A DNA stretch of 64,000 bases from a virus (taxonomy: Duplodnaviria > Caudoviricetes), in IMG/VR virus record IMGVR_UViG_2684623176_000004, positions 1 to 64,000 of that record. One strand, written 5' to 3'. Of this stretch, positions 1 through 64,000 are shown one piece after another (positions within the stretch are counted from its first letter, which is position 1; the number at the start of each line of letters is the position of its first letter). The position numbers and the translations under genes were made by a program. Under the pieces are notes generated by a model that saw only the letters and a program-made list of their open reading frames with translations, was not told the DNA's origin and made no database searches.

Positions 1-255
1 ATGAAATTGAAAAAAGTTTTAACTGGTTCTGCCTTATCTCTTGCTTTATTAGTTTCTGCTGCTCCTGCTTTTGCTATGACTCCTTCAAACTCTGTAAAAG
101 AAAAAAGTAGTGATTCAATCTCAATTCAGGCAACAAAGGTTGTGGCTAGCTCTTCAAATAATTTTGCTTCTGTTATTTATGAAAACGGTGTTAAATGGAC
201 ATTTTCATATTCTTATAACAGCGGCGGAGTGTGGTATGGAGTTTACACAAGCTAG
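1..255 (+). CDS. LCI-fold secreted antimicrobial peptide precursor (host gene)
   Basis: Signal peptide MKLKKVLTGSALSLALLVSAAPAFA resembles the Bacillus LCI precursor. The mature part KVVASSSNNFASVIYENGVKWTF..GVWYGVY parallels LCI. Confidence 0.8.
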   Translation: MKLKKVLTGSALSLALLVSAAPAFAMTPSNSVKEKSSDSISIQATKVVASSSNNFASVIYENGVKWTFSYSYNSGGVWYGVYTS

Positions 256-259
256 AATT

Positions 260-281
260 AAGGGGCCTTTTTGGCCCCTTT
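260..281 (+). terminator. Intrinsic terminator after the LCI-like gene
   Basis: aaggggcc-tttt-ggcccctt hairpin directly after the stop codon. Confidence 0.75.
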
Positions 282-683
282 CATTAGGTGATTTTGAATA
301 CTGTAATCATGCTTTATACCTCCTGTTCAATACCTAAAATCCCCCATGGCTGCGGCCGCAATGAGGTCACAGGCATAAACGCGGATTTCTAAATCAAGCA
401 TCGTGTATCGCATTCTGGCAATAGTATTCGAGTTTGATCGCCCCCTTAATTCTCCTTAAACCATTTATATTTGGTCATATGTTTACTTACATACAGTTTC
501 GGATAGTTTTCAGCGAAGTAAGGCGGAACCCGTATCGCTCAATTTGTTTCTATTTCAAACAATAAAAATAATAAAATGAAAGAGGATGCCTCACAGTTCA
601 GCAAACTTTCGGAAGCATCCTCGATCTCGGGATTTCATAAAGAAATGTTATTAAAATGTTATTTTTTCAAGAAAAACGGGTGA

Positions 684-1603
684 CTAACCCTCTTGAACCC
701 TTGTCACATCAAGGGTTTTTTTCGTTTTAGGAATCATATTATAAACAATATTCAAAAGGACGGCGGTAAAGCTGCCGGCGACGATTCCGTTTGTGGTCAA
801 AAGATTTAAGTAAGACGGCAGGTGTTTAAACATATCGGGAACGACGGTTACGCCGAGTCCCAATCCGACGGAACACGCGACGATCAGAAGATTTTCCTGC
901 TTTTTGAAGTCAATTTGGCTGAGCATTTTAATGCCGTAGGAAATGACCATACCGAACATGGCCACCATCGCTCCGCCCAGTACCGAAGATGGGATGATGG
1001 TCGTGAAAGCTGCGATTTTCGGAAAAAGACCGAAAAGCATTAAAAGTGCGCCCGTAACACCGATGACCGCGTTTTTCTTAATTCCCGTCAGCTGCACGAG
1101 GCCGACGTTTTGGGAATAGGCCGTGTACGGAAATGCGTTGAAAATGCCGCTGATGAATACCGCAAGGCCTTCAGCGCGGTAGCCTTTTGCTAAATCACGT
1201 TCTGACAGGCTCCGGTTTGTCAGATCACCTAAAGCGAAATAGACGCCGGTTGATTCCACAAGGCTGACAATGGCAACGATGGACATCGTAATAATCGGTG
1301 CCGCATGAAATGTCGGCGTCCCAAAGTAAAACGGTTTAATCATTTGAATTGCGTCAGCGTTCGCCACATTGTCAAATTGCACTTTGCCCATAAAATAAGC
1401 GATGGCCGTCCCGATGACAATGCCGATTAAAATCGAAATGGATTTCATAAATCCTTTTGTAAACCGATAAAGCAGCACGATGATGACAAGCACCGTAAAT
1501 CCGAGGGCAAGGTTAGCCGGATCACCGAAATCCTTGCTGCCTTCCCCGCCGGCAATATGATTCATTGCAACCGGCATCAAGGTCATCCCGATAATCGTGA
1601 CAA
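684..1603 (-). pseudogene. pbuX: Xanthine permease PbuX, 3' portion; the 5' ~130 codons are cut off by prophage insertion
   Basis: NCS2/NAT motifs (ESTG, YSQNVGLVQLTG) and close match to recalled PbuX from VTIIG onward. GC content drops abruptly past ~1605. Confidence 0.9.
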
Positions 1604-1612
1604 GCATTATAG
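1596..1612. other. Prophage attachment junction inside pbuX
   Basis: PbuX similarity (..GSV|VTIIG) stops at about 1603 and AT-rich phage sequence begins. The exact core needs the other att site, which is outside the window. Confidence 0.7.
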
Positions 1613-1625
1613 TTTAAGTACAACA

Positions 1626-1658
1626 ATAAAAAGAGCCGATTTAATGGCTCTTTTCTTT
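1626..1658 (-). terminator. Bidirectional-type terminator at the prophage end
   Basis: aaaagagcc-gatttaat-ggctctttt hairpin with A and T tails. Confidence 0.7.
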
Positions 1659-1805
1659 TGCTAATAAATTAGACATTACTTCATTCACTTTTAGATTGAC
1701 TTTCTTAATTGCTTCAGCCGATGGTTGATTCATGCTTTCAATCGTTATATGATATTTTTCTATTTCAAACGATTGCTTTGAAGATGATTTAATGAATTCA
1801 CTCAT
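1641..1805 (-). CDS. 54-aa protein, putative recombination directionality factor (sprB/yotN position)
   Basis: MSEFIKSSSKQSFEIEKYHITIESMNQPSAEAIKKVNLKVNEVMSNLLAKEKSH. ATGA overlap with the upstream gene; last gene before att; not in the ORF track. Confidence 0.6.
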   Translation of the reverse strand: MSEFIKSSSKQSFEIEKYHITIESMNQPSAEAIKKVNLKVNEVMSNLLAKEKSH

Positions 1806-2356
1806 ACAACGCTCACACTCTGCTGTTCTTTTTTAATCAAATCATCGCAAAGCTTGTTCAAGTAATATGTATAGTTAACTTTTTTCTTCATACAGCGTAC
1901 TTCTGTCCCGATCTCTTCGCATATGGCAATCGGAATGCTGGCTTTGTTTACTTTATTCTTATATGTATGTTCCAATTGATTTTCAGCTATGTTCTTATAT
2001 GTAAGGAAATCATTAATATGTACGAAATAAACTTTGTTTTCTGGCTCTCTAAACTGAAACAGGAAGCCAGGGATTATGTTTGGATATTGTGTTGCTTCTT
2101 TTAAGTGTTTGATCTGTTGTGCCTTAATAATTTCTTCTCGAAAGGCTATAGACTTGTCTTTTGTTGATTTAAGTTCAAAAGGAAATAAGTATCCTTTAAA
2201 GTGCAGGAAGCAATCATATTTGTTTTTTGATACTGCAGCTCCCCTTTTTAAAAACATTGGATTAACATCTTTAATTCTATAGAAGAACAGCTTTTGATCT
2301 GCAGCTGATTTTTCTATATTTGCTTCAAAAACCTTACCTTGGTTTGTACCTCCCAA
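1802..2356 (-). CDS. yotM: RecU-like Holliday junction resolvase (YotM-like)
   Basis: GKVFE..YDC..FELKST PD-(D/E)XK RecU motifs; SPbeta synteny. Confidence 0.8.
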   Translation of the reverse strand: MGGTNQGKVFEANIEKSAADQKLFFYRIKDVNPMFLKRGAAVSKNKYDCFLHFKGYLFPFELKSTKDKSIAFREEIIKAQQIKHLKEATQYPNIIPGFLFQFREPENKVYFVHINDFLTYKNIAENQLEHTYKNKVNKASIPIAICEEIGTEVRCMKKKVNYTYYLNKLCDDLIKKEQQSVSVV

Positions 2357-2453
2357 TCAATCACTCTCCTAAAATATTGAAACCGAAATTGAAATTAAAA
2401 TAAACCTTTGCTACACTGTTTTATGTCAATTAATATTGAAAGAAGTGTACGAA

Positions 2454-2693
2454 ATGAAGCAATGGACACCCCTACGCCCACGTTTAAATGAATTAATGTT
2501 TGAATATGACCTCACAGTTGATGACCTTTTCAAACGCACAGGATACCCGAGACAACGTATCCACGATTATGTAAGTGGAGCCAAAGCAAATATGAACTTA
2601 GCTACGGGTATGACTTTTGCTGATGCCATTGGTTGCTCAATTGAAGAGCTGTACGAATGGAACCATAAAGAAAGAAGAAAAGTTAAATCTTAA
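2454..2693 (+). CDS. yotL: XRE-family HTH regulator (YotL-like)
   Basis: HTH_3 pattern; opposite strand, as in SPbeta. Confidence 0.7.
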   Translation: MKQWTPLRPRLNELMFEYDLTVDDLFKRTGYPRQRIHDYVSGAKANMNLATGMTFADAIGCSIEELYEWNHKERRKVKS

Positions 2694-2877
2694 TCCCTTT
2701 CCGAGCCCACCTGATTTCCTGCATTAATTCTTCATTATTATCTGAAAGGTTAATCAGGTTACGGTGGGCTCTTTGTAAATCTTTTTCTTCAATGGCTTCC
2801 TTTGCTGTTTTCATTTGCCTCTCCATCTTATTACACAGTGCTTGAATTGAATGATAAGCCTCGTTAATTGTTCCCAC
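2683..2877 (-). CDS. Small phage protein (YotK-like)
   Basis: ORF with GGAGG RBS; synteny. Confidence 0.55.
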   Translation of the reverse strand: MGTINEAYHSIQALCNKMERQMKTAKEAIEEKDLQRAHRNLINLSDNNEELMQEIRWARKGIKI

Positions 2878-2995
2878 CTCTTTCCTCCATCATTACTTTT
2901 CAAACTTCATTTGACTTTAAATTAAGGAATTATTATGGTATCTATATTATGCGATTATGTATGTCATTTCTTGATTAAGTATTTGCCTTTACCTG

Positions 2996-3445
2996 TTAAT
3001 GGGCAACAAGTATATCAGGATCATTCGCTCTATGTGGGAATTCTAAATGATCATCAAAGTAATGTACTGTGGTATGCGGACTATGAAAATTCCTATTATA
3101 GTTACTAGTTCTCATTTTTATTGTGCTACGGTCATACATCTCTTCCCACTTCAAATAGGCGACTTTATTGTTTACAGTGTCAACTAAAGCAAGAACATCA
3201 AAACTATTTTCCGAATACACATTGTTAGATCTGCGAATATCAAATACCAACTTATCATTCAGAACCTTATTAGAAGCTTTTACTTGAATTTTAAAGGTTG
3301 CCCCATTTTTTATAGCAACAATATCAATTAAGCTTCCATTGTTCATTGGCGCAAAAAGCTCAAACCCCTTTTTAGTTAAGTCATATAAAACTAGAAACTC
3401 TCCACAATCCCCAGTTTTTCTTTTTTCATCTTTTAATAGACCCAT
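2996..3445 (-). CDS. Free-standing PD-(D/E)XK endonuclease (group I intron-associated type)
   Basis: G..GE...L...G...F.P.....IDIVA......KIQVK motif. Confidence 0.7.
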   Translation of the reverse strand: MGLLKDEKRKTGDCGEFLVLYDLTKKGFELFAPMNNGSLIDIVAIKNGATFKIQVKASNKVLNDKLVFDIRRSNNVYSENSFDVLALVDTVNNKVAYLKWEEMYDRSTIKMRTSNYNRNFHSPHTTVHYFDDHLEFPHRANDPDILVAH

Positions 3446-3492
3446 ACATTGCCTCCGCTTATTTTATTTTCACTCTAAATAAAAGACCGATT

Positions 3493-3666
3493 TTATTCAG
3501 TTTTTGAGTTAGATTGTAATTTAAAATTCAATAATCCAAATAACAACACGAAGACAAAGCTTACCGACAATTGAGCAATAGAATATCCTTTCGCTATATA
3601 ATAGCCAATCAAAATCCCTTCAATGACACCTAAAAGATAACTCAAACCTTTAGCTAATTTGTTCAA
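3493..3666 (-). CDS. 57-aa membrane protein
   Basis: AAGGAGG RBS with TTG start, two hydrophobic segments; not in the ORF track. Confidence 0.6.
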   Translation of the reverse strand: MNKLAKGLSYLLGVIEGILIGYYIAKGYSIAQLSVSFVFVLLFGLLNFKLQSNSKTE

Positions 3667-3695
3667 TAAATCGCCTCCTTCATAATTTTATATTT

Positions 3696-3860
3696 TCACT
3701 TCACTTTAATTGACTTAAAAGACAGGTGCACTCGTATCCAATAAAGTGCATCGCTTGCTTCATGAAAATCACCTTTAAAGAAATTCTTCACTACACTTTT
3801 TAATAAGAAAAAAATATGTCTCCAGTCGTCATGCTTAAAACTCATAATCCTTTTTATCAT
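3696..3860 (-). CDS. Hypothetical protein
   Basis: GGAGG RBS; ATGA coupling to the upstream gene. Confidence 0.5.
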   Translation of the reverse strand: MIKRIMSFKHDDWRHIFFLLKSVVKNFFKGDFHEASDALYWIRVHLSFKSIKVK

Positions 3861-4027
3861 TGAAATAATCCTCCCCATATCACTCCTGCCGCAATGGCAA
3901 CAATAAAAACTGAAATAAATTTTATTACACCAATATACACTGCAAATTTAATATCCCCGTGGGAATCCATTCTTGCCAACAACACAAGCCCGAATGCAAC
4001 GAACAAAATCCAAGCTGTTACAATCAT
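3857..4027 (-). CDS. 56-aa membrane protein (YotH-like)
   Basis: MIVTAWILFVAFG...IAAGVIWGGLFQ; not in the ORF track. Confidence 0.6.
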   Translation of the reverse strand: MIVTAWILFVAFGLVLLARMDSHGDIKFAVYIGVIKFISVFIVAIAAGVIWGGLFQ

Positions 4028-4576
4028 CTACTTAGAACCCCTTTCGACTGTATATCCACCGGCAATGTCATTTAAGATCGTACTACTTGAAGAAAGCTTG
4101 TTGCTCTCACTATCTTTATTTTTAGTGTAATTAATGAAATCATCGAACTGGATCAAATACACCCCGTAAGCTGTGTTATTCAATTTATCAATTGTTTCGT
4201 CACTTGGTTTCAAAAACCAGCTATCAGTACCTTGTCCATATACTTCAAAAATTTGAACAATTTCGTCCTTATGCTCAAAGTAAGCCAGCTTATTTTCAAG
4301 TTCACATTCCTCATCAACTGGATTTCCTACATGATTTGTCGCATATTCCATCATTGAAGTAAGCATGTAGCCTAATTCAACGTCAGAGAAGCTTAGCTGT
4401 GGTTTAGGTGTTCCATAATAAATATCTGCTTCATTTAGTGATCCTCTTTGGTTCACTTCTTTAATGATCTCTTCGATAGCTGTGTAGCCTTCATGAATGA
4501 TGAATTCCCTACGTTCCTCATCTCTTCGTTTATAATTTTCTAATATATCATTAACATTAAATTCTGTTTTCGCCAT
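4028..4576 (-). CDS. Hypothetical phage protein
   Basis: Start MAKTEF follows an AAGGAGAG RBS. Confidence 0.65.
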   Translation of the reverse strand: MAKTEFNVNDILENYKRRDEERREFIIHEGYTAIEEIIKEVNQRGSLNEADIYYGTPKPQLSFSDVELGYMLTSMMEYATNHVGNPVDEECELENKLAYFEHKDEIVQIFEVYGQGTDSWFLKPSDETIDKLNNTAYGVYLIQFDDFINYTKNKDSESNKLSSSSTILNDIAGGYTVERGSK

Positions 4577-4994
4577 TAAAACTCTCCTTTGATTATCTGT
4601 TTGCAAATATTAGTATATTCCTGAATGCTATTAATGGTCGTGATGATGCAACCCCTTACCTCTTCTGGTTCTTTAAAATCCATCTCACATTTAAGACAGT
4701 ATTCATCAATCTCAATCATTGCAAGAAATTGATCATTGCTTGGTAAATTTTCAAAATCAATTTCTTTAACCTTGGGATACCTTTTCCCTTAATCCATTCA
4801 ATAAAGGAATAATCAACATTGTTTTTTGCTGCTGCGATTTTTAAAAACTCATGAATATCAGAAGAGTTCTTAATATTGAAATAAATGTGGAGACTTTCCT
4901 TCATGAGATCAAATAATCGCAATAGAGCTTTATCAATGCTACTGTCTGGTTTAGTCTTGAAGTCTATATCAAACCAGGACATTACGCTCTCCAT
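4576..4994 (-). pseudogene. Frameshifted hypothetical phage gene (~139 aa if intact)
   Basis: At ~4765 the -1 frame continues EIDFENLPSNDQFLAMIEIDEYCLK...IKGEF* and ends in a TAATG overlap with the next gene. Confidence 0.6.
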
Positions 4995-5018
4995 TCAATC
5001 CCTCCTTGTACAAATCGA

Positions 5019-5240
5019 TCATTCAGTTTCCCCATTTCTCTTTTTAACTGATAATCTAAGTGTCTTTGTGTCGTATCCTCGCTGTTTCAAATCCTGTATA
5101 AAATTATTAAATGCCTCTGTCTTTAGAAAATCATGCAGCTCCCAACCGTCTTGCTTTCTCGGGTAATAAATCCTCCAATCGTTATCCTTTTTAGACCAAC
5201 AAGCTCCTAAAGTGGTTACGTAATTAAATCCCCTGCTCAA
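5019..5240 (-). CDS. Hypothetical protein
   Basis: ORF with AAGGAG RBS. Confidence 0.55.
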   Translation of the reverse strand: MSRGFNYVTTLGACWSKKDNDWRIYYPRKQDGWELHDFLKTEAFNNFIQDLKQRGYDTKTLRLSVKKRNGETE

Positions 5241-5276
5241 TTTTCTTTCTCCTTTCTAAATGAAATCAACATTTTA

Positions 5277-5468
5277 TCAATCCTCTTCGACTTCTCCATC
5301 TAATTCTTGTTTTAATTTGTAAGCAGATTCAGCAATCCCTTGAAACTCCTTTTCAAGAAGATTTGCTCTCTTGGCTCTTTCAATAAGCCATTCATATGAC
5401 ACCCTATCTAATTCAACCATTGTTTCAGATGCGTAAAATGCCTTTTCTTCAATTGTCATGGCTATCAA
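5277..5468 (-). CDS. Hypothetical protein
   Basis: ORF with RBS; bracketed by two palindromic junction motifs. Confidence 0.55.
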   Translation of the reverse strand: MIAMTIEEKAFYASETMVELDRVSYEWLIERAKRANLLEKEFQGIAESAYKLKQELDGEVEED

Positions 5469-5506
5469 CCCTTCCTGTATAAAATTAGAATTTTATGTTC
5501 TCTATC

Positions 5507-5728
5507 TTAGTCAGTTTTAAATAACCTTCCTTGGATTAAATAGACCCAGTCTAAATGAATATGCCCAACGACTTCTTCCTTTTCATTGACTAACTGAGTA
5601 CCGTTTGATTTTTCAATTGTCAGTTTTGCCGTCTCTGCATCTAATTTGGAATAGTATGAATAAGCATTAGGTTCTTCATCATGATCTTTATACACGACTG
5701 TCCACACATCATCTGATTTTTTCTTCAC
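5507..5728 (-). CDS. Hypothetical protein
   Basis: GAGGTG RBS with GTG start. Confidence 0.55.
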   Translation of the reverse strand: MKKKSDDVWTVVYKDHDEEPNAYSYYSKLDAETAKLTIEKSNGTQLVNEKEEVVGHIHLDWVYLIQGRLFKTD

Positions 5729-5737
5729 GGTTTCACC

Positions 5738-6565
5738 TCAAATTTCAAATGTTTTCAGCTCAAACGTTTTATACGTATCAACTTGATTACCTGGTATCTC
5801 ATTTACTCTTGGGTACATATCATAGTCATACGGATATCCAATACAGTTCATGTGAAAGCTCGTTCCTTCTATATAAAACTCAGCTTGTAAATGATCGTGT
5901 CCACAAATCCAATGTTCGGCATTAATGAATGGCAAATCGACCATATAGCAGCTGTTAGGCTCAAATGGTGAATATGGATTGTGAACAGGAGGGACATGTG
6001 AGACAAATACATCAATGTGAGAGTTTTCAAGAGTGTCATACCAGTCCATTGACTCTTTCCACATTGCTCTTACCCCATCTTCTTTGCTGTATCCATTAAG
6101 GCTGATATAGTTTGAATCATTAGAGACTCCTTTGAAGAAATCCCATCCGTCATTTCCTTTTGGAAGATACCACATGACATCTCCAGTAAAGACTTTACCT
6201 TTGTATGTATCCGTTGACTTTATCAATGGAGTGACATTCTTGATATCTACAGCCTTTTGAATTAAATCATTTAACCTTCCCAATGAATCTGAGTATTTTC
6301 GTTGCTGATTTTTGCTGAGTAAATAAAGATCATGATTACCATACGTGAAATATACCCTTTCATATTGCTTCGCTACTTCATCCAGTACCCATAGTGTCTG
6401 TTGATTCCACTCAGTAAAGTCACCGGCAATGATTAATACCTCTCCATGTCCATTCGATATTAACCTTCTAACAATTTCCCTTGTTCGCCTTTCCCATTTG
6501 ATTTGGTTATTGTTCCAAGGTATCCAGTGATTAATATGAAGATCTGAAACATAATCGATTTTCAT
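5738..6565 (-). CDS. yotB: Calcineurin-like metallophosphoesterase (YotB-like)
   Basis: SDLH, AGD, GNHD, SH.PP and GHDH motifs. Confidence 0.85.
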
Positions 6566-6654
6566 TTTATCCCCCATTTCTTTATGATTAAGTGGGTTTT
6601 AATTCATCCTCCACGACCGATAGTCATTTAAATCACCTCTTTTTCAAATTAAAA

Positions 6655-6684
6655 TGAATAATCTTAGAAAACCTCTCCATAATA
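6655..6684 (+). promoter_or_regulatory. Probable sigma-G promoter of sspC
   Basis: GAATA-N17-CATAATA upstream of the SASP gene. Confidence 0.55.
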
Positions 6685-6728
6685 TGATCGAACAAGCTTG
6701 TTTACATATTACTTTAGGAGATGATCAT

Positions 6729-6947
6729 ATGGCTCAACAAAACAGATCAAGATCAAACAATAATAATGAGTTAGTTGTACCGCAAGCTGCTTCAGCAATT
6801 GAACAAATGAAATATGAGATTGCTTCTGAATTTGGTGTTCAATTGGGCGCTGAGACAACAAGTAGAGCAAACGGATCAGTAGGTGGAGAGATTACAAAGC
6901 GTTTGGTTCGCTTAGCTCAACAAAGTATGAATGGGCAATTTCATTAA
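6729..6947 (+). CDS. sspC: Alpha/beta-type small acid-soluble spore protein
   Basis: [28 protein letters not shown] signature; terminator at 6953-6977. Confidence 0.95.
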
Positions 6948-6988
6948 TTTATGAGGGGAGCAATTCCCTCTCTTTTTATGCTCCTTTC

Positions 6989-7294
6989 CTAAACCCGTAC
7001 ACCTAGATCATCAAAACTGCTAAATTCTTCTCTCAACCATTTGTAAATTTTTTCTCTGACCTCTGTGTCATTCCATCCCCATTCTTCTGCTAACAAATGA
7101 ATATCTCTCGGCAGGTGTTTATGTATTTGAACCGCAGATGTTGGGTCTGGTTTTTTGCCATAGTAATCATAATAACAATCGAAAATCTGGCCATACGCAT
7201 CTTCGTCTATCCACAAATAATGACAAACGGCACATCCTGAAATCCCCTTTGGACAAGGTATTTCAATCCTATACCTGCCATTGATTTTCTCCAT
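6989..7294 (-). CDS. Hypothetical protein (YosX-like)
   Basis: ORF with RBS; synteny. Confidence 0.55.
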   Translation of the reverse strand: MEKINGRYRIEIPCPKGISGCAVCHYLWIDEDAYGQIFDCYYDYYGKKPDPTSAVQIHKHLPRDIHLLAEEWGWNDTEVREKIYKWLREEFSSFDDLGVRV

Positions 7295-7336
7295 AGCTCA
7301 CTGCTCCTTCCTATAAAATACAGATTTCATATTAAA

Positions 7337-7516
7337 TTAGTTATGATAATTAATATCTTTTCTATCCATTGCTTTTCGGATTGCTCGTTCGTGTTTCGAT
7401 CTCCTTCTTTTGTTGTTTCCTTTAACTTTTGGTGTTTGAAATATTCCATCGCAAGTCCAATCATATCCGCTATACTTTTTAAACACCGCCGTCTTCAGGA
7501 GTCTATGATACGTCAC
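7337..7516 (-). CDS. 59-aa basic protein
   Basis: GGAGG RBS; GTGA overlap with the upstream stop. Confidence 0.5.
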   Translation of the reverse strand: MTYHRLLKTAVFKKYSGYDWTCDGIFQTPKVKGNNKRRRSKHERAIRKAMDRKDINYHN

Positions 7517-8271
7517 TCACCTCCCACCTCTTCACGTGAGTCGTTGATGATTTTTGCATAATGCGATGGGTACTGTATAATCCTTCCCGGCAAATGCACA
7601 TTAAGACTTCCTGCTTTTAAAGAAATAACGGGCTTTTTCTCTATTTCTCCGCTATCTAATGTAACTTCTATAACATCGCCCACACGAACCTCAGTCGGCT
7701 GCGGAGCGTTCAAGTATTCGTCTGGCACCGCTAACCCTAACGCACGTCTTAGTGCAATCGCCTTTCCGATGTGAACGTTGAAGCAGTCGGACGGTGTGGC
7801 TTTTGCTCGACCAACATGGCGTGGTGTCTTATCGTTAAGCCGTCTAACCAGAGCCGTCACTTTTCGTTCTTTTGAATCCACTATAAATTCAACGTAATAA
7901 ACCTTTACTTGGTAAGTCTCGTTCCCTTTCGATGAGTCAATGCCCGTATGATAGAATCCGTGCTCCCTTAGACACTCAACATCCGCCTTCGCATGCTCAA
8001 CGATTTCATCACGGCGGGCTTGGGCGCTTTTCTCCGGCTTCCATAAACGTTCCTCTAGTGTTGTACAGACCGGAGTCGTTACCGTATTTACATCACCAGA
8101 TATAATAACAACATCTTGATTCGTTTTTGCATAGTGAACAACGAATCTATAAGAATACGCGCCGCCAATAACAATATCTCCAAAACGAGATTTATAACCG
8201 AAATATTTATCGTCCTTCTTTTCAAATACCGTATTCGCATTATTGATAACCGTTTGATTTACGTTTTTCAT
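7513..8271 (-). CDS. Hypothetical phage protein, GC-richer than its neighbours
   Basis: GRAKA.P.DCFNVHIGKAIALRRALG motif, typical of Bacillus phage accessory proteins. Confidence 0.7.
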   Translation of the reverse strand: MKNVNQTVINNANTVFEKKDDKYFGYKSRFGDIVIGGAYSYRFVVHYAKTNQDVVIISGDVNTVTTPVCTTLEERLWKPEKSAQARRDEIVEHAKADVECLREHGFYHTGIDSSKGNETYQVKVYYVEFIVDSKERKVTALVRRLNDKTPRHVGRAKATPSDCFNVHIGKAIALRRALGLAVPDEYLNAPQPTEVRVGDVIEVTLDSGEIEKKPVISLKAGSLNVHLPGRIIQYPSHYAKIINDSREEVGGE

Positions 8272-8287
8272 TTCTTAACTCCTCACT

Positions 8288-8614
8288 CTAAGTTAAATTA
8301 ATTTGATTCTCAATTTCCTCAATAAATCTCTCTAAAGCTTCTTCATCAACCATAACTCGTCCATCTTGGACTTTGATGATTTCTTTCATTCGGTCATCCA
8401 TATTTCTAAATTCTTCTGCTTGCTGCACAGTAAACATTGCTCTGTATTTCTTTATGTATAAAAGAAAATCCTTAAGTACTCCAATCTCCCCAATTTTGTG
8501 GAGATTAAAATCTTCATGTTCCACTTCCAGCCGAAGTAAAGCTACTTCCTTTTCTAAAACGTCAATTTCAAGCCGTTCTTTCTTTGACAACAATTCTTGC
8601 TCTTTTTGTTGCAA
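8288..8614 (-). CDS. Hypothetical protein (YosW-like)
   Basis: AGGAGG RBS with TTG start. Confidence 0.6.
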   Translation of the reverse strand: MQQKEQELLSKKERLEIDVLEKEVALLRLEVEHEDFNLHKIGEIGVLKDFLLYIKKYRAMFTVQQAEEFRNMDDRMKEIIKVQDGRVMVDEEALERFIEEIENQINLT

Positions 8615-8665
8615 TTAATCACCTCCTTATAAGGATTAAATATTTAGCAATGTGAATATTGTTTT

Positions 8666-9031
8666 TTAAACTGATTCATACTTTAAATGCTTGTTTTTCT
8701 TTTTGCTAATCCTATACTCTGCAATTTTTAGTGATTCAAGAGTCCATCCGTTATTGTTTAAACTTCCGAAAAGTGTGTTCATTAATTGGAGCTCTTGTTT
8801 TAAGTTTCTTCGCTTTCTCAATATCTTTTGACCTTTTAACGAAAGGTGATATCCCTCTGAAGCATTAAATTTGTCCTCTTCTAGCTTGTGATAAAATTCA
8901 TTGAGCTCTTTATCAACTTTGCCTAGCTCTTTATAAAGGTTATCAATTTCATTTTGAAGTCGTTGTTTAGTCTCCTCAATTGCAACAAGAGGTTTGGAAA
9001 TGGAAACAAGATAATCTGTTGCAGTTTTCAT
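8666..9031 (-). CDS. Coiled-coil hypothetical protein
   Basis: ORF with RBS downstream of a promoter. Confidence 0.6.
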   Translation of the reverse strand: MKTATDYLVSISKPLVAIEETKQRLQNEIDNLYKELGKVDKELNEFYHKLEEDKFNASEGYHLSLKGQKILRKRRNLKQELQLMNTLFGSLNNNGWTLESLKIAEYRISKKKNKHLKYESV

Positions 9032-9077
9032 ATCGTCACTCCTATTTATTATTTTATTTTTACTCTAAAAGTATGTA

Positions 9078-9105
9078 AAAAAAGACAAGCTTTTAACTTG
9101 TCTTT
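9078..9105 (-). terminator. Intrinsic terminator after dfr
   Basis: aaagacaag-ctttaa-cttgtcttt hairpin with U-tract on the minus strand. Confidence 0.6.
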
Positions 9106-9157
9106 ATCTTATCATTTAACTTACCAGAAGTCTATAACTATTTTATTTTTATCCTCA
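9106..9157 (-). promoter_or_regulatory. SigA-type promoter with upstream SPbeta repeated element
   Basis: ATAAAAATAAAATA followed by TAGACT-N17-TAAGAT. Confidence 0.55.
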
Positions 9158-9159
9158 AA

Positions 9160-9666
9160 TTATTTTGAGTACGTCACAAATGAATAATTAAATGTGGTAT
9201 TGTTGTCTGCTTTCCTGTGATCCTTTTCAATTACTCTCCAATCATCATTTAACCTTGGAAAATATGAATCTGCCTTTGCTGCGTATGAGTCGACAATCGT
9301 TAAATAAACCTTATCAGCGTGTGGTAAGAATGCCTCGTATATAGCGCCTCCTCCAATGACCATTACCTCTTCATCTTTATCCAATTGTCCTTGTATAAGC
9401 TTTAATACATCAGCAACTGAATGATAAACAAAGGAAGAGTGATCAGGCTTGAAATCCTTGTCTCTGGTTAATATGATATTCCTTCGGTTCTGAAGTGGTT
9501 TTCCTGTAATGTTTACGATTGAATCGTATGTGAGTCTCCCCTGAATACACAACTTTCCTGTAGTAAGTCCTTTAAAACGTTTCATATCGTCAGGAATATG
9601 ATAAAGCAGATTATTCTTATGCCCAATGGCCATTGATTTGTCGCAGCAAGCAATAAGAGATAGCAT
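9160..9666 (-). CDS. dfrA: Dihydrofolate reductase
   Basis: IG..N.L.YHIPDDMKRFK, GR.T, RRNIILTR, IGGG.IY and D.YFP motifs. Confidence 0.93.
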   Translation of the reverse strand: MLSLIACCDKSMAIGHKNNLLYHIPDDMKRFKGLTTGKLCIQGRLTYDSIVNITGKPLQNRRNIILTRDKDFKPDHSSFVYHSVADVLKLIQGQLDKDEEVMVIGGGAIYEAFLPHADKVYLTIVDSYAAKADSYFPRLNDDWRVIEKDHRKADNNTTFNYSFVTYSK

Positions 9667-10505
9667 TATACTGCTACCTCAAAATAAAGCTTGTCTCCAT
9701 GCTTATAATTAATCAACTTGAAATCGTCAATTGTGAAATCATAAAAGTCCTTTACATCTGGATTAATCCATAGTTCAGGTGCTTCAAACTGCTCTCTGCC
9801 CATTTGAATTTTCAAATTGTCTATATGACGAGTGTATACGTGACAGTCTCCAATATTGAAGACATATTCACCTAGCTCATAGCCAGTAACTTGAGCAACC
9901 ATACGCTGCAATACATTATATTGGAACACATTAAAAGGATTTCCTAAGGCCATGTCATTGCTCCGTGCTCTTACCTCTAAATGAAGCTTACCTTGTTTTA
10001 CGTACCATTGCGTCTCATACACACAAGGTGTTAAGGCCATTGAGTCTAATTCATCAGGATTCCAAAGCATTGTAATATTTCTGCGTGATGATGGATTATT
10101 TTTCAACTGATGGAGAAGATAATCAACCTGGTCAACTTTCTCACCGTTTAACTCCCTGTTCTTTTTACTTAGCTGATATCCATATGCTTTGCCGATTGTA
10201 CCATCTTCTTGTTTCCATTGATCCCAGATATGGACGCCCATCTTGTTTAATTCGTTAACATTGTTTGATTTAAGCTGCCAGATCCAAAGTAATTCCTTGA
10301 TTGCTGTTTTCCAGGCGACTTTTTTAGTCGTTAAAATCGGTACTTCGGAATTATCAAAACGCATTTGCTTACTGATTACACTTAATGTATGTGCTGGTGT
10401 TCCATCAGTATCCCATTTAGTTCTGACATCGAATTCTTCGTCTGATGCCCCATTATTAATTATGTCATTTATGATTGTATTGTACTGCTTATCAAACTGA
10501 GTCAT
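9666..10505 (-). CDS. thyA: Thymidylate synthase (phi3T thyP3-type)
   Basis: ELLW, LTPC, RSND..LG.PFN and GDCHVY motifs; 279 aa. Confidence 0.97.
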   Translation of the reverse strand: MTQFDKQYNTIINDIINNGASDEEFDVRTKWDTDGTPAHTLSVISKQMRFDNSEVPILTTKKVAWKTAIKELLWIWQLKSNNVNELNKMGVHIWDQWKQEDGTIGKAYGYQLSKKNRELNGEKVDQVDYLLHQLKNNPSSRRNITMLWNPDELDSMALTPCVYETQWYVKQGKLHLEVRARSNDMALGNPFNVFQYNVLQRMVAQVTGYELGEYVFNIGDCHVYTRHIDNLKIQMGREQFEAPELWINPDVKDFYDFTIDDFKLINYKHGDKLYFEVAV

Positions 10506-10519
10506 AATTCTATTCTCCT

Positions 10520-10936
10520 TTATCTAAACCAACTGATAATAAAGTTAATCACGAAGACAATATTACCGCAAACAAAAAGCATGTACACGAACTTGTCTTG
10601 TTTATTGTTTGAGTCACCGTCCAAAACATCAAGAATTTTAAACATTGTTAAACCGGTATAAATTAAAGCAAAAGCTGTCCAAGCTAACATTAGCAAGTTG
10701 CCATGCGTAATCAGTCCAATGGTTGCCAAGGGGATAATGAACGAAATCCCCTTGAACAATGTAATGCCATACACTAAGTTCTTATTTTTCTTCAGTTCTT
10801 TATACGGTGAATTAGAAAGCATAAGTGTAACTTTAGCGTATACGTTCTGTTCTCCTCGTGTAATATGTCTAATTTCATTAATGTTCAGTGCAAATAAGTA
10901 TGCAGCAAGTAATAATGTAAAGTATGTAATCCTAAT
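10520..10936 (-). CDS. Membrane protein, probable ATT start
   Basis: Frame stays open upstream of the ATG at 10822 to an ATT just after AAGGAG; several TM segments. Confidence 0.55.
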   Translation of the reverse strand: MRITYFTLLLAAYLFALNINEIRHITRGEQNVYAKVTLMLSNSPYKELKKNKNLVYGITLFKGISFIIPLATIGLITHGNLLMLAWTAFALIYTGLTMFKILDVLDGDSNNKQDKFVYMLFVCGNIVFVINFIISWFR

Positions 10937-10976
10937 ACATCTCCTTATTTTATTTTCATTCTATAAATAATTACAC

Positions 10977-11276
10977 TTAATCAAACAACTCTCCAGCTCT
11001 TTTCATGTCTTTGATGTCTTCACTTACACTTTCTTTGATTGCGTGAGGTAGCTGGTCAATTCCTCGTTGTATTCTTTTCTGACCTGTATTTCTTATTTGT
11101 AATGTTAGTTCTTTAAAGACCTCCATTGCTTCGTCGGATATAAAATAAAACTGCTCCTGAATCTTAGCTAATAAGCTTATATATTCTTCTTCATCTTCAT
11201 TGAAAAGTTTGAGACCCTGTTGAAGGTCGTTTATTCCTTTTAGATGAGCTTTTATTTTCTCTATGTGTTTATCCAT
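10977..11276 (-). CDS. Hypothetical protein
   Basis: ORF with RBS. Confidence 0.6.
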   Translation of the reverse strand: MDKHIEKIKAHLKGINDLQQGLKLFNEDEEEYISLLAKIQEQFYFISDEAMEVFKELTLQIRNTGQKRIQRGIDQLPHAIKESVSEDIKDMKRAGELFD

Positions 11277-11535
11277 GATGGCTAATCCTTTCAACAATTT
11301 CTAAAACTTCAGCGAACTTATCTGTTAACTGTCTTCCCAGGTCTGTTGTTTGTTCCTGATCCAGTTTGTTCATTTTTTCTTTGCCATTAAGAACATCTCT
11401 CTTTTCCTCTAAAATTCCAATTTCAATTTTAATCAGTTCTCTATAAGCTTCGCTTTCTTTGGGAAGCAATCCAGAGACAACTTTTACAGCCTGTAGTTCT
11501 TTGTTTAATTTATAATAACGATAAGTATTCTCCAT
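11269..11535 (-). CDS. Hypothetical protein
   Basis: ORF with RBS. Confidence 0.6.
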   Translation of the reverse strand: MENTYRYYKLNKELQAVKVVSGLLPKESEAYRELIKIEIGILEEKRDVLNGKEKMNKLDQEQTTDLGRQLTDKFAEVLEIVERISHHG

Positions 11536-11554
11536 ATTTTTACCCCTTTTTGTT

Positions 11555-11758
11555 TTAATTTGATTCTAATAAACTCAAAAAATTAACTGCTGCAACTCTA
11601 TACCTTTGGTCTTCTTCATAAGCTGCAACTTGTTTCATATGCTCCAAAAACACATCTTCAAGCCCATGTTTTTGAATAAATCCTAAACACAGACCATTCC
11701 TGAAGAGCATGTCGTCATATTTTGCTTGCAAATCTTTATAACTGTTATTGTTTATGAT
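11555..11758 (-). CDS. ~67-aa hypothetical protein, ATC or ATA start
   Basis: AAGGAGG RBS followed by an open frame with no canonical start near the RBS. Confidence 0.5.
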   Translation of the reverse strand: MINNNSYKDLQAKYDDMLFRNGLCLGFIQKHGLEDVFLEHMKQVAAYEEDQRYRVAAVNFLSLLESN

Positions 11759-11967
11759 CTTTTTCCTCCTTATTGTTTTAGATAAAAGTCTTCTTTTATA
11801 GAGATGTACATTCCATCAACATCCCTGTTACAACGCCTTATTTCAAAACATTTTCATGAAACAACCGCTTTGTTGGGCATAATTGTTAAGTTTTTTGAGT
11901 ATTTTAAGTTGTACCCTGGCTAAGACCCTCCGCTGGACAAACATCATGATCTAAGCCAGGGCTTGTA

Positions 11968-12630
11968 TTACTTAGTTCCAGTCGATCCGTGCCCACCGCG
12001 ATCATTGTTACCTAGATGATCTACCTCAATCAATTCAACTGCAGGCATCTTCTTCATAATTCTGAACTGACAGATACGATCCCCTTTTTTAATTTCTGTA
12101 TCTCGTAAAGCATATGCAGGAAAGAACCAAAAATCATTGTCTCCCTTGTAAGACTCATCAATAACACCCATTGAGTTTGTTTCAATGATGCCAAAGTTTT
12201 TAAATGTACTTGAACGAGGAACGACATGAGCTTCATATCCTTCTGGTAGCTCCATTGCAACTCCTAACGGGATAAGTTTAAACTCATTATTTTTGATTTC
12301 TACATCTTCGGCAGCCCGGAGATCAATCCAATCACCCTGTTCAATTTTACTGATTCTCGTTTGTGTTTCGTCTAGGTATTTGATTTTGATTTGCAAATGC
12401 GGTTTTGAGTTTAAATCAAATAAATTGTGCTCCGGCTCATTAAAGAAATTGCTGTCTTTATCTTTTGAGAATTTCCCAATTAAACCATGATATTGACTAC
12501 CAAGATTAGAGCTAGTAACTTTCTGACCACGTTGGCCACACTTCCTACAAATCCAATTTATAGTGGTGCAAGATCCTCCAGCAATTCCAGATGAAGCATA
12601 TACCTTATCATGATTTTTACAGATTTTCAT
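11968..12630 (-). CDS. dut: Trimeric dUTPase (YosS-like) with a ~78-aa N-terminal extension
   Basis: [17 protein letters not shown] and RGGHGSTG motifs. An RBS is seen only upstream of 12630. Confidence 0.9.
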
Positions 12631-12661
12631 TTAATCTCTCCTTGTCTCTATATAATATCGT

Positions 12662-13171
12662 TTACTTTTCAAGATCAACTTTGTATTCCTGAGTTACAGT
12701 ATGCTTCGGTAAAAAGAAATCATATGATTTTTCCTTAAATGGCTGGTTTTCACCGAACATAATCCTTACAAATTTATTCGTATATTTATAGCTATACTTT
12801 TTCACATATGGAGTTTTATAGTCTCCTTCTTTTACTCTAGAAGCTTCTGCTTTAACTTTATGTACTGACTTAAACCCTTCCTTTTCACTTACGAAATAGA
12901 AATATTGTGTATCGTCAATGATTCCTGAACCAAGTACAAATTTGCCGCTGACATTTGAGGAGTCTTTGATTGAATATACATTTACCTCTTCTTCTAATAC
13001 TGCGTGGTTATCAAAGGGACAAAGCCACCCAATCACTCCAACACAAAAAAGTGTAACAATAGCTGCCACGATCCCACAGAAAAAAGAATAAATCAATTCC
13101 CCGTATGTATTTATCAAAACAACTATTGTTGTTATAACAAACACAATTCCAGCAAATATTAATAATCCCAT
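12662..13171 (-). CDS. Membrane-anchored hypothetical protein
   Basis: Two N-terminal TM helices; coupled to the upstream stop. Confidence 0.65.
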   Translation of the reverse strand: MGLLIFAGIVFVITTIVVLINTYGELIYSFFCGIVAAIVTLFCVGVIGWLCPFDNHAVLEEEVNVYSIKDSSNVSGKFVLGSGIIDDTQYFYFVSEKEGFKSVHKVKAEASRVKEGDYKTPYVKKYSYKYTNKFVRIMFGENQPFKEKSYDFFLPKHTVTQEYKVDLEK

Positions 13172-13419
13172 TATTGACCCCCTAAATCGTTTACCAAGGC
13201 GTCTAATTCATCAGGTTTAAATCCAATACTCCGCTTCACTTCTTCTCCTTGCTCATTAAGCAAGATAGTCACCGGTACACCCATTACTTCAAAATGCGCT
13301 GCCACTTCTGGCTTCTGTGTTACATCAACTGTCTCATATTCGACTCCTGCATCTTTTAAGTAATTGGACACCATCTTGCAGGGGATACAATTTGGTTGTT
13401 CTAATTTAATCAGTCTCAT
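13171..13419 (-). CDS. yosR: Thioredoxin/glutaredoxin-like RNR reductant (YosR-like)
   Basis: CIPC and VP motifs; follows nrdF. Confidence 0.85.
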
Positions 13420-14405
13420 GAAATAACTCCTTTTTTATCGAAAATGAAATCAGAATCCTTTAATGGTTCAACAGTTGCTTTTTTGTATCCATTTCCTTTA
13501 GTTGAAAAGAAGTCATGGGATTTAGTCTTTGTGCTCAATCCATTAATAACAATTGGGTTAACGTCTTCTTCCTCGAACAGATGATCAAAGCCCAAGTTGT
13601 TTAATGCTTTATTTGCGTTGTATCTGATGAATTTCTTTACATCTGGAGCTAAACCAACCTGATCATAAACATCTTCTGTATACTCCAATTCATTTTCATA
13701 TAGCTCTTGTAGCAAGCTTAAAGCCCATTCATACATTTCTTTTTGCTTCTGAGGCGTTTGGTTCTTATATATCTCCTGTGCTAATAAACCGACGTAAACG
13801 CCGTGTATCGCCTCGTCACGGATAATCAAATTTACAATTTCCCCGCTCTGCATGAGCTTCCCTTGTCCATAAAAGTAAAGTGGATAATAAAACCCTGAAT
13901 AGAAAAGGAAACTCTCCAGAAACACAGATGCAACCATAGCTTTGAATAAGGAAATATCATCGTTTTTCTCAACTGCTTTATAAATTGAAACAATTGTTCT
14001 TGCTTTCTTTTGAAGAAACCTATTGTTTTTCACCCATTCGAAGACTTCATTGATCTTCTCAGTTGGAGCCAAAGTTAGAAAGATGTTGCTGTAAGATTTC
14101 GCATGAACAGCATTTTCCATCATGGCCATAAAGTTTAATACTGCTTTTCTTTGATGCCCTACGACGTGCTCGGCCACAATCGGCATGCCCGTGTTCCCCT
14201 GCTCTGTATCCAATAATGTGAGCCCAGCTAAAACTTTCATATAAGTGTCTTGTTCCTTTGTTCCAAGATACTTCCAAGTGAGGAGATCGCCGTTTAATGC
14301 GATCTCTTCGGGAAGCCAGAACTGCTTTACGTTTTGGTTGTAAAACATTTGGGTAAAATCATCTTCATGCTTTGACCAGTTTGCTGCGTCATAAATTTTT
14401 GTCAA
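13416..14405 (-). CDS. nrdF: Class Ib ribonucleotide reductase beta subunit, uninterrupted
   Basis: [15 protein letters not shown] and RDEAIHG motifs; TTG start after GAGGAGG. Confidence 0.96.
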
Positions 14406-14501
14406 ATTTTTGTCCTCCTCATTCCCCAAAAGGAAAATGATTTTTTATGTAGAATACTAACAAAGTCTTATCAAAATTATGGAAAAAGGGAGAGAAGTAG
14501 T

Positions 14502-14930
14502 GTGTTTAAAAAAATTGCTGTTGGTTCTTTAGTTCTCACTTCATTAGTAGGTATAGGATTTAATGAAAATACCAGTACCGTTAAGGCTGCCGAAAAGCCG
14601 GCAATAAAACCTGTTGAACCAGTAATGAGTGTCTTACAAAAAAAGATCGACAGGTCTTTTACTATCACAGGTGACGATAGTATACATTTTGATTACTGGG
14701 GAAGTGAAGACAGAATAATTCAAGTTTACTTAAAAAACACAGGCTCTCGGACGTTTAATTACAATATTATTAGCCCAACAGGCTCTACTATTTCTAGTGG
14801 TGCATCTCTTTCTCCAGGTCAACAAATGACACTTCCATTCAGTGCTCAATATGATGGTACTTACCGGATTCGTATTTTTAATACCATTGGTGCTACTGTT
14901 CAAGGTTGGGTGAGTGTAGCTTATTATTAA
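14502..14930 (+). CDS. Secreted beta-rich protein inserted antisense between nrdE and nrdF
   Basis: Signal peptide ending VKA|A; AAGGGAG RBS. Confidence 0.75.
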   Translation: MFKKIAVGSLVLTSLVGIGFNENTSTVKAAEKPAIKPVEPVMSVLQKKIDRSFTITGDDSIHFDYWGSEDRIIQVYLKNTGSRTFNYNIISPTGSTISSGASLSPGQQMTLPFSAQYDGTYRIRIFNTIGATVQGWVSVAYY

Positions 14931-14932
14931 TT

Positions 14933-16312
14933 CTATACAACACAGGACAAACATCCCTCTTGGGTTGTATCTTTAGTTCTGGCATAATATAAAGTTTTAA
15001 TTCCACGGTGATGTGCGTAGAGATCTATTCTATTTAGGTCTCTCGTCGTCATCGTATCCTTCAAGAAAAGTGTAAATGAAATCCCTTGATCGACGTGCTG
15101 CTGTATAGTTGCAATAAGATCAACAACTTTAAACATGTCCATGTCGTATGCTTCCTTATAGAAGAACCAATTCTGAGCCGATAAACCTGGCATAGGATAA
15201 TATGTCTTACTGTTTCCGTATGTACGTTCCTCAATTCTCTCCATAATAGGCATTACACCGGCTGTAGATGATTGGACATATGAGATGCTTCCTGTAGGTG
15301 CAACAGCTTGCCTATACGAATGATACAACCCATATTTCATAACATCCTCTTTAAGCTTCATCCAATCTTCAATATTAGGAATATGTTGATCTCCAAATAG
15401 GTTCTTAACCTTCTCATATTTAGGGCTATAATCATTTGTTACGTACTTATCAAAATACTCACCTGTTTTGTAGGTCGATCCATCAAACTTGTAGTATGCC
15501 TCCCCTGTTTCTTTAGCAATTTCCATTGAACACTGCAAGGAGTAAAAGTTAACCATCATAAAGTATGTATTTGCAAAATCCTTAGCTTCTTCACTTTCAT
15601 AAGCGATTTTATTTTGAGCCAAAAAACCATGGAGATTCATCTGTCCTAGACCAATTGATCGCATTAGTGTATTTGCTCTCGCAACAGCTGGGGCATTTAC
15701 AATGTTTGTTTTCCTTGTGACAGTTGTCAGTGAGTCAATTGCTATTCTGACAGTTGAAGCAATTGATTGGTTACTCATTACGTTTACAATGTTCATGGAT
15801 CCAAGATTACATGAAATATCTAATCCAATTTCATCTTCCTGATCGTAATCTGTATAAACTGACACTTGTGATGCTTGGAGGACTTCAGAACACAAATTAG
15901 AAAACTTCACTTTTGAAATATGTTCATTTGGATGCACTTTATTTACATTGTCAGCAAACATGATATAAGGATAGCCAGATTCGCTTCTTAGAATGGCCAA
16001 TTGCTCCAACAGCTTTCGAGCATTCCCTTTTGCTTTTCTAACCCTCGGGTTTTCAACAAGCTCATCATACATTTTATTGATGTCCATCTCATCAAGATAC
16101 TGCCCATATTCTTTGTAAACTGAATGAGAATAGAACATGTAAAAGTCCTTATCTTCTCTTGCCAATTCAATGAATTTATCAGGAACAACTACACCAATGG
16201 ATAGTGTTTTAACTCGGACATCTTCATCTGCTGAGATTTTTTTGACATCTAAGAAATCGATAATATCTGGGTGAAAAACACTGAGATAAGCCGCTCCAGA
16301 CCCTTGCCTTTG
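14933..16312 (-). CDS. nrdE: Class Ib RNR alpha subunit, exon 2 (460 codons)
   Basis: Begins QRQGSGAAYL; SNLCSE, APTGS and C-terminal CLSC motifs; no intein. Confidence 0.93.
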   Translation of the reverse strand, partial: QRQGSGAAYLSVFHPDIIDFLDVKKISADEDVRVKTLSIGVVVPDKFIELAREDKDFYMFYSHSVYKEYGQYLDEMDINKMYDELVENPRVRKAKGNARKLLEQLAILRSESGYPYIMFADNVNKVHPNEHISKVKFSNLCSEVLQASQVSVYTDYDQEDEIGLDISCNLGSMNIVNVMSNQSIASTVRIAIDSLTTVTRKTNIVNAPAVARANTLMRSIGLGQMNLHGFLAQNKIAYESEEAKDFANTYFMMVNFYSLQCSMEIAKETGEAYYKFDGSTYKTGEYFDKYVTNDYSPKYEKVKNLFGDQHIPNIEDWMKLKEDVMKYGLYHSYRQAVAPTGSISYVQSSTAGVMPIMERIEERTYGNSKTYYPMPGLSAQNWFFYKEAYDMDMFKVVDLIATIQQHVDQGISFTLFLKDTMTTRDLNRIDLYAHHRGIKTLYYARTKDTTQEGCLSCVV

Positions 16313-17255
16313 CAGACCATTCAGACGTGTTCGCTAAGCACGCCCCGCCATACGGCTGCTTCATGTTACCATGAAGGTTAGACTATATCTTCACCCTCTA
16401 AGGGTGCCTCCTGTTTCGACTGCCAATAGCTTGCAGCCTACGCCTTTCGGCTAGTCGTTGCACGTTCAAGACGTTTGATCTAAGTGTTTCCACTTTTGCC
16501 GCAAACAGATTTTTTTAATGATTGTTTTACTCGCATATGTATGTATTTCAGAGAGTTCTTTAATGGACTTACCACTTTTAAAATCATTTAAAATTGACAG
16601 TGCTTGAAGTTCAGTGATTTTAGCCTTTGGGCTTTTTTCTCCAATCAAAAGCAGTCCATGTTTTAAAGCATGCTGAGCATTTCCTTTTGGTGTAACCCAC
16701 TCTAAATTTGAGAGCTTTGGATTCGCTTTGTTTCCATCAATATGATTTACATAAGGTAAATTTTCGGGATTAGGTATAAAGTTGAGCGCAACCAATCTAT
16801 GCACACGTCTACCGACTTGCTTGCCTTCCTTATATAAGATCACTTTTGCATACCCTTGACCATCAATCTTAGTCTTTAAAACAGTCTTCTTTTTCAAATT
16901 AACCACTCTACTATGATTTGTAATTCCGTACCCAGGAAAATCAGCAATTGGAGTAACTACCTCTCCCTTCAATAAAACAAAGGGAATTTGTGTTTTCCTT
17001 AGCCCCATCTTTATTACACGGTGATTAATTGCTTCTCTAGACACGCCCAATTTTTCTCCTATTTCTTTTGCAGTCATTGAACTATAATTTTCGCGAATAA
17101 AATCGTCATCAATATCTAACTTGTTATGCGGTCGTCTTGCTTCGCTCATGATTGTCCCCCTTTATATTGGCTTGTGATTGACCCAAACCATCTGAGGAGT
17201 TCCCATGAATTAAAGAGGTTTTCGATCGCCATTACTGACGAAAGGGGCCAAATCA
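16313..17255 (-). ncRNA. Group I intron (943 nt) in nrdE
   Basis: The 5' exon ends in U (QMG, GGT|) and the intron ends in G. Core R (CAACGACTA) and S (AAGATATAGTC) elements are present. Splicing restores ADQMG|QRQG and a 699-aa NrdE. Confidence 0.92.
16466..17149 (-). CDS. Intron-encoded HNH homing endonuclease (NUMOD4-like + HNH)
   Basis: VHRLVA..FIPNP...VNHIDGNK.N...NLEWVT..N motif. Confidence 0.9.
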   Translation of the reverse strand: MSEARRPHNKLDIDDDFIRENYSSMTAKEIGEKLGVSREAINHRVIKMGLRKTQIPFVLLKGEVVTPIADFPGYGITNHSRVVNLKKKTVLKTKIDGQGYAKVILYKEGKQVGRRVHRLVALNFIPNPENLPYVNHIDGNKANPKLSNLEWVTPKGNAQHALKHGLLLIGEKSPKAKITELQALSILNDFKSGKSIKELSEIHTYASKTIIKKICLRQKWKHLDQTS

Positions 17256-17975
17256 ACCCATTTGGTCTGCATATCTAAAAGCATTGTCCAATAGCTTCAT
17301 AACACCTACGACACCTTTAGTTGCATTCTCTACGTCTTTAATCGCTTCACCCTTGGCTCGTAATTTGTTTAGATTAAGCGCTACGCCACCACCCACTTTA
17401 GACAATTGCATTGAAATATCAATCGCCCGTGAAATATCATTCAAACTGTCTCCCACTTCAAGTAGGAAGCAGCTCACCATTTCTCCTCTTCGCTTACGAC
17501 CTGCATTAAGGAAAGTAGGCGTTGCCGGCTGATACTCTTGTTTCATCATAGTGTGTACTTCCTCAACAGCCTTCTCGTAATCACCGTCAGCGCAGTACAA
17601 AGCTACAATTGAGACACGATCTTCGTACCTTTCCAGGATCTTTGTTTTGTCGTTAGTCTTCAATGCATAGTCATTGTAGAACTTAAAGGCACTCATGAAA
17701 GAAGGGAACCTGAATTTGTAACTGTAAGCAATCTTATAAATCGATTTAATCTGCTCAAATGTATATTGATCCAAGAATTCTTCTTCGTAATAATCATTTT
17801 TAATCAGATAATCCAGTTTCTCTTTTAAGTCATGGAAAAAGACTGTATTTTGATTAATGTAATCAACAAAGTAACTGTGTACGGCCTCCTTATCCTTGCC
17901 AAATTGAAACTTCCCGTCTTTCTGAATCATGATTTCGTTATTGAGCTTGATCCACTTTGGTATTGTGTTTGTCAA
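17256..17975 (-). CDS. nrdE: Class Ib RNR alpha subunit, exon 1 (240 codons)
   Basis: TTG start after GGGAGG; ATPTFLNAG and SCF motifs. Confidence 0.93.
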
Positions 17976-18333
17976 TAAGTTGTACCTCCCGATTAATCTT
18001 CTGCAAGTCTTGTTTTGTTCCACTTAGTTCAAACTTTGATAACAATGGTACGTGGAACTTAGCTGAAAGCTTATCTCCAGCTAAACCATAGTTATCACCC
18101 CAAACCCTGTTACCACTCACAGCAACTCCTTTTATTTTATTTTTATTCTTAATAATAAAATTCAAAGTCCTTTCAGGTACTTCCCCAAAGCCTATCGTAT
18201 ATGTAATATGTATGAATTCTTCTTCAACAATTAAGTCATCTGTAATTTCAATGATGTCGAAGTTTAACTCCCTTTGCAGTGCTTGAGCAAATCTTTTCAC
18301 GTTACCTGTCTTGCTTTCATATGTAATAATCAA
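17938..18333 (-). CDS. nrdI: NrdI flavodoxin
   Basis: YESKTGNV, SGNRVWG and KFELSG motifs. Confidence 0.93.
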   Translation of the reverse strand: MIITYESKTGNVKRFAQALQRELNFDIIEITDDLIVEEEFIHITYTIGFGEVPERTLNFIIKNKNKIKGVAVSGNRVWGDNYGLAGDKLSAKFHVPLLSKFELSGTKQDLQKINREVQLIDKHNTKVDQAQ

Positions 18334-18680
18334 TATTCTTTATATTCCCCGTTAACTAAGCTGTTCGTTGTTGTTTCTGCTTCATTTTCAGCATGATGGA
18401 ATGCTTCAGATATTTCTAAATTGATCTCAGCCATCTCAGCATAGCCTTTGGCCATTTGAGCTTCATATTCTGATAGCTCTGTCATCGGTACTGGAATGTA
18501 GTTATCCTTCTGCTCTTGCGTGATAACCATTTGATCCCCTTCTAGATTGGTCGCAATCAGTTCTCCTTTTAAAGCAGTGTATGAACCACCATTTTTCATA
18601 TGTACTTGCGTATTTTCTTTTGCTTCATCCAAGGTTACAAAGTGACTGCGCTTAACGTATAACTGTTTAGCAGCTCCCAT
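18330..18680 (-). CDS. yosL: YosL-like protein with a MazE/AimX-like C-terminal motif
   Basis: YEAQMAKGYAEMAEINLEISE..HHAENEA; position upstream of nrdI. Confidence 0.8.
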   Translation of the reverse strand: MGAAKQLYVKRSHFVTLDEAKENTQVHMKNGGSYTALKGELIATNLEGDQMVITQEQKDNYIPVPMTELSEYEAQMAKGYAEMAEINLEISEAFHHAENEAETTTNSLVNGEYKEY

Positions 18681-18698
18681 TCCACAACTCCCTTTTCT

Positions 18699-18848
18699 TT
18701 ATTTTTTGTTTTTATCTTTGTCATGTCTTACGTCTAACTTATCCATATCATTGAGAATATGGTCAATAACAACATCATTGAACTTACCATAGACCTTATA
18801 ACCAATTAATTTGCTTCTAAGATCTCTCCACTTTCTTGCTGCACTCAT
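18699..18848 (-). CDS. 49-aa hypothetical protein
   Basis: AAGGGG RBS with ATG; MSAARKWRDL... Confidence 0.5.
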   Translation of the reverse strand: MSAARKWRDLRSKLIGYKVYGKFNDVVIDHILNDMDKLDVRHDKDKNKK

Positions 18849-18894
18849 TTTATTTCCCCTTCCTATGAAACTGTGATTTTATAGAGTTATTCTC

Positions 18895-19164
18895 TTACAG
18901 TAAATGTCCATCCATTACAACTATACCTTCTTCTCTGCCTTTTAAATGGTTTGTAATCTCATCTTTAAAGAAGAATCCTTGTTCAAATCCAGTTCTATGA
19001 ATGTAGGCTTTTACTGCATGTTCTAATGAAACTTCCTGCATTTCTTTGCTAAGATTCTCTTCGTCATCTGCAACTCCTTCAATATAAGTTTTTATTGCAT
19101 CTTCCTTTGTATTTGCCTTGATTAATGCGTAATATGGATCACTTACCTCAAAGAATTTCATCAT
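18895..19164 (-). CDS. Hypothetical protein
   Basis: ORF with AGGAG RBS. Confidence 0.6.
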   Translation of the reverse strand: MMKFFEVSDPYYALIKANTKEDAIKTYIEGVADDEENLSKEMQEVSLEHAVKAYIHRTGFEQGFFFKDEITNHLKGREEGIVVMDGHLL

Positions 19165-19177
19165 ATTTCGTCAACTC

Positions 19178-19390
19178 CTAATCTATTTTTGTGAATCTCT
19201 TAATCTTTTTGCCATCAATAATCACTTTTCCAAAGAATATTTCTTTAGGTCTTGCCCAAAGAACACCGTCTTGGTCTTCATATGTAACCAGCTTTTCTTC
19301 TGTTTCAGTGTGAATGACCTCTCCAATAACCTTGTAAATGCCACCTTTATAGTGTTTATAATGACATCCGATAAAATCAAATGTGTCTAT
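19178..19390 (-). CDS. DUF1653-like protein, ATA start
   Basis: YKHYKGGIYKV...HTETEEKLVTY....LWARPKEIF...RF; AGGAGG 8 nt upstream of ATA; not in the ORF track. Confidence 0.75.
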   Translation of the reverse strand: MDTFDFIGCHYKHYKGGIYKVIGEVIHTETEEKLVTYEDQDGVLWARPKEIFFGKVIIDGKKIKRFTKID

Positions 19391-19403
19391 GTAGCTTTCC
19401 TCC

Positions 19404-19595
19404 TTAAACTTCCTCTAAATGCAACACAAGAACATTTTTATATGGATCTAATTGAATTTCATTACTTGTTTCTTCACCATCAATCCTGAATTTAATTAGC
19501 GTATCTCCATTAAAATCAAGTTGGTCTTGCAACGCTTTAATTACATCACTAACTTTAGGATTAATTAATTTCCCATTGATCTCATCATAAGCCAT
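19404..19595 (-). CDS. Hypothetical protein
   Basis: ORF with RBS. Confidence 0.55.
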   Translation of the reverse strand: MAYDEINGKLINPKVSDVIKALQDQLDFNGDTLIKFRIDGEETSNEIQLDPYKNVLVLHLEEV

Positions 19596-19631
19596 TACGT
19601 CTTCCCCCCTTATCCCTTTAAAATCATCCTT

Positions 19632-19985
19632 TTAATGTAATGAATAAATTCCAGGTTCGCCGATGTCGCCCCCTAATGAATTAAGTGCTTTAAATTCTAA
19701 TTTAACTGCCAAGTCTCCATCTGTATTAAATTTAATTTTATCTACGTTCACCTTGACCACTTTTATTTCTCCCTCATAGCTTGTCAATTTCATTTTCAAT
19801 GGGTCTGTATGTGTTCCGTCTAAACCAAACACTTTAAAAGCTAATGAATCCTTACCAGTGTTTATTATGATTTTGTCCTCATCCTCAACAGCTTCAATGT
19901 TCTGGCAGTGAAGGACAATTTTCGTTTCCTTCGGTAAATAATTATTAAATTTTTCTTTATAAACAGAGACTTCTTTTAAAATCAT
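19632..19985 (-). CDS. Hypothetical protein
   Basis: ORF with RBS; bracketed by two perfect junction palindromes. Confidence 0.6.
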   Translation of the reverse strand: MILKEVSVYKEKFNNYLPKETKIVLHCQNIEAVEDEDKIIINTGKDSLAFKVFGLDGTHTDPLKMKLTSYEGEIKVVKVNVDKIKFNTDGDLAVKLEFKALNSLGGDIGEPGIYSLH

Positions 19986-20034
19986 ATCTGACTCTCCTTT
20001 TGCAAAATTGGTTTAAAATAAAACTTTTAACCGA

Positions 20035-20337
20035 TTAAACAAGAACTCCGTTCCAGTCATTAAATTCTTCAATATCCTCGTTCTTTTCCTTCTGTCGCAA
20101 TTCATCTGCTTCTACTTTTCCAATAATTTTTTTAACTTGTTCAATTAGACTCCATTTTCTTAAACCTGTGTATATGATTAACCCCGGAACTTCAGTGCCT
20201 GCAGCTAATGGATTTTTCGTAATAAAATCCTTAACCTCCCATTCTAAAATGTGCCATCGTAAAACTTCCCCTTCTTTAACGGATAATTTAATTTCATATG
20301 TACCTCTAGCCGTTGTAATCTTCTTTGTTAATTCCAT
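20035..20337 (-). CDS. Hypothetical protein
   Basis: GGAGG RBS. Confidence 0.6.
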   Translation of the reverse strand: MELTKKITTARGTYEIKLSVKEGEVLRWHILEWEVKDFITKNPLAAGTEVPGLIIYTGLRKWSLIEQVKKIIGKVEADELRQKEKNEDIEEFNDWNGVLV

Positions 20338-20381
20338 AACATCACCCTCCATGTATTTAAGTTCATGTGAATTTCTCCTCG

Positions 20382-20729
20382 TTAGATAAACAGTGTGCTC
20401 ACATACAGAACGATCAACGCAAAAGCTGAATACAGTAAAGACTTTCCTGCTTTCTTGAAGATGTTTTCGTTTTTGTCTTGGTCTGACTGTTTTACACCTT
20501 TGACAAATATATTGAGTAACACACCGATAACAAATGCATGAGGTAAAGTGACATGAACATTTTGAATATTGTATGTATCAATAAGCAATGGATTTAGCAC
20601 AAGATTCAATCCGTAATAAACAACTAGTGACATAGTCAATGCTTCAACAAAAATGAGTAACCCAACTACAATTAGAGAACCTGATCCGATAAAGAAACCG
20701 TTCCAAATATCTTTTGCATCCTTATTCAA
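20382..20729 (-). CDS. Membrane protein (YosE-like)
   Basis: TTG after AAGGAG; three hydrophobic segments. Confidence 0.6.
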   Translation of the reverse strand: MNKDAKDIWNGFFIGSGSLIVVGLLIFVEALTMSLVVYYGLNLVLNPLLIDTYNIQNVHVTLPHAFVIGVLLNIFVKGVKQSDQDKNENIFKKAGKSLLYSAFALIVLYVSTLFI

Positions 20730-20743
20730 TAAATATCTCTCCT

Positions 20744-21151
20744 TTAATCTTTTTGAGCTAGCCTCTTCCACCAGGAAGTTTTACGTTTTTCTTCTTGCTG
20801 TTTAAAGCGTTCATAATCTTGTTTAAGTTGCTGATTAAATTTCTCTATTTTTTCTTGTTTTTGAATTGCTTTTTCAAGGCTCTCTTTATCTTCAATCGTT
20901 TTAATTACCTTGTCAGTTTGGTATATCCATTCATTCCTTATATTCCGCTGCCTGTCTGTTACGACTACATATTCATTAAACCCAGGGATATAAACTTTAC
21001 CTCCGACTTCAATTGGGTCTAAGTCGATAACCCCTTCAAAAAATGACTGATATTCACATTGCTGCTCAATTGGAACAAGAGCATCACACAGGCCTAACCT
21101 CCAACTTTTCTTAACTATCTTCCCTTCAAATGTTGCTTTATGTCGCCCCAC
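20744..21151 (-). CDS. Hypothetical protein (YosD-like)
   Basis: AGGAGG RBS with GTG start. Confidence 0.6.
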   Translation of the reverse strand: MGRHKATFEGKIVKKSWRLGLCDALVPIEQQCEYQSFFEGVIDLDPIEVGGKVYIPGFNEYVVVTDRQRNIRNEWIYQTDKVIKTIEDKESLEKAIQKQEKIEKFNQQLKQDYERFKQQEEKRKTSWWKRLAQKD

Positions 21152-21163
21152 TTATTCACCTCC

Positions 21164-21484
21164 TTAAATGTAACTTCCTAATGTGTAATCTGAGATAATT
21201 CCCTCTTCAATTAAGTAGGACATAATTTCTTGGACTTTATCATGTATGATATGTGTAAATTCAAGTTTTTCTCTTGTATAAGCATTCATGTAGTACTGAT
21301 AATCATATGGCTGCAAACATCTTTCATTTAAAATATCAATTTCACCTTTGAGACTGTTTTTATGTATTGTTAAATTAAAAGTAATGTTAGGCTGAATTGA
21401 TTTTATGAAGTACCACTTTGATTTCAAGTGATCTGTAAAACCGATGTCCCTCATTTGTTTCTCTTCAAGTATGTGAAACCTCAT
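21164..21484 (-). CDS. Hypothetical protein
   Basis: ORF with RBS. Confidence 0.6.
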   Translation of the reverse strand: MRFHILEEKQMRDIGFTDHLKSKWYFIKSIQPNITFNLTIHKNSLKGEIDILNERCLQPYDYQYYMNAYTREKLEFTHIIHDKVQEIMSYLIEEGIISDYTLGSYI

Positions 21485-21606
21485 TTTTCTCCCTCATTGA
21501 TGATTTTCTTTAAGGCTTTTAAAAGCATGTTTAGTGATTTCTTGTCACCCATTTCATCCCGATTGACCTCAATAAAGCGAACTGCTGAAGTTAATTTATC
21601 CTGCAT
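21481..21606 (-). CDS. 41-aa hypothetical protein
   Basis: AAGGAG RBS; ATGA overlap with the next gene. Confidence 0.5.
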   Translation of the reverse strand: MQDKLTSAVRFIEVNRDEMGDKKSLNMLLKALKKIINEGEK

Positions 21607-21639
21607 TTCAGTTGCTCCTTTCACGTTAAAAATTGAATT

Positions 21640-22113
21640 TTAACCTAATCTCTCCAAGATAATTTTAAGATAATCTTTGAAGTCGATAGCTAAAGCTTCC
21701 TCACCGTTTACACGTTTCTCATCTCTTACACCAAAAAACCATCTATCACCTACCCACTGGCTTGCAGTTATATTATTTCTCCCGAACACATCATGGCCTT
21801 TGAAAGGATTTGCCTCTTCTATTTTCTCTAACATAGACCTTATGTCTGTGAAATACTTAGAACGTTTTTTAAATGCATAGAAGCCAGATTTTGTGGGGTT
21901 TTTCACCACTTCATCTTTAAAGAGGTCATATGCTTCTGTTCCTGCACGAACCCCGAAATACTCAGAATGATAAAACGAAAAACCATCCTTGATTCCGTAT
22001 GTTGCTTCGAATTCATCAAAGAATTTGTTAATATCTTCTCTTCGTTTCTTCTCAGTTTTATACCAATCGCTTTCTTGCTTAATCTCGTATATTGGTGCAT
22101 CTAATGTTTCCAT
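21640..22113 (-). CDS. Hypothetical protein
   Basis: ORF with AAGGAG RBS. Confidence 0.65.
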   Translation of the reverse strand: METLDAPIYEIKQESDWYKTEKKRREDINKFFDEFEATYGIKDGFSFYHSEYFGVRAGTEAYDLFKDEVVKNPTKSGFYAFKKRSKYFTDIRSMLEKIEEANPFKGHDVFGRNNITASQWVGDRWFFGVRDEKRVNGEEALAIDFKDYLKIILERLG

Positions 22114-22191
22114 GCTCTATGCTCCTTTTTTGTTTATCACCTAAAGACATTATTTGTTTTGATTTGTCGTATACTGCGCTTGCCCGGGAAA

Positions 22192-22389
22192 TTATGAATA
22201 TTTACGTTGATTATAATTTCCCTCTAACTCTTCATATGTAGCCCTAAATGGAGATGCAACTTCTTTCTCACCAACTTGTAAATACTTAAATCCAGTTACA
22301 TATCCTTTCTTATAAACCTTCTCAACATAAACTGTTTCGTTGGCATCCAGCTTGTTATCCCAGTAACCGTTTAATCTTGATCTAGTCAT
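22192..22389 (-). CDS. Hypothetical protein
   Basis: ORF abutting the upstream gene. Confidence 0.55.
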   Translation of the reverse strand: MTRSRLNGYWDNKLDANETVYVEKVYKKGYVTGFKYLQVGEKEVASPFRATYEELEGNYNQRKYS

Positions 22390-22620
22390 TTACAGCTCCT
22401 CTTTGTATTCGTATGCCTCTTGAACTGCATTAAAGTCTTCTTTATCTAAAACATCCTTTGCTACTTGGCACCAATATCCTAAATCACTAACCGCTTCAAC
22501 TAATTCATTAATTGCTTGATCCTGAGTAATTGGTTTTGAATCCAATATCCAGTCTCCATTCACAGTTCTTTCTAACGTATGAGCACCTTTTTTATGTAAA
22601 CAAACTTTTAATTTATCCAT
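22390..22620 (-). CDS. Hypothetical protein
   Basis: ORF with GGGGAG RBS. Confidence 0.55.
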   Translation of the reverse strand: MDKLKVCLHKKGAHTLERTVNGDWILDSKPITQDQAINELVEAVSDLGYWCQVAKDVLDKEDFNAVQEAYEYKEEL

Positions 22621-22666
22621 TTAGCATCTCCCCACTCTCGATAAAAGGAATATTTTATTTTCATTC

Positions 22667-22852
22667 TTAAAATAACTGCAAGTAATACAATGTCTTTTCT
22701 AATTTCATGTCTTTGCAATTCTCAATGCATTCTTTCTTGATTGCTTCTCCGCATTCTTTATGTACCGGGAATTCCTTGTATTCTTTGTTGTCAGTTATTC
22801 TTATGTAATAAACAATCTCGCCAATGTGATCCTTGCATTTAACACACTCCAA
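22667..22852 (-). CDS. Small Cys-rich protein
   Basis: CxxC...HxxC; first gene after a promoter. Confidence 0.55.
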   Translation of the reverse strand: MECVKCKDHIGEIVYYIRITDNKEYKEFPVHKECGEAIKKECIENCKDMKLEKTLYYLQLF

Positions 22853-22878
22853 TGCATCACCTCAATTCTTATATTTCT

Positions 22879-22930
22879 AATATACTCGCATTCTCCCAAA
22901 CAATCAATAACTATTTTATTTTTATTCTTA
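22879..22930 (-). promoter_or_regulatory. SigA-type promoter with SPbeta repeated element
   Basis: GAATAAAAATAAAATA followed by TTGATT-N17-TATATT. Confidence 0.65.
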
Positions 22931-23110
22931 AAAAGTTTCTTTTAACTTTCTTAGCTGTACTGTTGCAGCCAAAATATCCGAATCACACCTTTTCCATATA
23001 TGGTTATCCTCTGGCCTTAAATTGTTCTCTAAATAAACCCAAAGCTTATCTAATATCTCCTCAATCTCATCAACGTCATTATTAATAATATCCTTGGCAA
23101 TATCCCTAAT
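22928..23110 (-). CDS. 60-aa hypothetical protein, ATT start
   Basis: Open frame filling the gap between neighbours; GAGGT RBS; no ATG/GTG start and no TTG near the RBS. Confidence 0.5.
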   Translation of the reverse strand: MRDIAKDIINNDVDEIEEILDKLWVYLENNLRPEDNHIWKRCDSDILAATVQLRKLKETF

Positions 23111-23126
23111 TACTCCGATACCTCCT

Positions 23127-23354
23127 CTACGAGAATATGATTATAGGTTTCCCATTGTTATTCTTTATGTAAGGTGAATGTTTTCTTTGAAGGTAATTAG
23201 CCCCTCTTCCTTCACCAATACTAACGTTATAAACAGTGTTTACCTTATGTACGTCTAATGCCTTTCGTTTTGCCTCTTCTACAGATGTTGCTTCAATTAC
23301 CAAAGACGCGTTTTCGCCTTTGTGATCTTTACATCTAACATAGTACCTTTTCAA
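23127..23354 (-). CDS. Hypothetical protein (YorX-like)
   Basis: ORF; synteny. Confidence 0.55.
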   Translation of the reverse strand: MKRYYVRCKDHKGENASLVIEATSVEEAKRKALDVHKVNTVYNVSIGEGRGANYLQRKHSPYIKNNNGKPIIIFS

Positions 23355-23391
23355 TAAACATCCCTTTATCCTTTCTTTTTATCCTGTTGTA

Positions 23392-23619
23392 TTAATCCTC
23401 TTTTAGGTAAGACTTGAAAAACTCATCTAGGTTTGCAGCAATCGCTCCAGCAACTTCTGCATAATATGTTTGCCTCTTCTCTTCGGATCTTAAAAGTTCA
23501 ACTGCAGACTTAGCAATCGCTTTTATTTTCTCCTCGTCTAATTTTCCACTTCTTACTTCATCTTTAATTTTTTCGGCTTCCTCTTTTAAGCTTTCTGGAT
23601 AGTTCACTGTAGACTTCAC
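23392..23619 (-). CDS. Hypothetical protein
   Basis: ORF. Confidence 0.55.
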   Translation of the reverse strand: MKSTVNYPESLKEEAEKIKDEVRSGKLDEEKIKAIAKSAVELLRSEEKRQTYYAEVAGAIAANLDEFFKSYLKED

Positions 23620-23656
23620 CTCTTATATTTTATTTTTACTCTTTAAAAGACAAATT

Positions 23657-24442
23657 TTATACAGTTTGGAATACTTGCTGCTCATGCTCCTTAATCCATT
23701 CTAATGAACGTCCATAATATTGATCAGGATTGTCTTTATTCCATTCAAAACAAATGTAATTCCTATTTGTGTTTATACAGGCAATCGCTGCCGTTCCAGC
23801 TCCACTGCAATTATCTAAAACAGTGTCGCCTTCATTTGAATATGTTTTAATAATTTTTTCGTAAAGCTCTACGGGTTTTTGAGTTGGGTGAAACTTTCTG
23901 GGATCATCGTTATTCATTACAGGTATTCTCCAAACACTTGTTGGGTATCTGTCAGTTTGTCCGCCACCTGATATTCCTGATTTTGTTTCTCCGTAGTTTG
24001 TTCCATCACTCGTGTGCTTTGTATACGTATTTGCAGACTTATGCCCAGTTGTTTTCTGTGGATTATAAGTCGGTAATTTTTTATAAAAAACTAAGATTTC
24101 CTCATGTGATCTCAATGGCATTTTTTTAGCATTCAAAAAACCAGTGCTTTTATTTTTCTCCCATATTATATCGTATCTGTACATCTTAGGGTTGCTCGCA
24201 ATAAGCAATGAAGAAAAAGGTTTTACAGCTGTTAAAACAATTGCGCCATTGTCTTTAATAACCCTTTTGTATTGTTTCCATAGCTCATCCAAAGGCAAAA
24301 TTTCATCCCACTTATTTTGATTTGTTACACCATATGGTAGATCGCATATAATCAAATCAATTGTTTTATCTGGAACACGATTCATTCCTTTATTGTGTTC
24401 ATTACTTAAACAATTTTCATTGAAAAGCTTGTTCAACTCCAA
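23657..24442 (-). CDS. Orphan N4-C/N6-A DNA methyltransferase (beta class)
   Basis: DLPY, HPTQKP and LDNCSGAGT motifs. Confidence 0.88.
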   Translation of the reverse strand: MELNKLFNENCLSNEHNKGMNRVPDKTIDLIICDLPYGVTNQNKWDEILPLDELWKQYKRVIKDNGAIVLTAVKPFSSLLIASNPKMYRYDIIWEKNKSTGFLNAKKMPLRSHEEILVFYKKLPTYNPQKTTGHKSANTYTKHTSDGTNYGETKSGISGGGQTDRYPTSVWRIPVMNNDDPRKFHPTQKPVELYEKIIKTYSNEGDTVLDNCSGAGTAAIACINTNRNYICFEWNKDNPDQYYGRSLEWIKEHEQQVFQTV

Positions 24443-24485
24443 TAATCCAACTCCTTTTTCTCTTTAAATTGATCTTTTATTTAGA

Positions 24486-25037
24486 TCACCAACCGTAAAA
24501 TAATATCGTCTCTTTCTCAAAATCTATGGTTTTTAATAACCTGACCAGCTCAAAAATGCTGTATTCGTATTTCCAAGAAGATGTAAGCCATGAATCATTA
24601 ATATCCGTATTTAACGCCCATCCTCTTGTCCACTCAGATAAGTTGTTCTTGATATGTTGCTCTTGTTTTACTGAAGCAGTTCCATTTTTATCATCAATAA
24701 GTAAGTTCTCGTACATTGAAATGACTTTGTTTTTATAAATTTCAATAGCTTCTATAAGCCCTTCTTTACCAACAATATATGGAACATAATCCGATAGTTC
24801 ATTCATAACTTCTTCTTTTTCAAAGAGGGGGTGCCCCTTTGAATAAATACGGTCGGCTGTATCATCCCAATACAACTTCCCAAACTCCCAAATTTCTTCT
24901 TTAGGCAGATTACCGATATAGAAATAACCCTCTTCTCCTGTTAACTCGAACTTTTTGGACAATTCATCGTAGTTCATTGACTTTATTTCGTTTACAAGTT
25001 CCTTGCTTATTTTATACATATAATGTCTGTAACCCAT
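24486..25037 (-). CDS. Hypothetical protein between the MTase and the NARP1-like pair
   Basis: ORF with AAGGGGAG RBS. Confidence 0.65.
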   Translation of the reverse strand: MGYRHYMYKISKELVNEIKSMNYDELSKKFELTGEEGYFYIGNLPKEEIWEFGKLYWDDTADRIYSKGHPLFEKEEVMNELSDYVPYIVGKEGLIEAIEIYKNKVISMYENLLIDDKNGTASVKQEQHIKNNLSEWTRGWALNTDINDSWLTSSWKYEYSIFELVRLLKTIDFEKETILFYGW

Positions 25038-25074
25038 TACGGTCTCCCCTTTCTCTATAAAAGAGATATTTTAA

Positions 25075-26553
25075 TTAGTCATTGATTCTTTTTCTAATAT
25101 CTTGTAGAGATTGGTCTCTCACTAGCTTACCGTCGATAAATACGTCCTCCATTTGATCTTGATTTTTAAATTCAGAGTTATAAACTTGGATAGTTAACCC
25201 GTCAATGAGAGTAAGTTCATCGTTTTCACTGATAACAGCAACTCGACCCCGCTGACTTCGTTTTGTCCCGTCATCAGTCTTTGGATTCTTAAATAACATT
25301 CTTTCTTCCCCGTCAACGATGGCATGAGTAGCCTTTACGGCAAAACCAAATGTATCTCTAGTGTTGTATTGGTACGTATAGCTGCCAATTCCAAACACAA
25401 CATTTGTACTTGCAAAGCCCTTGGCTTCCAACCCCTCCACAATTCGCTCACAACGATCTAACGTAATTGAGTCTCCGTATATTGCTCCTATGTGCGAATC
25501 TAAGAGTTTGTAACCCTTCCTGGTCACAGTCCCTCCAAATATATCCCATAGACATTCGATTAATCCCTTACGTTCAAGTTCTGTTTCTCCATTAGGATCA
25601 CCAATCAAAATTAAAACGGGGTCTCCACTATCAGGGCGAATTACAACTTTCCCCTCTCGACTCATTACCTCTTTTTTAAGTTTAGGGAGATATTCTCCAA
25701 TTACTTTCCAAAAATCCCAGGTGTCAGATACCACACTAAAGAATCCGCTTGGATATACGCTGGTCATAAGATGTTTGAATAAATCAAACTCATTTTTATC
25801 TCCATAGGAGCACATGACTGAATGCTCAGTTGCACTTATTGACGAGCCCACTAGCTCTTTCTCTACATCTGCATCATAATATTCTTCTAAATATGTAATG
25901 GCAGGAATAGTGTCTGTGCCATTAAAGCTTAGTAAATGACCTGCTCCACTTGTTTGCGCGGATTCTAAAGACGACATTCCGCGCATTGAAAAATCATGTC
26001 CCTGAAATCTTACAGCTTCCGTATCTCCCACTGTTTTCAACGCATACTTGTCTAATATTTTTTTATACTGATATGCAATAGTTGCAGAAGTCATAGGCTG
26101 CCAAGTCTCTGTTGAGAGGATTGTCTCCAAATAATTTGTTAGCCAAAAGAACCTTTTATCTGTGTTTTCAATTGTTAAAAGTGGAACTCTCATGGGTACA
26201 CGAGAACCTTCTTTAAGTGCTCTAATCTTAATTGGCAAGTAGCCTAAATCATGTAGTTCTTCAATATGATTTGTATCAGGATTTTCTTTCCCAAGTGCAT
26301 TTTTAACAATTCTCATATACTCATTTACAATTTCCTGTTTAGGCCTTCTGAAGAAATGGTAATTAAAATACTCAATTAGATATTTTTTCACAAACCCCTG
26401 AACACCAAAAACAATAATTTTATTAGCTCTCGGAAAATATTTATTACTACGTGGAGTTAGAGTTGAATACACGCTTTCTGTTTTCTCAGGGTATTGTTCA
26501 CGATGGCTCAATTTATAAAAGTCAGCTAATAATGTTGCAGGTGTTTTTTTCAT
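25075..26553 (-). CDS. Nicotinamide phosphoribosyltransferase-family enzyme (NARP1 Namat-like)
   Basis: DFYKLSH, HDFSMRG, SATEHSVM, SDTWD, IRPDSGDP and IYGDSIT motifs. Confidence 0.9.
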   Translation of the reverse strand: MKKTPATLLADFYKLSHREQYPEKTESVYSTLTPRSNKYFPRANKIIVFGVQGFVKKYLIEYFNYHFFRRPKQEIVNEYMRIVKNALGKENPDTNHIEELHDLGYLPIKIRALKEGSRVPMRVPLLTIENTDKRFFWLTNYLETILSTETWQPMTSATIAYQYKKILDKYALKTVGDTEAVRFQGHDFSMRGMSSLESAQTSGAGHLLSFNGTDTIPAITYLEEYYDADVEKELVGSSISATEHSVMCSYGDKNEFDLFKHLMTSVYPSGFFSVVSDTWDFWKVIGEYLPKLKKEVMSREGKVVIRPDSGDPVLILIGDPNGETELERKGLIECLWDIFGGTVTRKGYKLLDSHIGAIYGDSITLDRCERIVEGLEAKGFASTNVVFGIGSYTYQYNTRDTFGFAVKATHAIVDGEERMLFKNPKTDDGTKRSQRGRVAVISENDELTLIDGLTIQVYNSEFKNQDQMEDVFIDGKLVRDQSLQDIRKRIND

Positions 26554-26599
26554 CGAATCGATCCTCTCTATCGTGTTATTAGGTTTGGTTTTTATTTGT

Positions 26600-27433
26600 T
26601 CAAATATTGTATACTTTTAGCTTTGACTCATATTTTTTATTTTCCCAATTGTTTTGTTCGGTTAAAATGCTATCTGTAGTGAAGACAGTGTCAATGTGAT
26701 TAAATAGTTCACCTTTGAAGATTGTGTTCTCTGCATGAGCTACTAATAAGAACACATTAGAAAAACCATGTTCACGTAATTTTTTTGAGCTATGGACAAA
26801 AGTACCGCCTCTGGATGAAAGGTCATCTACAATTATTACTTGGCGTCCATTCGCTCCCCTGATGTCTCCAACAAGCTCCAGCCCTTTTATTTCACCTGTT
26901 TCAAAATCTCTATGCTTGTGTCCTACAAGGACGTTTTTAGCTTTCATCCTACTGTATCTTTTACTTGCACCTGCATCTGGAAACATCAAATAATCTTTGT
27001 TCTCATCAAACCTCACAATTCTTTTAACTAAATTAATCAAATTAAAATTAATAAAATTTGGTTGCACTCTGTTTAAAAGTGCAGTCGTTACATCAGAATG
27101 TGGTTCGTATACTTCGATCTCTGAAAATCCTAATTCATTAATAAACTGGGCAACGTATTTCAGAGTAAATGGTGAACCGTTCTCACTCCTATCCATTCTG
27201 CTGTACGGCATATATGAAATACTCAAACTGGTAGTTTTAATTTTTAGTTGGTCTAAGTATCTTTTAACAAACATCAGTTTTATCAAGTCAGTATTATTTT
27301 CAAATTTAAAACCTACATTAGTAGCTGAATCCGAATTCGCCAGTACATCAATGCTTTTGTGATTTAAGTTTAATTCTCCATTTGGGAACTCTGTAAATTC
27401 AACTTTCTTTCCATTCACTGCAATCATCTTCAT
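26600..27433 (-). CDS. Ribose-phosphate pyrophosphokinase-family enzyme (NARP1 Adps-like)
   Basis: FPNGE, YMPYSRMDR, PDAGA.KR and IVDDLSSRGGTF motifs. Confidence 0.88.
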   Translation of the reverse strand: MKMIAVNGKKVEFTEFPNGELNLNHKSIDVLANSDSATNVGFKFENNTDLIKLMFVKRYLDQLKIKTTSLSISYMPYSRMDRSENGSPFTLKYVAQFINELGFSEIEVYEPHSDVTTALLNRVQPNFINFNLINLVKRIVRFDENKDYLMFPDAGASKRYSRMKAKNVLVGHKHRDFETGEIKGLELVGDIRGANGRQVIIVDDLSSRGGTFVHSSKKLREHGFSNVFLLVAHAENTIFKGELFNHIDTVFTTDSILTEQNNWENKKYESKLKVYNI

Positions 27434-27468
27434 TAATCCCCTTTCGTTTTATAGCCGTTTGTCTTGAG

Positions 27469-27966
27469 TTATCCAATCAAATGAATAATGCCTTCACCAA
27501 TTTCTTCACTATCCCATTGTTCTGTATCCCACGAATATGTATGTAATCCTACATCGCTCATTACTTCTCGGTATAACTCTAAGACCGGTTCAATATCACG
27601 ATCATTTATGTATTCATCACCACGTTCCCGTAAACGCTGCTTAATAACCTTGGCATCAGCATATAAGTAAATCACCTTGGCTTTATCTCTAATCTTCTTC
27701 TCGATTGTTCTTTGCTGCTCTTCCGTTAAGATTGAGTAATCCTTGAACTTCTTCGCATAAACCAAATTTGAATATATGTATCTATCAATAATTACATTGT
27801 CCTCATCGGCCAGCTTGTTAAAGTGTTCAAAAAGCTTCTCATTACCGCTCTTGGCCAATTCAAAGCTGGATCCCTTTAGCACCGGATAGCCGAGTTCTTT
27901 GCTTAGCTTATCTGCTACTGTTGATTTGTAGCAGCAGTCAGTGCCTTCTAAAATTATCATCGTCAT
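27469..27966 (-). CDS. yorR: Nucleotide kinase-like protein (YorR-like)
   Basis: EGTDCCYKST P-loop variant and IIDR motif. Confidence 0.8.
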   Translation of the reverse strand: MTMIILEGTDCCYKSTVADKLSKELGYPVLKGSSFELAKSGNEKLFEHFNKLADEDNVIIDRYIYSNLVYAKKFKDYSILTEEQQRTIEKKIRDKAKVIYLYADAKVIKQRLRERGDEYINDRDIEPVLELYREVMSDVGLHTYSWDTEQWDSEEIGEGIIHLIG

Positions 27967-28121
27967 TTATCTTCCACCCTTCTTACATTGCTAAAGCCAA
28001 TCACTCTATATGAGCCATCTGGATACTCAACTTCCAATTGCTCATATCCTTTATCAACTTGTGCAACAACACCAATCTCTCCTGTGAAACCTGCAATCAC
28101 CTTCTCTCCCTTTTTAAACAT
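27963..28121 (-). CDS. 52-aa SH3-like protein (YorQ-like)
   Basis: MFKKGEKV...; GGAGG RBS. Confidence 0.55.
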   Translation of the reverse strand: MFKKGEKVIAGFTGEIGVVAQVDKGYEQLEVEYPDGSYRVIGFSNVRRVEDK

Positions 28122-28125
28122 ACAA

Positions 28126-28329
28126 TTAACCTCCTTTAGCTGGATTTAATTCATGCTCCTTGAAGAATGTAATATCACCTGTTTCATCACTGACTGCGTA
28201 ATCATATGTAGCAGAGTGAAGCAACTCAATAATTTTCCCTTCCCGTCCCACATGATGAGGACAAGCGTTCTTTGCATTCTCATTTATGATGACTTTTAAC
28301 CCTTCTGGATAAGACCAAAACTTCGGTAA
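28126..28329 (-). CDS. yorP: YorP-like protein with an atypical TTA at the start position
   Basis: xPKFWSYPEGLKVIINENAKNACPHHVGREG...; AGGAGG RBS. Confidence 0.6.
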   Translation of the reverse strand, partial: LPKFWSYPEGLKVIINENAKNACPHHVGREGKIIELLHSATYDYAVSDETGDITFFKEHELNPAKGG

Positions 28330-28340
28330 TTAACCGCCTC

Positions 28341-29042
28341 CTAACTAATAATCGAGATTGTCCCATTTTGCTTGCCAAAATTAATTGCGTCACGCTCGGT
28401 TGCTACGAGCAAGTCCACTTTATTTCCAACAATTGCGCCTCCAGTATCAATTGCAATTGCCTTAAAAGTTTTCCCACCAATGCTTACTTCAACAATTGAA
28501 TTCAAAGGAATAATACTTGGATCAGTTGCTATAACACGATACCCTTTGTAATAGATTGATTGAGTGACATCAACACCTGTTCTGGTTGTCCCTGTACATC
28601 CTTCTTGGCAGTGTGCAATATAAGCACTTAGCTTAACTTGGATGGTTTTCTTTGTTGCCGGCAGTTTATTTTCTTTCTTATTTATTTTATTTTCACTCTT
28701 AAAAACTGTATGCTTTGCCGTCTCACCTCCTCTCATGTGCCTTTTCTTACTTTGCTTAGGTTTAATGAGTTTTGCTGAGATAATCTTCTCTGTATGCCTT
28801 TTTAATTGTTGTTCTTTGTTCGTTTGAGCTTTTTTAAATAGCCGTAAGACAATATTCTCACTTGATGGGATCCTAATCTGTCTAGGCTTCTTATAAAATG
28901 ATTCTTTTATTGAGTCTTCATTTCCCTCTGTTTTATGTAAATGCTGCTCATAACTTATATAAGAAAAAGTGGTTAAGGGTATTAAAATCATCATACCATA
29001 AACGGACTTGAAAATGTGTGATTTTATTTTATTTTTATTCAT
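28341..29042 (-). CDS. yorM: Membrane-anchored 3D-domain cell wall protein (YorM-like)
   Basis: SAY..C.GC.G.T, IATDP..IPL and DTGGAI.GN..D motifs. Confidence 0.82.
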   Translation of the reverse strand: MNKNKIKSHIFKSVYGMMILIPLTTFSYISYEQHLHKTEGNEDSIKESFYKKPRQIRIPSSENIVLRLFKKAQTNKEQQLKRHTEKIISAKLIKPKQSKKRHMRGGETAKHTVFKSENKINKKENKLPATKKTIQVKLSAYIAHCQEGCTGTTRTGVDVTQSIYYKGYRVIATDPSIIPLNSIVEVSIGGKTFKAIAIDTGGAIVGNKVDLLVATERDAINFGKQNGTISIIS

Positions 29043-29078
29043 AAAATTTTTATTGATAATCCTGCCTCCTATGCCTTA

Positions 29079-32000
29079 CTATGCCTCAGCTCTTTTAGTT
29101 GTTAAACTAATATTGCCTTCACTATCAACATGATCAATTCTACAGACCGTGTGACTATAGATACTGTTCCTATATACTTTAGGAATAAAGTTATTGCCTC
29201 TTCTGAATCCAGTGAACATGAGCAAAGTTCCTCTGGTATACCAAGACTTCTCAACAACCTCTTTCTTGCCCCAGGCGACAGGTCGAGAAATCTGTTTATT
29301 ATAATGTCCAAAGCTACCTGCCCACTGTTTAACTGTTACCACCCCTGTAGGTGTAAGGAGTGTGATTGTATGTTTGTTTTTATCCCTATCTAGTACAGTT
29401 CCTACAATCCGAGTTGTCTCATATTCATAGAGAGTTCTTCCTCTCCATTGATATGGTTTCCCTTTAACCGGCTCTTCTGGTAGCTCATAAAAATCAACAA
29501 TGTCATATTTAGCAAAGTTAACACCAGAAAGCTCATGATCGGTATAATAATAGCTCAATGAATCCATTTCCCATTTGCCATATGTACCGCTAGCATATTT
29601 AATCCACTCATTATTGAGTAGTCTTCGATTTAAAAGATTTAGAGCCTCATCAGTTCCCAACCATTTTTTTAATGCAGTCATCTTTTTGTCATATTCTTTT
29701 TTAAATGCATTCTCTGAGATTATAAGATGTTCATTGTGAAAATCCACCACACAATTTTCATCAAAGTTTTGATTAAAGAACTCAGACGCTGCATCATCTA
29801 ATAAATAAAGCTTATCTTTAGGCGATTCGATTGTCTTAAAGACTTTCTTTGAAATATATTCTTTAAATTTAAAGCACCTAACTTCTAAAGCAAATTGTTC
29901 AGGAATCAAATCGTTTTCTAACATCATACCTATATTTGCCATGGTTAATTTCTTTTTAGGTTCGGCAATTATTGTGATGTACTTTTTCATGATTTCTTTT
30001 CGGTCATCAAAGGTATCAAAGCAGCCTCCCTTAATCAATTGAATTACTTGGCCTTTTTTGATTTTTCCTGTATAGAATAATTTATCAAGGAATTCTTCAA
30101 AGGATTCGTATGGCCTATTTGAAATTATTCGGTGAACTATTTCATCTCCAATTCCATTCATGCCTTTCATTCCAAAGATAATTGAGTTATTTTGAATATC
30201 TGCTTTAAAACCAAAACCAGCTTTATTAACATCCGGTAAATCAACCTTTATACCTCGATGGCGTATGCTTCCTATAGCCGAAGCAACTTTCCCATAGTCG
30301 CTTTTCTGAGTCTTCTTATTTCCATCTTTGTCTTCTGTTTCTTCGTCATTTTCAACACCTCCACTGTTAACTGTCAAACAGGCTGTATTCCAGTATAAAG
30401 GGTTATATCGATAGTTTAAGTTCAATTCCTGTAACGCAATAATGGAATACGCTAAAGTATGAAGTAGACTGAAACTGTAGCCAAACTGTCTTTTAAATTG
30501 AACATTCCATACATAATTCAAAAGAGCGTCTGACGCACCAACTTCCTTCCCTTTCTTGAAGAATAAGTTCTGAACTTCTTTTAATACATCTTCTTTTTTC
30601 TTTGCTATGGATTTTCTTAAATAATTTGACTCCTTAATATCGAAACCAGCTATATCTTTATCCATTACCATTTGCATGACAACTTCTTGAGTATCAGCAA
30701 CTCCATAAATGTCTTTTAAATATCGTTCAACCACCTTTATCCCAGCATTGCTTAGTCCATAATTGCGCATTTCTTCATACCATAGTGACATATTGTTCTT
30801 ATACTTTACATATGTGTCAACAGGTTGCTCTTCGCCATCAGACATTAAACGCATTAAAGAGTTTGTAACTGCCGCCTCAAGCAGGCTTTTGGGTTTAACT
30901 TTAATCACAGATTGGTGGCCGACCTCGGTCGAAAACTGGAACAAATCCATTACCTCTCCATTACCAGCCATTTCCCACAGCCTTGGATCTTCATATTCAA
31001 TTACGTCTGGATGAATGTATTTCTTGTATGTTTCCTTTAAATTTCCTTGCCATTCAATTTCTTTGTTTTCGATTAATTGGTCTAAAGTTACTCGAATCTT
31101 ATCTAAAGCCTCAATGGTCAGAAGATCAAACTTTACTGAGCCCATGGCTTCACTATCACCCATATTAAACTGTGTAATAAAAGCTCCTTTAGGAGTTTTC
31201 ATCATTGCATTCGACTTTGTATATTCATTGTTAAAGATAATAACTCCAGCTGCGTGAGAAGACCGTTTATTAGTTAATCCTTCAATTTTCAGAGCTGTTT
31301 CTTTAAGATTGGGGTATTGTTCAACCTCTCTAATAAACTCTTTCATTGGTTTTCTGTTAGTTTCTTTGTCACCATAAAAACAATGCGTCAAAGGCCAGTT
31401 AGACCCTCTTTCATAAGGAATCATCCCACTTAAATATTCAGATATATCGTTATCTATCCCTAAGCCTCTACATGCTGTCTTAAGCGCTGATTTTGAGCCC
31501 TCAGTTCCAAAAGTGGCAATTTGAAGAACACGTTTGTCTCCGAATCTTTTTCTAAGTGCCTTAAGAATTTTTTGTCTTTTTGATCCTTCAGTATCAATAT
31601 CGATATCTGGAAGATCAGGTCTAGATTTATGTATATGTCTCCAATGTGGTAAATCATATTGCATTGGATTAAATTGAGTGTTGTCGAGTAAATAGTTAAC
31701 GAGGTATCCTGCTGCACTCCCCCTTGCTGCCCCAACCAAACTATCTCCACCACACTCATCATCCCAAATAATATTAATTATTTCTCTGACTGTTATGTAA
31801 TAAGAAGGCATGGACTGGTTTAGCTTTTGGCTGATTTCCCAAAGCTCCCCTAGTTCAACATTAATCCTATTTAATATTTTGTGAAATGCTTCCTTTGTTA
31901 GTTCATTTGTTTTCAGCTTATCATCAAAACCATCTTCAATTAATTTTAAAAGATATCTGTCCTGCTCATCTTTTGATTCTGACATCTTCTTTATATACTC

Positions 32001-33008
32001 ATACTCATTATATGCTGGTTTAAACAAATGCCTTAAATTAAACTGTGGTAGCTCCATTTTAGGGATAATCGGATCATGTTCTATGGTGTAGTCGTCAATC
32101 ATCTCTCCAATAAGCAATGTATTATCAATTGCCTGGTCAACGATCTCTTTTTCAATGTAGTCCATTCTCTCATGAATTTCATCAACACTTTGAACAAAAC
32201 ATGCCTCATAAAAAGAGTCGACTTCTCTCTCTCCATCCTTGGCGTTTAAAAAGGCTTGATGAATTGCCCTGTCTTCCGGTCTAAGAAAGTGTGCATCAGT
32301 TGTGACAATCATTTTCAACCCATAGCCGTTAGCTATATCAACAAGTTTCTTATTACAATAAATCTGCTCTTCACTTAAAGCTGGCTGAAGCTCAATAAAG
32401 AACTTATCTTTCCCAAAGACTTTAATACACCATGTTATAAACTCATGAATTTTTAACTTGTGCTGCTTGATTGACTGAATGTCTCCTTTTTCTTCGCATT
32501 CTTTAATTTTAAGTAAATTGATATTCACCTCAGAGCCAAGACAAGCTGTTGTAGCGATAATATGACCTGGATCTTTGCTAAGCAGTCCTTCTACATCCTT
32601 TTTAACTGTTGGCACTCTTTCCATTGTTCCTGTATAAAATGAATTTTCCCAGGCTTGTGAAGACAGTATTCTTAGCTGCTCATGTCCTGTAGGGTCAATT
32701 GCCAACATTAGAAAGTGCGGAAACTTTGTCTGTCCTGACTTATAGTTATCCCGGACTTCTTCCAGTGAATCGACTAAATATGCTTCATTCCCCAATATGA
32801 GTTTAAAATCTGCAGGCATATCCCCTTCCTTCTTCATTTCTCTGACAGTCTTAATTGCTTCCAAATGCGCTGAAAGAACCTCATGGTCAGTAATGGCTAA
32901 TCCTTTATAATTCATCTGAACCGCTGTTTTAAGCAATTCTCCTACTGAATTTGTTGAATCGAGAAGCCTTATGTTACTTTTATCAGTGTGGCAGTGACAT
33001 CCAATCAA
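29079..33008 (-). CDS. yorL: DNA polymerase III alpha subunit (YorL/DnaE-like)
   Basis: PHP domain (HCH, ITDH), ARGSAAG, PDIDID and HAAG motifs. Confidence 0.95.
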   Translation of the reverse strand: MIGCHCHTDKSNIRLLDSTNSVGELLKTAVQMNYKGLAITDHEVLSAHLEAIKTVREMKKEGDMPADFKLILGNEAYLVDSLEEVRDNYKSGQTKFPHFLMLAIDPTGHEQLRILSSQAWENSFYTGTMERVPTVKKDVEGLLSKDPGHIIATTACLGSEVNINLLKIKECEEKGDIQSIKQHKLKIHEFITWCIKVFGKDKFFIELQPALSEEQIYCNKKLVDIANGYGLKMIVTTDAHFLRPEDRAIHQAFLNAKDGEREVDSFYEACFVQSVDEIHERMDYIEKEIVDQAIDNTLLIGEMIDDYTIEHDPIIPKMELPQFNLRHLFKPAYNEYEYIKKMSESKDEQDRYLLKLIEDGFDDKLKTNELTKEAFHKILNRINVELGELWEISQKLNQSMPSYYITVREIINIIWDDECGGDSLVGAARGSAAGYLVNYLLDNTQFNPMQYDLPHWRHIHKSRPDLPDIDIDTEGSKRQKILKALRKRFGDKRVLQIATFGTEGSKSALKTACRGLGIDNDISEYLSGMIPYERGSNWPLTHCFYGDKETNRKPMKEFIREVEQYPNLKETALKIEGLTNKRSSHAAGVIIFNNEYTKSNAMMKTPKGAFITQFNMGDSEAMGSVKFDLLTIEALDKIRVTLDQLIENKEIEWQGNLKETYKKYIHPDVIEYEDPRLWEMAGNGEVMDLFQFSTEVGHQSVIKVKPKSLLEAAVTNSLMRLMSDGEEQPVDTYVKYKNNMSLWYEEMRNYGLSNAGIKVVERYLKDIYGVADTQEVVMQMVMDKDIAGFDIKESNYLRKSIAKKKEDVLKEVQNLFFKKGKEVGASDALLNYVWNVQFKRQFGYSFSLLHTLAYSIIALQELNLNYRYNPLYWNTACLTVNSGGVENDEETEDKDGNKKTQKSDYGKVASAIGSIRHRGIKVDLPDVNKAGFGFKADIQNNSIIFGMKGMNGIGDEIVHRIISNRPYESFEEFLDKLFYTGKIKKGQVIQLIKGGCFDTFDDRKEIMKKYITIIAEPKKKLTMANIGMMLENDLIPEQFALEVRCFKFKEYISKKVFKTIESPKDKLYLLDDAASEFFNQNFDENCVVDFHNEHLIISENAFKKEYDKKMTALKKWLGTDEALNLLNRRLLNNEWIKYASGTYGKWEMDSLSYYYTDHELSGVNFAKYDIVDFYELPEEPVKGKPYQWRGRTLYEYETTRIVGTVLDRDKNKHTITLLTPTGVVTVKQWAGSFGHYNKQISRPVAWGKKEVVEKSWYTRGTLLMFTGFRRGNNFIPKVYRNSIYSHTVCRIDHVDSEGNISLTTKRAEA

Positions 33009-33020
33009 TTTTCATCCCCC

Positions 33021-34748
33021 TTAAAACACAAGTTCTTTTTTATTTGTACGAACCACCTCCAAGTCATAAATTTCAATTTGAGGTGTTTGCCTGCCCTTAT
33101 ATTCATTTACCTTTGCCTTACCAACAACATTAAGTATTAAAGTTCCATTTGATTGAGTAAGTTTCTCAAAGTATTCTGTATCGCTTTTAAAGCGTATGTA
33201 TTCAATGTCTCCATACTTAAATTTAACCGTTGTCTTATTCTTTTTCCCTAAATGCTCAATTTGTTCGATGTCAATTTCAAGTTCTGTTATAGCTATTAAT
33301 GGTTCTTCGACTTTGTAGCCCCAAAAGTCTTTGTAGCTATACAGCTTAATTAAAAATTCCTTTCTAAGTTGATTAGCCGGTATCTCAAAGTCAACATTTT
33401 GAACTTCTTCACCTGTCTCTACATCTTTAAATTTTTCATTTAGAACTTCATTAACCAAAATCAAGTTTTCACGTTTGATTGCAAATCCGGCTGCATTTGG
33501 ATGGCCTTTAACAAATTCAAATAGTCCTGTATCTGTTAGCTCTTTTTTAAAGTCTTTGATGTAGCCATCCTCATACCCTCGAATAGACCCGCTCAACACC
33601 CCTTCTTCTTCATCGCTTTTCCTAGTCAGCAAGACTGGCTTTTTATATTCGTTTGCAAGTACATTTGCGACCAGCCCAGTTAAGGCTTTATCCAAAATTC
33701 CCTCAGTGTAGACTATAAGTACTTTATTAGCTGCCAAATTCTTTTCTTCAATTCTGTTTTTAATTTCAACAGTAGCTGCATCAACAATGCGTTTCTGTTT
33801 AGCTTTAAGGTTCCCCAAAATCCTGGCTGTGTCATCGTGAATTGACACCAGATTAATTTCATCTTGTCCACGTTTTTTGTATGGAACTTTTTCTTTAGAC
33901 AACAGAAACGATCTCAACAATTGATCTTTTTCTTCACCGCTACCGACCCTTATAGCTGCGTTAATTAACGGATTAATATAGAACTGTGTATTCTGTATGT
34001 TTTTGCAACCCTTGGTTGAAAACTCTTGCTTTTTAAACAGTTTTTTGATTAATGGGTGCTTAATGTTCCTCAAGCCTTCAATCATAAAGTACCTGGTCTC
34101 TAGATTCCTTGAATCAGCTGAATCGGCAATATTTCCAATAGAAACCAGGTCTAAAAATTGTTCCGCTTTGTTTTTACCTAGCTTATAATCAATAGCCTGG
34201 CAAAGTTTATATGCCATTCCAGCACCCGTTAATGTTTTGTTTGAATACTCATTTGAGAGTTGATTATTGACAACTATAGCGTGTTGAGATTCTCTTTCAC
34301 ATTCATGATGGTCAATAACAATTACATCTACGCCATTCTTTTCTAGCTCCTCATGTTCTTCAATTTGACTTGACCCAGCATCCGGAATTAAAACTAAGTC
34401 GACTTCTTCAGGAATTGTATCAATGAAAATGCCATGCTCTTTGCCCTCATGAATCCGGTATTGTATATCAGCTTTCGGATAAATTGCTTTTATGTAATTG
34501 ATAATGATTGAACTGGATGTATACCCATCTACATCACTATCTACTTGAACAAATATTTTATTTTTATTCTCTAAATGCTTTATTAAACAATCAGCTGCTT
34601 TATCAATATTATTGAGTTTTGAAAAATGAATGACTGAGCTCTGATTCACATCAATAAAGCTCTGGGGATTTTCAATCCCTCTGTTTTTTAAGATTGTCAA
34701 TAATGGGTTGAAATTATAATCATTGTTACCAATGAGCTTATAAGCCAC
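33021..34748 (-). CDS. yorK: RecJ-like ssDNA exonuclease (YorK-like)
   Basis: DSDVDG, DHH, GSIR and GH..AAG motifs. Confidence 0.92.
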   Translation of the reverse strand: MAYKLIGNNDYNFNPLLTILKNRGIENPQSFIDVNQSSVIHFSKLNNIDKAADCLIKHLENKNKIFVQVDSDVDGYTSSSIIINYIKAIYPKADIQYRIHEGKEHGIFIDTIPEEVDLVLIPDAGSSQIEEHEELEKNGVDVIVIDHHECERESQHAIVVNNQLSNEYSNKTLTGAGMAYKLCQAIDYKLGKNKAEQFLDLVSIGNIADSADSRNLETRYFMIEGLRNIKHPLIKKLFKKQEFSTKGCKNIQNTQFYINPLINAAIRVGSGEEKDQLLRSFLLSKEKVPYKKRGQDEINLVSIHDDTARILGNLKAKQKRIVDAATVEIKNRIEEKNLAANKVLIVYTEGILDKALTGLVANVLANEYKKPVLLTRKSDEEEGVLSGSIRGYEDGYIKDFKKELTDTGLFEFVKGHPNAAGFAIKRENLILVNEVLNEKFKDVETGEEVQNVDFEIPANQLRKEFLIKLYSYKDFWGYKVEEPLIAITELEIDIEQIEHLGKKNKTTVKFKYGDIEYIRFKSDTEYFEKLTQSNGTLILNVVGKAKVNEYKGRQTPQIEIYDLEVVRTNKKELVF

Positions 34749-35884
34749 TAAATTCCTCCTTCGTTCGTATTGATTTCAATTTTTCTTCTCATCAACTCCT
34801 CTAAAACGTCTTTCCCCTTATCAGCTGGACTGTCCTTATAATCCAACATGGTTTCGAAATCCCATAAAACATACACACGAACATACGGTGTGAATTTTGC
34901 AGCAAGCCTCAGGATTTTCTTCTGATACTCAAGCAGTTTACGTTGATACGTTTCCTCCGTTTCATGGTCTTTCGGTGGCCGGTATTTATCGAGAGCAATA
35001 AACACTTCTTCCACGCCAAGAGAAAGTAAGATATCTCGGTGAAAATTTGAAATGTTATTTGAACAGACTGCACATGTGAAATTTGCTTCTCCATAAAAGT
35101 CCTGGCATTTTAATACTGACTTTTCTGATTCAAAAATTAAGGCTTTCTTAAACCTTTCAATTGAATCTTTTGTTTTATGTAATCCATATAAATTCATCAT
35201 GGTCTGATGATTATACAAGGTGTTCCCAACTTTTAAAGGCATATATTTATAGCCGGCGTCAACCTCCTCTTTAATAAGAGATCGTCTACGTATGCCAATC
35301 AATCTATTGTTTAAATCTCGATGTGGAATGGTTATACCTTCTGTGTAGCTTCTAAAATAGTATCCAATTTCAAAATCGTTTAATGTTTGTATGCTTATTC
35401 CCTCGTCCAACCACATTTGATGAGGATAAGGCATAAACACATCTAAAACAGTTTCATTGAAGCTGGGAAGTTCAATGTCTATCTTTTTCTTCTTATTGAA
35501 CTTCCCCATCCATTCCCAGTCATCAATCAAATCATTGTTCGTGAATGTCTCTCTATTACCGAAACCAAATGTTCTCCCAGCTAGCCTTGCAACATACTCA
35601 ATGGCTTGATTGAAAGGTATATTGATCCCTTTTTGTCTTTTTGCTCGTATGACAAGCTCAAAGACATCGAATGTGTCTCCACATTCTGTATAGCAATGAA
35701 ACTGCTTTGCTTCGTGGTAATAATACAGCTTGTAGCTTCCACCAGAAGCGTTATGGCAAACGGTTCTGTATATTGGGTTTCCTTGTTGATCCCATTGATT
35801 ATTTTCGCTACCCAATTCTTTTAATAATTTATGTATATCCTCAAGCGTAAGACTTTCTTTTATTCTGTCCTTATCATATTTCAA
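34748..35884 (-). CDS. yorJ: DNA primase (YorJ-like)
   Basis: CH...FHCYTEC zinc finger and TOPRIM-like FESEKS. Confidence 0.85.
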   Translation of the reverse strand: MKYDKDRIKESLTLEDIHKLLKELGSENNQWDQQGNPIYRTVCHNASGGSYKLYYYHEAKQFHCYTECGDTFDVFELVIRAKRQKGINIPFNQAIEYVARLAGRTFGFGNRETFTNNDLIDDWEWMGKFNKKKKIDIELPSFNETVLDVFMPYPHQMWLDEGISIQTLNDFEIGYYFRSYTEGITIPHRDLNNRLIGIRRRSLIKEEVDAGYKYMPLKVGNTLYNHQTMMNLYGLHKTKDSIERFKKALIFESEKSVLKCQDFYGEANFTCAVCSNNISNFHRDILLSLGVEEVFIALDKYRPPKDHETEETYQRKLLEYQKKILRLAAKFTPYVRVYVLWDFETMLDYKDSPADKGKDVLEELMRRKIEINTNEGGI

Positions 35885-35899
35885 AGGGTGCTACACCCC

Positions 35900-37414
35900 T
35901 TATCCTGCTTTAATATTCAATTTTTCAACTGTAATTAATTCGTTATCGATATTTGTTGTGAAACAATCCTTGATCCGCATATTCCCCATATTTATATGGG
36001 AGAAGACTTTTACTTTGTCGTACTCATTCCCCCTGTTTTTAAACACATGTGTAACAAAATTTGGCTCTGGGTAAAATCCTGCTTTTAAGATTGGCTCAAT
36101 TGCATCCTTCTCTTTTTTACTTAAAGGAAGAATAATCATTGCACCATCAGTCTTATCGGCAATAGCTTTACTTCCTCTCAGGTAAGATGCGTCTATTACT
36201 TGTCCTTTTTGCCATGCCTCTTTCCAATCACCATTTAACTGAGTAGCACTCATCATATAAACATCGTATTTGTTACATAAGCCCTTTAACTTATCAGACA
36301 TAAGCAAAAGGATTTGATCCTCTCTTAAGTTGACCCCGCTTTTTTTACTCATCTCCGAAAAAATTGTCACTGATGAGTGAATATAATCAAAGTAAATGTA
36401 CTCAACATTATTTTTAATTACATTCTTTTCAATCGTTCTCTCGATCTCTTGGATATTAAAATCAGGAAGATGCTCGAACCAAATTTTAGACTGCTGAAGT
36501 ACTTTAGCAGCTTTGCGCACAAGCTGTTTTTCTTGCTCATTAATAGTATTCCTAAGTATTTTTTTCTCTTCTACGCCACTAATATAGGCAAGTGCCAAGC
36601 TTTGCAATTCCTCTGCCATCATTTCCGTTGAGATGACCGTGGAACTTTTATTCCAAGGATTTTTCACCCATTCCTTCTTTTTAAGGTCGTACAACTCAGT
36701 TGCACTTAATCGACAAGCATCAGCAACCATATTCCTTGTTTTACCTCCGCCTGTAATACTTGAACGAATGTAAAACTTTTTCTTACGAGACCCACGGAAA
36801 ATTGACGTAAGCATTTCGCTATTTAATGGGACTCCAATATCTGGTGACTCCTCAAAAGAATCTAATAACTCATCAATGCCTTCTCCACCTTGAATTCCCA
36901 CACTTTCAGATGAGGTTCGAAACTTCTCTTTTACATCTACAATCTTCATTTCATAAGCTGCTAGAATTTCGTCAATCGATTTCTTATCAAACTGTTCCTG
37001 CATTTTTTCTTGTTCTTTTGGATCAATTATAGTTTCATCATAAATCTCTTTGATATCGAAACCTAAACCACTCATTTCTCTGAGCAAACTAAACTTTTTT
37101 AGTCTTTTGTAATGGTAATCAAAGTTTTCGACTACAGCCAGCTCTTGAATTCTTTCGATGTATTCAAGGCCATTGTTATCATGAAAAATTTTATATTGGA
37201 TGTCGTAATCTTTTAGATATCCATCTATCTCAACCTCATTCAATACTTCCGTCCCTTGATGGAATAAGTTACTCATAGCAAAAAACAGTATTGAGTGAAA
37301 TCTTGAAGGAAAATCTTCCGAAGTAATCCTATACTTGTTGCTTTCAGACAAGATTGTGGGATCCTTGAGTACGCTCCCCAACACTTGTATAATTGCTTTT
37401 TTGTCTTGTAGCAA
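35900..37414 (-). CDS. yorI: DnaB-like replicative helicase (YorI-like)
   Basis: TGGGKT, STEM, FDYIH, ATQLN and KNR motifs. Confidence 0.9.
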   Translation of the reverse strand: MLQDKKAIIQVLGSVLKDPTILSESNKYRITSEDFPSRFHSILFFAMSNLFHQGTEVLNEVEIDGYLKDYDIQYKIFHDNNGLEYIERIQELAVVENFDYHYKRLKKFSLLREMSGLGFDIKEIYDETIIDPKEQEKMQEQFDKKSIDEILAAYEMKIVDVKEKFRTSSESVGIQGGEGIDELLDSFEESPDIGVPLNSEMLTSIFRGSRKKKFYIRSSITGGGKTRNMVADACRLSATELYDLKKKEWVKNPWNKSSTVISTEMMAEELQSLALAYISGVEEKKILRNTINEQEKQLVRKAAKVLQQSKIWFEHLPDFNIQEIERTIEKNVIKNNVEYIYFDYIHSSVTIFSEMSKKSGVNLREDQILLLMSDKLKGLCNKYDVYMMSATQLNGDWKEAWQKGQVIDASYLRGSKAIADKTDGAMIILPLSKKEKDAIEPILKAGFYPEPNFVTHVFKNRGNEYDKVKVFSHINMGNMRIKDCFTTNIDNELITVEKLNIKAG

Positions 37415-37428
37415 ATGGACTCTCCTTC

Positions 37429-37899
37429 CTATAATGTTGAGATGTCAACAAGTCCCCTTTTCTTTCTCAATCCCTTTTTTATAACTAACGTGATCTCTTC
37501 TCTTTTGTGATTTTTAGGGTCTTCAGCTGACTTTTGGATTGCCTTTTGTTTAATGTAATGTCGCTTGGCCTCGTCATATACAAAAGGGACAATTCCAATG
37601 CCATCACCTTCTCTTGGATGATTCTCTAGTGTTTCATAAAAGTACTTAAGCGCAAGCTCAATTCCTTTTAGCTTATAACCATAATCCTCTTGAAACTCTT
37701 TGATTTGTTTTAACATCATACCGGTCGGAGATGAAAGACCATATAAATTGCATATGTATTGAAGTAGCTCTTTTCGATGGTCTGCCTCTTGTCTCCACGT
37801 GTTGAAACACTGTTCATGGTAGTATCTTTTTTTATAAGGAATCGCTAAATCTTTATCTAATTTAGTCTCACAATATGGACATTTGACTTGTCTTCCCAA
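37429..37899 (-). CDS. yorH: Zn-binding replication-module protein (YorH-like)
   Basis: CPYC...H..C; synteny. Confidence 0.7.
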   Translation of the reverse strand: MGRQVKCPYCETKLDKDLAIPYKKRYYHEQCFNTWRQEADHRKELLQYICNLYGLSSPTGMMLKQIKEFQEDYGYKLKGIELALKYFYETLENHPREGDGIGIVPFVYDEAKRHYIKQKAIQKSAEDPKNHKREEITLVIKKGLRKKRGLVDISTL

Positions 37900-37939
37900 A
37901 TGATCACCCCTATTAAGGAGGAGGGAACAATCCCCCAGT

Positions 37940-38911
37940 TTATTTAGATAGAAGATCTTTTAGGTCATCCAAAATTACAGACATGACGTTTACTTGTTTG
38001 CGGCTGCATTCAGTCACTTTAACTCCCTTGCCTAAATGTTTCTCTGTAATCTGATTAACCTCTTCCAATCGTCCTTCTTCATTGAGCTTAATTCCAACTT
38101 CTTTGATTTGCTCCATCAAAGAGTCATAATCAAGCTCCTCTGAAGCATTATTTTGTTTTTGCTCTTCATATGTAACGGCAACAATACCTTCTGCTTCTTC
38201 CTGTCTTTTAACTGCCTCGATAATGGCCTTCTCCAGGTTCTCTGCAGTGAACTCAGGTAGGTATGTGTCAATGTAATCGAAACGGCTGCGTGCAAAGTGC
38301 TCTTCTGTTTCAGCTAACCAAGCGCTTGATTTGATAACCTTTCTGTCTTCATCAACACCATTAGAACTTAGATAAAGTACAATATCACTGTTATCAATAA
38401 CAGGGGCCAATACACGTTTATCACCCTTAGGATAAACCTTTCCTTTTTTGTCCTCTGCAGCATGAGCAATAAAGATTACGGTAAACCCTACACTAATTAA
38501 TTTATTGATTTCTTCCCAAACTTCTGTTTCATACTCTTTCCAAAGACCAAACCCATCATTTCCATCTTTAATCCGTTCTACATCATATTGCTCACAAACA
38601 TATCTAGTTGCATATTTAGCAAATGCATCTACTTCATCAACAATAATTGTCTGATACGTTTCTTTTGCCTTTTCTGCATTTTTGGTTAACTGTTTATTAA
38701 CCTTCTTAAAATCCGCCCAGCTATTAATAGCCATAAATTTAACACCTGCGATGGCATTTAAACCTTTTTCAAATGGCAAGTATAAAGGCTTCTTCATTCG
38801 TGTGCTTTGTTTTGTCTTACCCAAGTTGTTAGAACCATAGATAGTAATAACTTTTCCTTCTAAACCTTTTGCGACTACTGAAACTTGAGGATTGAAAATA
38901 TCGATTGCCAT
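37940..38911 (-). CDS. yorG: AAA ATPase, Sak4-like (YorG-like)
   Basis: GSNNLGKT and IIVDE motifs. Confidence 0.8.
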   Translation of the reverse strand: MAIDIFNPQVSVVAKGLEGKVITIYGSNNLGKTKQSTRMKKPLYLPFEKGLNAIAGVKFMAINSWADFKKVNKQLTKNAEKAKETYQTIIVDEVDAFAKYATRYVCEQYDVERIKDGNDGFGLWKEYETEVWEEINKLISVGFTVIFIAHAAEDKKGKVYPKGDKRVLAPVIDNSDIVLYLSSNGVDEDRKVIKSSAWLAETEEHFARSRFDYIDTYLPEFTAENLEKAIIEAVKRQEEAEGIVAVTYEEQKQNNASEELDYDSLMEQIKEVGIKLNEEGRLEEVNQITEKHLGKGVKVTECSRKQVNVMSVILDDLKDLLSK

Positions 38912-38999
38912 TTAAACTCTCCTTTAATTTTGATTTGATGGGTGAGTCAAAGCCCACCCCAGTTATGTATTTTTATTTAAACTATTTTATTTTTATCTA

Positions 39000-39914
39000 T
39001 TAAAAAGGGAGGTCATCATCTGAAATTTCAACCGGCTTTGAAAGCTTGTTATTAGGAGCACTTCCGCCAAACCCAGACTTTTTATTATTCTCATTGCCAC
39101 TTTCATTCTTAAGCTCATCTAGGTAAATCTCTCTTTCAGTCAACGCTTTTTTAATTGCATCTGCATTAAAAGCATTCTTGCTATCCTCATCATATGGATC
39201 ATTGCCACCTGTAATTAGGTACTCTCTTTTCGAATTAATAGTGATTTCTTTCTTGTCTTCGCCAAATGCTGCTGCTTTGGTCGTTACTTTTTGCTCTTTA
39301 AAGTTAATAATCTTTCCAAAAACGTTAACCGTAGACCCTTTTTCATAATTATTTTCAACGTAATGAGACCCTTCTTTTGTGACTACAAATTCAAACGGAA
39401 TTACTTTCCCACCATATAAAGGAATATAACCATTTAAATTAACTCTGCCTGTTTCTTCACCTTTTACTTTTTCTTCGATTACATTCTTTACAAACAGCTC
39501 AACATCAAATTCTGCTCTTGGATTGAATTCTTCATTGGCGTCCAGTCTATTTACAAAGTTAGTCGTTAACTGTGGATACGCCTTTAAAATTCCTTGTGAG
39601 TAATATTCGTTCAATCCAATCTTTCCTTGGGTGATTCTCACTTTATCAGCTTGATCTCTCCCGTGTTCTGCAATGGACTTATATTCACTGATAATGGTTT
39701 GATAACCTTTGGCAATAGCATTATCTGTGCCATCAGCTTTCTTATATTTTGAAAAGCCCTTCACTGTATGTACTTCATTTGGCGCAACCTCAATGTCTAA
39801 TTCAATATTTAGCCCTTTACCACTTTTCCATTCAGTGTGTTTAACCTCAGCCAGTGTTCCCTCAATAGTTACAACATTTGATGCTTCACGTAGTACTGTT
39901 TTATTTTCTGTCAT
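39000..39914 (-). CDS. yorF: SSB-like protein (YorF-like)
   Basis: Acidic C-terminal tail DDDLPF; synteny. Confidence 0.75.
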
Positions 39915-39941
39915 TTAAATAATCAACCTCTTTCTTTTTGT

Positions 39942-40316
39942 TTATATTTTATTTTTATCCTTAAAATGCCTATAATGAGACTTGCTACTAAACTTACAAT
40001 CCTTTATACCAAGTAGCTTGTTTAATTCTATGTATCTCTTTTTTGGAAAGTCCCAAGGTTCTGGATCACCTTTTACATTTTCAATCCTTATTACTGTTCC
40101 ATGCCGAATTGTGATCTTTAAATTTCCATATGAGTATGTTTTAGAAAAAAGACCTCTCTTAATTCCTCTTGGTTTAAATTCCTTTACCAACATCACATTC
40201 CTGGTTAATTTTCTCCTTGCTTGGTCTTTGTCAATGTCGTAATTCCTTTTGACATCATTTTTGTAGGTATGTAAGGCTTCGTCAGATACTTTCAGTATCT
40301 TTAATTCCTTTTTCAT
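39942..40316 (-). CDS. Hypothetical protein (YorE-like)
   Basis: AGGAGG RBS; first gene of the replication operon. Confidence 0.65.
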   Translation of the reverse strand: MKKELKILKVSDEALHTYKNDVKRNYDIDKDQARRKLTRNVMLVKEFKPRGIKRGLFSKTYSYGNLKITIRHGTVIRIENVKGDPEPWDFPKKRYIELNKLLGIKDCKFSSKSHYRHFKDKNKI

Positions 40317-40349
40317 CTCTTTCCTCCTTTCTCTCATTAGGATAATTTA

Positions 40350-40401
40350 ATCTTACATCACCAAAACTCAATCGTCAATAACTATTTTATTTTTATTCTA
40401 A
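40350..40401 (-). promoter_or_regulatory. SigA-type promoter of the replication operon with SPbeta repeated element
   Basis: GAATAAAAATAAAATA followed by TTGACG-N17-TAAGAT. Confidence 0.7.
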
Positions 40402-40454
40402 AAAGTTTTAAAAAGAGTTGAGCTACTATCTGCAGCTCGACAAAGTGCTTTTAT

Positions 40455-40838
40455 TTAGCTGGAAAAGTTGTTAATCCTTTTAAGGTTGTTATCCATATGT
40501 TTTAATAAATGAAGTTTTTCATTAAAATTTGTATATTCCTCTTTAGTGATTTTCTTTGTTAATTGGTATTGACTTGAATCTAATTGAACTTTATGACCGA
40601 GTTTATCTTTAATAATTACGTGTTTAACATTAAAAATCTTGTATACTTCATAAAAGGAGTTCATATCTAGATCATCATATTTGTTTGCACCATTGCCACT
40701 TTCTTTAATTCTATTACCATCATTGTCTATACGTCGTGTATCGATTGGCTTCACAAAATCACCCAATTGAGGTCTTCTATTAAGAGTTTGAAAGTAAACC
40801 GTTTCACCGTGCTCGTTTTTTGCTGTTATGAAATTCAT
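40455..40838 (-). CDS. Hypothetical protein
   Basis: AAGGAG RBS; terminator-like hairpin at 40417-40441. Confidence 0.6.
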   Translation of the reverse strand: MNFITAKNEHGETVYFQTLNRRPQLGDFVKPIDTRRIDNDGNRIKESGNGANKYDDLDMNSFYEVYKIFNVKHVIIKDKLGHKVQLDSSQYQLTKKITKEEYTNFNEKLHLLKHMDNNLKRINNFSS

Positions 40839-41030
40839 CAGTTTCTCCTTTATCGACGATATTTTTTAGAATACCTCATAAAAGAAGAGCCGCTTAAATA
40901 GCAACTCAAAATGTTTATCTTATTAGCCTCCCACTCTAACTCCCATGACTCAGCCTCCAATAGAATTGATTGACATAGTACCACTCCTTTTATTAAATCA
41001 ATTATACCATTTGCAAAGGAGTTTGAATAA

Positions 41031-41408
41031 TCAAACAACCTCACTCCAAGACCACATGTTCATTGTTTGCAGCGTAAACCCATCAGGAAGCTTTTTCATT
41101 TTAACATTCACATTGTATCTCTTCCCAGTAGTCTTATGGATCACAGCAAGTTCATCACCATTATAGAACCGCACAATTGCTTCATTAAATTCAATTGGCT
41201 GATCAACCACATAACCTTCTTTAAGCGCTCTGATATACAGATAAGGATCTGTCTTATAAAGCTCATATAGTCTATTACCAAAGTCTTCGTGTTTATCTCT
41301 AAGCAGATTAAAATTAATTAGGGATATGTACAGTTTTTCAGATAAGCTCAGTTTGTTCTTGAAATACCTGATTGCTTCATCTTGTTCTTTACTTAAAATA
41401 TTGGCCAT
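41031..41408 (-). CDS. Hypothetical protein
   Basis: ORF with RBS. Confidence 0.6.
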   Translation of the reverse strand: MANILSKEQDEAIRYFKNKLSLSEKLYISLINFNLLRDKHEDFGNRLYELYKTDPYLYIRALKEGYVVDQPIEFNEAIVRFYNGDELAVIHKTTGKRYNVNVKMKKLPDGFTLQTMNMWSWSEVV

Positions 41409-41446
41409 ATATCCATCTCCCATTCTTGTTAAAACTACAATTTTAT

Positions 41447-43189
41447 TTAGACCACAATATCTCCTTCTGCAGTCTTCAGCGTTCCACTGTCATATGTGTT
41501 ATGAATTAAGGTTGTATTCTTTGCTTTATCTGTGCAATAAGGGTGGGATAATAACTTGCCTCCAATTCCGCGCACATCGTTTCTTACAAGCCGTACCTTG
41601 TTTGTATTCTCTAAATAAACACCATATCCTTGGTCTGTTGAACGATTAAACATAATCTCATTATTGTTTAACATGTGTTCTGAACCACCTGCTAGGTGGA
41701 TAGCAATCAATGACTTACAGAAATAAATCTGATTCTCACTGATCTGACAGCTGTATTTCTCGGATGTACCTTTGATTGCAACATTTCTTGGATTATGAAT
41801 TTCATTTCCGTTGAAGTACACTTCAGAATCCTTATCCCAAAAGATGCCGTATCCACTTCCGCTTAAGAATAAGTCATTCAACTTTAAACGAACTGATTGA
41901 GACCTCTCACAATAAACTCCCCCGTGCACATTTGCAAATTCATTAATAGCAAAACTTACACGGTTAGAATCCATGATTTTAATGGCATAAGCAGAAGTTG
42001 TATTTCCCCCTTTATTATTTGTAACTCTCACATCTTTTGAGTTTCGCACTTGAACTTGTATACAATCGCTGTTTTCAATATGATTATTCGAAATAAAAAC
42101 ATCTTCTGCTTCATGTGTTGCAATCGGACAAGCCGTTATGTTTTCAAGTATATTGTCCGCTACATGAACCCCTTTCCCTCTTACACAAATGCCTATTTCA
42201 AACCCTCTTACAGTGTTACCGATGATTTGCACTCTATTTCCTGACTCCGTGCTTGAAACACCCACCGAGTCAATTCCATATTTCTTGGATTTCCCTTTAT
42301 TAATAATCTTGTTGTCTTTAACACTGACATCAGTGCTGTATCCATAAGAGATAACATTGTCACTATAGTTTCCTTCTAAGTTTACTTCACCGCTTGTGTG
42401 AGCTGTAACGGATCCACGTCCATTGTTTTTAAACCTGCAGTTTCGCACAGTTAATTTATACGGGTGATCGTACTTAATTCCGTTTTCTCCAAAGCCCTCT
42501 AAATCAATTCCTAATTGTGGCCCAATTGTATCTCCCCCAGCTTCTTCTATATCACAGTCATCAACAAGAAGACCTTCACAGCCATTTGTAGCCAGGTTAT
42601 TTCTTCTCCCTCTTAAAAGCGTACACTTTCGAACAGTTACATTCTTTGAAGGTGTATATGTTCCTGAAGTGTTCATCATTCCTTCTGCTGCTATCCAAAT
42701 GTTATCTCCAATACAATCAGAGACCTGCACATTTTCAATTAATACATTGCTGCTACCATGAACATGAATGCCATAGCCCCATTCGTGCGTTTTTTGAATT
42801 GCACTGATTTTTGAATAATCATGCTCATATCGATCCCCTATAATTTGACCGCCACGAATCGTAACATTACTTGCTTGGCCGATATAAAAACAGGAGTAGC
42901 CTTGAGAATCATTTGGCTGCACTTTAAATATAGCCTCTGGATGAAGTATTAGCTCAATATTCGAAGGAACGTTAATACCTCCACCGAATTCAGGTAACCG
43001 CTTTGTTGTATTCACCGCATCAATTAGATAGATTCCTTTTGGAATATGTACTTTATAGAATGATTTTGAGCTTGCGTACTCTAAAGCCCGGTTTAATCCT
43101 TCTGTTGTTTCAATTGCATTTGACCCTTTATCATCAATTCCCCAATCCAGAGCATCAACAAAATAGTATAAGGGTTGCCGCATGTTCAT
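41447..43189 (-). CDS. yorA: Right-handed beta-helix (pectate-lyase-like) protein, YorA-like
   Basis: IPKGIYLI and repeated parallel beta-helix motifs. Confidence 0.85.
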   Translation of the reverse strand: MNMRQPLYYFVDALDWGIDDKGSNAIETTEGLNRALEYASSKSFYKVHIPKGIYLIDAVNTTKRLPEFGGGINVPSNIELILHPEAIFKVQPNDSQGYSCFYIGQASNVTIRGGQIIGDRYEHDYSKISAIQKTHEWGYGIHVHGSSNVLIENVQVSDCIGDNIWIAAEGMMNTSGTYTPSKNVTVRKCTLLRGRRNNLATNGCEGLLVDDCDIEEAGGDTIGPQLGIDLEGFGENGIKYDHPYKLTVRNCRFKNNGRGSVTAHTSGEVNLEGNYSDNVISYGYSTDVSVKDNKIINKGKSKKYGIDSVGVSSTESGNRVQIIGNTVRGFEIGICVRGKGVHVADNILENITACPIATHEAEDVFISNNHIENSDCIQVQVRNSKDVRVTNNKGGNTTSAYAIKIMDSNRVSFAINEFANVHGGVYCERSQSVRLKLNDLFLSGSGYGIFWDKDSEVYFNGNEIHNPRNVAIKGTSEKYSCQISENQIYFCKSLIAIHLAGGSEHMLNNNEIMFNRSTDQGYGVYLENTNKVRLVRNDVRGIGGKLLSHPYCTDKAKNTTLIHNTYDSGTLKTAEGDIVV

Positions 43190-44010
43190 GTTGTCAAACC
43201 CTTCCCTTCTACATTTTCATTGAGAAACCTTGATAGAGTGTCAATGAAGTTATAAAAGGTCTCATTTCTTGTGCCAGAGCGTTCTTTTAGAGAAAAGGTG
43301 TTAAACATTGATTTACGTAATCCAGTGCTTAACTCAAGTTGAATACTCTTTCCTGTTTTATTTTTATTGGCAACATTATTTGGACTGCTACCGGATAGCC
43401 TCGTCCCCTCATCAAGAAGCTCTGCAGAGTAGCCGGCATTATTTAATGTGCTTGTTATCGCTTCAGCTTTGTCTCGATCTGTGCCACCAACTAAAACATG
43501 TTGATCATTACTTGCGTAGCCGTGAAGTGACAGTGTGAACTCATGTTCCTTCAACATTTCAAGTGCTTGTGGTTCATCAAAATTCGTACTGGTTAAATGC
43601 AAATCAAAGGCTCCTGGTGTCTTTAAAGCTTCAAAAAGATATGTAGAGTATGTTTCGCTTAATTCCTTTGCAAGCTCGCTTGTTCCCCCTTCTATGCCAC
43701 CTCCATGGGGAGAAAGAATTAATACATCAGTGTTTTGCTCTTTTGAGAACACGCTAAAATTGAACGGTGATTCATTCGCTTTAAGCTCTTCAAAGTTCCG
43801 ATACTTGTCCGCTGCTAAAATACTCACAGGATTCAGGAATGAAACCAGAGCAGTCACCAAGACTGGAAAAGTCTTCTTAACTGTGCTATACTCTAATAGC
43901 TTCGTAGTGATACGACGCATGCAGAGTTGGGGGTGCGTCCCAATGCTAACCCTCTCTGCCTCTTCAATCTTTTTTAACAAATCCTCTATTCTGTTTTTAA
44001 TTCTTAACAA
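43186..44010 (-). CDS. yoqZ: Poly-gamma-glutamate hydrolase (YoqZ/PghZ-like)
   Basis: PHGGGIEGGTSE, HLTSTNFDEP, SLHG and QLELS motifs. Confidence 0.88.
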   Translation of the reverse strand: MLRIKNRIEDLLKKIEEAERVSIGTHPQLCMRRITTKLLEYSTVKKTFPVLVTALVSFLNPVSILAADKYRNFEELKANESPFNFSVFSKEQNTDVLILSPHGGGIEGGTSELAKELSETYSTYLFEALKTPGAFDLHLTSTNFDEPQALEMLKEHEFTLSLHGYASNDQHVLVGGTDRDKAEAITSTLNNAGYSAELLDEGTRLSGSSPNNVANKNKTGKSIQLELSTGLRKSMFNTFSLKERSGTRNETFYNFIDTLSRFLNENVEGKGLTT

Positions 44011-44176
44011 TTAATAACCACTCCTTTTATTTTTGTTTTATTCTTAAATCACATAGGTAACTCACACTGTTATCACCCCCTTAAATAAAAAATTACTTTT
44101 ATTCAGAAATCAATACGATTACTCAACTCCTTAAGGTAAAATATGAGTATCTCTCTTTGAAAGGATTGAGCTATTT

Positions 44177-44353
44177 ATGATTAAACTTTCTCCAGAAGAA
44201 ATTGATGAAATCGCTAAAGAATGGGAAAACAAAGGTAATCCGCACTGTGATCATTCTCAAATAGGTAGAGAATACACACTTGGTGCTCATACTGACTATG
44301 CATGTCTGCAATGCGGTGAAAGACGTTACAATATTGAAGACTTTAGGAGATAG
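44177..44353 (+). CDS. 58-aa Zn-finger-like protein
   Basis: AAGGA RBS; CDH...CLQCG; not in the ORF track. Confidence 0.6.
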   Translation: MIKLSPEEIDEIAKEWENKGNPHCDHSQIGREYTLGAHTDYACLQCGERRYNIEDFRR

Positions 44354-44384
44354 GGTATTAACCCTTCTCTTTAAATTATCGTTT

Positions 44385-44798
44385 TTATTTAGATTCTATA
44401 AGCCCAGGATCTTCGTAAATGTTGCCGATGACTTCAATAGTTGTATATTCCACCCATCCAACGGCTGTTACGTCATAATCAGAGGAAAGCCCTGATACAT
44501 CAACTTGAAATGCCCCACCTGAATACTTGACTTCACATATATTGAATTCTTCCTCATCGTCTTCACTCGTGATGCGAACAATATCCCCCTCATAAATCTC
44601 CCGGCCGTTCTTGTCCTTTAGTCCGGTGTATTGCAAATAAATTAGATGGTGCAACGTTTTAAAATTAGGTTCGTCTTCTGTAATGTCTGTAGCAACAATG
44701 CCGCTTCCACCAAACTCAAAAACAATGTCATCTTCTTCGCCTAAATAAAGCATTCTGTCTTTGACATCGTCCCATGCCCGAAACTTGATTTCTCTCAT
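44385..44798 (-). CDS. YopX-family protein
   Basis: MREIKFRAWD...QYTGLKDKNGREIYEGDI...EVIGNIYE. Confidence 0.92.
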   Translation of the reverse strand: MREIKFRAWDDVKDRMLYLGEEDDIVFEFGGSGIVATDITEDEPNFKTLHHLIYLQYTGLKDKNGREIYEGDIVRITSEDDEEEFNICEVKYSGGAFQVDVSGLSSDYDVTAVGWVEYTTIEVIGNIYEDPGLIESK

Positions 44799-44855
44799 TC
44801 TTCCGCCTCCATATCTCTGACTATTTCCTTATCGGCCCGTTCCCGCGTGCCGTCG

Positions 44856-44993
44856 TTACCTACCGTCAATTGGTCTAACATTTTCAAAATCCTCTACTTC
44901 ATCAACATATTCTATTTCGATATATCCTGTGGCATCTTCATGCACCCATACTTCCATTTCGGCTACCGCTTTCACTTTCGCTTTGTATCTCAT
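44856..44993 (-). CDS. 45-aa acidic protein
   Basis: GAGGAGG RBS with ATG. Confidence 0.5.
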   Translation of the reverse strand: MRYKAKVKAVAEMEVWVHEDATGYIEIEYVDEVEDFENVRPIDGR

Positions 44994-45028
44994 TCAGTGC
45001 CTCCTCAATTTTCAATCTATTTTCATCT

Positions 45029-45358
45029 TTATAAAATCTCTGTTTTATCAAATTTCTTTCTTAGAAATTCATATTTCTTGAGTGTACGTTCATTCTGATC
45101 TTCTTCCTTTAACTCTTCCATTGCCTTACGGATTAACGGTCTCCAAACGATCAAGTACTTTAGAATAAAAGAACATGGTATTCCAATGCTTACAACAAAC
45201 ATTCCAATTCTTCGTGTTATTATCCTCTGATTGTCTATGGCAGTTAAACCACCAAATAGAAAATATACGAACAAGTTCATACCTACTAACGCTAAAGCTC
45301 CAAGAAGAAGTTCTCTTCTTAATATCCGTGCATCTCTCAATAAATTCAGAAACATCAC
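45029..45358 (-). CDS. Membrane protein
   Basis: Two TM segments. Confidence 0.6.
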
Positions 45359-45576
45359 CCTAATACACTTATTTTATTTTTATCCAATAAATCAATTATA
45401 TAAGTCTCATACATGTCATCCCAATAAGGATCTGTTCTTGCTATGTATTTCTTTGCTCTTCCATTCTCCTTAATCTTAAATGTTTGCCCCTTTTGAATAT
45501 CAGTGAACTTCTTCTTTGTCCATATCCCTCTAATTAACACATCTACTTCTTTAACCTCAACTGTTTGCTGCTTCAT
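45355..45576 (-). CDS. Hypothetical protein (YoqX-like)
   Basis: AGGAGG RBS. Confidence 0.6.
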
Positions 45577-45646
45577 CACATTCCTCCTTTTTGATTTTCG
45601 TGTATCAAGCCTGTACAATATTCAAAAACCCTAAAGGATGATGAAC

Positions 45647-46321
45647 ATGTGTGGCAGGTTCACTTTATTTTCTGAGTTTGACGACATCATAGAACAGTTC
45701 AATATAGACCAATTTTTGTCTGAAGACGAATACAACCCAAGCTATAATGTCGCTCCATCACAAAACATCCTGACAATCATTAATGATGGATCAAATAACC
45801 GTCTGGGCAAACTTAGATGGGGTCTTATACCTCCTTGGGCTAAGGATGAAAAGATCGGATATAAGATGATTAATGCTCGTGCTGAAACATTGGCCGAGAA
45901 AGCAAGCTTCAGAAAGCCGCTTGTAAGCAAACGCTGCATTATCCCTGCAGACAGTTTTTATGAATGGAAACGTCTCGATCCGAAGACTAAGATTCCTATG
46001 CGGATTAAGCTCAAATCCTCCAATCTCTTTTCATTTGCAGGCTTATATGAAAAGTGGAATACGCCAGAAGGCAATCAGTTATACACCTGTACAATCATCA
46101 CGACAAAACCCAATGAGCTTATGGAAGACATTCATGATCGGATGCCGGTCATTCTTACTGATGAGAACGAAAAGGAATGGCTAAACCCCAAAAACACGGA
46201 TCCTGATTTTCTTCAAAACTTACTGTTACCGTATGACTCTGATGACATGGAAGCTTATCAAGTTTCATCTTTAGTGAATTCACCTAAAAACAATTCACCT
46301 GAGCTCATTGAATCCCATTAA
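45647..46321 (+). CDS. yoqW: SRAP abasic-site-processing protein (YoqW)
   Basis: MCGRF N-terminus, NARAET, FYEW and HDRMP motifs. Confidence 0.93.
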   Translation: MCGRFTLFSEFDDIIEQFNIDQFLSEDEYNPSYNVAPSQNILTIINDGSNNRLGKLRWGLIPPWAKDEKIGYKMINARAETLAEKASFRKPLVSKRCIIPADSFYEWKRLDPKTKIPMRIKLKSSNLFSFAGLYEKWNTPEGNQLYTCTIITTKPNELMEDIHDRMPVILTDENEKEWLNPKNTDPDFLQNLLLPYDSDDMEAYQVSSLVNSPKNNSPELIESH

Positions 46322-46390
46322 GTACCACAGTCATTTTGCTTTATATATCACCTTCGCTTAGCTATTATGTTCTAAGTAGGAGGTGATAAT

Positions 46391-47203
46391 TTGTTTGTAT
46401 CGCCAATGTTATTACATTCAATTAAAGAACCATTTGATGATGATGGTTATATTACCGAGCTGAAGTTTGATGGAATTAGACTGATCCTCTCCAAGTTTAA
46501 TGATCAGATAAAGCTTTACACTCGTCACAACAATGAGGTAACAAGCAAGTTCCCAGAACTGTTGGATCTCGATATACCCAATGGAACTGTTTTAGACGGT
46601 GAAATCATTGTAGCTGCCCCAGGCGGTGCCCCTGATTTCGAAGCAGTCATGGAACGCTTTATGTCTAAGAAATCAGCTCATAAGGTGGTTTACTGTGTAT
46701 TTGATGTAATTTATATTGATGGGTGTTCAATCGCTAATAAGCCGCTCATTGAACGAAAGAGCATGCTTTCAGACCTAAACCTTGAGCACGATAATGTCTT
46801 TGTGATCGAAGGCCTGCAAGGAAACGGATTAGCTTACTTTAATCTGGCCAAAGAAAAGCATCTTGAAGGAATCGTACTAAAGAAAGCTAACTCCCCTTAT
46901 GAAATCAATAAACGTTCCCATAGCTGGCTGAAAGTGATTAATTATGATTACACAGATGTGCTTATCACTGGCTACACCAAAGAGGATATAAAATTTCTTC
47001 TGTCTTATCCTGATGGTACTGCAGCTGGGTTTATGGAATTCATGCCGAATGCGGAACGAAGTAAGTTCCACTCTATAAAACATGTAAAGTCTGAAACTGA
47101 TGAATATGTATTTGTAGAACCGATCTTATGTAAGGTTAAGCACAGATTTAAGACTAAGCATGGTAAACTCCGCATACCTTCCTTTGAATCCTGGAGAGTC
47201 TAA
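46391..47203 (+). CDS. ligB: ATP-dependent DNA ligase
   Basis: ELKFDGIR, LDGE, FD and EGIVLK motifs. Confidence 0.92.
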   Translation: MFVSPMLLHSIKEPFDDDGYITELKFDGIRLILSKFNDQIKLYTRHNNEVTSKFPELLDLDIPNGTVLDGEIIVAAPGGAPDFEAVMERFMSKKSAHKVVYCVFDVIYIDGCSIANKPLIERKSMLSDLNLEHDNVFVIEGLQGNGLAYFNLAKEKHLEGIVLKKANSPYEINKRSHSWLKVINYDYTDVLITGYTKEDIKFLLSYPDGTAAGFMEFMPNAERSKFHSIKHVKSETDEYVFVEPILCKVKHRFKTKHGKLRIPSFESWRV

Positions 47204-47392
47204 TCTCTCCGTTACATAATTCCTTAGTGACTCGCCATTACACACCAAATGAAAATTTAGTACATGGACCAATTAGATAATTTATCGTTAAAATAACTAT
47301 TTTAATTTAACTTTAATGTGTATCATCTTGAGAAAATCCCCTTTAATTGGTAAGCTGACACCAGATCATACTTATACAAAGCAGGTGATGTC

Positions 47393-47767
47393 ATGAATAA
47401 AATAATCGGAATGGCTGGATTAATTATCTCCTTACTTGTGTCAGGGTTTTCAGCAAGTGATTCATTGACTCAAAAGATCGCTATGGCTTGTCTATTTTTG
47501 TTCTTATTGATTTATAATTTTGAACATACTAAGGAGTTCTCTAAAAAATCTTTGGCTATTATAGGCTCTTCCTTCATTGTATTAATGCTTGGAATTTATC
47601 AATTGCTCTCTATAACTGGTAATTATTTTGAGAGCCATGGCTTAAATATGGGCCTTATCATCTTACTTGAGATTGTCTTAGTTATTGTATTAGTGACTGC
47701 TGCGCTGAGTTTAATCAAGTATATGGCTGATCGGTTAAGGAAAACACCTGATGGTAAAGAGCTTTGA
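47393..47767 (+). CDS. Four-TM membrane protein
   Basis: Hydrophobic ORF with GCAGGTG RBS. Confidence 0.65.
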   Translation: MNKIIGMAGLIISLLVSGFSASDSLTQKIAMACLFLFLLIYNFEHTKEFSKKSLAIIGSSFIVLMLGIYQLLSITGNYFESHGLNMGLIILLEIVLVIVLVTAALSLIKYMADRLRKTPDGKEL

Positions 47768-47780
47768 CTCTTTGCCTTTT

Positions 47781-48011
47781 TTAAGCTAAATATTTCTTCT
47801 TATGCCGTCTTCTATGTACAAAATCAAATGCGATATCAACTTTTACCGGTTCCTTCTCTTCTGCTACTCGTTCCGTAACAACAATCAGTTGTCCATTTTC
47901 CTGGTGTTCAATGCTATGAACTGAATACCCTTTTGAAGCGTAATATTCACCAATAATCTCATCAACGTGGTTACTAAGCAGATTCCTCTTTATCACCCTT
48001 ATAACCTCCAT
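47781..48011 (-). CDS. Hypothetical protein
   Basis: ORF. Confidence 0.5.
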   Translation of the reverse strand: MEVIRVIKRNLLSNHVDEIIGEYYASKGYSVHSIEHQENGQLIVVTERVAEEKEPVKVDIAFDFVHRRRHKKKYLA

Positions 48012-48146
48012 TTATTTTATTTTTATTCTTTAAATATTTATATGTATTCCATCCGCAGCCGTCAAATACGCTTATGTCCGCTCCAAGATGCCATCTAAAC
48101 CAAACTAAGTTAAACCAGGCTGTATCAATTATGTAACTGATGTATC

Positions 48147-48854
48147 CTATTCTTTTGACCTCCGTTCTGAATCTTGTCGTTCTGCTTTAAAACGATTTAG
48201 CCATTCTTTAATCTTTAGCAATCTTTCGGATGAGAAGTTTTTGTTTGATGAGTTGTACCAGTCTTCAAATGCAAAGTCGTGCTTTGAGCTATTGCAAGAT
48301 TTACAAGCAGGTATGCAGTTGCTTATATCATTAGCCCCTTTGTGATCTACATGCTCTTTATGAAAATCACTTTGTATATAGGTTCCTTTGAATAATATCT
48401 TATGGTCTTCAATTTTCAGCCCGCAATAAGCACACTTGTTGTTAAAATAGTCTTTGCACTTTTGCCACTGTATATCTGTAATGTTATGTTTCTTGTAAGC
48501 ATCTCTTTGTAAACGGTAGTTTTTTAATTTTAGCTTGTTCTTTTCTTGCCAGATTTGTTGTGTTTTTTTCTTTTTCAAACTTGAGTTGTATTTCTTTTTG
48601 GCCTTTTTCATCCCTGGAAGAAGATTTCTTTCCCTCATTCGTTCAAGCTGTTTGTCATAATTCTTCAACATGCTTTCTTTAGCCTTTTTTAATACACAAG
48701 CTTTACAATATGAATGAAGTCCATCCTTATTTTTCTTCACAGAGTAAAAATTCTCTTCAGTTGCCGGTAACCAGCTTTTACAACTTATACAATTCTTGTG
48801 ATAATATCCGTTTATTATTTTATGCTTTTTACTATCAAATAATTTTTCACCTAT
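48147..48854 (-). CDS. HNH endonuclease with N-terminal Zn finger (YoqL-like), probable ATA start
   Basis: CAYCG...EHV...N...CKSCNSSK. The frame stays open upstream of 48740 and supplies the first CxxC pair. Confidence 0.78.
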   Translation of the reverse strand: MGEKLFDSKKHKIINGYYHKNCISCKSWLPATEENFYSVKKNKDGLHSYCKACVLKKAKESMLKNYDKQLERMRERNLLPGMKKAKKKYNSSLKKKKTQQIWQEKNKLKLKNYRLQRDAYKKHNITDIQWQKCKDYFNNKCAYCGLKIEDHKILFKGTYIQSDFHKEHVDHKGANDISNCIPACKSCNSSKHDFAFEDWYNSSNKNFSSERLLKIKEWLNRFKAERQDSERRSKE

Positions 48855-49081
48855 ATTAATTGCCCCCTGCTCTTTAGTCTATCTGCTAAAACATAATCAT
48901 CAGTTAATTCCCTCTTGAATCGATAAAACTGTTTTATTTGATTTAGATCAATCCCAACCCAGCAATTGTCCACCATCCACCCTTTTGGTTCTAATTCACT
49001 TACGAAATGCTTTCTGGCTTCAATATCATCAGAATATATGTACAATCGTTCTTCATATGTTCTTTCTTCTTTTAGTTTCAG
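48851..49081 (-). CDS. Hypothetical protein (YoqK-like), probable CTG start
   Basis: In-frame CTG after GGAGAGGTG. Confidence 0.55.
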   Translation of the reverse strand: MKLKEERTYEERLYIYSDDIEARKHFVSELEPKGWMVDNCWVGIDLNQIKQFYRFKRELTDDYVLADRLKSRGQLI

Positions 49082-49100
49082 AAAAGTTCACCTCTCCTTA

Positions 49101-49727
49101 TCATCCAGCTGTATAGCTTATATCCAATTCAAAATCACATTTCGGATGTAGCCTCCAAATTTGATGTCCTAAATATGTTTTCCTAGCGTAATTCAGACAG
49201 TTCCTTGTCCCACTTTTACTTCCGTCATAAACAGCTACTATTGCTTCACTGTGATCAATCATGTATTCATTTCGCTTTTGCATCTTAGCCGGCGAAAACT
49301 CTCCTGGTACAGCTCCACTAACTTTATATTTATCTAATTCTTCAACATTAATAATCTCATCCGCAACTTCAAGCATTCGCTTGTACCACATTTTCTGTTC
49401 TGCAGACCATACTTTGTCTTGTTCTTTGAAAGGTGTAGCAATTATGTTTTTGATATGTGGGTATTTCTTCTTTAGAATATGTACACACCAGCAAGCAGCC
49501 TGATCAGTTCCTAACGCTCCACCAGTTATGAACCTGGACTTGTTTTCCTTATTGATTAATTCTTCAATGACTTCAAGTAGCTTATCTTTCAGTTTAAGCA
49601 TTGTTGGATTTTTCATATCGTATCCACCCAATTTGTTCGGCCTATGACCAGTGAAGCACACCGTTTTCTTTCTTATAGTCTCCTTTTCTTGTTGTATCCG
49701 CTCACGTTCATTTCTCTCAATTTCCAT
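49101..49727 (-). CDS. yoqJ: SLOG/YspA (DUF1273) family protein, YoqJ-like
   Basis: CFTGHRP, GGALG.D, RNEYMID and YDG..SGT motifs. Confidence 0.85.
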   Translation of the reverse strand: MEIERNERERIQQEKETIRKKTVCFTGHRPNKLGGYDMKNPTMLKLKDKLLEVIEELINKENKSRFITGGALGTDQAACWCVHILKKKYPHIKNIIATPFKEQDKVWSAEQKMWYKRMLEVADEIINVEELDKYKVSGAVPGEFSPAKMQKRNEYMIDHSEAIVAVYDGSKSGTRNCLNYARKTYLGHQIWRLHPKCDFELDISYTAG

Positions 49728-50130
49728 CTGCTTAATATATTCAGGATCACTAAGTTTTTTGAAATTGACTATCGGTTCTCACCCTTTCTTTAAAACAGTC
49801 TTTTTATCCAGTCGCTCTCTGCTGATTACTCATCACTTGTGGCTTCGCTTTAGCGCAATTTGGGATTGTTTATTATCTTATTAAAGCAGTTGTCAGTAAC
49901 TTCATTCTCGGGAGCAGATACTCACCCAGTTCTGTACGTGAATCCCAACTCACTTCTTTAATACTGGCAATCATCCCTTTTTCATCAATGGAATACTGAA
50001 TCGCAATTTTATCAGCCCCACATTCATACCTTTGTCTAATTTTCATCGGTACCCCTGCCTATCTTCGAAAAGTTATGTATTATTTAATTATCCCTTAGTC
50101 ATTTCTTTACTTCTCTTTAAAACTTCAATT

Positions 50131-50394
50131 TTATTTTGATTTAATCTCAACAATTAGACTGTCAGGATAGTTCTTCAAATCAAGTGCGTTTACATGACAG
50201 TGACCTACATATCCTTCTTTATCAACGTAATTATAATAAAACTTTTCCCCATTATTAATGATAACTTCACCCTGATGTGTATACTCCATCTCTGATCCCT
50301 TGTACCATGTTACTTTAACTTTTGTGCCAGGTATGATTTTATTTAAATCAAATATTGTTATTTCTTTTAGCAAAATCATTTCCTCCATTTCCAT
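50131..50394 (-). CDS. Hypothetical protein
   Basis: ORF bracketed by two perfect junction palindromes. Confidence 0.6.
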   Translation of the reverse strand: MEMEEMILLKEITIFDLNKIIPGTKVKVTWYKGSEMEYTHQGEVIINNGEKFYYNYVDKEGYVGHCHVNALDLKNYPDSLIVEIKSK

Positions 50395-50420
50395 TTTCCA
50401 CTCTCTATAAAATTTTACTT

Positions 50421-51218
50421 TTATTGAAACTTGTGTTTATTTTTCAATAGCTCCTCTTTGATTTCCGCGTAGTCTTTCCCCAATTTCACCAAAACTGAGA
50501 TAGTTTTTTCAGCTTGAACCACTTTTTTAAGATCCTCAGTTGTCATTGCATCTCTAAGTGAATCTTTATCATCTAAATCATATACATTCATTAGTTCTTT
50601 TTTGTTTTTATCAAAACAAACTTTATAAACAAGTTGAGTGAAGTTTGTATACGCATGAGCATCCTTCATGTTTCCTTCATAAAATTCCTTAATTGCATCG
50701 GTAAGCTGTTTTCGTTCTGTCCTCGCAATTTCTCTTTTTGCTGCCCAAATAGCAATTTGCTTTGGAGTGGCTTCCTCTACATTTAACAAATAGTGTCTAA
50801 CTGATTTTCCAACTTTGGATTCAGTAAGTAACATTCCTAATCTAAGTAATCCTCTTCGATTAACAATTTGCAAACTTCTGACTTTCGAGCTTATAATTTT
50901 GCGAGGTTCATCATGAACCTGACAAAATTCTTTCAAACTCTTACCTTTTAAAACTCTAATTTCAGCATAATCATTAAATTCATCTCTATTTCTTTTAATG
51001 ACGGTCTTGATCGTATCAACAGGAACCATATAATACTCCGCGGCCATCTCAACTGTAATTTCTGTAGAGTTCCCAAGTAGAGGTACGACCTTTATTCGAT
51101 CCAAAATCTCGTCCCGGTACATGTGCTCCTCTCGGATAGTTCTGTGCTCGAATACGCCCATTTCGTTATTTTCGTTAATAGTTGCTTCAATTTGTTCATT
51201 TTTGTTTTCTTTTTTCAT
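50421..51218 (-). CDS. Antirepressor-like DNA-binding protein
   Basis: TVEMAAEYY.V..DTI...RNRDEF and LRLGMLL.ES.V...VR.YLL motifs. Confidence 0.65.
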   Translation of the reverse strand: MKKENKNEQIEATINENNEMGVFEHRTIREEHMYRDEILDRIKVVPLLGNSTEITVEMAAEYYMVPVDTIKTVIKRNRDEFNDYAEIRVLKGKSLKEFCQVHDEPRKIISSKVRSLQIVNRRGLLRLGMLLTESKVGKSVRHYLLNVEEATPKQIAIWAAKREIARTERKQLTDAIKEFYEGNMKDAHAYTNFTQLVYKVCFDKNKKELMNVYDLDDKDSLRDAMTTEDLKKVVQAEKTISVLVKLGKDYAEIKEELLKNKHKFQ

Positions 51219-51268
51219 CTAATTCACTCTCCACTTATTTTTAATTTAGTTTAAAATGCATCTTTTAA

Positions 51269-51700
51269 TCACTTCTTTGCAGCATAGCTTTCAAAGAATT
51301 CTTCAACTGATCTCAGGTATCGGTATTTATTTGCATCTTCCGGATCTCTAAATCTTTTCGATAGTACCAATGACCAATTAAACATCAATGGAGAAAATCT
51401 CGCCCATTTGCTAAAGCTTAACTGAAGACCTTTCCATTCTCTCCCCGCTAATTCCGCTAACTCTAGAATTTGATCTTCTTTTAAATTTACTTCTTCTTCA
51501 AACATTACTTGAATTTCCTCATATGGTTTATGTCCAAAACAACAGTGGCGTGTTTTCAATCCAATCTTGAAATTCAAAACATCAATTAAATTGGTCATTT
51601 GTGTATCAAGTTCATCATAGGGGATGCCATTTGTAATGAATTTTTCTCTTTGTCCTGCTTTCACATTATTCCTTAATAACAGGGTAGACCTCTTACTCAC
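51269..51700 (-). CDS. Hypothetical protein (YoqC-like)
   Basis: KTRHCCFGH motif; RBS. Confidence 0.6.
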
Positions 51701-51786
51701 TCCGCGCCCTCCTTAGTAATTTCTCCACCAAACTATAACCGCCCACAACAGGAGTATTAATACTACAATGCCAATTATTCCGTCAT

Positions 51787-51990
51787 TCACTCCGCGTCAA
51801 CCCTCTTTCGCCGCATCGAATTGACAAGCGTTTGAATTTCTCTTGTGATCCGCTCGGCCTCTTTTGCACCTTGATCTATCATATCGAGCCTGTTTCTCTT
51901 TTTGGAAATCACTGCGTCATGCATGACGTTGTTCACCTGTTCGTTCAATTCATCAAACAGATTGAAAAGTTGAATTGATTTGGCTTTCAT
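51787..51990 (-). CDS. Hypothetical protein
   Basis: GGAGG RBS; ATGA coupling. Confidence 0.55.
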   Translation of the reverse strand: MKAKSIQLFNLFDELNEQVNNVMHDAVISKKRNRLDMIDQGAKEAERITREIQTLVNSMRRKRVDAE

Positions 51991-52184
51991 TCCGCGCCCT
52001 CCTCAGTCCAAAACAATCTCTCCTTCGTTATTTTTTCCACTTTATAATTTATGAGGTAGTTATTTTTTGCATATTCCTCTGCATATTTCAATGCAGTTTT
52101 ATCATCATTAGCGCCGAAACTGAAATGCGTCCAACCGAACTTAACTTCGTACCAAAGCTTATATTCAATACGCTTCACTTTCAC
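51987..52184 (-). CDS. Hypothetical protein
   Basis: GGAGG RBS; GTGA coupling. Confidence 0.55.
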   Translation of the reverse strand: MKVKRIEYKLWYEVKFGWTHFSFGANDDKTALKYAEEYAKNNYLINYKVEKITKERLFWTEEGAE

Positions 52185-52459
52185 AATTCCCGCGCCTCCT
52201 TTGGTTCGTCACACATTTCTTTTAACGCCTCCACAAACTCTTTTTCGCTCATGTTCAGCGGTGTGTACCACTTTATAACTTCGTGAAACGGCCGGAGATA
52301 ATTTGCAAGTGTATCTTCAGCATCTTCCCTTCCTTTTGTTGTCCCAGTAAAATTATTTAAATAGTCTTCACGCGTCATATTTATGTGCGTTGGACAGTCT
52401 ACCACTGAACTAAATCGGCAGTACCGTCCATTTGGTTGCTTAGCGATTAATGCACCCAT
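52181..52459 (-). CDS. YopY-like protein
   Basis: MGALIAKQPNGRYCRFSSVVDCPTH. Confidence 0.65.
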   Translation of the reverse strand: MGALIAKQPNGRYCRFSSVVDCPTHINMTREDYLNNFTGTTKGREDAEDTLANYLRPFHEVIKWYTPLNMSEKEFVEALKEMCDEPKEAREL

Positions 52460-52491
52460 GTTATTCCCCCTTATCTTAATCTCTATAAAAC

Positions 52492-52716
52492 TTACATTTT
52501 ATTTTTATTCTGAAAATAATCATGCTGATTTACAACATCTCGAAGTATGTATTGTATTTCCTCTAAATTGTCTTTAACAAAATCTAAGTCTCCAATTGCC
52601 ATTCTGATTTCATTATTCTCTATGCTGCGCAAAGACCTTTCACATGATGCTAAGAGCTTTGCATATTTCCTTAAAACCATAGTTCTTATTTGATTGTTAG
52701 TTGGTTCATTAATCAA
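52492..52716 (-). CDS. Hypothetical protein
   Basis: First gene after a promoter. Confidence 0.55.
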   Translation of the reverse strand: MINEPTNNQIRTMVLRKYAKLLASCERSLRSIENNEIRMAIGDLDFVKDNLEEIQYILRDVVNQHDYFQNKNKM

Positions 52717-52751
52717 TAATTAAAGCTATCTCCCTTCCTTATTCTAATTCG

Positions 52752-52802
52752 ATTATATAACCTCAACCATATGTTGTAAATACTTATTTTATTTTTATTC
52801 TA
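52752..52802 (-). promoter_or_regulatory. SigA-type promoter with SPbeta repeated element
   Basis: GAATAAAAATAAAATA followed by TTTACA-N17-TATAAT. Confidence 0.7.
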
Positions 52803-52824
52803 AATAATTTCAAAAAAATCAGCT

Positions 52825-53070
52825 TTACTCATACTGTAAAGCTGCTGTCTTCATAAACGTCTTCATGCCGTCTAGTTTCCAAAGAGTTTCATTTATTTTG
52901 TCTCTAAATTCTAAAACTGAAGCATGATCCATTCTAATCCTCAAACAATCCCCATTGTTTTTAAAAATAATGTCTATGTAATACTCTCCACTTTGTATGT
53001 TCTTAGAACCCACACTCATGGAAACTGATCTCATAATGTCTTTCAAGTCAATTTCAAGATTAAAATCCAT
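52825..53070 (-). CDS. Hypothetical protein
   Basis: ORF with GGAG RBS. Confidence 0.55.
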   Translation of the reverse strand: MDFNLEIDLKDIMRSVSMSVGSKNIQSGEYYIDIIFKNNGDCLRIRMDHASVLEFRDKINETLWKLDGMKTFMKTAALQYE

Positions 53071-53144
53071 TGTATGCTCCAGTCTGACTAAAAAGTCACC
53101 AATTTTTTATGTCTCATGATGACTGACAAGATGTTTATGTATTT

Positions 53145-53444
53145 TTACTTTGATGATAACAATTGTGAAGATTTATAATCCTCATTTTCAAACGAATCGT
53201 CTATTTCTTCGGCATAAGAGGTTGTTAATTCAGCATCCTCTGTACACATGATATCTACATCAAATAGTGCCTCATATTTTTCTTGATCTTTTTGAAGAAA
53301 CCCCATTTTTCCTGTTTTATTTCTCAATTTCTTTTTAATTGATTGATATGCGAACAAAAGTGCTTCCTCTTCATTCTTGGCTTTTATTCTGCCGAAAAAA
53401 GGAATGCACAGCTCCCCTTGAATGAAATAATCCTTTTCTGACAT
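53145..53444 (-). CDS. Hypothetical protein
   Basis: ORF with RBS. Confidence 0.6.
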   Translation of the reverse strand: MSEKDYFIQGELCIPFFGRIKAKNEEEALLFAYQSIKKKLRNKTGKMGFLQKDQEKYEALFDVDIMCTEDAELTTSYAEEIDDSFENEDYKSSQLLSSK

Positions 53445-53473
53445 ACGTTTCCCTCTCTCTGGTAGTAATTAAC

Positions 53474-53487
53474 CGAACTTACGTTCC
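53474..53487. promoter_or_regulatory. LexA/DinR SOS box
   Basis: CGAACTTACGTTCC matches GAAC-N4-GTTC in a divergent promoter region. Confidence 0.6.
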
Positions 53488-53609
53488 CTTTTTTGTTGAC
53501 TTAATTATAACCTTTTACCTAGTTAGTGGCAAATCTTTTTTCTTTCATTTAAAAACTTGGAAAGAATTGATATAGTATGATAAGCAATACTATAACAGGA
53601 GGTTGTCCG

Positions 53610-53831
53610 ATGCTTGAGGTTGAAATCGGACAATGTTTGATATCCATTCTCCTTGAAAGTAGAGGAATGTCCCTAGGGCAACTTTCGGATCTAACAGGCA
53701 TCAGTAAGCAAAGGTTAAGTGATTACGCTAATGGCGTTAGACCTTCTATGAATATAAAAACAGCGAGAATCATTGCGATTGCCCTTAACTGTTCGATTGA
53801 AGACCTCTATGAATGGAAAATCAAACATTGA
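53610..53831 (+). CDS. yopS: XRE-family HTH regulator (YopS-like)
   Basis: AGGAGG RBS; HTH_3 pattern; hairpin at 53838-53860. Confidence 0.75.
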   Translation: MLEVEIGQCLISILLESRGMSLGQLSDLTGISKQRLSDYANGVRPSMNIKTARIIAIALNCSIEDLYEWKIKH

Positions 53832-54051
53832 CTTAATCGCTAGGGAGTTTGACCTAGCGAACCTCCTTGTACCCTTTTTAGTGTATAGAACTATTTTACT
53901 GCATATGTACAGATTTGTCTCTGTCTAACTTTGTCGAATTCTGAAAAATATGAACAAAATCCTGATATTTTTTTAAAAATATCACGAGTTAATTCATATT
54001 GTTTTTATTTTTACTCTAAAAGTTATGTAAAGTTAATCCCTGTAACAGGGA

Positions 54052-55035
54052 TTAAGAATTAGTCTCAATTACTTCAGACTTGATACAATATTTTTCTAAG
54101 TTCTCCATATTCACTACTTTCCTCAGTGATTGTGAATTAAACTCTGCGTCTTCATTCAGGAACCCATATTGTCGAGTTATTTTTTTATAATCAGGTACTT
54201 TTAACTCACCCTTCTCTTTGTATATCTCATACGCCATGTTGAGCTTTCCTGAGTTGATAAGATTCTTAGGTGAAAAGAAGGGTTCTTCTAAAAATTTTTG
54301 AAACTGACTAAAAGAACGGTGAACTAAAAATTTGTCAGCTTTCATACTCTGATTAGAACTCTTATATTTTAGCCTAAAAATATTTTCACTTTTAACTAAT
54401 GTGGCAAATTTGTTTTTAAGACCACTATCTGGCGAACCATTGCTAAGATGATATGTTCTTTGGTCATTAGCACGCTTAAGCAACTCATAACATTTATCGC
54501 TTACAGTAATTATTCTTACACCATGTTTATCATCTACCAGCTTTACCTTGTTATCATCGAGTAAATCGTCACCTGTTAAATTCAGTAACTCTGAATGCTG
54601 ATAACCATCTATACCTTCATAAATAGCCTGTATCATGGCCTTATCCTGATAATTAACCATAAAATCAACATACTCTTCTACTTCTTTATTGGTGAATAGT
54701 GTTTTTTTGTTTTTATCTATAAACTGCTTTAAGTCACCATCCTGTATCTGATACACTTTGTTGATGTTACTGTTTGCCAAGCCATTTTCCATTGCCCAGG
54801 TTGTGTATTGTCCAATTACAGCTCGTGCTCCTCTTAATGAGTCTATAGATTTGCTATCCAAATCGAAAAATAACGTACGCAGCTCTTCCAAAGAAAAATT
54901 AAATATGTCTTTTTGAAGTATTTTTTCTGTAGCTGAGAAATCCCTTAGCCTTAGCCAATAATGGTTTCTTGTTGCTTCACTTTCGTATTTCTCTAAAAAC
55001 TTTTCCTTCAATTCAGCATTATACATTTCACTCAT
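54052..55035 (-). CDS. yopR: Master repressor with a degenerate tyrosine-recombinase fold (YopR/MrpR/SroF-like)
   Basis: [12 protein letters not shown]-terminus; YEGI in place of catalytic box I; synteny. Confidence 0.85.
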
Positions 55036-55054
55036 ATTAATTCTCCTTTAGGCT

Positions 55055-56404
55055 TTAAACAACAGCAATTTCATCATAAAATATTCGCTTAAGTTTCTTC
55101 TTCATAACATTCTTTAGTTGAATCTCATTATTTTGTCTTCCTAATTCTTCAAACACTCTTCCGCTTTTACTAAAGTCAATTGTATTAAGGATACTTTCAA
55201 GCTTGTCTAGTTCTATATTGTTTTCCTTCATCTTCTTGGCCAAATAAACATAACCGTAAAACATTACATTATGATTAATGTATGATTGCTTTCTAATGGA
55301 CGATAAATCATCTTCAAGAAATTCATCTGGGAAGGCATAAAAAAGGTTATCAAAAAAGTCAACCAGGTATTTTGAAATTTTTAATGCATCTTTTCGAGAT
55401 TTCAACTCAAATGCATCGTCTATAGCTTCGGATAAAGTGTAATATGTCACAAGGAAATTGCTATCAAGACCAATGTCACTTTGTGGGCTTATTTTATTTT
55501 TAAGTTCACTTTTAAATTTCAGCTGCTCGACAACGGTTGAAGAATACCGTTTTTGTCCTAATTCTTCAATTCTGGATTTTTCAACCGGGTTTATTGTATT
55601 CATTTGAGCAAAGTGAACCTTAGCCTTTTCTTCATCGTAATTGAGCACATTTAAAATGAATGGTTGATCTAATTCAGGGACTTCAGCAATGGCCTTAACA
55701 ATACCTGAAATTCGATGGTACCCATCTAGAGCATCTAATAAGGTTCCTCGCGTTACAGTGAGTGTTTGGTCGCTTGGATCATATTCAACTTCTTCATCAC
55801 CATCAGATGTTCCAAGACGAGCATTAAAAGTTAACATTGATACAATTAAATCGCCTTTGATAAACAATTCTTTGATCTCATCAACTGATTTAGGGTTTGT
55901 TTTAGGTACAGGGATAAGACTGCCCTTAATGTACTTTCCTTCACGCTGAGTGTTGTAATTGTACTGCAGGATGGAGCTATTATATAACTCACTAAGTTCC
56001 TTGGCAGTAATGGAAGTGACATAGTTATCCTCTTTAATTTTAATCACATTTTTGAACTTGTATGGTAGCTTAACTACTTCTTCACCGGCGAATACTCTCC
56101 CACCTTCAAGCTCTTTTGCCAATCTGGTTGGAAAATAATTTGAGGGATCTAAAGCTGGAGCCCCAAGAATTGAATACATCTCTTTTGAAACAATGTACAC
56201 TTCTTTTTCGTTTAAACGCTGTACGTTGTTATCATTATTATTTAAAATTTCTTGGATATAACCAGGGAGTGCCTTGTATTTGTCCGCCATTGTGGCTTTT
56301 AATTCCTTCACCATATTGGAATCATTTTTAATATCAATAAGATTTTTCTCTATTTCAGTTTTTAACTTATAAAGTTTATCCGTTGTTAACAAAACTTCAG
56401 ACAC
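55055..56404 (-). CDS. yopQ: DGQHR/ParB-like domain protein (YopQ/SroE-like)
   Basis: TQR and LDGYHR motifs; synteny. Confidence 0.8.
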   Translation of the reverse strand: MSEVLLTTDKLYKLKTEIEKNLIDIKNDSNMVKELKATMADKYKALPGYIQEILNNNDNNVQRLNEKEVYIVSKEMYSILGAPALDPSNYFPTRLAKELEGGRVFAGEEVVKLPYKFKNVIKIKEDNYVTSITAKELSELYNSSILQYNYNTQREGKYIKGSLIPVPKTNPKSVDEIKELFIKGDLIVSMLTFNARLGTSDGDEEVEYDPSDQTLTVTRGTLLDALDGYHRISGIVKAIAEVPELDQPFILNVLNYDEEKAKVHFAQMNTINPVEKSRIEELGQKRYSSTVVEQLKFKSELKNKISPQSDIGLDSNFLVTYYTLSEAIDDAFELKSRKDALKISKYLVDFFDNLFYAFPDEFLEDDLSSIRKQSYINHNVMFYGYVYLAKKMKENNIELDKLESILNTIDFSKSGRVFEELGRQNNEIQLKNVMKKKLKRIFYDEIAVV

Positions 56405-56480
56405 ATTATCACCTCACATAATCATATTAAATTTATCATTATTTTCATAAGCAAGTAAAGCTTTTATATGATTATTTGTG

Positions 56481-57539
56481 TCACTTGTTCAAAAACATTT
56501 TAAGTTTACTCTGTATATACATGTCTGATTTTAAAAAGAATTCTTTATACTGCTCTAAGGTAACATCATCTAAAAAAGACATGTCTTCTTTTTGATCAAC
56601 CAAAACCCCTGGATCTTGAGAATAATCCCTTTCATTGACCAAATAATGGTCATTTAAAGTATTGATATTGCTGTGACCAGAGAACGCTGCCACTTTTTTA
56701 ATATCACCATTAACGCTGTAAGAAAAGTTTGTTGCAGTATTGCGTAAACTATGCGGAGTTATCTTTCTTTCTTTGGGAATACCCATAACTCTACATACGC
56801 GATTCCACATATCCTGTATTGAATCAACTGTTAACTTATGAAATAACAGTTCATGCTCCCCATACTCTTGCTTCAACATCAGCAACTCTTCATAAAAAGC
56901 CGTGGAAATTCCAACTGGCCTAGCCTTTTTTTGCTTAGTTTTTTTAAAGTTGACGAGATAACATTGGTGCTTTTCTGAATAAGTAATATCATCCCACCCA
57001 ACTCTAAGCACCTCTGACTTACGCCCTCCAGTACGTGCACTAAACAAAATAAACATCTTTTTCATTAATCTGTTCTGACGCTCAGTAACATACGCTGCCT
57101 CAGCAAATTCATCAGCTTCAGATATTCCTTCAAAAGACCCTGCTGGGTTCTTTTCTGTTGGAAGAGGTCTAAAATTAAATACAGATGCGTCACACTCATG
57201 TTCAGACTCAAGATACTTAATCATACTTTTCAGTGCGGCAATCTTATTGTTAATTGTTGAATTGGAGTTACTTTTATTTTTAGCCAAATGGGTTCGATAA
57301 TCATACAGGTCACTCTTCTTGATCGCCAGGTCACTCTCAGTTAAGTATTCAATATCCTTGGCAGCATAGTGGTTGAAAAACTCTCTTACATGCCTTTCAT
57401 ACGTGGCTCTAGTATTAGACTTTTCAATTTCTCCAGTTTCTCGATCCCTGTTTCTTAAATCTAATTCATCAAACCACCTATTTATGTTGTTGAATATTGA
57501 ATAATCCCTTAGTGTTGACGCTTTCTTTTGAGCTTCCAT
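56481..57539 (-). CDS. yopP: Tyrosine recombinase (YopP/SroD-like), catalytic residues intact
   Basis: TGGRKSE, KTK, HSLR, GHS and DHY give the R-K-H-R-H-Y set. Confidence 0.85.
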   Translation of the reverse strand: MEAQKKASTLRDYSIFNNINRWFDELDLRNRDRETGEIEKSNTRATYERHVREFFNHYAAKDIEYLTESDLAIKKSDLYDYRTHLAKNKSNSNSTINNKIAALKSMIKYLESEHECDASVFNFRPLPTEKNPAGSFEGISEADEFAEAAYVTERQNRLMKKMFILFSARTGGRKSEVLRVGWDDITYSEKHQCYLVNFKKTKQKKARPVGISTAFYEELLMLKQEYGEHELLFHKLTVDSIQDMWNRVCRVMGIPKERKITPHSLRNTATNFSYSVNGDIKKVAAFSGHSNINTLNDHYLVNERDYSQDPGVLVDQKEDMSFLDDVTLEQYKEFFLKSDMYIQSKLKMFLNK

Positions 57540-57548
57540 AATGACACC

Positions 57549-57713
57549 TCATATCATTTTTTTCATTAAGTATTGATCAAATTCTTTCCACGCAACAATC
57601 CATTCATTTTCACCTTGAATATTACTAAGCAGCATTATATTGGCGTTACAGATTTCCATTTGCTTTAACATGTCGTATTCTTTAAGAGCGTTAATTAAGA
57701 TGTCTGTATTCAT
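57549..57713 (-). CDS. 54-aa protein of the sro operon
   Basis: AGGTG RBS; MNTDILINALKEY... Confidence 0.6.
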   Translation of the reverse strand: MNTDILINALKEYDMLKQMEICNANIMLLSNIQGENEWIVAWKEFDQYLMKKMI

Positions 57714-57751
57714 TTTATCACACCTAATTTATTTTTATCCTATAATAAAAT

Positions 57752-57982
57752 TCAGTTTAGGACATTTACCCTTTCGTCCTTACAGACGTTTATAATTGGC
57801 ATCCCCGTCAATTCCTCATAAAGTTCCTCTTCGAATCCAACCCATTCATCACTTGTCGCTTCTCTTCGTAAGAACTCATTATAAGCAACTGCTATCTCAG
57901 GCTGCTCTAGAAACTTTAAAACGATCATATGCTTTTTCCAAACTTTAGCCTTGTTTTCTTCTGTATAATATTTATTATTCAT
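57752..57982 (-). CDS. phi3T_93/SroB-like lysis-lysogeny protein
   Basis: MNNKYYTEENKAKVWKKHMIVLKFL...; position downstream of aimX. Confidence 0.65.
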   Translation of the reverse strand: MNNKYYTEENKAKVWKKHMIVLKFLEQPEIAVAYNEFLRREATSDEWVGFEEELYEELTGMPIINVCKDERVNVLN

Positions 57983-57996
57983 TTTATTTTTACTCC

Positions 57997-58209
57997 TCAA
58001 ATACATTTTATAGAATTTTTTTGTTCTTTAATGAGGTTGTATTCTTTATGATTTTTTCTCATTGTAGTTACATTATTAGGTGTAAACACATCTGGATCCT
58101 CTAGGTGGAGATTGACTCGTGTGAAGTTCTTTAGTTGTTTTATGTATTGATATTGTCTTAATGATGTAATCTTCAACTCTTCCTTTTGAGTGGCACTGGT
58201 TGTTTCCAT
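57997..58209 (-). CDS. First gene of the sro operon (YopM/SroA position)
   Basis: GGGAG RBS; follows a promoter. Confidence 0.55.
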   Translation of the reverse strand: METTSATQKEELKITSLRQYQYIKQLKNFTRVNLHLEDPDVFTPNNVTTMRKNHKEYNLIKEQKNSIKCI

Positions 58210-58245
58210 TGTTTCATCTCCCAACAACGTTCATCTTGTAACTTC

Positions 58246-58296
58246 ATTATATATGTTGCTACAATAATATGCAATAATTTATTTTATTTTTATTCA
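58246..58296 (-). promoter_or_regulatory. SigA-type promoter of the sro operon with SPbeta repeated element
   Basis: GAATAAAAATAAAATA followed by TTGCAT-N17-TATAAT. Confidence 0.72.
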
Positions 58297-58358
58297 CGAC
58301 AAATAACACATCCTCTATGTATGTGTTAAAATGTCTGCTGATTTGTCTTTAATCCTCA

Positions 58359-58514
58359 TTAGGATACCTTTGCTTTATATTTTGATCTAATCATTTCTGC
58401 TTCATTTTCAAGATGATTATCTTCCTGGGAAATTTCTAAATTAATATCTCCCATTTCCATGTACCCTTTGGCCATTTCCTCATAAGAAAGTGCTTGCCCG
58501 AAATGCTTTTTCAT
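58359..58514 (-). CDS. aimX: AimX (51 aa)
   Basis: MKKHFGQALSYEEMAKGYMEMGDINLEISQEDNHLENEAEMIRSKYKAKVS, similar to phi3T AimX; not in the ORF track. Confidence 0.88.
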   Translation of the reverse strand: MKKHFGQALSYEEMAKGYMEMGDINLEISQEDNHLENEAEMIRSKYKAKVS

Positions 58515-58576
58515 TTTAATTCCCCCATGTTCTTGTTTTTTATATTATGAATTTCTGGAACATTCTCTTAAAATTA

Positions 58577-58609
58577 GAAAAGACGCCTGATCCAGTGGAT
58601 CAAACGTCT
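58577..58609 (-). terminator. Terminator between aimP and aimX
   Basis: agacg..tgatcc-agt-ggatca..cgtct hairpin with U-tract on the minus strand. Confidence 0.7.
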
Positions 58610-58641
58610 AACCATTGATTATGTAGTATTCTGTTGTATTA

Positions 58642-58773
58642 TTAAGCTCCCCGAATTGCACTTGCTACAGAGATCTCATCAGAAGCTGATGCCGTATTAA
58701 CTGAATGTTGACCTGCAATGAATGAAATTGCTAATGCTGCTAAAATGGCTGTACCGAAAATAATTTTCTTCAT
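58642..58773 (-). CDS. aimP: Arbitrium propeptide AimP (43 aa), mature peptide SAIRGA
   Basis: MKKIIFGTAILAALAISFIAGQHSVNTASASDEISVASAIRGA; AAGGAGGTG RBS. Confidence 0.95.
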   Translation of the reverse strand: MKKIIFGTAILAALAISFIAGQHSVNTASASDEISVASAIRGA

Positions 58774-58802
58774 TAAATTCACCTCCTTTCAAGTGCTAAA
58801 TT

Positions 58803-59942
58803 CTAAATTAAATTTAACAGCTCCGGATCACAGCCTAATTTTTCGAGTTCTATTATTGTTAATTGGATAAAATATTTATCATCTGATTTTTTGAAATATG
58901 TTATTGATTTATAAAAATCAGATTTTTGTTTTGATATCAAACCTTTATAATAAAAATAAAATCCTAATTCGTTTTCATCTTGATCCCTATTTGATAAGCT
59001 TTCCAATAATTCGTTGGCCTTGTCGAGATTATTATTTTTTATGTAATAAAAAGCCCTAAGCTGCTGATATTTGATATCGTCTGATTCATAGTTAACCCAT
59101 GGATTTTCCTTGTTCCATACATTAGCCAGGAAGCAAAGAGCACCATTTAGCATTTCTTTATGGGTATCATTATGAACATACTTCTTTGCCTCAATATACG
59201 CCAGCATAGCTTCTTCATAGTTTTCGAAAATTAGAGTGTTTCCTATTGTCAGATGCGCAAAAAAACATATTCGTTTCACATTGGACTGCATTATTGCAAA
59301 ATTTGAATGTTTCCTCGCTTCGATTAAATTGTTTTCATTTAAGCTTATATTCGCTTGTAACATTGACACTCTACTTTTGTACGAATCTTTTATAAATCCT
59401 TCTGGCAAGCTTCTAAAATCTAAAAGTGTTAAAGTGCTTTTCATCAATCCAAACTCACCAATATTCAAGTATTTGTACATTAGCATTGCATCTGAGAAAA
59501 ATGACATTTCTGGAGCTTTACATCTCCCACACTCTCTTATTGCTTCTGGTATTGAGATTTGGTTTTTATATAGCTTTCTATGTATGTTGTAGATGTTTCC
59601 CCATTCTTGACTTGTTGTGTTTTTTGAGTTACTTAAATTTAATATAATCTTGTCAGTTAACGAATCCCATTGATTTATATCAGAGTATTCAACAGATTGT
59701 CTAGCACATTTTTTGTTGGGATCCAATGTTAAGAAGTAATCACTTAGAAGCTGCTCTTCATTATCAGGAAACAAGTTTTTAACAATCTTAATTAAACCGC
59801 CTAAGTTGTCCATTTCTTTCTCTGGGGTGTTAATGAACTTGTAAAAACCATTAACCTTTTCGTATCCTGCCATTTTTGACAGTTTCGTTGCGAGTTGGTT
59901 GTCTTTTTCACATTCATTCTTAATCATCTGCTTAAGATTCAT
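58803..59942 (-). CDS. aimR: Arbitrium receptor AimR (phi3T-type)
   Basis: MIKNECEKDNQLA..GYEKVNGFYKF N-terminus and TPR repeats; adjacent to aimP. Confidence 0.95.
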   Translation of the reverse strand: MNLKQMIKNECEKDNQLATKLSKMAGYEKVNGFYKFINTPEKEMDNLGGLIKIVKNLFPDNEEQLLSDYFLTLDPNKKCARQSVEYSDINQWDSLTDKIILNLSNSKNTTSQEWGNIYNIHRKLYKNQISIPEAIRECGRCKAPEMSFFSDAMLMYKYLNIGEFGLMKSTLTLLDFRSLPEGFIKDSYKSRVSMLQANISLNENNLIEARKHSNFAIMQSNVKRICFFAHLTIGNTLIFENYEEAMLAYIEAKKYVHNDTHKEMLNGALCFLANVWNKENPWVNYESDDIKYQQLRAFYYIKNNNLDKANELLESLSNRDQDENELGFYFYYKGLISKQKSDFYKSITYFKKSDDKYFIQLTIIELEKLGCDPELLNLI

Positions 59943-59983
59943 TGGTTACTCCACCCCTTCCCAACTAATGTTCCCTTGTTTAT

Positions 59984-60034
59984 AATATACATTAGAGTTG
60001 TCAGAATTACAAGTATTTATTTTATTTTTATTCT
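59984..60034 (-). promoter_or_regulatory. aimR promoter with SPbeta repeated element
   Basis: GAATAAAAATAAAATA followed by TTGTAA-N17-TATATT. Confidence 0.7.
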
Positions 60035-60126
60035 AATTATTTTTTGAAGAATCCTTATCTGTTTAAAATTCGTATTTTATTTAAAACCTTCTCACAATAG
60101 CTTTACTGCAAGAAGGCATCTTACGA

Positions 60127-60444
60127 TCAATTTACCTCGGCATAATTCACACCGTCTAGTTTCCCGAATTCAACCTTTTCGGGAAGTATACTGATACCAC
60201 GCTTTTTCAAATCCATAGTTGTTATTACCCATCCCGTAAGGTCATTTGGCAATAAGCGAACCTCCGGCTTACCCTGGTCGTTTTCAATTGTTACTAAGGG
60301 AGTCATTTCAATAAAACCAGTTGATAGTACTTTATAGACATTTCCAACTTCAGAATCACTTTTCAGATTAGGAATTTCTAAATGTTTGATTTTCTTAATG
60401 TCTTTATAAACTTTTGCGCCTACCCCATTAACGATATATTCCAC
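60127..60444 (-). CDS. Hypothetical protein
   Basis: GAGGTGAGG RBS. Confidence 0.6.
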   Translation of the reverse strand: MEYIVNGVGAKVYKDIKKIKHLEIPNLKSDSEVGNVYKVLSTGFIEMTPLVTIENDQGKPEVRLLPNDLTGWVITTMDLKKRGISILPEKVEFGKLDGVNYAEVN

Positions 60445-60454
60445 TTACCTCACC

Positions 60455-60745
60455 TCAGACTGTAAGATTTTCAATCCTTCTAGCAAACTCGCTATAATAG
60501 GAAATCAATTGTTGATTCAAATTGTCAGATGATTTAATACCCCGCAGTGCTGAATTCTTAGCATTATTAATTAAACTTTCCATTTCAGTAAGCATTACCT
60601 CTTTTGACTCAATAATGTTGATGTCATCTGGGTAATTTCCTGATTCTATATCTTTTAGTGCCTTTTCCATAAGAATTATGGCAATTCCAATATCATTTAA
60701 ACCTTTTTCATTTAACTGATTAACCAGTAATTGTGCATTTGACAT
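60455..60745 (-). CDS. Hypothetical protein
   Basis: GGAGTGG RBS. Confidence 0.6.
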   Translation of the reverse strand: MSNAQLLVNQLNEKGLNDIGIAIILMEKALKDIESGNYPDDINIIESKEVMLTEMESLINNAKNSALRGIKSSDNLNQQLISYYSEFARRIENLTV

Positions 60746-60802
60746 ATTAACCACTCCATTCACTTTTGGCTATTTATACGAACAATTGAAAAATAGGTTT
60801 CG

Positions 60803-61399
60803 CTATTTCAAAAATTTTTTAAGTAATCTATTTGTTCGTTCTAGTTCTTGTACTATGTCGTACATATCTTTATTTGCGGAAACAGGAAGCTTTTTGTAAA
60901 TGTTTAAATTGTGTCGATAGGTATCTTTAAACTCTCTTCCTTCTTTGTTTTTATATCGAATTATTACATCCACAATTGGATATTCATCGTTTGTTCTAAT
61001 TTCATCGAAAGTTCCTGCTCTCACGTCTATTGTCTGATTGGGAGCAAGAGTTGCAATTCCATCTTTAATAATCCTAGTGTCTTTATTAAAGTCTCTAAAT
61101 TCAAATTTTCCTGAAACTTCTTCAAACTCAAAGGTAACATCACAAGCTGGGGCAGAGCCGAAGTTTTTTACAATAAAATGAATTTTAAATTTTTTAACTT
61201 CAAGGTATGCAATTACATCGGGGCTTTGATTGCTTAATAGCTCCTCTTCAGCAATCTTTATCGATTTTAAGTCAGCTGCAAGAGACCTTTTAGCTATTAT
61301 CACCGTAAAAATAGTCAGGATAAAAACCCCGAATGAACCTGAATTGTCAATAAACCATTTAAGAAAACTTTCCAAATGATGTAAGACATGTATTGTCAT
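60803..61399 (-). CDS. Protein with an N-terminal TM helix and a beta-sandwich-like domain
   Basis: Hydrophobic helix followed by VKNFGSAPA.DV. Confidence 0.65.
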   Translation of the reverse strand: MTIHVLHHLESFLKWFIDNSGSFGVFILTIFTVIIAKRSLAADLKSIKIAEEELLSNQSPDVIAYLEVKKFKIHFIVKNFGSAPACDVTFEFEEVSGKFEFRDFNKDTRIIKDGIATLAPNQTIDVRAGTFDEIRTNDEYPIVDVIIRYKNKEGREFKDTYRHNLNIYKKLPVSANKDMYDIVQELERTNRLLKKFLK

Positions 61400-61586
61400 T
61401 AATATAGTTTCCTTTCAACTTATATCAGAATTTCTTTATTCTTCAAAGCCTCTTCCATTCAACATACTCAAATCGTTGCTGATAAAGGTCTTCAAGTATT
61501 GCGGCCCATTCAACCCAGCCGTCCGCAACAATGCTTTTCTTCTCCCCATCCTCAATCCATTCAATCCAGTACACCTGCACACCCCT

Positions 61587-61802
61587 TCACCTAGTAATAA
61601 CTTCAATTTGTCTTATGGTAGAAGTGGCTTTAAACTCTGTATGCAGCTCGTTTGCGATCACTAAAGCTTCTGACATTGTAGTGAACTTAGAAGCGCCATG
61701 AAGCCCCTTAGATGTCTTATAACCACTTCCATCTAGTTTAAATGACTTGAAGTAATCATCATTTTCAAATTGAATTACAAAAAAGTTATCGATAACCGGC
61801 AT
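61587..61802 (-). CDS. Hypothetical protein (YopF-like)
   Basis: GAGGAG RBS. Confidence 0.55.
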   Translation of the reverse strand: MPVIDNFFVIQFENDDYFKSFKLDGSGYKTSKGLHGASKFTTMSEALVIANELHTEFKATSTIRQIEVITR

Positions 61803-61804
61803 AG

Positions 61805-62056
61805 CTAACTCCTCTTCAGCAGACCAGCAATTTTTATGGCCAGTGGCAGTAATCCAATCAGTATGTAAAACACCATGATATTTATTTTATTCTTAAAAAA
61901 CAGCTCAATCATATTCTGCTCCATGCCTGGTGAAAATGAATCAATCAGTTCCTGCTTAAAATCTTCATCATAAACCTGATCAACAAATAATGCCTTAAAT
62001 CCCGTTAGAAAGCCAACACCAAGCCAGAGTATTAAGAAATATGCTATTCCAATCAA
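61805..62056 (-). CDS. Membrane protein (YopE-like)
   Basis: Two TM segments; AGGAGG RBS. Confidence 0.6.
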   Translation of the reverse strand: MIGIAYFLILWLGVGFLTGFKALFVDQVYDEDFKQELIDSFSPGMEQNMIELFFKNKINIMVFYILIGLLPLAIKIAGLLKRS

Positions 62057-62126
62057 ATTAAAACCCTCCTTATATACATCGTCTGGTATTATAGTAGTGT
62101 TAAATACTTTGTGTAGGTGAAGTTTA

Positions 62127-62309
62127 ATGGAAGAGAAAGATTTTGAGACTAATGGCTACGATGTAACGGTTGTGTATGATTATAAGGAGTATCCCGATGT
62201 TAAATATGGTCGCTGTGACAACTGTGATTGCGCTTTATTCAAGAGCTCAGTGAAAAGTGGTGTGTTTTTACGTGAGTGTCGTAGATGTGGTATGAAGAAG
62301 AGCATTTAA
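62127..62309 (+). CDS. Small Zn-ribbon protein
   Basis: CDNC...CRRC; AGGTG RBS; terminator hairpin at 62299-62322. Confidence 0.6.
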   Translation: MEEKDFETNGYDVTVVYDYKEYPDVKYGRCDNCDCALFKSSVKSGVFLRECRRCGMKKSI

Positions 62310-62319
62310 ATGCTCTTTT

Positions 62320-62544
62320 TTATTTCACTGGATCCATGTAGCTTACATATACTTCAATTCCATCTTCAGTTTTATATTCTGCAATCCTGTCTGGATCAGC
62401 TTCAATCTTCTCTATTAGTCGTTTCGCATCCTTGTTCCTCCTTGCAGTATTGGAAACTACAATCCAAGACCAATAATTCCATTCAGAGATGCAAGACTTA
62501 ATCTTTTCTGGTATCTTATGACCTATTGTGTAAACCTTGATCAT
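62320..62544 (-). CDS. Hypothetical protein
   Basis: AGGAGGAG RBS. Confidence 0.55.
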   Translation of the reverse strand: MIKVYTIGHKIPEKIKSCISEWNYWSWIVVSNTARRNKDAKRLIEKIEADPDRIAEYKTEDGIEVYVSYMDPVK

Positions 62545-62650
62545 TTATTCGTCTCCTCCTATAAAATAATGCTTGTTCTTGATCCCTTTGCCTCTGCAAA
62601 AAAAGTCTGCAACGTGATAAGGTTAACCAAATTACCTTAGGAGTGTTTGC

Positions 62651-62881
62651 ATGCTAAAAGCTACAAAAATTCTCATTTCATTTATGGCGTTGTTACTAGC
62701 CGTGTATACTCTGTTTAATCAAAGTGGATTCCTGTTGATTTCTCTTCAGGTATTAGTTGCAGTTCTTTTTATCATAGTCGGGCTGGAATTACTTTCAAAG
62801 AAACAAAAGAGCTATGGATATATCTTCTTTGGAACATCCGCCTTTATACTTGCCGTGAACATTATTAAATTCATGATTTAA
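62651..62881 (+). CDS. Small three-TM membrane protein
   Basis: AGGAG RBS; hydrophobic. Confidence 0.6.
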   Translation: MLKATKILISFMALLLAVYTLFNQSGFLLISLQVLVAVLFIIVGLELLSKKQKSYGYIFFGTSAFILAVNIIKFMI

Positions 62882-62971
62882 ACCTCAGATGATAGTGCCT
62901 TTATGTATCTCAATCTCTTGTTGAATACATAGTCTTCCAGCCCATCTCAATTTATAATTTTTCTTATCTCA

Positions 62972-63199
62972 TTATTTAATCCAATGAGCTGGTGGAACGC
63001 TTAGCACCTGATATTGTTCATCTAAGTAAGCATGTTTCCTCTCCCAATCACTTTTCTTCCATGCTTCTTGATTTGAGTATGATGTATCTTTTGGTTTTGG
63101 ATAGTCTCCATTTACCCAACCATTTTCAATATGATTTAGTTTCGCTTCGCTGCCTTCATCATTGTATTTATACCAAACTGTAATCATTTTGACGGCCAT
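62972..63199 (-). CDS. Hypothetical protein
   Basis: AGGAGAGG RBS. Confidence 0.55.
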   Translation of the reverse strand: MAVKMITVWYKYNDEGSEAKLNHIENGWVNGDYPKPKDTSYSNQEAWKKSDWERKHAYLDEQYQVLSVPPAHWIK

Positions 63200-63244
63200 A
63201 AGACATCCTCTCCTTTTAAAATCCTAGTTTTCTTTAGTTTTTCG

Positions 63245-63859
63245 TTACTCAGACAAATCGGCTAGATAATCAAAATAAGCTTCATCATTCATCGCTTCTA
63301 CATCAGGGTCATCAATCAAGTCTTGTTCAAAAAGTTCAAATCTTGCATCTTCTACTAAGCTACTTAGTCCTTCTATATGCTGAGAGAAGAAACGGATTGT
63401 ATTTTCATAACATATTTCTAACCTTTTTACCATCGCTTTAAATTCACCTTCATTTAGATTAATTTCATAATGCATTATTTGATTTCTTTTTTTATTTAAA
63501 TAGTCAAGACTGCGTTTTAAGTAAGAACAGACATCCATATCACACAACAATTCCAACCTTTTAATTGCTTCAAAAATGCCAATTGTCTGCAATTTCGGCT
63601 TAACTTCAAACACATTACTCTTTCCATTTGAACGCATTTCTTCTTTAGCATTCATGTAGGCTTTAATATCAACAAATACTAAACACTCTGATCTCTGTTT
63701 AAGAAGGAATTTAAAAAGGATTTCATTTGCATGGTTCAAAGAAAGAATGGCATCTTTAACTCTATGCTCTACCCCTTCACAAAGAAAGTGAGTATTCTCT
63801 AGAGAATTATACGTAGCTTTTAAAGAGTCAACCCCATTTGCTTGTAAGCTTAATTTCAT
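63245..63859 (-). CDS. HEPN-like domain protein
   Basis: AI..L.HA.E...K N-terminal motif and RNQIMH (Rx4H). Confidence 0.65.
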   Translation of the reverse strand: MKLSLQANGVDSLKATYNSLENTHFLCEGVEHRVKDAILSLNHANEILFKFLLKQRSECLVFVDIKAYMNAKEEMRSNGKSNVFEVKPKLQTIGIFEAIKRLELLCDMDVCSYLKRSLDYLNKKRNQIMHYEINLNEGEFKAMVKRLEICYENTIRFFSQHIEGLSSLVEDARFELFEQDLIDDPDVEAMNDEAYFDYLADLSE

Positions 63860-64000
63860 TGTACCCTCTCCTTTTAAGACTGGTTTCAATTCAACTTAAT
63901 CAATCCTTGAGAACAGCTCGTTCATTACTCTGTCAGGATCAATACCATTACTATCTAGATTTTTACTTAGCTGCTCCAATAACAGGGAAATCTCATCTCG

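Follow-up and report, generated by a model that had tools for sequence, protein, structure and literature searches.

A spaced palindrome at gene borders of SPbeta-like Bacillus phages is a candidate crossover joint for module exchange

Results

A short palindrome, TAAAA-N6-TTTTA, stands at the borders of gene units in SPbeta-like Bacillus phages, and homology between related phages breaks at its edges. We analyzed a 64,000-nucleotide stretch of viral DNA (hereafter the window), which is the first half of an SPbeta-like Bacillus phage genome of 126,873 bp. We propose that the palindrome is a protein-read, slot-addressed crossover joint for module exchange, with a tyrosine recombinase as its candidate catalyst, and we give this reading a probability of roughly 0.55. 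That crossover occurs inside the site, and that a tyrosine recombinase (the phage protein YopP or the Xer pair of the host) carries it out, as opposed to recombination via short homology, we infer from the patterns described below. The original prediction had tentatively interpreted the palindromes as recombination sites of an integron-like gene-cassette system, and our data partly support the recombination-site interpretation. Our literature search found no paper describing the motif.

Abundance and spacer specificity of the motif

The window contains 22 perfect copies of TAAAA-N6-TTTTA (19 had been counted by hand), compared with an expectation of 0.90 from 100 dinucleotide shuffles, none of which reached 22 (largest 3), demonstrating that the array is real. 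The N5 and N7 spacers that had been suggested as controls gave 0 copies each, and the remaining spacers from N0 to N14 gave 0-4. The reversed polarity TTTTA-N6-TAAAA, which is the T-tract, N6, A-tract order of the Tn916-type sites to which the motif had been likened, has 0 copies in the window, and that likeness is not supported. Across the entire genome there are 30 N6 copies and none at N5 or N7, and 8 related genomes contain 30-37 N6 copies each, with 0-5 at other spacers. In an unbiased scan of every 5-mer arm with spacers of 2-10, the combination of TAAAA and N6 ranked first in this genome (30 vs 2.3 expected), in SPBc2 (34 vs 2.3) and in G002 (31 vs 4.7). The 271 sites in our collection carry 76 distinct 6-bp centres.

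Taken together, copies with one mismatch show no enrichment (21 at N6 vs 17-35 at N4, N5, N7 and N8). Four of these 21 are intergenic with a spacer that recurs in a perfect site of other phages, which roughly matches the "about 6" degenerate copies reported earlier. They lie at 5261..5276 (TGAAA arm; spacer shared with Goe12 and Goe13), 7314..7329 (TTTCA arm; phi3T, SPR and L2), 24464..24479 (TTAAA arm; 6 other genomes) and 44372..44387 (one arm ATTTA; SPBc2 and Goe11-13).

Sites at the borders of gene units

Sites are located 3' of a stop codon or terminator and 5' of the next promoter or ribosome-binding site (RBS), and 214 of 271 fall between co-directional genes, with 26 of 271 inside genes according to a crude gene caller. 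In SPBc2, they follow terminators, precede the promoters of aimR and yorE, and lie directly 5' of the yosX RBS, downstream of the yosX SPBRE promoter. For each genomic slot the 6-bp centre is constant across phages and the flanks are replaced, as can be followed along the window. The arm of the site at 3480..3495 (centre TCGGTC in gene sense, minus strand) provides the stop of ORF 3493-3666, and the identical 16-mer is found in 8/8 genomes, with four protein types upstream and three downstream. The site at 5480..5495 (centre TTCTAA) separates ORF 5507-5728 from ORF 5277-5468, brackets the latter ORF together with the degenerate site at 5261, is present in 8/8 genomes and passes the four-gamete test. 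The nrd block is site-free and is bordered by sites at 11783..11798 (centre GAAGAC; high-scoring pairs (HSPs) end nearby at 11796-11805) and 19619..19634 (centre GGATGA; 7 genomes, with four protein types upstream and three downstream), the latter arm containing the stop of ORF 19632-19985.

Three sites present in 8/8 genomes follow: 20014..20029 (centre GTTTTA) and 21627..21642 (centre TTCAAT; arm forming the stop of ORF 21640-22113), which pass the four-gamete test at the protein level, and 22642..22657 (centre TATTCC), which has 5 downstream protein types. The site at 22929..22944 (centre GAAACT) is followed directly by a AGAATAAAAATAAAATA element and a promoter-like site. Methylase ORF 23657-24442 takes its stop from the site at 23644..23659 (centre TTTGTC; 8/8 genomes, with three unrelated types upstream and a single type downstream), and the degenerate site at 24464 separates it from ORF 24486-25037. 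The site at 25058..25073 (centre TATCTC) is shared by this genome, phi3T and SPR, with all 3 of 3 upstream and 3 of 3 downstream types unrelated. Two perfect copies lie within ORFs of the replication core: one at 28894..28909 in the yorM-like ORF 28341-29042, with a copy at the corresponding place (111029) of SPBc2 yorM, and one at 36072..36087 in helicase ORF 35900-37414, which is broken at the matching place in SPR and is probably fortuitous.

Further along, a site at 41430..41445 (centre TTGTAG) lies just 3' of the stop codon of ORF 41447-43189. The plus-strand 58-aa ORF 44177-44353 is bracketed by the site at 44086..44101 (centre GTAATT; 5 genomes) and the degenerate site at 44372, which shares bases with the stop codon of ORF 44385-44798. 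The perfect copy at 45032..45047 was scored by the crude gene caller as inside a gene; it is at the 3' end of ORF 45029-45358 and therefore at a gene junction. A site at 47289..47304, with HSP ends nearby at 47276-47288, separates plus-strand ORFs 46391-47203 and 47393-47767. In the next cluster, the site at 49791..49806 (centre AGACTG; 8/8 genomes, with five protein types upstream and three downstream) precedes that at 50118..50133 (centre TTGAAG; arm forming the stop of ORF 50131-50394), whose upstream gene end is joined straight to the AGACTG site in phi3T. Beyond these are sites at 50408..50423 (centre GTAAAA; stop of ORF 50421-51218; 7 genomes, 4 upstream and 6 downstream types) and 51252..51267 (8/8 genomes), the centre of which, GATGCA, is found in the distant relatives G009 and G002 too. 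The arbitrium/repressor operon is site-free; its module is bordered downstream by the site at 52486..52501 (centre TGTAAG; 6 genomes, the upstream side of this genome being unrelated to the other five) and upstream by that at 60064..60079 (centre TACGAA), ahead of the aimR promoter region.

These positions agree with the earlier description in most respects. All gene units listed there as bracketed have a perfect or orthologous degenerate site on their flanks, and of the seven stop codons said to lie in an arm, six are at the perfect sites 3480, 19619, 21627, 23644, 50118 and 50408 and the seventh (stop 44385) is at degenerate site 44372. Of the regions said to lack copies, the nrd block and the arbitrium/repressor operon do so, but the replication core does not.

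Evidence for a DNA dyad rather than an RNA element or promoter

Alignment extends the site to a 28-bp dyad, TYTnnW-TAAAA-N6-TTTTA-WnnARA, whose outer positions are mirror images (-5 T118 / +22 A153; -4 C80/T59 / +21 G88/A64; -3 T113 / +20 A122). This 11-6-11 layout bears out the predicted likeness to tyrosine-recombinase core sites, and it is the geometry of Xer/dif sites such as Bsdif, as given in the available part of a Xer review. The phage site, 28 bp long and non-folding, is unlike attC.

If the motif instead worked in RNA, it would be a processing or stability hairpin or a translation signal just 5' of the Shine-Dalgarno sequence, which lies 5-10 nt downstream of most copies on the sense strand; in keeping with this, folding of the 28-mers is slightly more favourable than that of shuffles (mean MFE -2.18 vs -0.79 kcal/mol). 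However, the hairpin of the 5-bp arms averages +0.58 kcal/mol, the loop length is fixed and the stem without variation, and the arms never co-vary. The distant relative G009 uses a variant, T[AG]AAA-N6-TTT[CT]A (59 at N6 vs 4-10 at N4, N5, N7 and N8), and 42 of these 59 sites combine one G-type and one A-type arm, so that A.C mismatches are common on the sense strand (an A.C or G.U pair is expected in each). In addition, some sites are 5' of promoters or 3' of terminators, and hence outside the downstream mRNA, and no site has an Rfam match. Given the arm energy and the independently varying G009 arms, we rejected a stable hairpin, and we regard a role in RNA as very improbable and close to refuted.

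A promoter, recognized either by the host polymerase aided by a phage factor or by YonO, the phage polymerase, is just as improbable. The motif does precede many genes in gene orientation, with an asymmetric downstream WnnARA, and the available portions of the literature give no YonO promoter sequence. Nevertheless, the outer bases are mirror-image rather than directional, 25 of the 30 sites of this genome are in the early-gene arm, and YonO is reported, in the part of the source available, to start the late operon from a single site upstream of yonK. Within 19000-26000, promoter-like matches number 12 vs 26.9 in shuffles, and a weak sigma-A-like match overlaps 1 of 7 sites, on which basis a sigma-A promoter was rejected. 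Our best reading is a double-stranded DNA dyad that would be recognized by a dimeric protein.

Homology breaks at the edges of the sites

We compared 39 slots, each present in at least 3 genomes. More than one unrelated protein type was found upstream in 29, downstream in 23 and on both sides in 19 of the 39, and 4 passed the four-gamete test. Upstream, 138 of 184 comparisons of unrelated flanks lose identity 0-2 nt from the 16-mer, and downstream 74 of 124 do so. Moreover, 342 of 2556 unique HSP ends fall inside a zone covering ~1% of the genomes, with peaks at offsets -2 to 0 and 15 to 17. Cases with homology on one side and unrelated sequence on the other number 263, and 169 of them share an identical 16-mer, compared with 1092 of 13865 control intergenic windows. 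Retention is about equal for either kept flank (60/99 and 109/164), indicating that the site is a property of the slot and not of either gene. For vertically inherited pairs, divergence is as rapid in the centre as in its flanks (0.042 vs 0.036-0.059), so identical centres beside unrelated flanks reflect flank replacement rather than selection on the centre. Another repeated element, AGAATAAAAATAAAATA, likewise appears as short islands between unrelated flanks.

Breakpoints had been predicted to map to the motif, and they do so at single-base resolution at the site edges, but they also occur elsewhere: 98 of 125 intergenic junctions with the motif contain one vs 193 of 467 without it, counts that share ancestry and are not independent. 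In the early region of this genome alone, the values are 9/14 vs 26/60, also with shared ancestry, and the junction classes do not differ significantly. The proposed integron-like insertion and excision of single cassettes is not supported: neighbouring sites have different centres, and searches for site-to-site indels between conserved outer flanks and for site-bounded inversions each returned 0 events. The natural replacement of the 's' fragment between phi3T and phi3Ts has no palindrome at either border.

Catalyzed exchange or passive use of an operator

Recombination via a shared stretch of 16-28 bp predicts the island pattern equally well. The dyad may be primarily an operator or roadblock (silencer or insulator) for a phage DNA-binding dimer, on which general or phage recombination (Sak4-type annealing) acts passively, using it as micro-homology; we consider this possible but doubtful. 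Selection would maintain the dyad, leaving it as the sole shared sequence at variable junctions. Dyad symmetry and strict spacing prove reading by a protein, not catalysis, and 5-N6-5 is also the geometry of ordinary HTH dimers, which favours an operator. Candidate binders are an HTH protein or the ParB/DndB-like YopQ; 8/8 genomes encode YopQ-like proteins bearing a DndB domain. The islands formed by AGAATAAAAATAAAATA between unrelated flanks are also in line with passive use. A precedent is provided by the PeSLs of T4-type phages, for which the accessible part of the source proposes a role in micro-homology recombination. Laboratory hybrids of phi3Ts and SPbeta arose by homologous exchange: crossovers lie in long tracts identical in both parents, one 40-bp crossover interval contains no site, and their authors, in the portion available, place 15 of 16 junctions in homologous regions.

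Several observations argue against an operator. The distance to promoter, RBS or start is not fixed (mostly 18-40 nt, and >120 nt with an intervening promoter), neither neighbouring gene carries the site along, and exchange driven by homology would have only 16 bp, a very short tract, to act on. In the available part of the Xer literature, a free 6-bp centre within an 11-6-11 layout is the hallmark of Xer-type sites. The known master repressor MrpR is excluded as the binder because SPbeta has 34 sites and the available part of the ChAP-seq report gives only 10 MrpR peaks. Separately, we rejected the SPBRE/MrpR operator as the identity of the motif.

For tyrosine-recombinase catalysis, the candidates are the host Xer pair and the conserved orphan Xer-like YopP. 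The window encodes a YopP-like tyrosine recombinase (56481..57539, minus strand; Pfam Phage_integrase, E = 2.1e-14) that keeps all catalytic residues (R169, K202, H263, R266, H290 and Y299). A YopP-family recombinase is present in 8/8 genomes and 13/13 relatives, and in PDB the family profile matches only the sequence of XerH. Against YopP, K replaces the second catalytic R in the SPbeta-type protein. The YopP proteins of this genome and phi3T are only ~32% identical to that of SPbeta, and the arms are nonetheless the same, whereas MrpR (31% identity) has a changed operator; identical arms in two lineages whose YopP differs by ~68% fit a conserved binder better than YopP.

Proposed mechanism of module exchange

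Under the crossover-joint reading, a dimeric protein would bind the 28-bp dyad on double-stranded DNA. The dyad would form the exact border of gene units, one ending and the next beginning there, and every border would be a slot with its own 6-bp centre, common to related phages. SPbeta-like relatives may then swap the DNA on either side via crossover within the 16-bp core, with the slot-specific centre directing exchange in register, slot with slot. As the palindrome marks to the base the points at which neighbouring genes are exchanged, it is probably a built-in gene-swap joint, and a register kept by slot-specific centres would allow modules to be swapped with gene order left unscrambled.

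Sites of the form TAAAA-N6-TTTTA are enriched in SPbeta-like phages

The window contains 22 copies of the 16-mer TAAAA-N6-TTTTA (hereafter a site, with the N6 as its centre and TAAAA and TTTTA as its arms), compared with 0.90 expected from 100 dinucleotide shuffles, none of which reached 22. There were no copies with spacers of 5 or 7 nt, in agreement with the original prediction that the six-nucleotide spacing would stand out from both shuffled DNA and these neighboring spacers; other spacers gave 0-4 copies, and the reversed polarity at N6 (TTTTA-N6-TAAAA) was absent. The source of the window is a single contig of 126,873 bp, of which it forms the first 64 kb. The minus strand carries the genes of the first ~80 kb of this genome, its early arm, and the plus strand carries the remainder; 25 of the 30 sites are in the early arm. 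Across the eight SPbeta-like genomes that we compared, we found 30-37 copies per genome at N6 and 0-5 at other spacers, including 34 in SPBc2 (SPbeta; N5 = 1, N7 = 3), 30 in phi3T and 35 in SPR (backwards control pattern: 2 in phi3T, 0 in SPR). One-mismatch copies had also been reported as part of this array. Four of them are indeed decayed orthologues of sites that are perfect in other phages, but as a class one-mismatch copies showed no enrichment over other spacers.

A megablast search with positions 19000-26000 matched Bacillus SPbeta-like phages only (24 records, each with at most 24% query coverage). The window codes for AimR, a YopP-like tyrosine recombinase, a DndB/ParB-like YopQ and MrpR, and these proteins are 76-78% identical to those of phi3T versus only 31-40% identical to those of SPbeta. 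A search of sequencing runs returned only small shares for the window. Four RNA runs with the same species label, compared with positions 44000-53000 at 88% likeness, covered only 46408-47912 and none of the sites, and they therefore say nothing about the sites. The reads in this stretch matched at 88-95% likeness, mainly at 47311-47912, and their first mates map to the minus strand. Those cultures therefore transcribe a relative of this plus-strand gene region.

The full site is a 28-bp dyad at the border between gene units

Profiles built from 170 and 168 unique sequence contexts gave the consensus TYTnnW-TAAAA-N6-TTTTA-WnnARA, with mirrored base frequencies. Read in gene sense, T, Y and T at positions -5 to -3 mirror A, R and A at +20 to +22, the C/T and G/A ratios match between these outer positions, and W flanks the core on both sides. 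As the outer bases are mirrored, the dyad extends to 28 bp, with 11 bp in each arm and a free centre of 6 bp, and the site thus has the core geometry of Xer/dif-type sites (two ~11-bp arms, dyad symmetry and a 6-bp central region). The shared dyad consensus points to a single reading protein. Most of the matches listed in a scan of viral contigs with the 28-bp pattern were single occurrences.

When we placed the 271 sites of the eight genomes with a crude gene caller, 214 lay between co-directional genes and 26 were intragenic. The stop codon of the upstream gene is often supplied by the left arm of the site. The next start codon lies 18-40 nt away if just an RBS intervenes and more than 120 nt away if a promoter does. 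In SPBc2, the aimR and yorE sites follow the upstream terminator and precede the promoter, and the yosX site follows a promoter bearing SPBRE, the MrpR/YopR operator, and stands immediately ahead of the RBS. The common rule of placement is the border between gene units, not a constant spacing to any expression signal.

The SPBc2 record (locus L002) carries no annotation of TAAAA-N6-TTTTA; its two annotated 'palindrome' features (77856-77871 and 82394-82411) are other sequences. In the accessible portions of the literature, including the SPbeta review and the Kohm and Dragos preprints, we found no description of the motif.

A natural arm variant points to a reader of duplex DNA

We also searched 13 IMG/VR relatives, chosen by a DNA polymerase identity of 49-92%. 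In twelve of these, W-TAAAA-N6-TTTTA-W occurs 5-38 times and the control 0-2 times, and the remaining relative, G009, has a single copy. In an unbiased palindrome scan, the top dyad of G009 was TGAAA-N6-TTTCA (12 copies versus 1.1 expected), and the combined pattern T[AG]AAA-N6-TTT[CT]A occurs 59 times in this genome at N6, versus 4-10 times at neighboring spacers, and the junction context is the same. Of the 59 sites, 42 combine a G-type arm with an A-type arm. Variation in one arm is therefore independent of the other, and mispairing would be frequent in RNA; this pattern points to a protein that reads duplex DNA as two half-sites. We also observed that the 42 mixed-arm sites of this provirus (152,503 bp; loci L142-L149) exceed the ~29 expected under arm independence; such an excess would fit two different subunits, one for each arm.

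Sharing of centres at this distance is modest. G009 has 7 centres in common with G002, another distant relative, where ~1.9 are expected by chance, and 3 in common with the Spbetavirus set, where ~2.4 are expected. Two neighboring slots in these genomes (G009 81009 and 81867; G002 74021 and 73639) have the same centres, GAATCC and TATTCA, beside flanks that can no longer be aligned.

Hairpin, promoter and MrpR-operator readings do not account for the sites

An RNA-processing hairpin had been offered as an alternative function of the motif. The arm helix averages +0.58 kcal/mol, too weak for a stable hairpin, no Rfam family was found at any site, and the independently varying arms of G009 also run counter to this alternative. 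A sigma-A promoter was considered for the seven sites in 19000-26000, only one of which overlaps a weak promoter match; none of the seven coincides with a terminator-like site. We regard the RNA and promoter readings as nearly excluded.

A further possibility was that the palindrome is SPBRE. SPBRE resembles the palindrome in being repeated in the intergenic DNA of these phages, and its reader MrpR/YopR has a tyrosine-recombinase fold, according to the accessible part of PMC10516654. That part of the report describes ten MrpR ChAP-seq peaks, and from the promoters that it names we derived a motif common to nine of ten MrpR-bound promoters, ATACAAAWAATATGTAT. This sequence differs from the palindrome, SPBRE sits inside promoters, and ten peaks compare with 34 palindromes in SPbeta. 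Moreover, ATACAAAWAATATGTAT is present in ~10-12 copies in SPbeta-type phages and is absent from both the present genome and phi3T, each of which nevertheless has 30 palindromes. We therefore rejected this reading.

A second repeat, AGAATAAAAATAAAATA, lies on the minus strand of the window and is often followed by a TTGAC-type -35 element (examples at 9052, 9141, 18135, 22914, 23628, 38985, 39947, 40385, 48015, 52787, 58282 and 60020); the genome has 27 copies of the core of this repeat, TTTTATTTTTA, and 21 of them are in the window. The motif derived from the ten MrpR-bound promoters ruled it out as SPBRE. As this genome and phi3T lack SPBRE, AGAATAAAAATAAAATA may act either as an UP-like promoter element or as operator for an MrpR of the phi3T type.

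Unrelated genes replace one another at the sites

The 271 sites have only 76 distinct centres, and every genomic slot (a border position that holds a site and is recognised across related phages) therefore retains its own centre in all phages. For the 39 slots present in at least three genomes, we compared the 360-nt flanks at the protein level. More than one unrelated type was found upstream at 29 slots, downstream at 23, on both sides at 19 and on neither at 6, and four of the 39 passed a four-gamete test. Clustering at the nucleotide level gave corresponding values of 30, 26, 23 and 6, with two slots passing the four-gamete test.

We then asked where similarity ends. For unrelated flanks, 138 of 184 upstream comparisons and 74 of 124 downstream ones lost identity no more than 2 nt from the 16-mer. 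A 36-nt zone around the sites, which makes up ~1% of the genomes, contained 342 of 2556 unique BLAST HSP ends, which clustered at offsets -2 to 0 (99 'begin' ends) and 15 to 17 (67 'end' ends). Breakpoints were present in 98 of 125 intergenic regions with a site versus 193 of 467 without one, although these counts are not independent. Within the early arm of the present genome alone the contrast is weak (9/14 with a site versus 26/60 without), and many breakpoints fall at junctions that lack the motif.

We also compared cases in which one flank is homologous and the far flank is unrelated. The 16-mer was identical in 169 of 263 such comparisons, compared with 1092 of 13865 other intergenic 16-mer windows. 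Retention was similar whichever flank was kept (60/99 and 109/164), indicating that the site belongs to the slot and not to either gene. Where the flanks were inherited jointly, the centre changed at a rate of 0.042 per site, compared with 0.036-0.059 for the flanks, and the inner arms changed ~3-fold more slowly. As the centre changes as fast as its flanks, identical centres beside unrelated flanks mean that the flanks were replaced at the site; no selection on the 6-bp centre was seen in vertically inherited pairs. The identity ends, the HSP ends, the slot types and the 169/263 comparison place the motif at borders of replaced, inserted or deleted genes, in keeping with the earlier suggestion that accessory genes are swapped there.

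Blocks between consecutive sites include functional units, namely the nrd block and the arbitrium/repressor operon, the latter occurring across the phages as two types that are only 31-40% identical. The ribonucleotide reductase region of the window also contains a group I intron (16359-16527, minus strand; Rfam score 52 bits against a gathering score of 50). In phi3T, we found one one-sided case in which a yoqG-like gene ends directly against the next slot's site. No site-to-site indel with both outer flanks conserved occurred among the eight genomes, and no site-bounded inversion was found.

Among known exchanges, the published replacement of the 's' fragment (phi3T 101429-102694 versus phi3Ts 101434-102159; loci L011 and L091) extends from the stop codon of a polymerase gene to the next RBS, and neither border of this replacement carries a palindrome. 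Laboratory hybrids of phi3Ts and SPbeta have crossover intervals of 40 bp to 18 kb in which the sequence is identical in both parents, and for this reason the hybrids cannot locate the point of exchange. In the accessible text of Dragos et al., 15 of 16 hybrid junctions lie in homologous regions and one 'non-homologous' junction is placed after yosA.

Sites as proposed joints for exchange between related phages

From these comparisons, we propose that the sites are protein-read, slot-addressed joints for exchange between related phages, a reading to which we assign a probability of about 0.55. Related phages would exchange the DNA on either side of a site, with the crossover falling inside the 16-bp core.

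The main rival to this proposal sees the site as an operator with a passive part in exchange, where it would merely provide micro-homology; the same has been proposed for PeSL cassettes in T4-type phages (PMC2839356; see also PMC4122927). That a slot keeps the same centre and that its flanks recombine there is consistent with centre-matched strand exchange, and short-homology recombination predicts an identical pattern. The accessible part of PMC2839356 describes PeSLs as short conserved intergenic elements that flank non-essential genes in the variable parts of a large phage genome and are found at the borders of insertions, deletions and replacements, and the palindromes resemble them in both respects. 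Unlike the PeSLs described there, which are working promoters and terminators and all alike, the SPbeta-type sites are neither promoters nor stable stem-loops, lack the combination of a strong sigma-70-type promoter with a terminator stem-loop, and are 28-bp protein-type dyads with individual centres. We consider the micro-homology explanation possible but hold it only tentatively.

A more specific version of the slot-addressed joint is a natural form of recombinase-mediated cassette exchange, in which the orphan Xer-like recombinase YopP or a recruited host Xer pair would act on 30-60 dif-like sites per genome. The differing 6-bp overlap regions would then be addresses for co-infecting or resident SPbeta-like phages, so that modules with anti-defence genes or methylases, and the arbitrium/repressor module itself, could be swapped slot by slot without loss of gene order. 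We regard this version as unlikely at present.

Candidate reader proteins

YopP (56481-57539, minus strand, in the window) has been described as a core gene product of SPbeta-like phages and as a protein with a XerC-superfamily domain and without an assigned function. Its family is represented in all eight genomes and in 13 of 13 relatives. The window protein keeps all of the catalytic residues (R, K, HxxR, H and Y), and a family profile built from three sequences had XerH as its only PDB match; a phmmer search of YopP against PDB sequences gave no match. In the SPbeta-type YopP (Goe12, locus L035:8868-9941), the HxxR box reads HSFK, with lysine in place of the second catalytic arginine. When genome contigs were searched with the YopP alignment, two unrelated loci were among the matches listed. 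The only tyrosine recombinases seen were the YopP-like protein and the inactive-type MrpR, both within the arbitrium operon.

On these sequence features, YopP would be the obvious candidate reader. Against this stand the ~32% identity of its two lineages beside unchanged site arms and the lysine of the SPbeta-type protein. Because all 13 relatives have YopP, including G009 with its changed arms, co-occurrence of YopP with the motif does not discriminate. Other possible readers are YopQ, an HTH dimer and the host pair CodV/RipX; YomM was rejected, as it is absent from this genome.

Comparison with known recombination systems

In the accessible parts of PMC6449649 and PMC13141974, Acinetobacter plasmids carry multiple pdif sites that flank dif modules and rearrange between sites with matching spacers. 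As in that system, which is served by the host XerC/XerD, the phages have many dif-like sites in accessory parts of the genome, flanking discrete and variously combined modules. The 11-6-11 layout is that of Bsdif, and the accessible part of PMC5357621 gives the same 11-bp arms around a 6-bp centre for difH of XerH (AGTTATGAAAA) and difSL of XerS (TTTCCGAAAA), whose inner arms, like those of the phage site, end in an A-tract beside the centre. The dif site is a single chromosomal site for dimer resolution, whereas each phage genome has dozens of putative sites at gene borders. In contrast to the pdif plasmids, the 30-60 sites are carried by a phage replicon of 127 kb, their arms (TAAAA) form a near-perfect dyad instead of distinct XerC and XerD arms, the centre differs at every slot, neither inversions nor site-to-site deletions were found, and the recombinase may be phage-encoded (YopP). 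With a different centre at every slot, exchange appears to take place between genomes at the same slot and not within one replicon.

The motif had been put forward as part of an integron-like system of single-cassette gain and loss. The attC site of integrons is a long imperfect palindrome of 57-141 bp that is recognised as a folded single strand. Similar to integrons, recombinase-type sites here punctuate accessory genes, and gene content varies unit by unit. However, the phage site is 28 bp long and does not fold in single-stranded form, no attI or Pc platform is apparent, and each unit has an RBS of its own and often a promoter as well. As we found no clean site-to-site indel, the mark of single-cassette gain or loss, among the eight genomes and no site-bounded inversion, integron-type excision of single cassettes is not supported. 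The suggested likeness to Tn916 also fails, since the target of Tn916-type integrases has the polarity T-tract, 6-bp coupling sequence, A-tract, opposite to that of the motif, and TTTTA-N6-TAAAA occurs 0 times in the window.

In the modular theory of phage evolution and in lambdoid phages, short conserved linker or boundary sequences lie between interchangeable modules and are proposed points of crossover. The sites described here differ from such linkers in being numerous, sharing one dyad consensus and being individually addressed by their centres. The phage case differs from its closest known counterparts (dif modules, PeSL cassettes and Xer core sites) in its near-perfect dyad arms, in the different centre of each slot and in exchange that is apparently between genomes.

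Implications for phage mosaicism

Phage genomes are mosaics, and their borders are usually explained either by random illegitimate joins that are sieved by selection or by dedicated linkers. What sets these borders is the old question addressed here. In SPbeta and phi3T, phages of Bacillus subtilis 168, dozens of identical-armed and individually addressed dyads lie at borders where unrelated genes replace one another, and existing strains and mutants of this model phage family allow the linker idea to be tested directly. Should the sites be no more than operators used as micro-homology, a much-studied phage would still have a regulatory element, spread over its whole genome, that has gone unrecognised. 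Should a recombinase act on them, they would be the phage counterpart of the plasmid dif-module system and a natural analogue of engineered heterospecific lox/FRT cassette exchange, and would explain the fast shuffling of anti-defence and other accessory genes.

Follow-up and report, generated by a model that had tools for sequence, protein, structure and literature searches.

A new orthologue of SroD, an already described protein that SPbeta-type Bacillus phages encode in their lysogeny-control operon, was identified in the 64,000-nucleotide stretch of viral DNA analyzed here (the window), and by both fold and sequence signature it belongs to the tyrosine recombinase superfamily (PF00589). 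In our assessment, SroD is probably a DNA-clamping simple recombinase that contributes to repression with SroE and SroF, catalysis probably being dispensable in that function; a catalytic role, suggested by its residues, is unproven. A palindrome located at gene junctions, TAAAA-N6-TTTTA, is the leading, unproven candidate for the DNA site of SroD. The gene itself is ordinary, as a further orthologue of a described operon member, and the interest lies in a widespread recombinase-fold phage family that keeps the nucleophile and most of the active-site pocket.

The window contains a phi3T-like SPbeta-family prophage. The host junction is formed by a Xan_ur_permease gene at 684-1607 that is truncated (profile positions 127-388 of 389), which puts the prophage edge near 1.6-1.8 kb and agrees with the first-pass annotation, in which the SroD gene lay about 55 kb from the visible att site. 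No serine integrase was found in the 126,873-bp record, which ends where phi3T has its serine integrase. The description of the operon as a repressor operon was likewise borne out, as synteny with phi3T identifies it as the known sroA-F operon (named sroABCDEF in PMC10769878). The gene for AimR, an ORF at the aimX position, three small ORFs, the genes for SroD, SroE and SroF, and a divergent HTH gene match the order of phi3T_89-98; this comparison with the order aimR, aimP, aimX, sroABC, sroD, sroE, and sroF covered all of these genes but aimP, with sroA-C and aimX placed by position alone. The D-E-F order also occurs in Geobacillus E3, Psychrobacillus Perkons, and a Staphylococcus SPbeta-like phage. 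The features of the region are as follows:

52486..52501, unstranded: nearest downstream junction palindrome, a homology breakpoint relative to phi3T and close relatives
53577..53831, (+) strand: YopS-like HTH protein, oriented divergently to the end of the operon (HTH_3, 2.9e-10; position as phi3T_98)
54052..55035, (-) strand: sroF, YopR/MrpR/phi3T_97 orthologue, recombinase-fold master repressor (PF22823 and PF22822)
55055..56404, (-) strand: sroE, YopQ/phi3T_96 orthologue of the DndB/DGQHR family, 449 aa (PF14072, 7.9e-16)
56481..57539, (-) strand: sroD, YopP/phi3T_95 orthologue, simple Xer-like tyrosine recombinase, 352 aa (ORF, Pfam, and phi3T identity)
57549..57713, (-) strand: ORF at the sroC position, 54 aa (position only, relative to the phi3T annotation)
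57752..58006, (-) strand: ORF at the sroB position, 84 aa (position only, relative to the phi3T annotation)
57997..58227, (-) strand: ORF at the sroA position, 76 aa (position only, relative to the phi3T annotation)
58281..58296, (-) strand: one of the window's 27 SroF-box-like repeats, upstream of the ORF at the sroA position
58359..58514, (-) strand: ORF at the aimX position, 51 aa (position and length as phi3T_91; within the DNA match to phi3T)
58803..59942, (-) strand: aimR, arbitrium receptor (PF22871, 5e-99; NF038310, 9.3e-77)
60064..60079, unstranded: junction palindrome upstream of aimR (motif scan)

RNA evidence on the operon is weak. In an RNA library of a 97.7%-identical relative, sroF, sroE, and the 3' part of sroD fall on separate contigs whose depths are unequal, the long flat contigs of the X1 and X6 RNA libraries are indistinguishable from DNA carry-over, and run X24 yielded no raw RNA reads on the stretch.

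SroD shares 76.8% identity with phi3T_95 over 97% of its length and 31.5% with SPbeta YopP (96-97% of length), and it matches PF00589 (2.1e-14; 54.1 bits, cut-off 27.1) and PF02899 (3.7e-06). Searched alone against the PDB with phmmer, SroD gave no match, and a profile was required. When a 9-sequence profile was aligned to XerA (5hxy and 4a8e), XerH, and XerD, the predicted catalytic positions were R173 (within TGGR), K205 (within TKQKKAR, compared with GKGDKDR), H263 and R266 (H263-x-x-R266, within HSLR), H289, and Y299, so that the alignment to XerA upholds, at the level of sequence, the initial observation that the ORF retains the R, K, HxxR, H, and Y residues. The AF2 model (pLDDT 92.2, pTM 0.80) comprises a core-binding domain at the N-terminus, followed by a catalytic domain and ~50 residues of helical tail, lacks an arm-binding domain, and was matched by Foldseek to XerA, XerH, Tn1549 Int, Cre, and lambda Int (E 5e-10 to 1e-6). 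We found no report of SroD activity, including covalent cleavage or strand exchange, in the literature searched.

An exhaustive search of a library clustered at 50% identity recovered 1374 SroD relatives at E<=0.001, compared with 6 matches in a word-indexed search. Among the best 150 of these 1374, taken after 8 proteins shorter than 290 aa had been dropped, Arg I and His II are each present in 150/150, the Tyr in 148, and position III is His in 145 and Trp in 3; Arg II is Arg in 88 and Lys in the remaining 62, and 94 retain the loop Lys, which is missing from 56. Across these homologues, R, H, H/W, and Y are nearly invariant. Retention of the Tyr at this frequency is more than DNA binding alone seems to need, which goes against a purely binding view, and the conserved Lys at Arg II might reflect a variant chemistry that works, not decay. 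The hexad of 51 viral loci is RKHRHY in 28 (the type of phi3T SroD and of the window), RQHKHY in 16 (the type of SPbeta YopP), and RKHKHY in 5, with two unreadable loci (L081 and L084, ORFs of 147 and 185 aa) left out of the count. Strong SroD-family genes without an SroE match by tblastn were found in Lactococcus phage AM1, Tsamsa, and FADO, where the neighbors encode exonuclease V or a nicking replication initiator; the adjoining genes displayed for AM1 and Tsamsa include no annotated SroE- or SroF-type gene. On this evidence, the ancestral role of the family is not lysogeny repression.

The two downstream neighbors of SroD are similarly close to their phi3T counterparts (75.9% identity for SroE, 78% for SroF). 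SroE scores 58.5 bits against PF14072 (DndB; cut-off 29.1), its "DGQHR" motif reads DGYHR at 227-231 (DGFHR in the family consensus), and Q153, R154, D227, G228, H230, and R231 are invariant across 36 sequences; its AF2 model (pLDDT 81.5) gave only weak structural matches, to ParB-N/Noc/Srx. SroF matches the Pfam families MrpR_N_CB and MrpR_C_cat and PDB entry 9rd5 (7e-163), as well as YopR/MrpR 8bjv and 8a0a. Aligned by profile to the SroD family, it has Q at Arg I and L at the Tyr position, with no loop Lys and no HxxR, although this alignment is of low confidence (probability 10.8% in the C-terminal half); the loss of catalytic residues from the YopR-like neighbor, as first noticed from the sequence, nevertheless agrees with SroF's lack of a catalytic tyrosine, as stated in 10.1101/2025.11.27.690993. 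In the same paper, SroF is the master repressor, binding a 24-26 bp box as a monomer, and SroE a second repressor, and the phi3T SroF operator printed there matches the core of the SroF-box-like repeat.

We propose that SroD most likely clamps a specific phage DNA site, as do other recombinases of its fold, and that clamped SroD would contribute to repression alongside SroE (DndB/ParB-like) and SroF (master repressor). Brady et al. 2023 (Cell Host Microbe), the paper defining SroD, reportedly describe it as an auxiliary repressor, a role that clamping fits, and helping a repressor is the sole role in print known to us. The shared repression role is probably independent of catalysis, since the orthologue in SPbeta is without the loop Lys and carries Lys in the Arg II position. 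The active-site pocket is nevertheless under selection, as shown by the complete hexad of the phi3T clade and by the family-wide near-invariance of Arg I, His II, His/Trp III, and Tyr; such selection may act on phosphate contacts in DNA binding, or on a real cleavage-rejoining reaction. "Catalytic" residues of the recombinase fold can serve binding alone, as MrpR Y304F has reduced DNA affinity (PMC10516654).

The junction palindromes, for which the first-pass annotation had named SroD as the best candidate actor within the window, are real and sharply defined. There are 22 TAAAA-N6-TTTTA sites in the window, spanning 3480 to 60064, compared with 0.90 +/- 0.88 in 100 shuffles (largest shuffle count 3); with up to one mismatch allowed, 43 sites (including the 22 exact ones) compare with 20.1 expected, and one-mismatch variants are at chance level. 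Enrichment of the exact form only therefore makes the palindrome look like a protein recognition site, and its geometry of inverted arms around a 6-bp spacer is that of a tyrosine-recombinase core site. The sites lie after a stop codon and before the next ribosome-binding site: across 115 oriented palindromes, the stop codon falls directly before or inside the left arm, with A at -1 in 87% and AGA at +19 to +21. Spacers vary from site to site within a genome, and heterology would therefore block recombination between its different sites; at orthologous junctions, the spacers of the window, phi3T, and SPbeta are conserved. When variants of the palindrome specific to a lineage, which might covary with the recombinase, were sought, the search returned the same TAAAA-N6-TTTTA everywhere, or nothing, and our literature search found no paper on this element. 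Identity with the YonO promoter was rejected, and the palindromes annotated in the SPBc2 record (3663-3678, 8201-8218) were ruled out as the same element because their sequences differ.

Palindromes mark mosaic boundaries between related phages. Between the window and phi3T, 15 motif junctions are breaks and 1 is the same, compared with 31 breaks and 51 the same for motif-less junctions (p=3e-5); for SPbeta, the corresponding counts are 13 and 0 for motif junctions and 27 and 36 for motif-less ones. After matching for intergenic length, breakpoint enrichment has p<0.05 in 3/6 comparisons. Homology ends fall at motifs 16 times against 6.1, and 17 times against 5.5, under a junction-matched null. 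The segment 19606-20029, with a motif at both ends, is common to SPbeta and replaced in phi3T. At the palindrome upstream of aimR, the matches of 14 relatives end 1-7 bases beyond it, and RNA-library contigs diverge at 60080-60085, beside it.

Palindrome enrichment was detected in the window and in 8 other carriers of SroD-family genes, namely phi3T (30 sites), SPbeta (34), E3, Perkons, Tsamsa, FADO, the Staphylococcus SPbeta-like phage (weakly, with 17 sites against 8 for the reversed control), and AM1 (9 against 1), and the palindrome was absent from four phages without an SroD-family gene (SPO1, SPP1, phi105, and phage K). Gene and motif thus co-occur across phages, but site abundance does not track the intact hexad, as SPbeta, with R-Q-H-K-H-Y, has as many sites as phi3T with its complete SroD. 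Four distant SroD-family carrier loci have 0-1 palindromes, and 8 of the 9 in AM1, which has a strong SroD-family gene, lie inside genes. The co-occurrence is confounded by shared ancestry and has exceptions, and nothing yet connects SroD itself to the palindromes. It is the best candidate in the window only because a rival lies outside the window: a YomM-like second tyrosine recombinase at 104834-105892 of the record, which keeps R, K, HxxR, and H and is seemingly intact. A second, weaker profile match of corresponding length in FADO, Tsamsa, and AM1 may be a YomM-like relative. The suggestion that the DGQHR protein assists at the palindromes is not supported, as the palindrome-rich FADO and Tsamsa have no SroE match by tblastn. 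Overall, the initial interpretation of SroD is partly supported.

Three other explanations bear on these results. The palindromes may constitute a gene-expression element in which no recombinase is involved, either as the operator of some dimeric regulator of the phage or as an RNA element where cistrons meet, and would then coincide with mosaic boundaries only because exchange involves whole expression units; we regard this as a serious possibility, nearly as likely to be right as wrong. It would explain why the palindrome is polar relative to transcription in its stop codon, its A at -1, and its AGA, why SroF operator-like boxes adjoin or overlap 5 of the 22, with a sixth palindrome ~30 bp from such a box, and why the early region is denser in sites (22 within the first 64 kb vs 8 in the other 63 kb). 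However, a stem of 5 A-U base pairs is not strong enough to make an RNA hairpin and the exact sequence argues for a protein site, no regulator was identified, and a scan for sigma-70-type promoters gave no excess (80 vs 74.1). The same proximity to SroF boxes fits a regulatory element at transcription-unit edges and thus counts against a reading that we consider unlikely, in which SroD is an active recombinase on the palindromes, two protomers binding the inverted arms and exchanging strands across the 6-bp spacer in an integron-like or "multi-dif" shuffling. As each junction has its own spacer, productive exchange would occur only when two related genomes are co-resident, and then only at one and the same junction of both; gene modules would thereby be swapped at fixed points. 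The excess of exact sites alone, spacers kept at orthologous junctions, placement from stop codon to ribosome-binding site as for cassette boundaries, the enriched breaks (surviving length matching in half of the six comparisons), the homology ends above their null, the swapped segment between two motifs, and the distribution over carriers and non-carriers all favor such shuffling. Nonetheless, the co-occurrence follows the ancestry of large Bacillota siphoviruses, so that any core gene fits equally, and the YomM-like recombinase has the same distribution where tested; the altered SPbeta hexad, the intragenic sites of AM1, and the nearly site-free carrier loci also speak against it, as do arms of 5-7 bp, which are short for a recombinase. 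Its evidence from breakpoints is further weakened in that 0/108 homology ends fall at motifs between FADO and Tsamsa, that many gene boundaries without a motif are also breakpoints in close relatives, and that a conserved island at a junction by itself halts BLAST extension there.

SroD could instead be an active recombinase with one dedicated site apart from the palindromes, serving multimer resolution or genome circularization, its place in the repressor operon being secondary; we hold this to be more doubtful still than shuffling. Cre/loxP performs such resolution for P1, and XerCD/dif for chromosomes. The nearest folds and profiles of SroD are indeed Xer-type resolvases (XerA, XerH, and XerD), the family is kept beside exonuclease V or a nicking replication initiator in the phages lacking an SroE match, and the Tyr and Arg I are nearly invariant. 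However, neither the loop Lys nor Arg II is kept in the SPbeta clade, sroD is co-transcribed with repressors, and the SPbeta gene (sroD/yopP) is transcribed from the dormant prophage in one of three data sets, according to 10.1101/2021.11.22.469490. For SroD, we retain DNA clamping in repression as the preferred explanation.

If SroD and the palindromes were linked, the significance would lie in a mechanism of modular phage evolution and in addressable recombination sites. In the broadest form of this idea, which we think rather improbable, SroD-family (perhaps together with YomM-like) recombinases and the palindromes would constitute a system for site-specific exchange of modules in large Bacillota siphoviruses, and SroD would double as a roadblock-type auxiliary repressor in SPbeta-type phages. 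The spacer would serve as the "address" of a junction, such that co-resident related genomes could swap cassettes precisely at matching junctions without flanking homology. If there is no link, the model phages SPbeta and phi3T still have in the palindrome a regulatory element that is sharply defined and undescribed.

Compared with known systems, SroD is closest to phi3T SroD (phi3T_95), whose gene is fourth in the sroA-F operon and follows aimR, aimP, and aimX, and the two share position and the hexad R-K-H-R-H-Y; SPbeta YopP/SroD holds the same operon place, but differs in its low identity and its R-Q-H-K-H-Y. The prophage here differs from both comparators in its insertion in a permease gene and in its host, apparently of the B. 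velezensis group judging from the names on near-identical proteins. Xer-type recombinases (XerA 5hxy/4a8e, XerH 5jjv, and XerD 1a0p) are the best sequence-profile and structure matches of SroD and resemble it in having two domains without an arm-binding domain and a full hexad. However, SroD scores far below the Xer equivalog cut-offs (XerA NF040815, 75.7 vs 220; XerC TIGR02224, 53.5 vs 335; XerD TIGR02225, 44.8 vs 330), and unlike Xer proteins it is phage-borne, encoded in a repressor operon, extended by its C-terminal helical tail, and has no known dif-like site. MrpR/YopR/SroF (8a0a, 8bjv, 9rd5), encoded two genes downstream, has its fold family in common with SroD, and both are proposed to act in repression, but SroF lacks the catalytic residues that SroD has and the two are barely alignable (hhalign probability 10.8%).

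The likeness to integron IntI/attC is one of layout only, a tyrosine recombinase with repeated palindromes after stop codons that bound exchangeable genes; SroD scores 29.9 against the IntI cut-off of 265 (TIGR02249). Whereas attC sites are structured hairpins of 57-141 bp, the palindromes here are 16 bp of exact sequence, with no attI or Pc platform, and their mobility is only hypothetical. SroE shares with DndB/DGQHR proteins the Pfam DndB domain, the DG[F/Y]HR and QR motifs, and a weak ParB-N/Srx-like fold match, but falls below the DndB equivalog cut-off (TIGR03233, 23.5 vs 328), and its neighbors are sroD and sroF, with no dnd genes among the ORFs scanned. Unlike DndB, SroE has an extra helical N-terminal region of ~110 residues and is reported, in 10.1101/2025.11.27.690993, as a phage repressor.

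The window makes up the opening 64 kb of a 126,873-bp provirus record, and its 54-60 kb part matches the order of phi3T_89 to phi3T_98 gene for gene, bearing out the repressor-operon context proposed in the first-pass annotation. Its genes are:

58803-59942, minus strand: AimR (Pfam AimR, 5e-99)
minus strand: 51-aa ORF at the aimX position
minus strand: three small ORFs at the sroA-C positions
56481-57539, minus strand: tyrosine recombinase SroD, 352 aa
55055-56404, minus strand: DndB-family protein SroE, 449 aa
54052-55035, minus strand: SroF, 327 aa, with both MrpR domains
plus strand: divergent HTH gene, beyond sroF

SroD, SroE and SroF share 76.8%, 75.9% and 78% identity with the phi3T proteins and about 31%, 40% and 31% with YopP, YopQ and YopR of SPbeta; near-identical proteins bear Bacillus velezensis names. 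Based on the layout and the identity to phi3T, the genes at 56481-57539 and 55055-56404 are SroD and SroE of a phi3T-like prophage, and hence known members of this operon.

We aligned a profile of nine SroD orthologues to XerA (5hxy, 4a8e), XerH and XerD, which placed R173 (in TGGR, opposite TGVR), K205 (in TKQKKAR, opposite GKGDKDR), H263 and R266 (both in HSLR), H289 and Y299 at the aligned catalytic positions, so that by alignment the active site is intact, which confirms the earlier observation. In SroF, other residues occupy these positions in a weak alignment, consistent with the loss previously noted and with the relevant part of 10.1101/2025.11.27.690993; the protein matches the solved phi3T SroF structure 9rd5 (7e-163). 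The AlphaFold model of SroD (90 family sequences; pLDDT 92.2, pTM 0.80) matches XerA, XerH, Tn1549 integrase, Cre and lambda integrase, and SroD is a "simple" recombinase, comprising a core-binding and a catalytic domain without an arm-binding domain, with an additional helical tail beyond the Tyr (residues 310-351). Assignment as a Xer or integron-integrase orthologue was ruled out because every NCBIfam score fell far below its cut-off. Outside the window, the 126,873-bp provirus record carries a third recombinase-fold gene (104834-105892, positions 1033-2091 of stretch L003), encoding a YomM-like protein of 352 aa and located in the late structural operon immediately ahead of the tape-measure gene. 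In an XerA alignment ending short of the Tyr, this protein keeps Arg I, Lys, HxxR and His III.

An exhaustive search recovered 1374 SroD relatives at a threshold of E<=0.001, of which 273 pass E<=1e-10. Conservation was scored on 150 aligned sequences, namely the query, phi3T_95, YopP and the 147 of 155 family proteins with at least 290 aa.

Residues at the catalytic hexad among 150 SroD-family sequences
Arg I: R in 150
Loop Lys: K in 94
His II: H in 150
Arg II (position 266): R in 88, K in 62
His/Trp III: H in 145, W in 3
Tyr: Y in 148

The full hexad was present in 58 of the 150. The expectation that catalytic residues would be kept among homologues therefore holds for the pocket and nucleophile, which are strongly kept, and fails for two of the six positions. 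To our knowledge, a conserved Lys at Arg II is unusual among tyrosine recombinases; it is also found in the Staphylococcus SPbeta-like phage, Tsamsa, FADO and AM1, while the hexad is complete in E3 and lacks the loop Lys in Perkons. Among 51 viral contigs, all 27 loci of the window and phi3T types read R-K-H-R-H-Y and all 16 of the SPbeta type R-Q-H-K-H-Y, the hexad of YopP itself; five loci carry R-K-H-K-H-Y, and in two the hexad could not be read. A passage of PMC8612738 describes the operons of phi3T and SPbeta as equivalent in function, and because the SPbeta hexad is altered, the shared repression role is probably independent of full catalysis. A Tyr kept for DNA binding has a precedent in MrpR, for which a passage of PMC10516654 gives weaker DNA binding by the Y304F variant.

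The partner protein, labelled DGQHR and ParB-like in the first-pass annotation, reads DGYHR here; 36 relatives all share its D, G, H and R, and the consensus is DGFHR. Since its model (pLDDT 81.5) gave weak matches only, to ParB N-domains, Noc, KorB and sulfiredoxin, the ParB-like label is plausible, not firm. The SroD-SroE-SroF order recurs in Geobacillus virus E3, Psychrobacillus phage Perkons and the Staphylococcus SPbeta-like phage. Three large siphoviruses also carry a full-length SroD-family gene with a strong profile match (E 3e-88 to 3e-98):

Lactococcus phage AM1, L010 140-1159: the record's first gene, adjacent to exonuclease V
Tsamsa, L009 2405-3421: beside a nicking replication initiator
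FADO, within L016

No SroE match was found by tblastn in the AM1, FADO and Tsamsa records, and SroD-family genes standing without detectable SroE indicate that the family predates the repressor operon and extends beyond it.

The window holds 22 copies of the 16-bp palindrome TAAAA-N6-TTTTA (0.9 expected), and the full record 30 (3480-60079 in the window, the rest 65891-122883). Enrichment is limited to the exact form: allowing up to one mismatch gives 43 sites, the 22 exact ones included, against 20.1 expected. We oriented 115 sites by flanking genes in seven genomes (the window's record, phi3T, SPbeta, E3, Tsamsa, FADO and AM1). The left arm is directly preceded by the upstream gene's stop codon or, at many junctions, its TAA is that stop; position -1 is A in 87%; and the next start codon lies about 20-30 bases beyond the right arm. 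Spacers are identical at orthologous junctions across phages and differ from junction to junction.

Palindromes and, after the comma, reversed control pattern per phage
phi3T: 30, 2
SPbeta: 34, 2
E3: 30, 7
Perkons: 17, 2
Staphylococcus SPbeta-like phage: 17, 8
Tsamsa: 23, 3
FADO: 33, 1
AM1: 9, 1
SPO1: 0, 0 (SroD-family profile gives just a 61-position fragment, E=0.005)
SPP1: 0, 2 (classed as SroD non-carrier solely by absence from tblastn matches)
phi105: 0, 0 (classed likewise)
phage K: 4, 4 (no SroD-family match in the family profile search)

Around SroD relatives, 47 of 51 viral loci hold 3-14 palindromes in about 21 kb, and the four most distant hold 0-1 each.

We used our own crude gene calls and counted a junction as a break if homology or synteny relative to a related phage is lost there; junctions with the motif break more often.

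Junctions that break or stay the same ("own", the window's own phage record)
Own vs phi3T: with motif 15 break, 1 same; without motif 31, 51; p=3e-5
Own vs SPbeta: with motif 13 break, 0 same; without motif 27, 36; p=8e-5
phi3T vs SPbeta: with motif 7 break, 5 same; without motif 26, 65; p=0.04

When junctions were limited to those with 25-150 bp of intergenic spacer, three of six directional tests stayed below 0.05 and three did not. The observed numbers of BLAST match ends at motifs, 16 and 17, compare with 6.1 and 5.5 when other junctions supply the null, and none of 500 draws was as high as the observed count. Across 27 close relatives, homology often ends 1-8 bases off the motif's outer edge (e.g., 49807, 50424, 60080 and 51250), and many boundaries without the motif are breakpoints as well; between FADO and Tsamsa, 0 of 108 homology ends fell at motifs. 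Within the SPbeta group, these comparisons indicate a real association between motif and homology break, which is not proof of site-specific exchange, since a conserved island at a junction alone halts BLAST extension. One segment, 19606-20029, carries a single gene (ORF 19632-19985) between palindromes at 19619 and 20014 and is common to SPbeta; its phi3T counterpart is a shorter, unrelated stretch between matching palindromes.

That SroD acts on the palindromes is a reasonable idea, going beyond resemblance: the inverted arms with a 6-bp spacer have a fitting geometry, recognition is exact, and the motif co-occurs with the SroD family. As a recombinase acting at these sites SroD is nonetheless unproven, with clear counter-examples. 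Co-occurrence tracks the ancestry of one group of large siphoviruses, SPbeta has an altered hexad yet the most palindromes, and AM1 carries an SroD-family gene but has eight of its nine palindromes within genes. The YomM-like protein, too, has R, K, HxxR and H in place, and a second, weaker profile match of about 330 aa in FADO, Tsamsa and AM1 may be its relative. The suggested assistance by the DGQHR partner is unsupported, because phages without detectable SroE are equally rich in sites.

A second repeat, AGARTRAAAATAAAAT, resembles the SroF operator and occurs in 27 copies at up to two mismatches (15 exact; 2.3 expected) between 3461 and 60034, 26 of them on the minus (coding) strand. Examples are 22913-22928, 52496-52511, 58281-58296 and 60019-60034, and copies precede the ORF in the sroA position and aimR. 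At its core the repeat matches the phi3T SroF operator given in a passage of 10.1101/2025.11.27.690993, and the 27 copies are probably SroF boxes of the window's phage. Five palindromes adjoin or overlap a copy and another is about 30 bp from one, an arrangement consistent with a regulatory role for these junctions at least.

A hint of expression comes from an RNA-seq study of a relative with 97.7% identity, in which separate contigs of unequal depth, conveying neither strand nor level, cover the region: depth was 28 over sroF, sroE and the 3'-terminal 630 bases of sroD (54066-57109), 8 over the remainder of sroD, 3-5 over sroA-C (57190-58242 as a whole, 3-8) and 13.5 over aimR. The step inside sroD could reflect an internal start or differential stability.

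The host junction, a permease gene cut at 1607, confirms the distance of about 55 kb between SroD and the att site. Because this Xan_ur_permease gene (684-1607) is missing its first ~126 profile positions, the prophage appears to have inserted in it. No serine recombinase was found within the 126,873-bp record, which ends just past a Rap-type phosphatase gene (125597-126757, L005 5598-6758; RapH_N and TPR). At that end phi3T carries its serine integrase phi3T_1, and the integrase has therefore probably been cut off from the record; the view that SroD has no obvious integration role stands, though not proven for this prophage. Integration sites of the SPbeta family include spsM and kamA. The abstract of the Kohm preprint names spoVK, and the apparent permease site here differs from all three.
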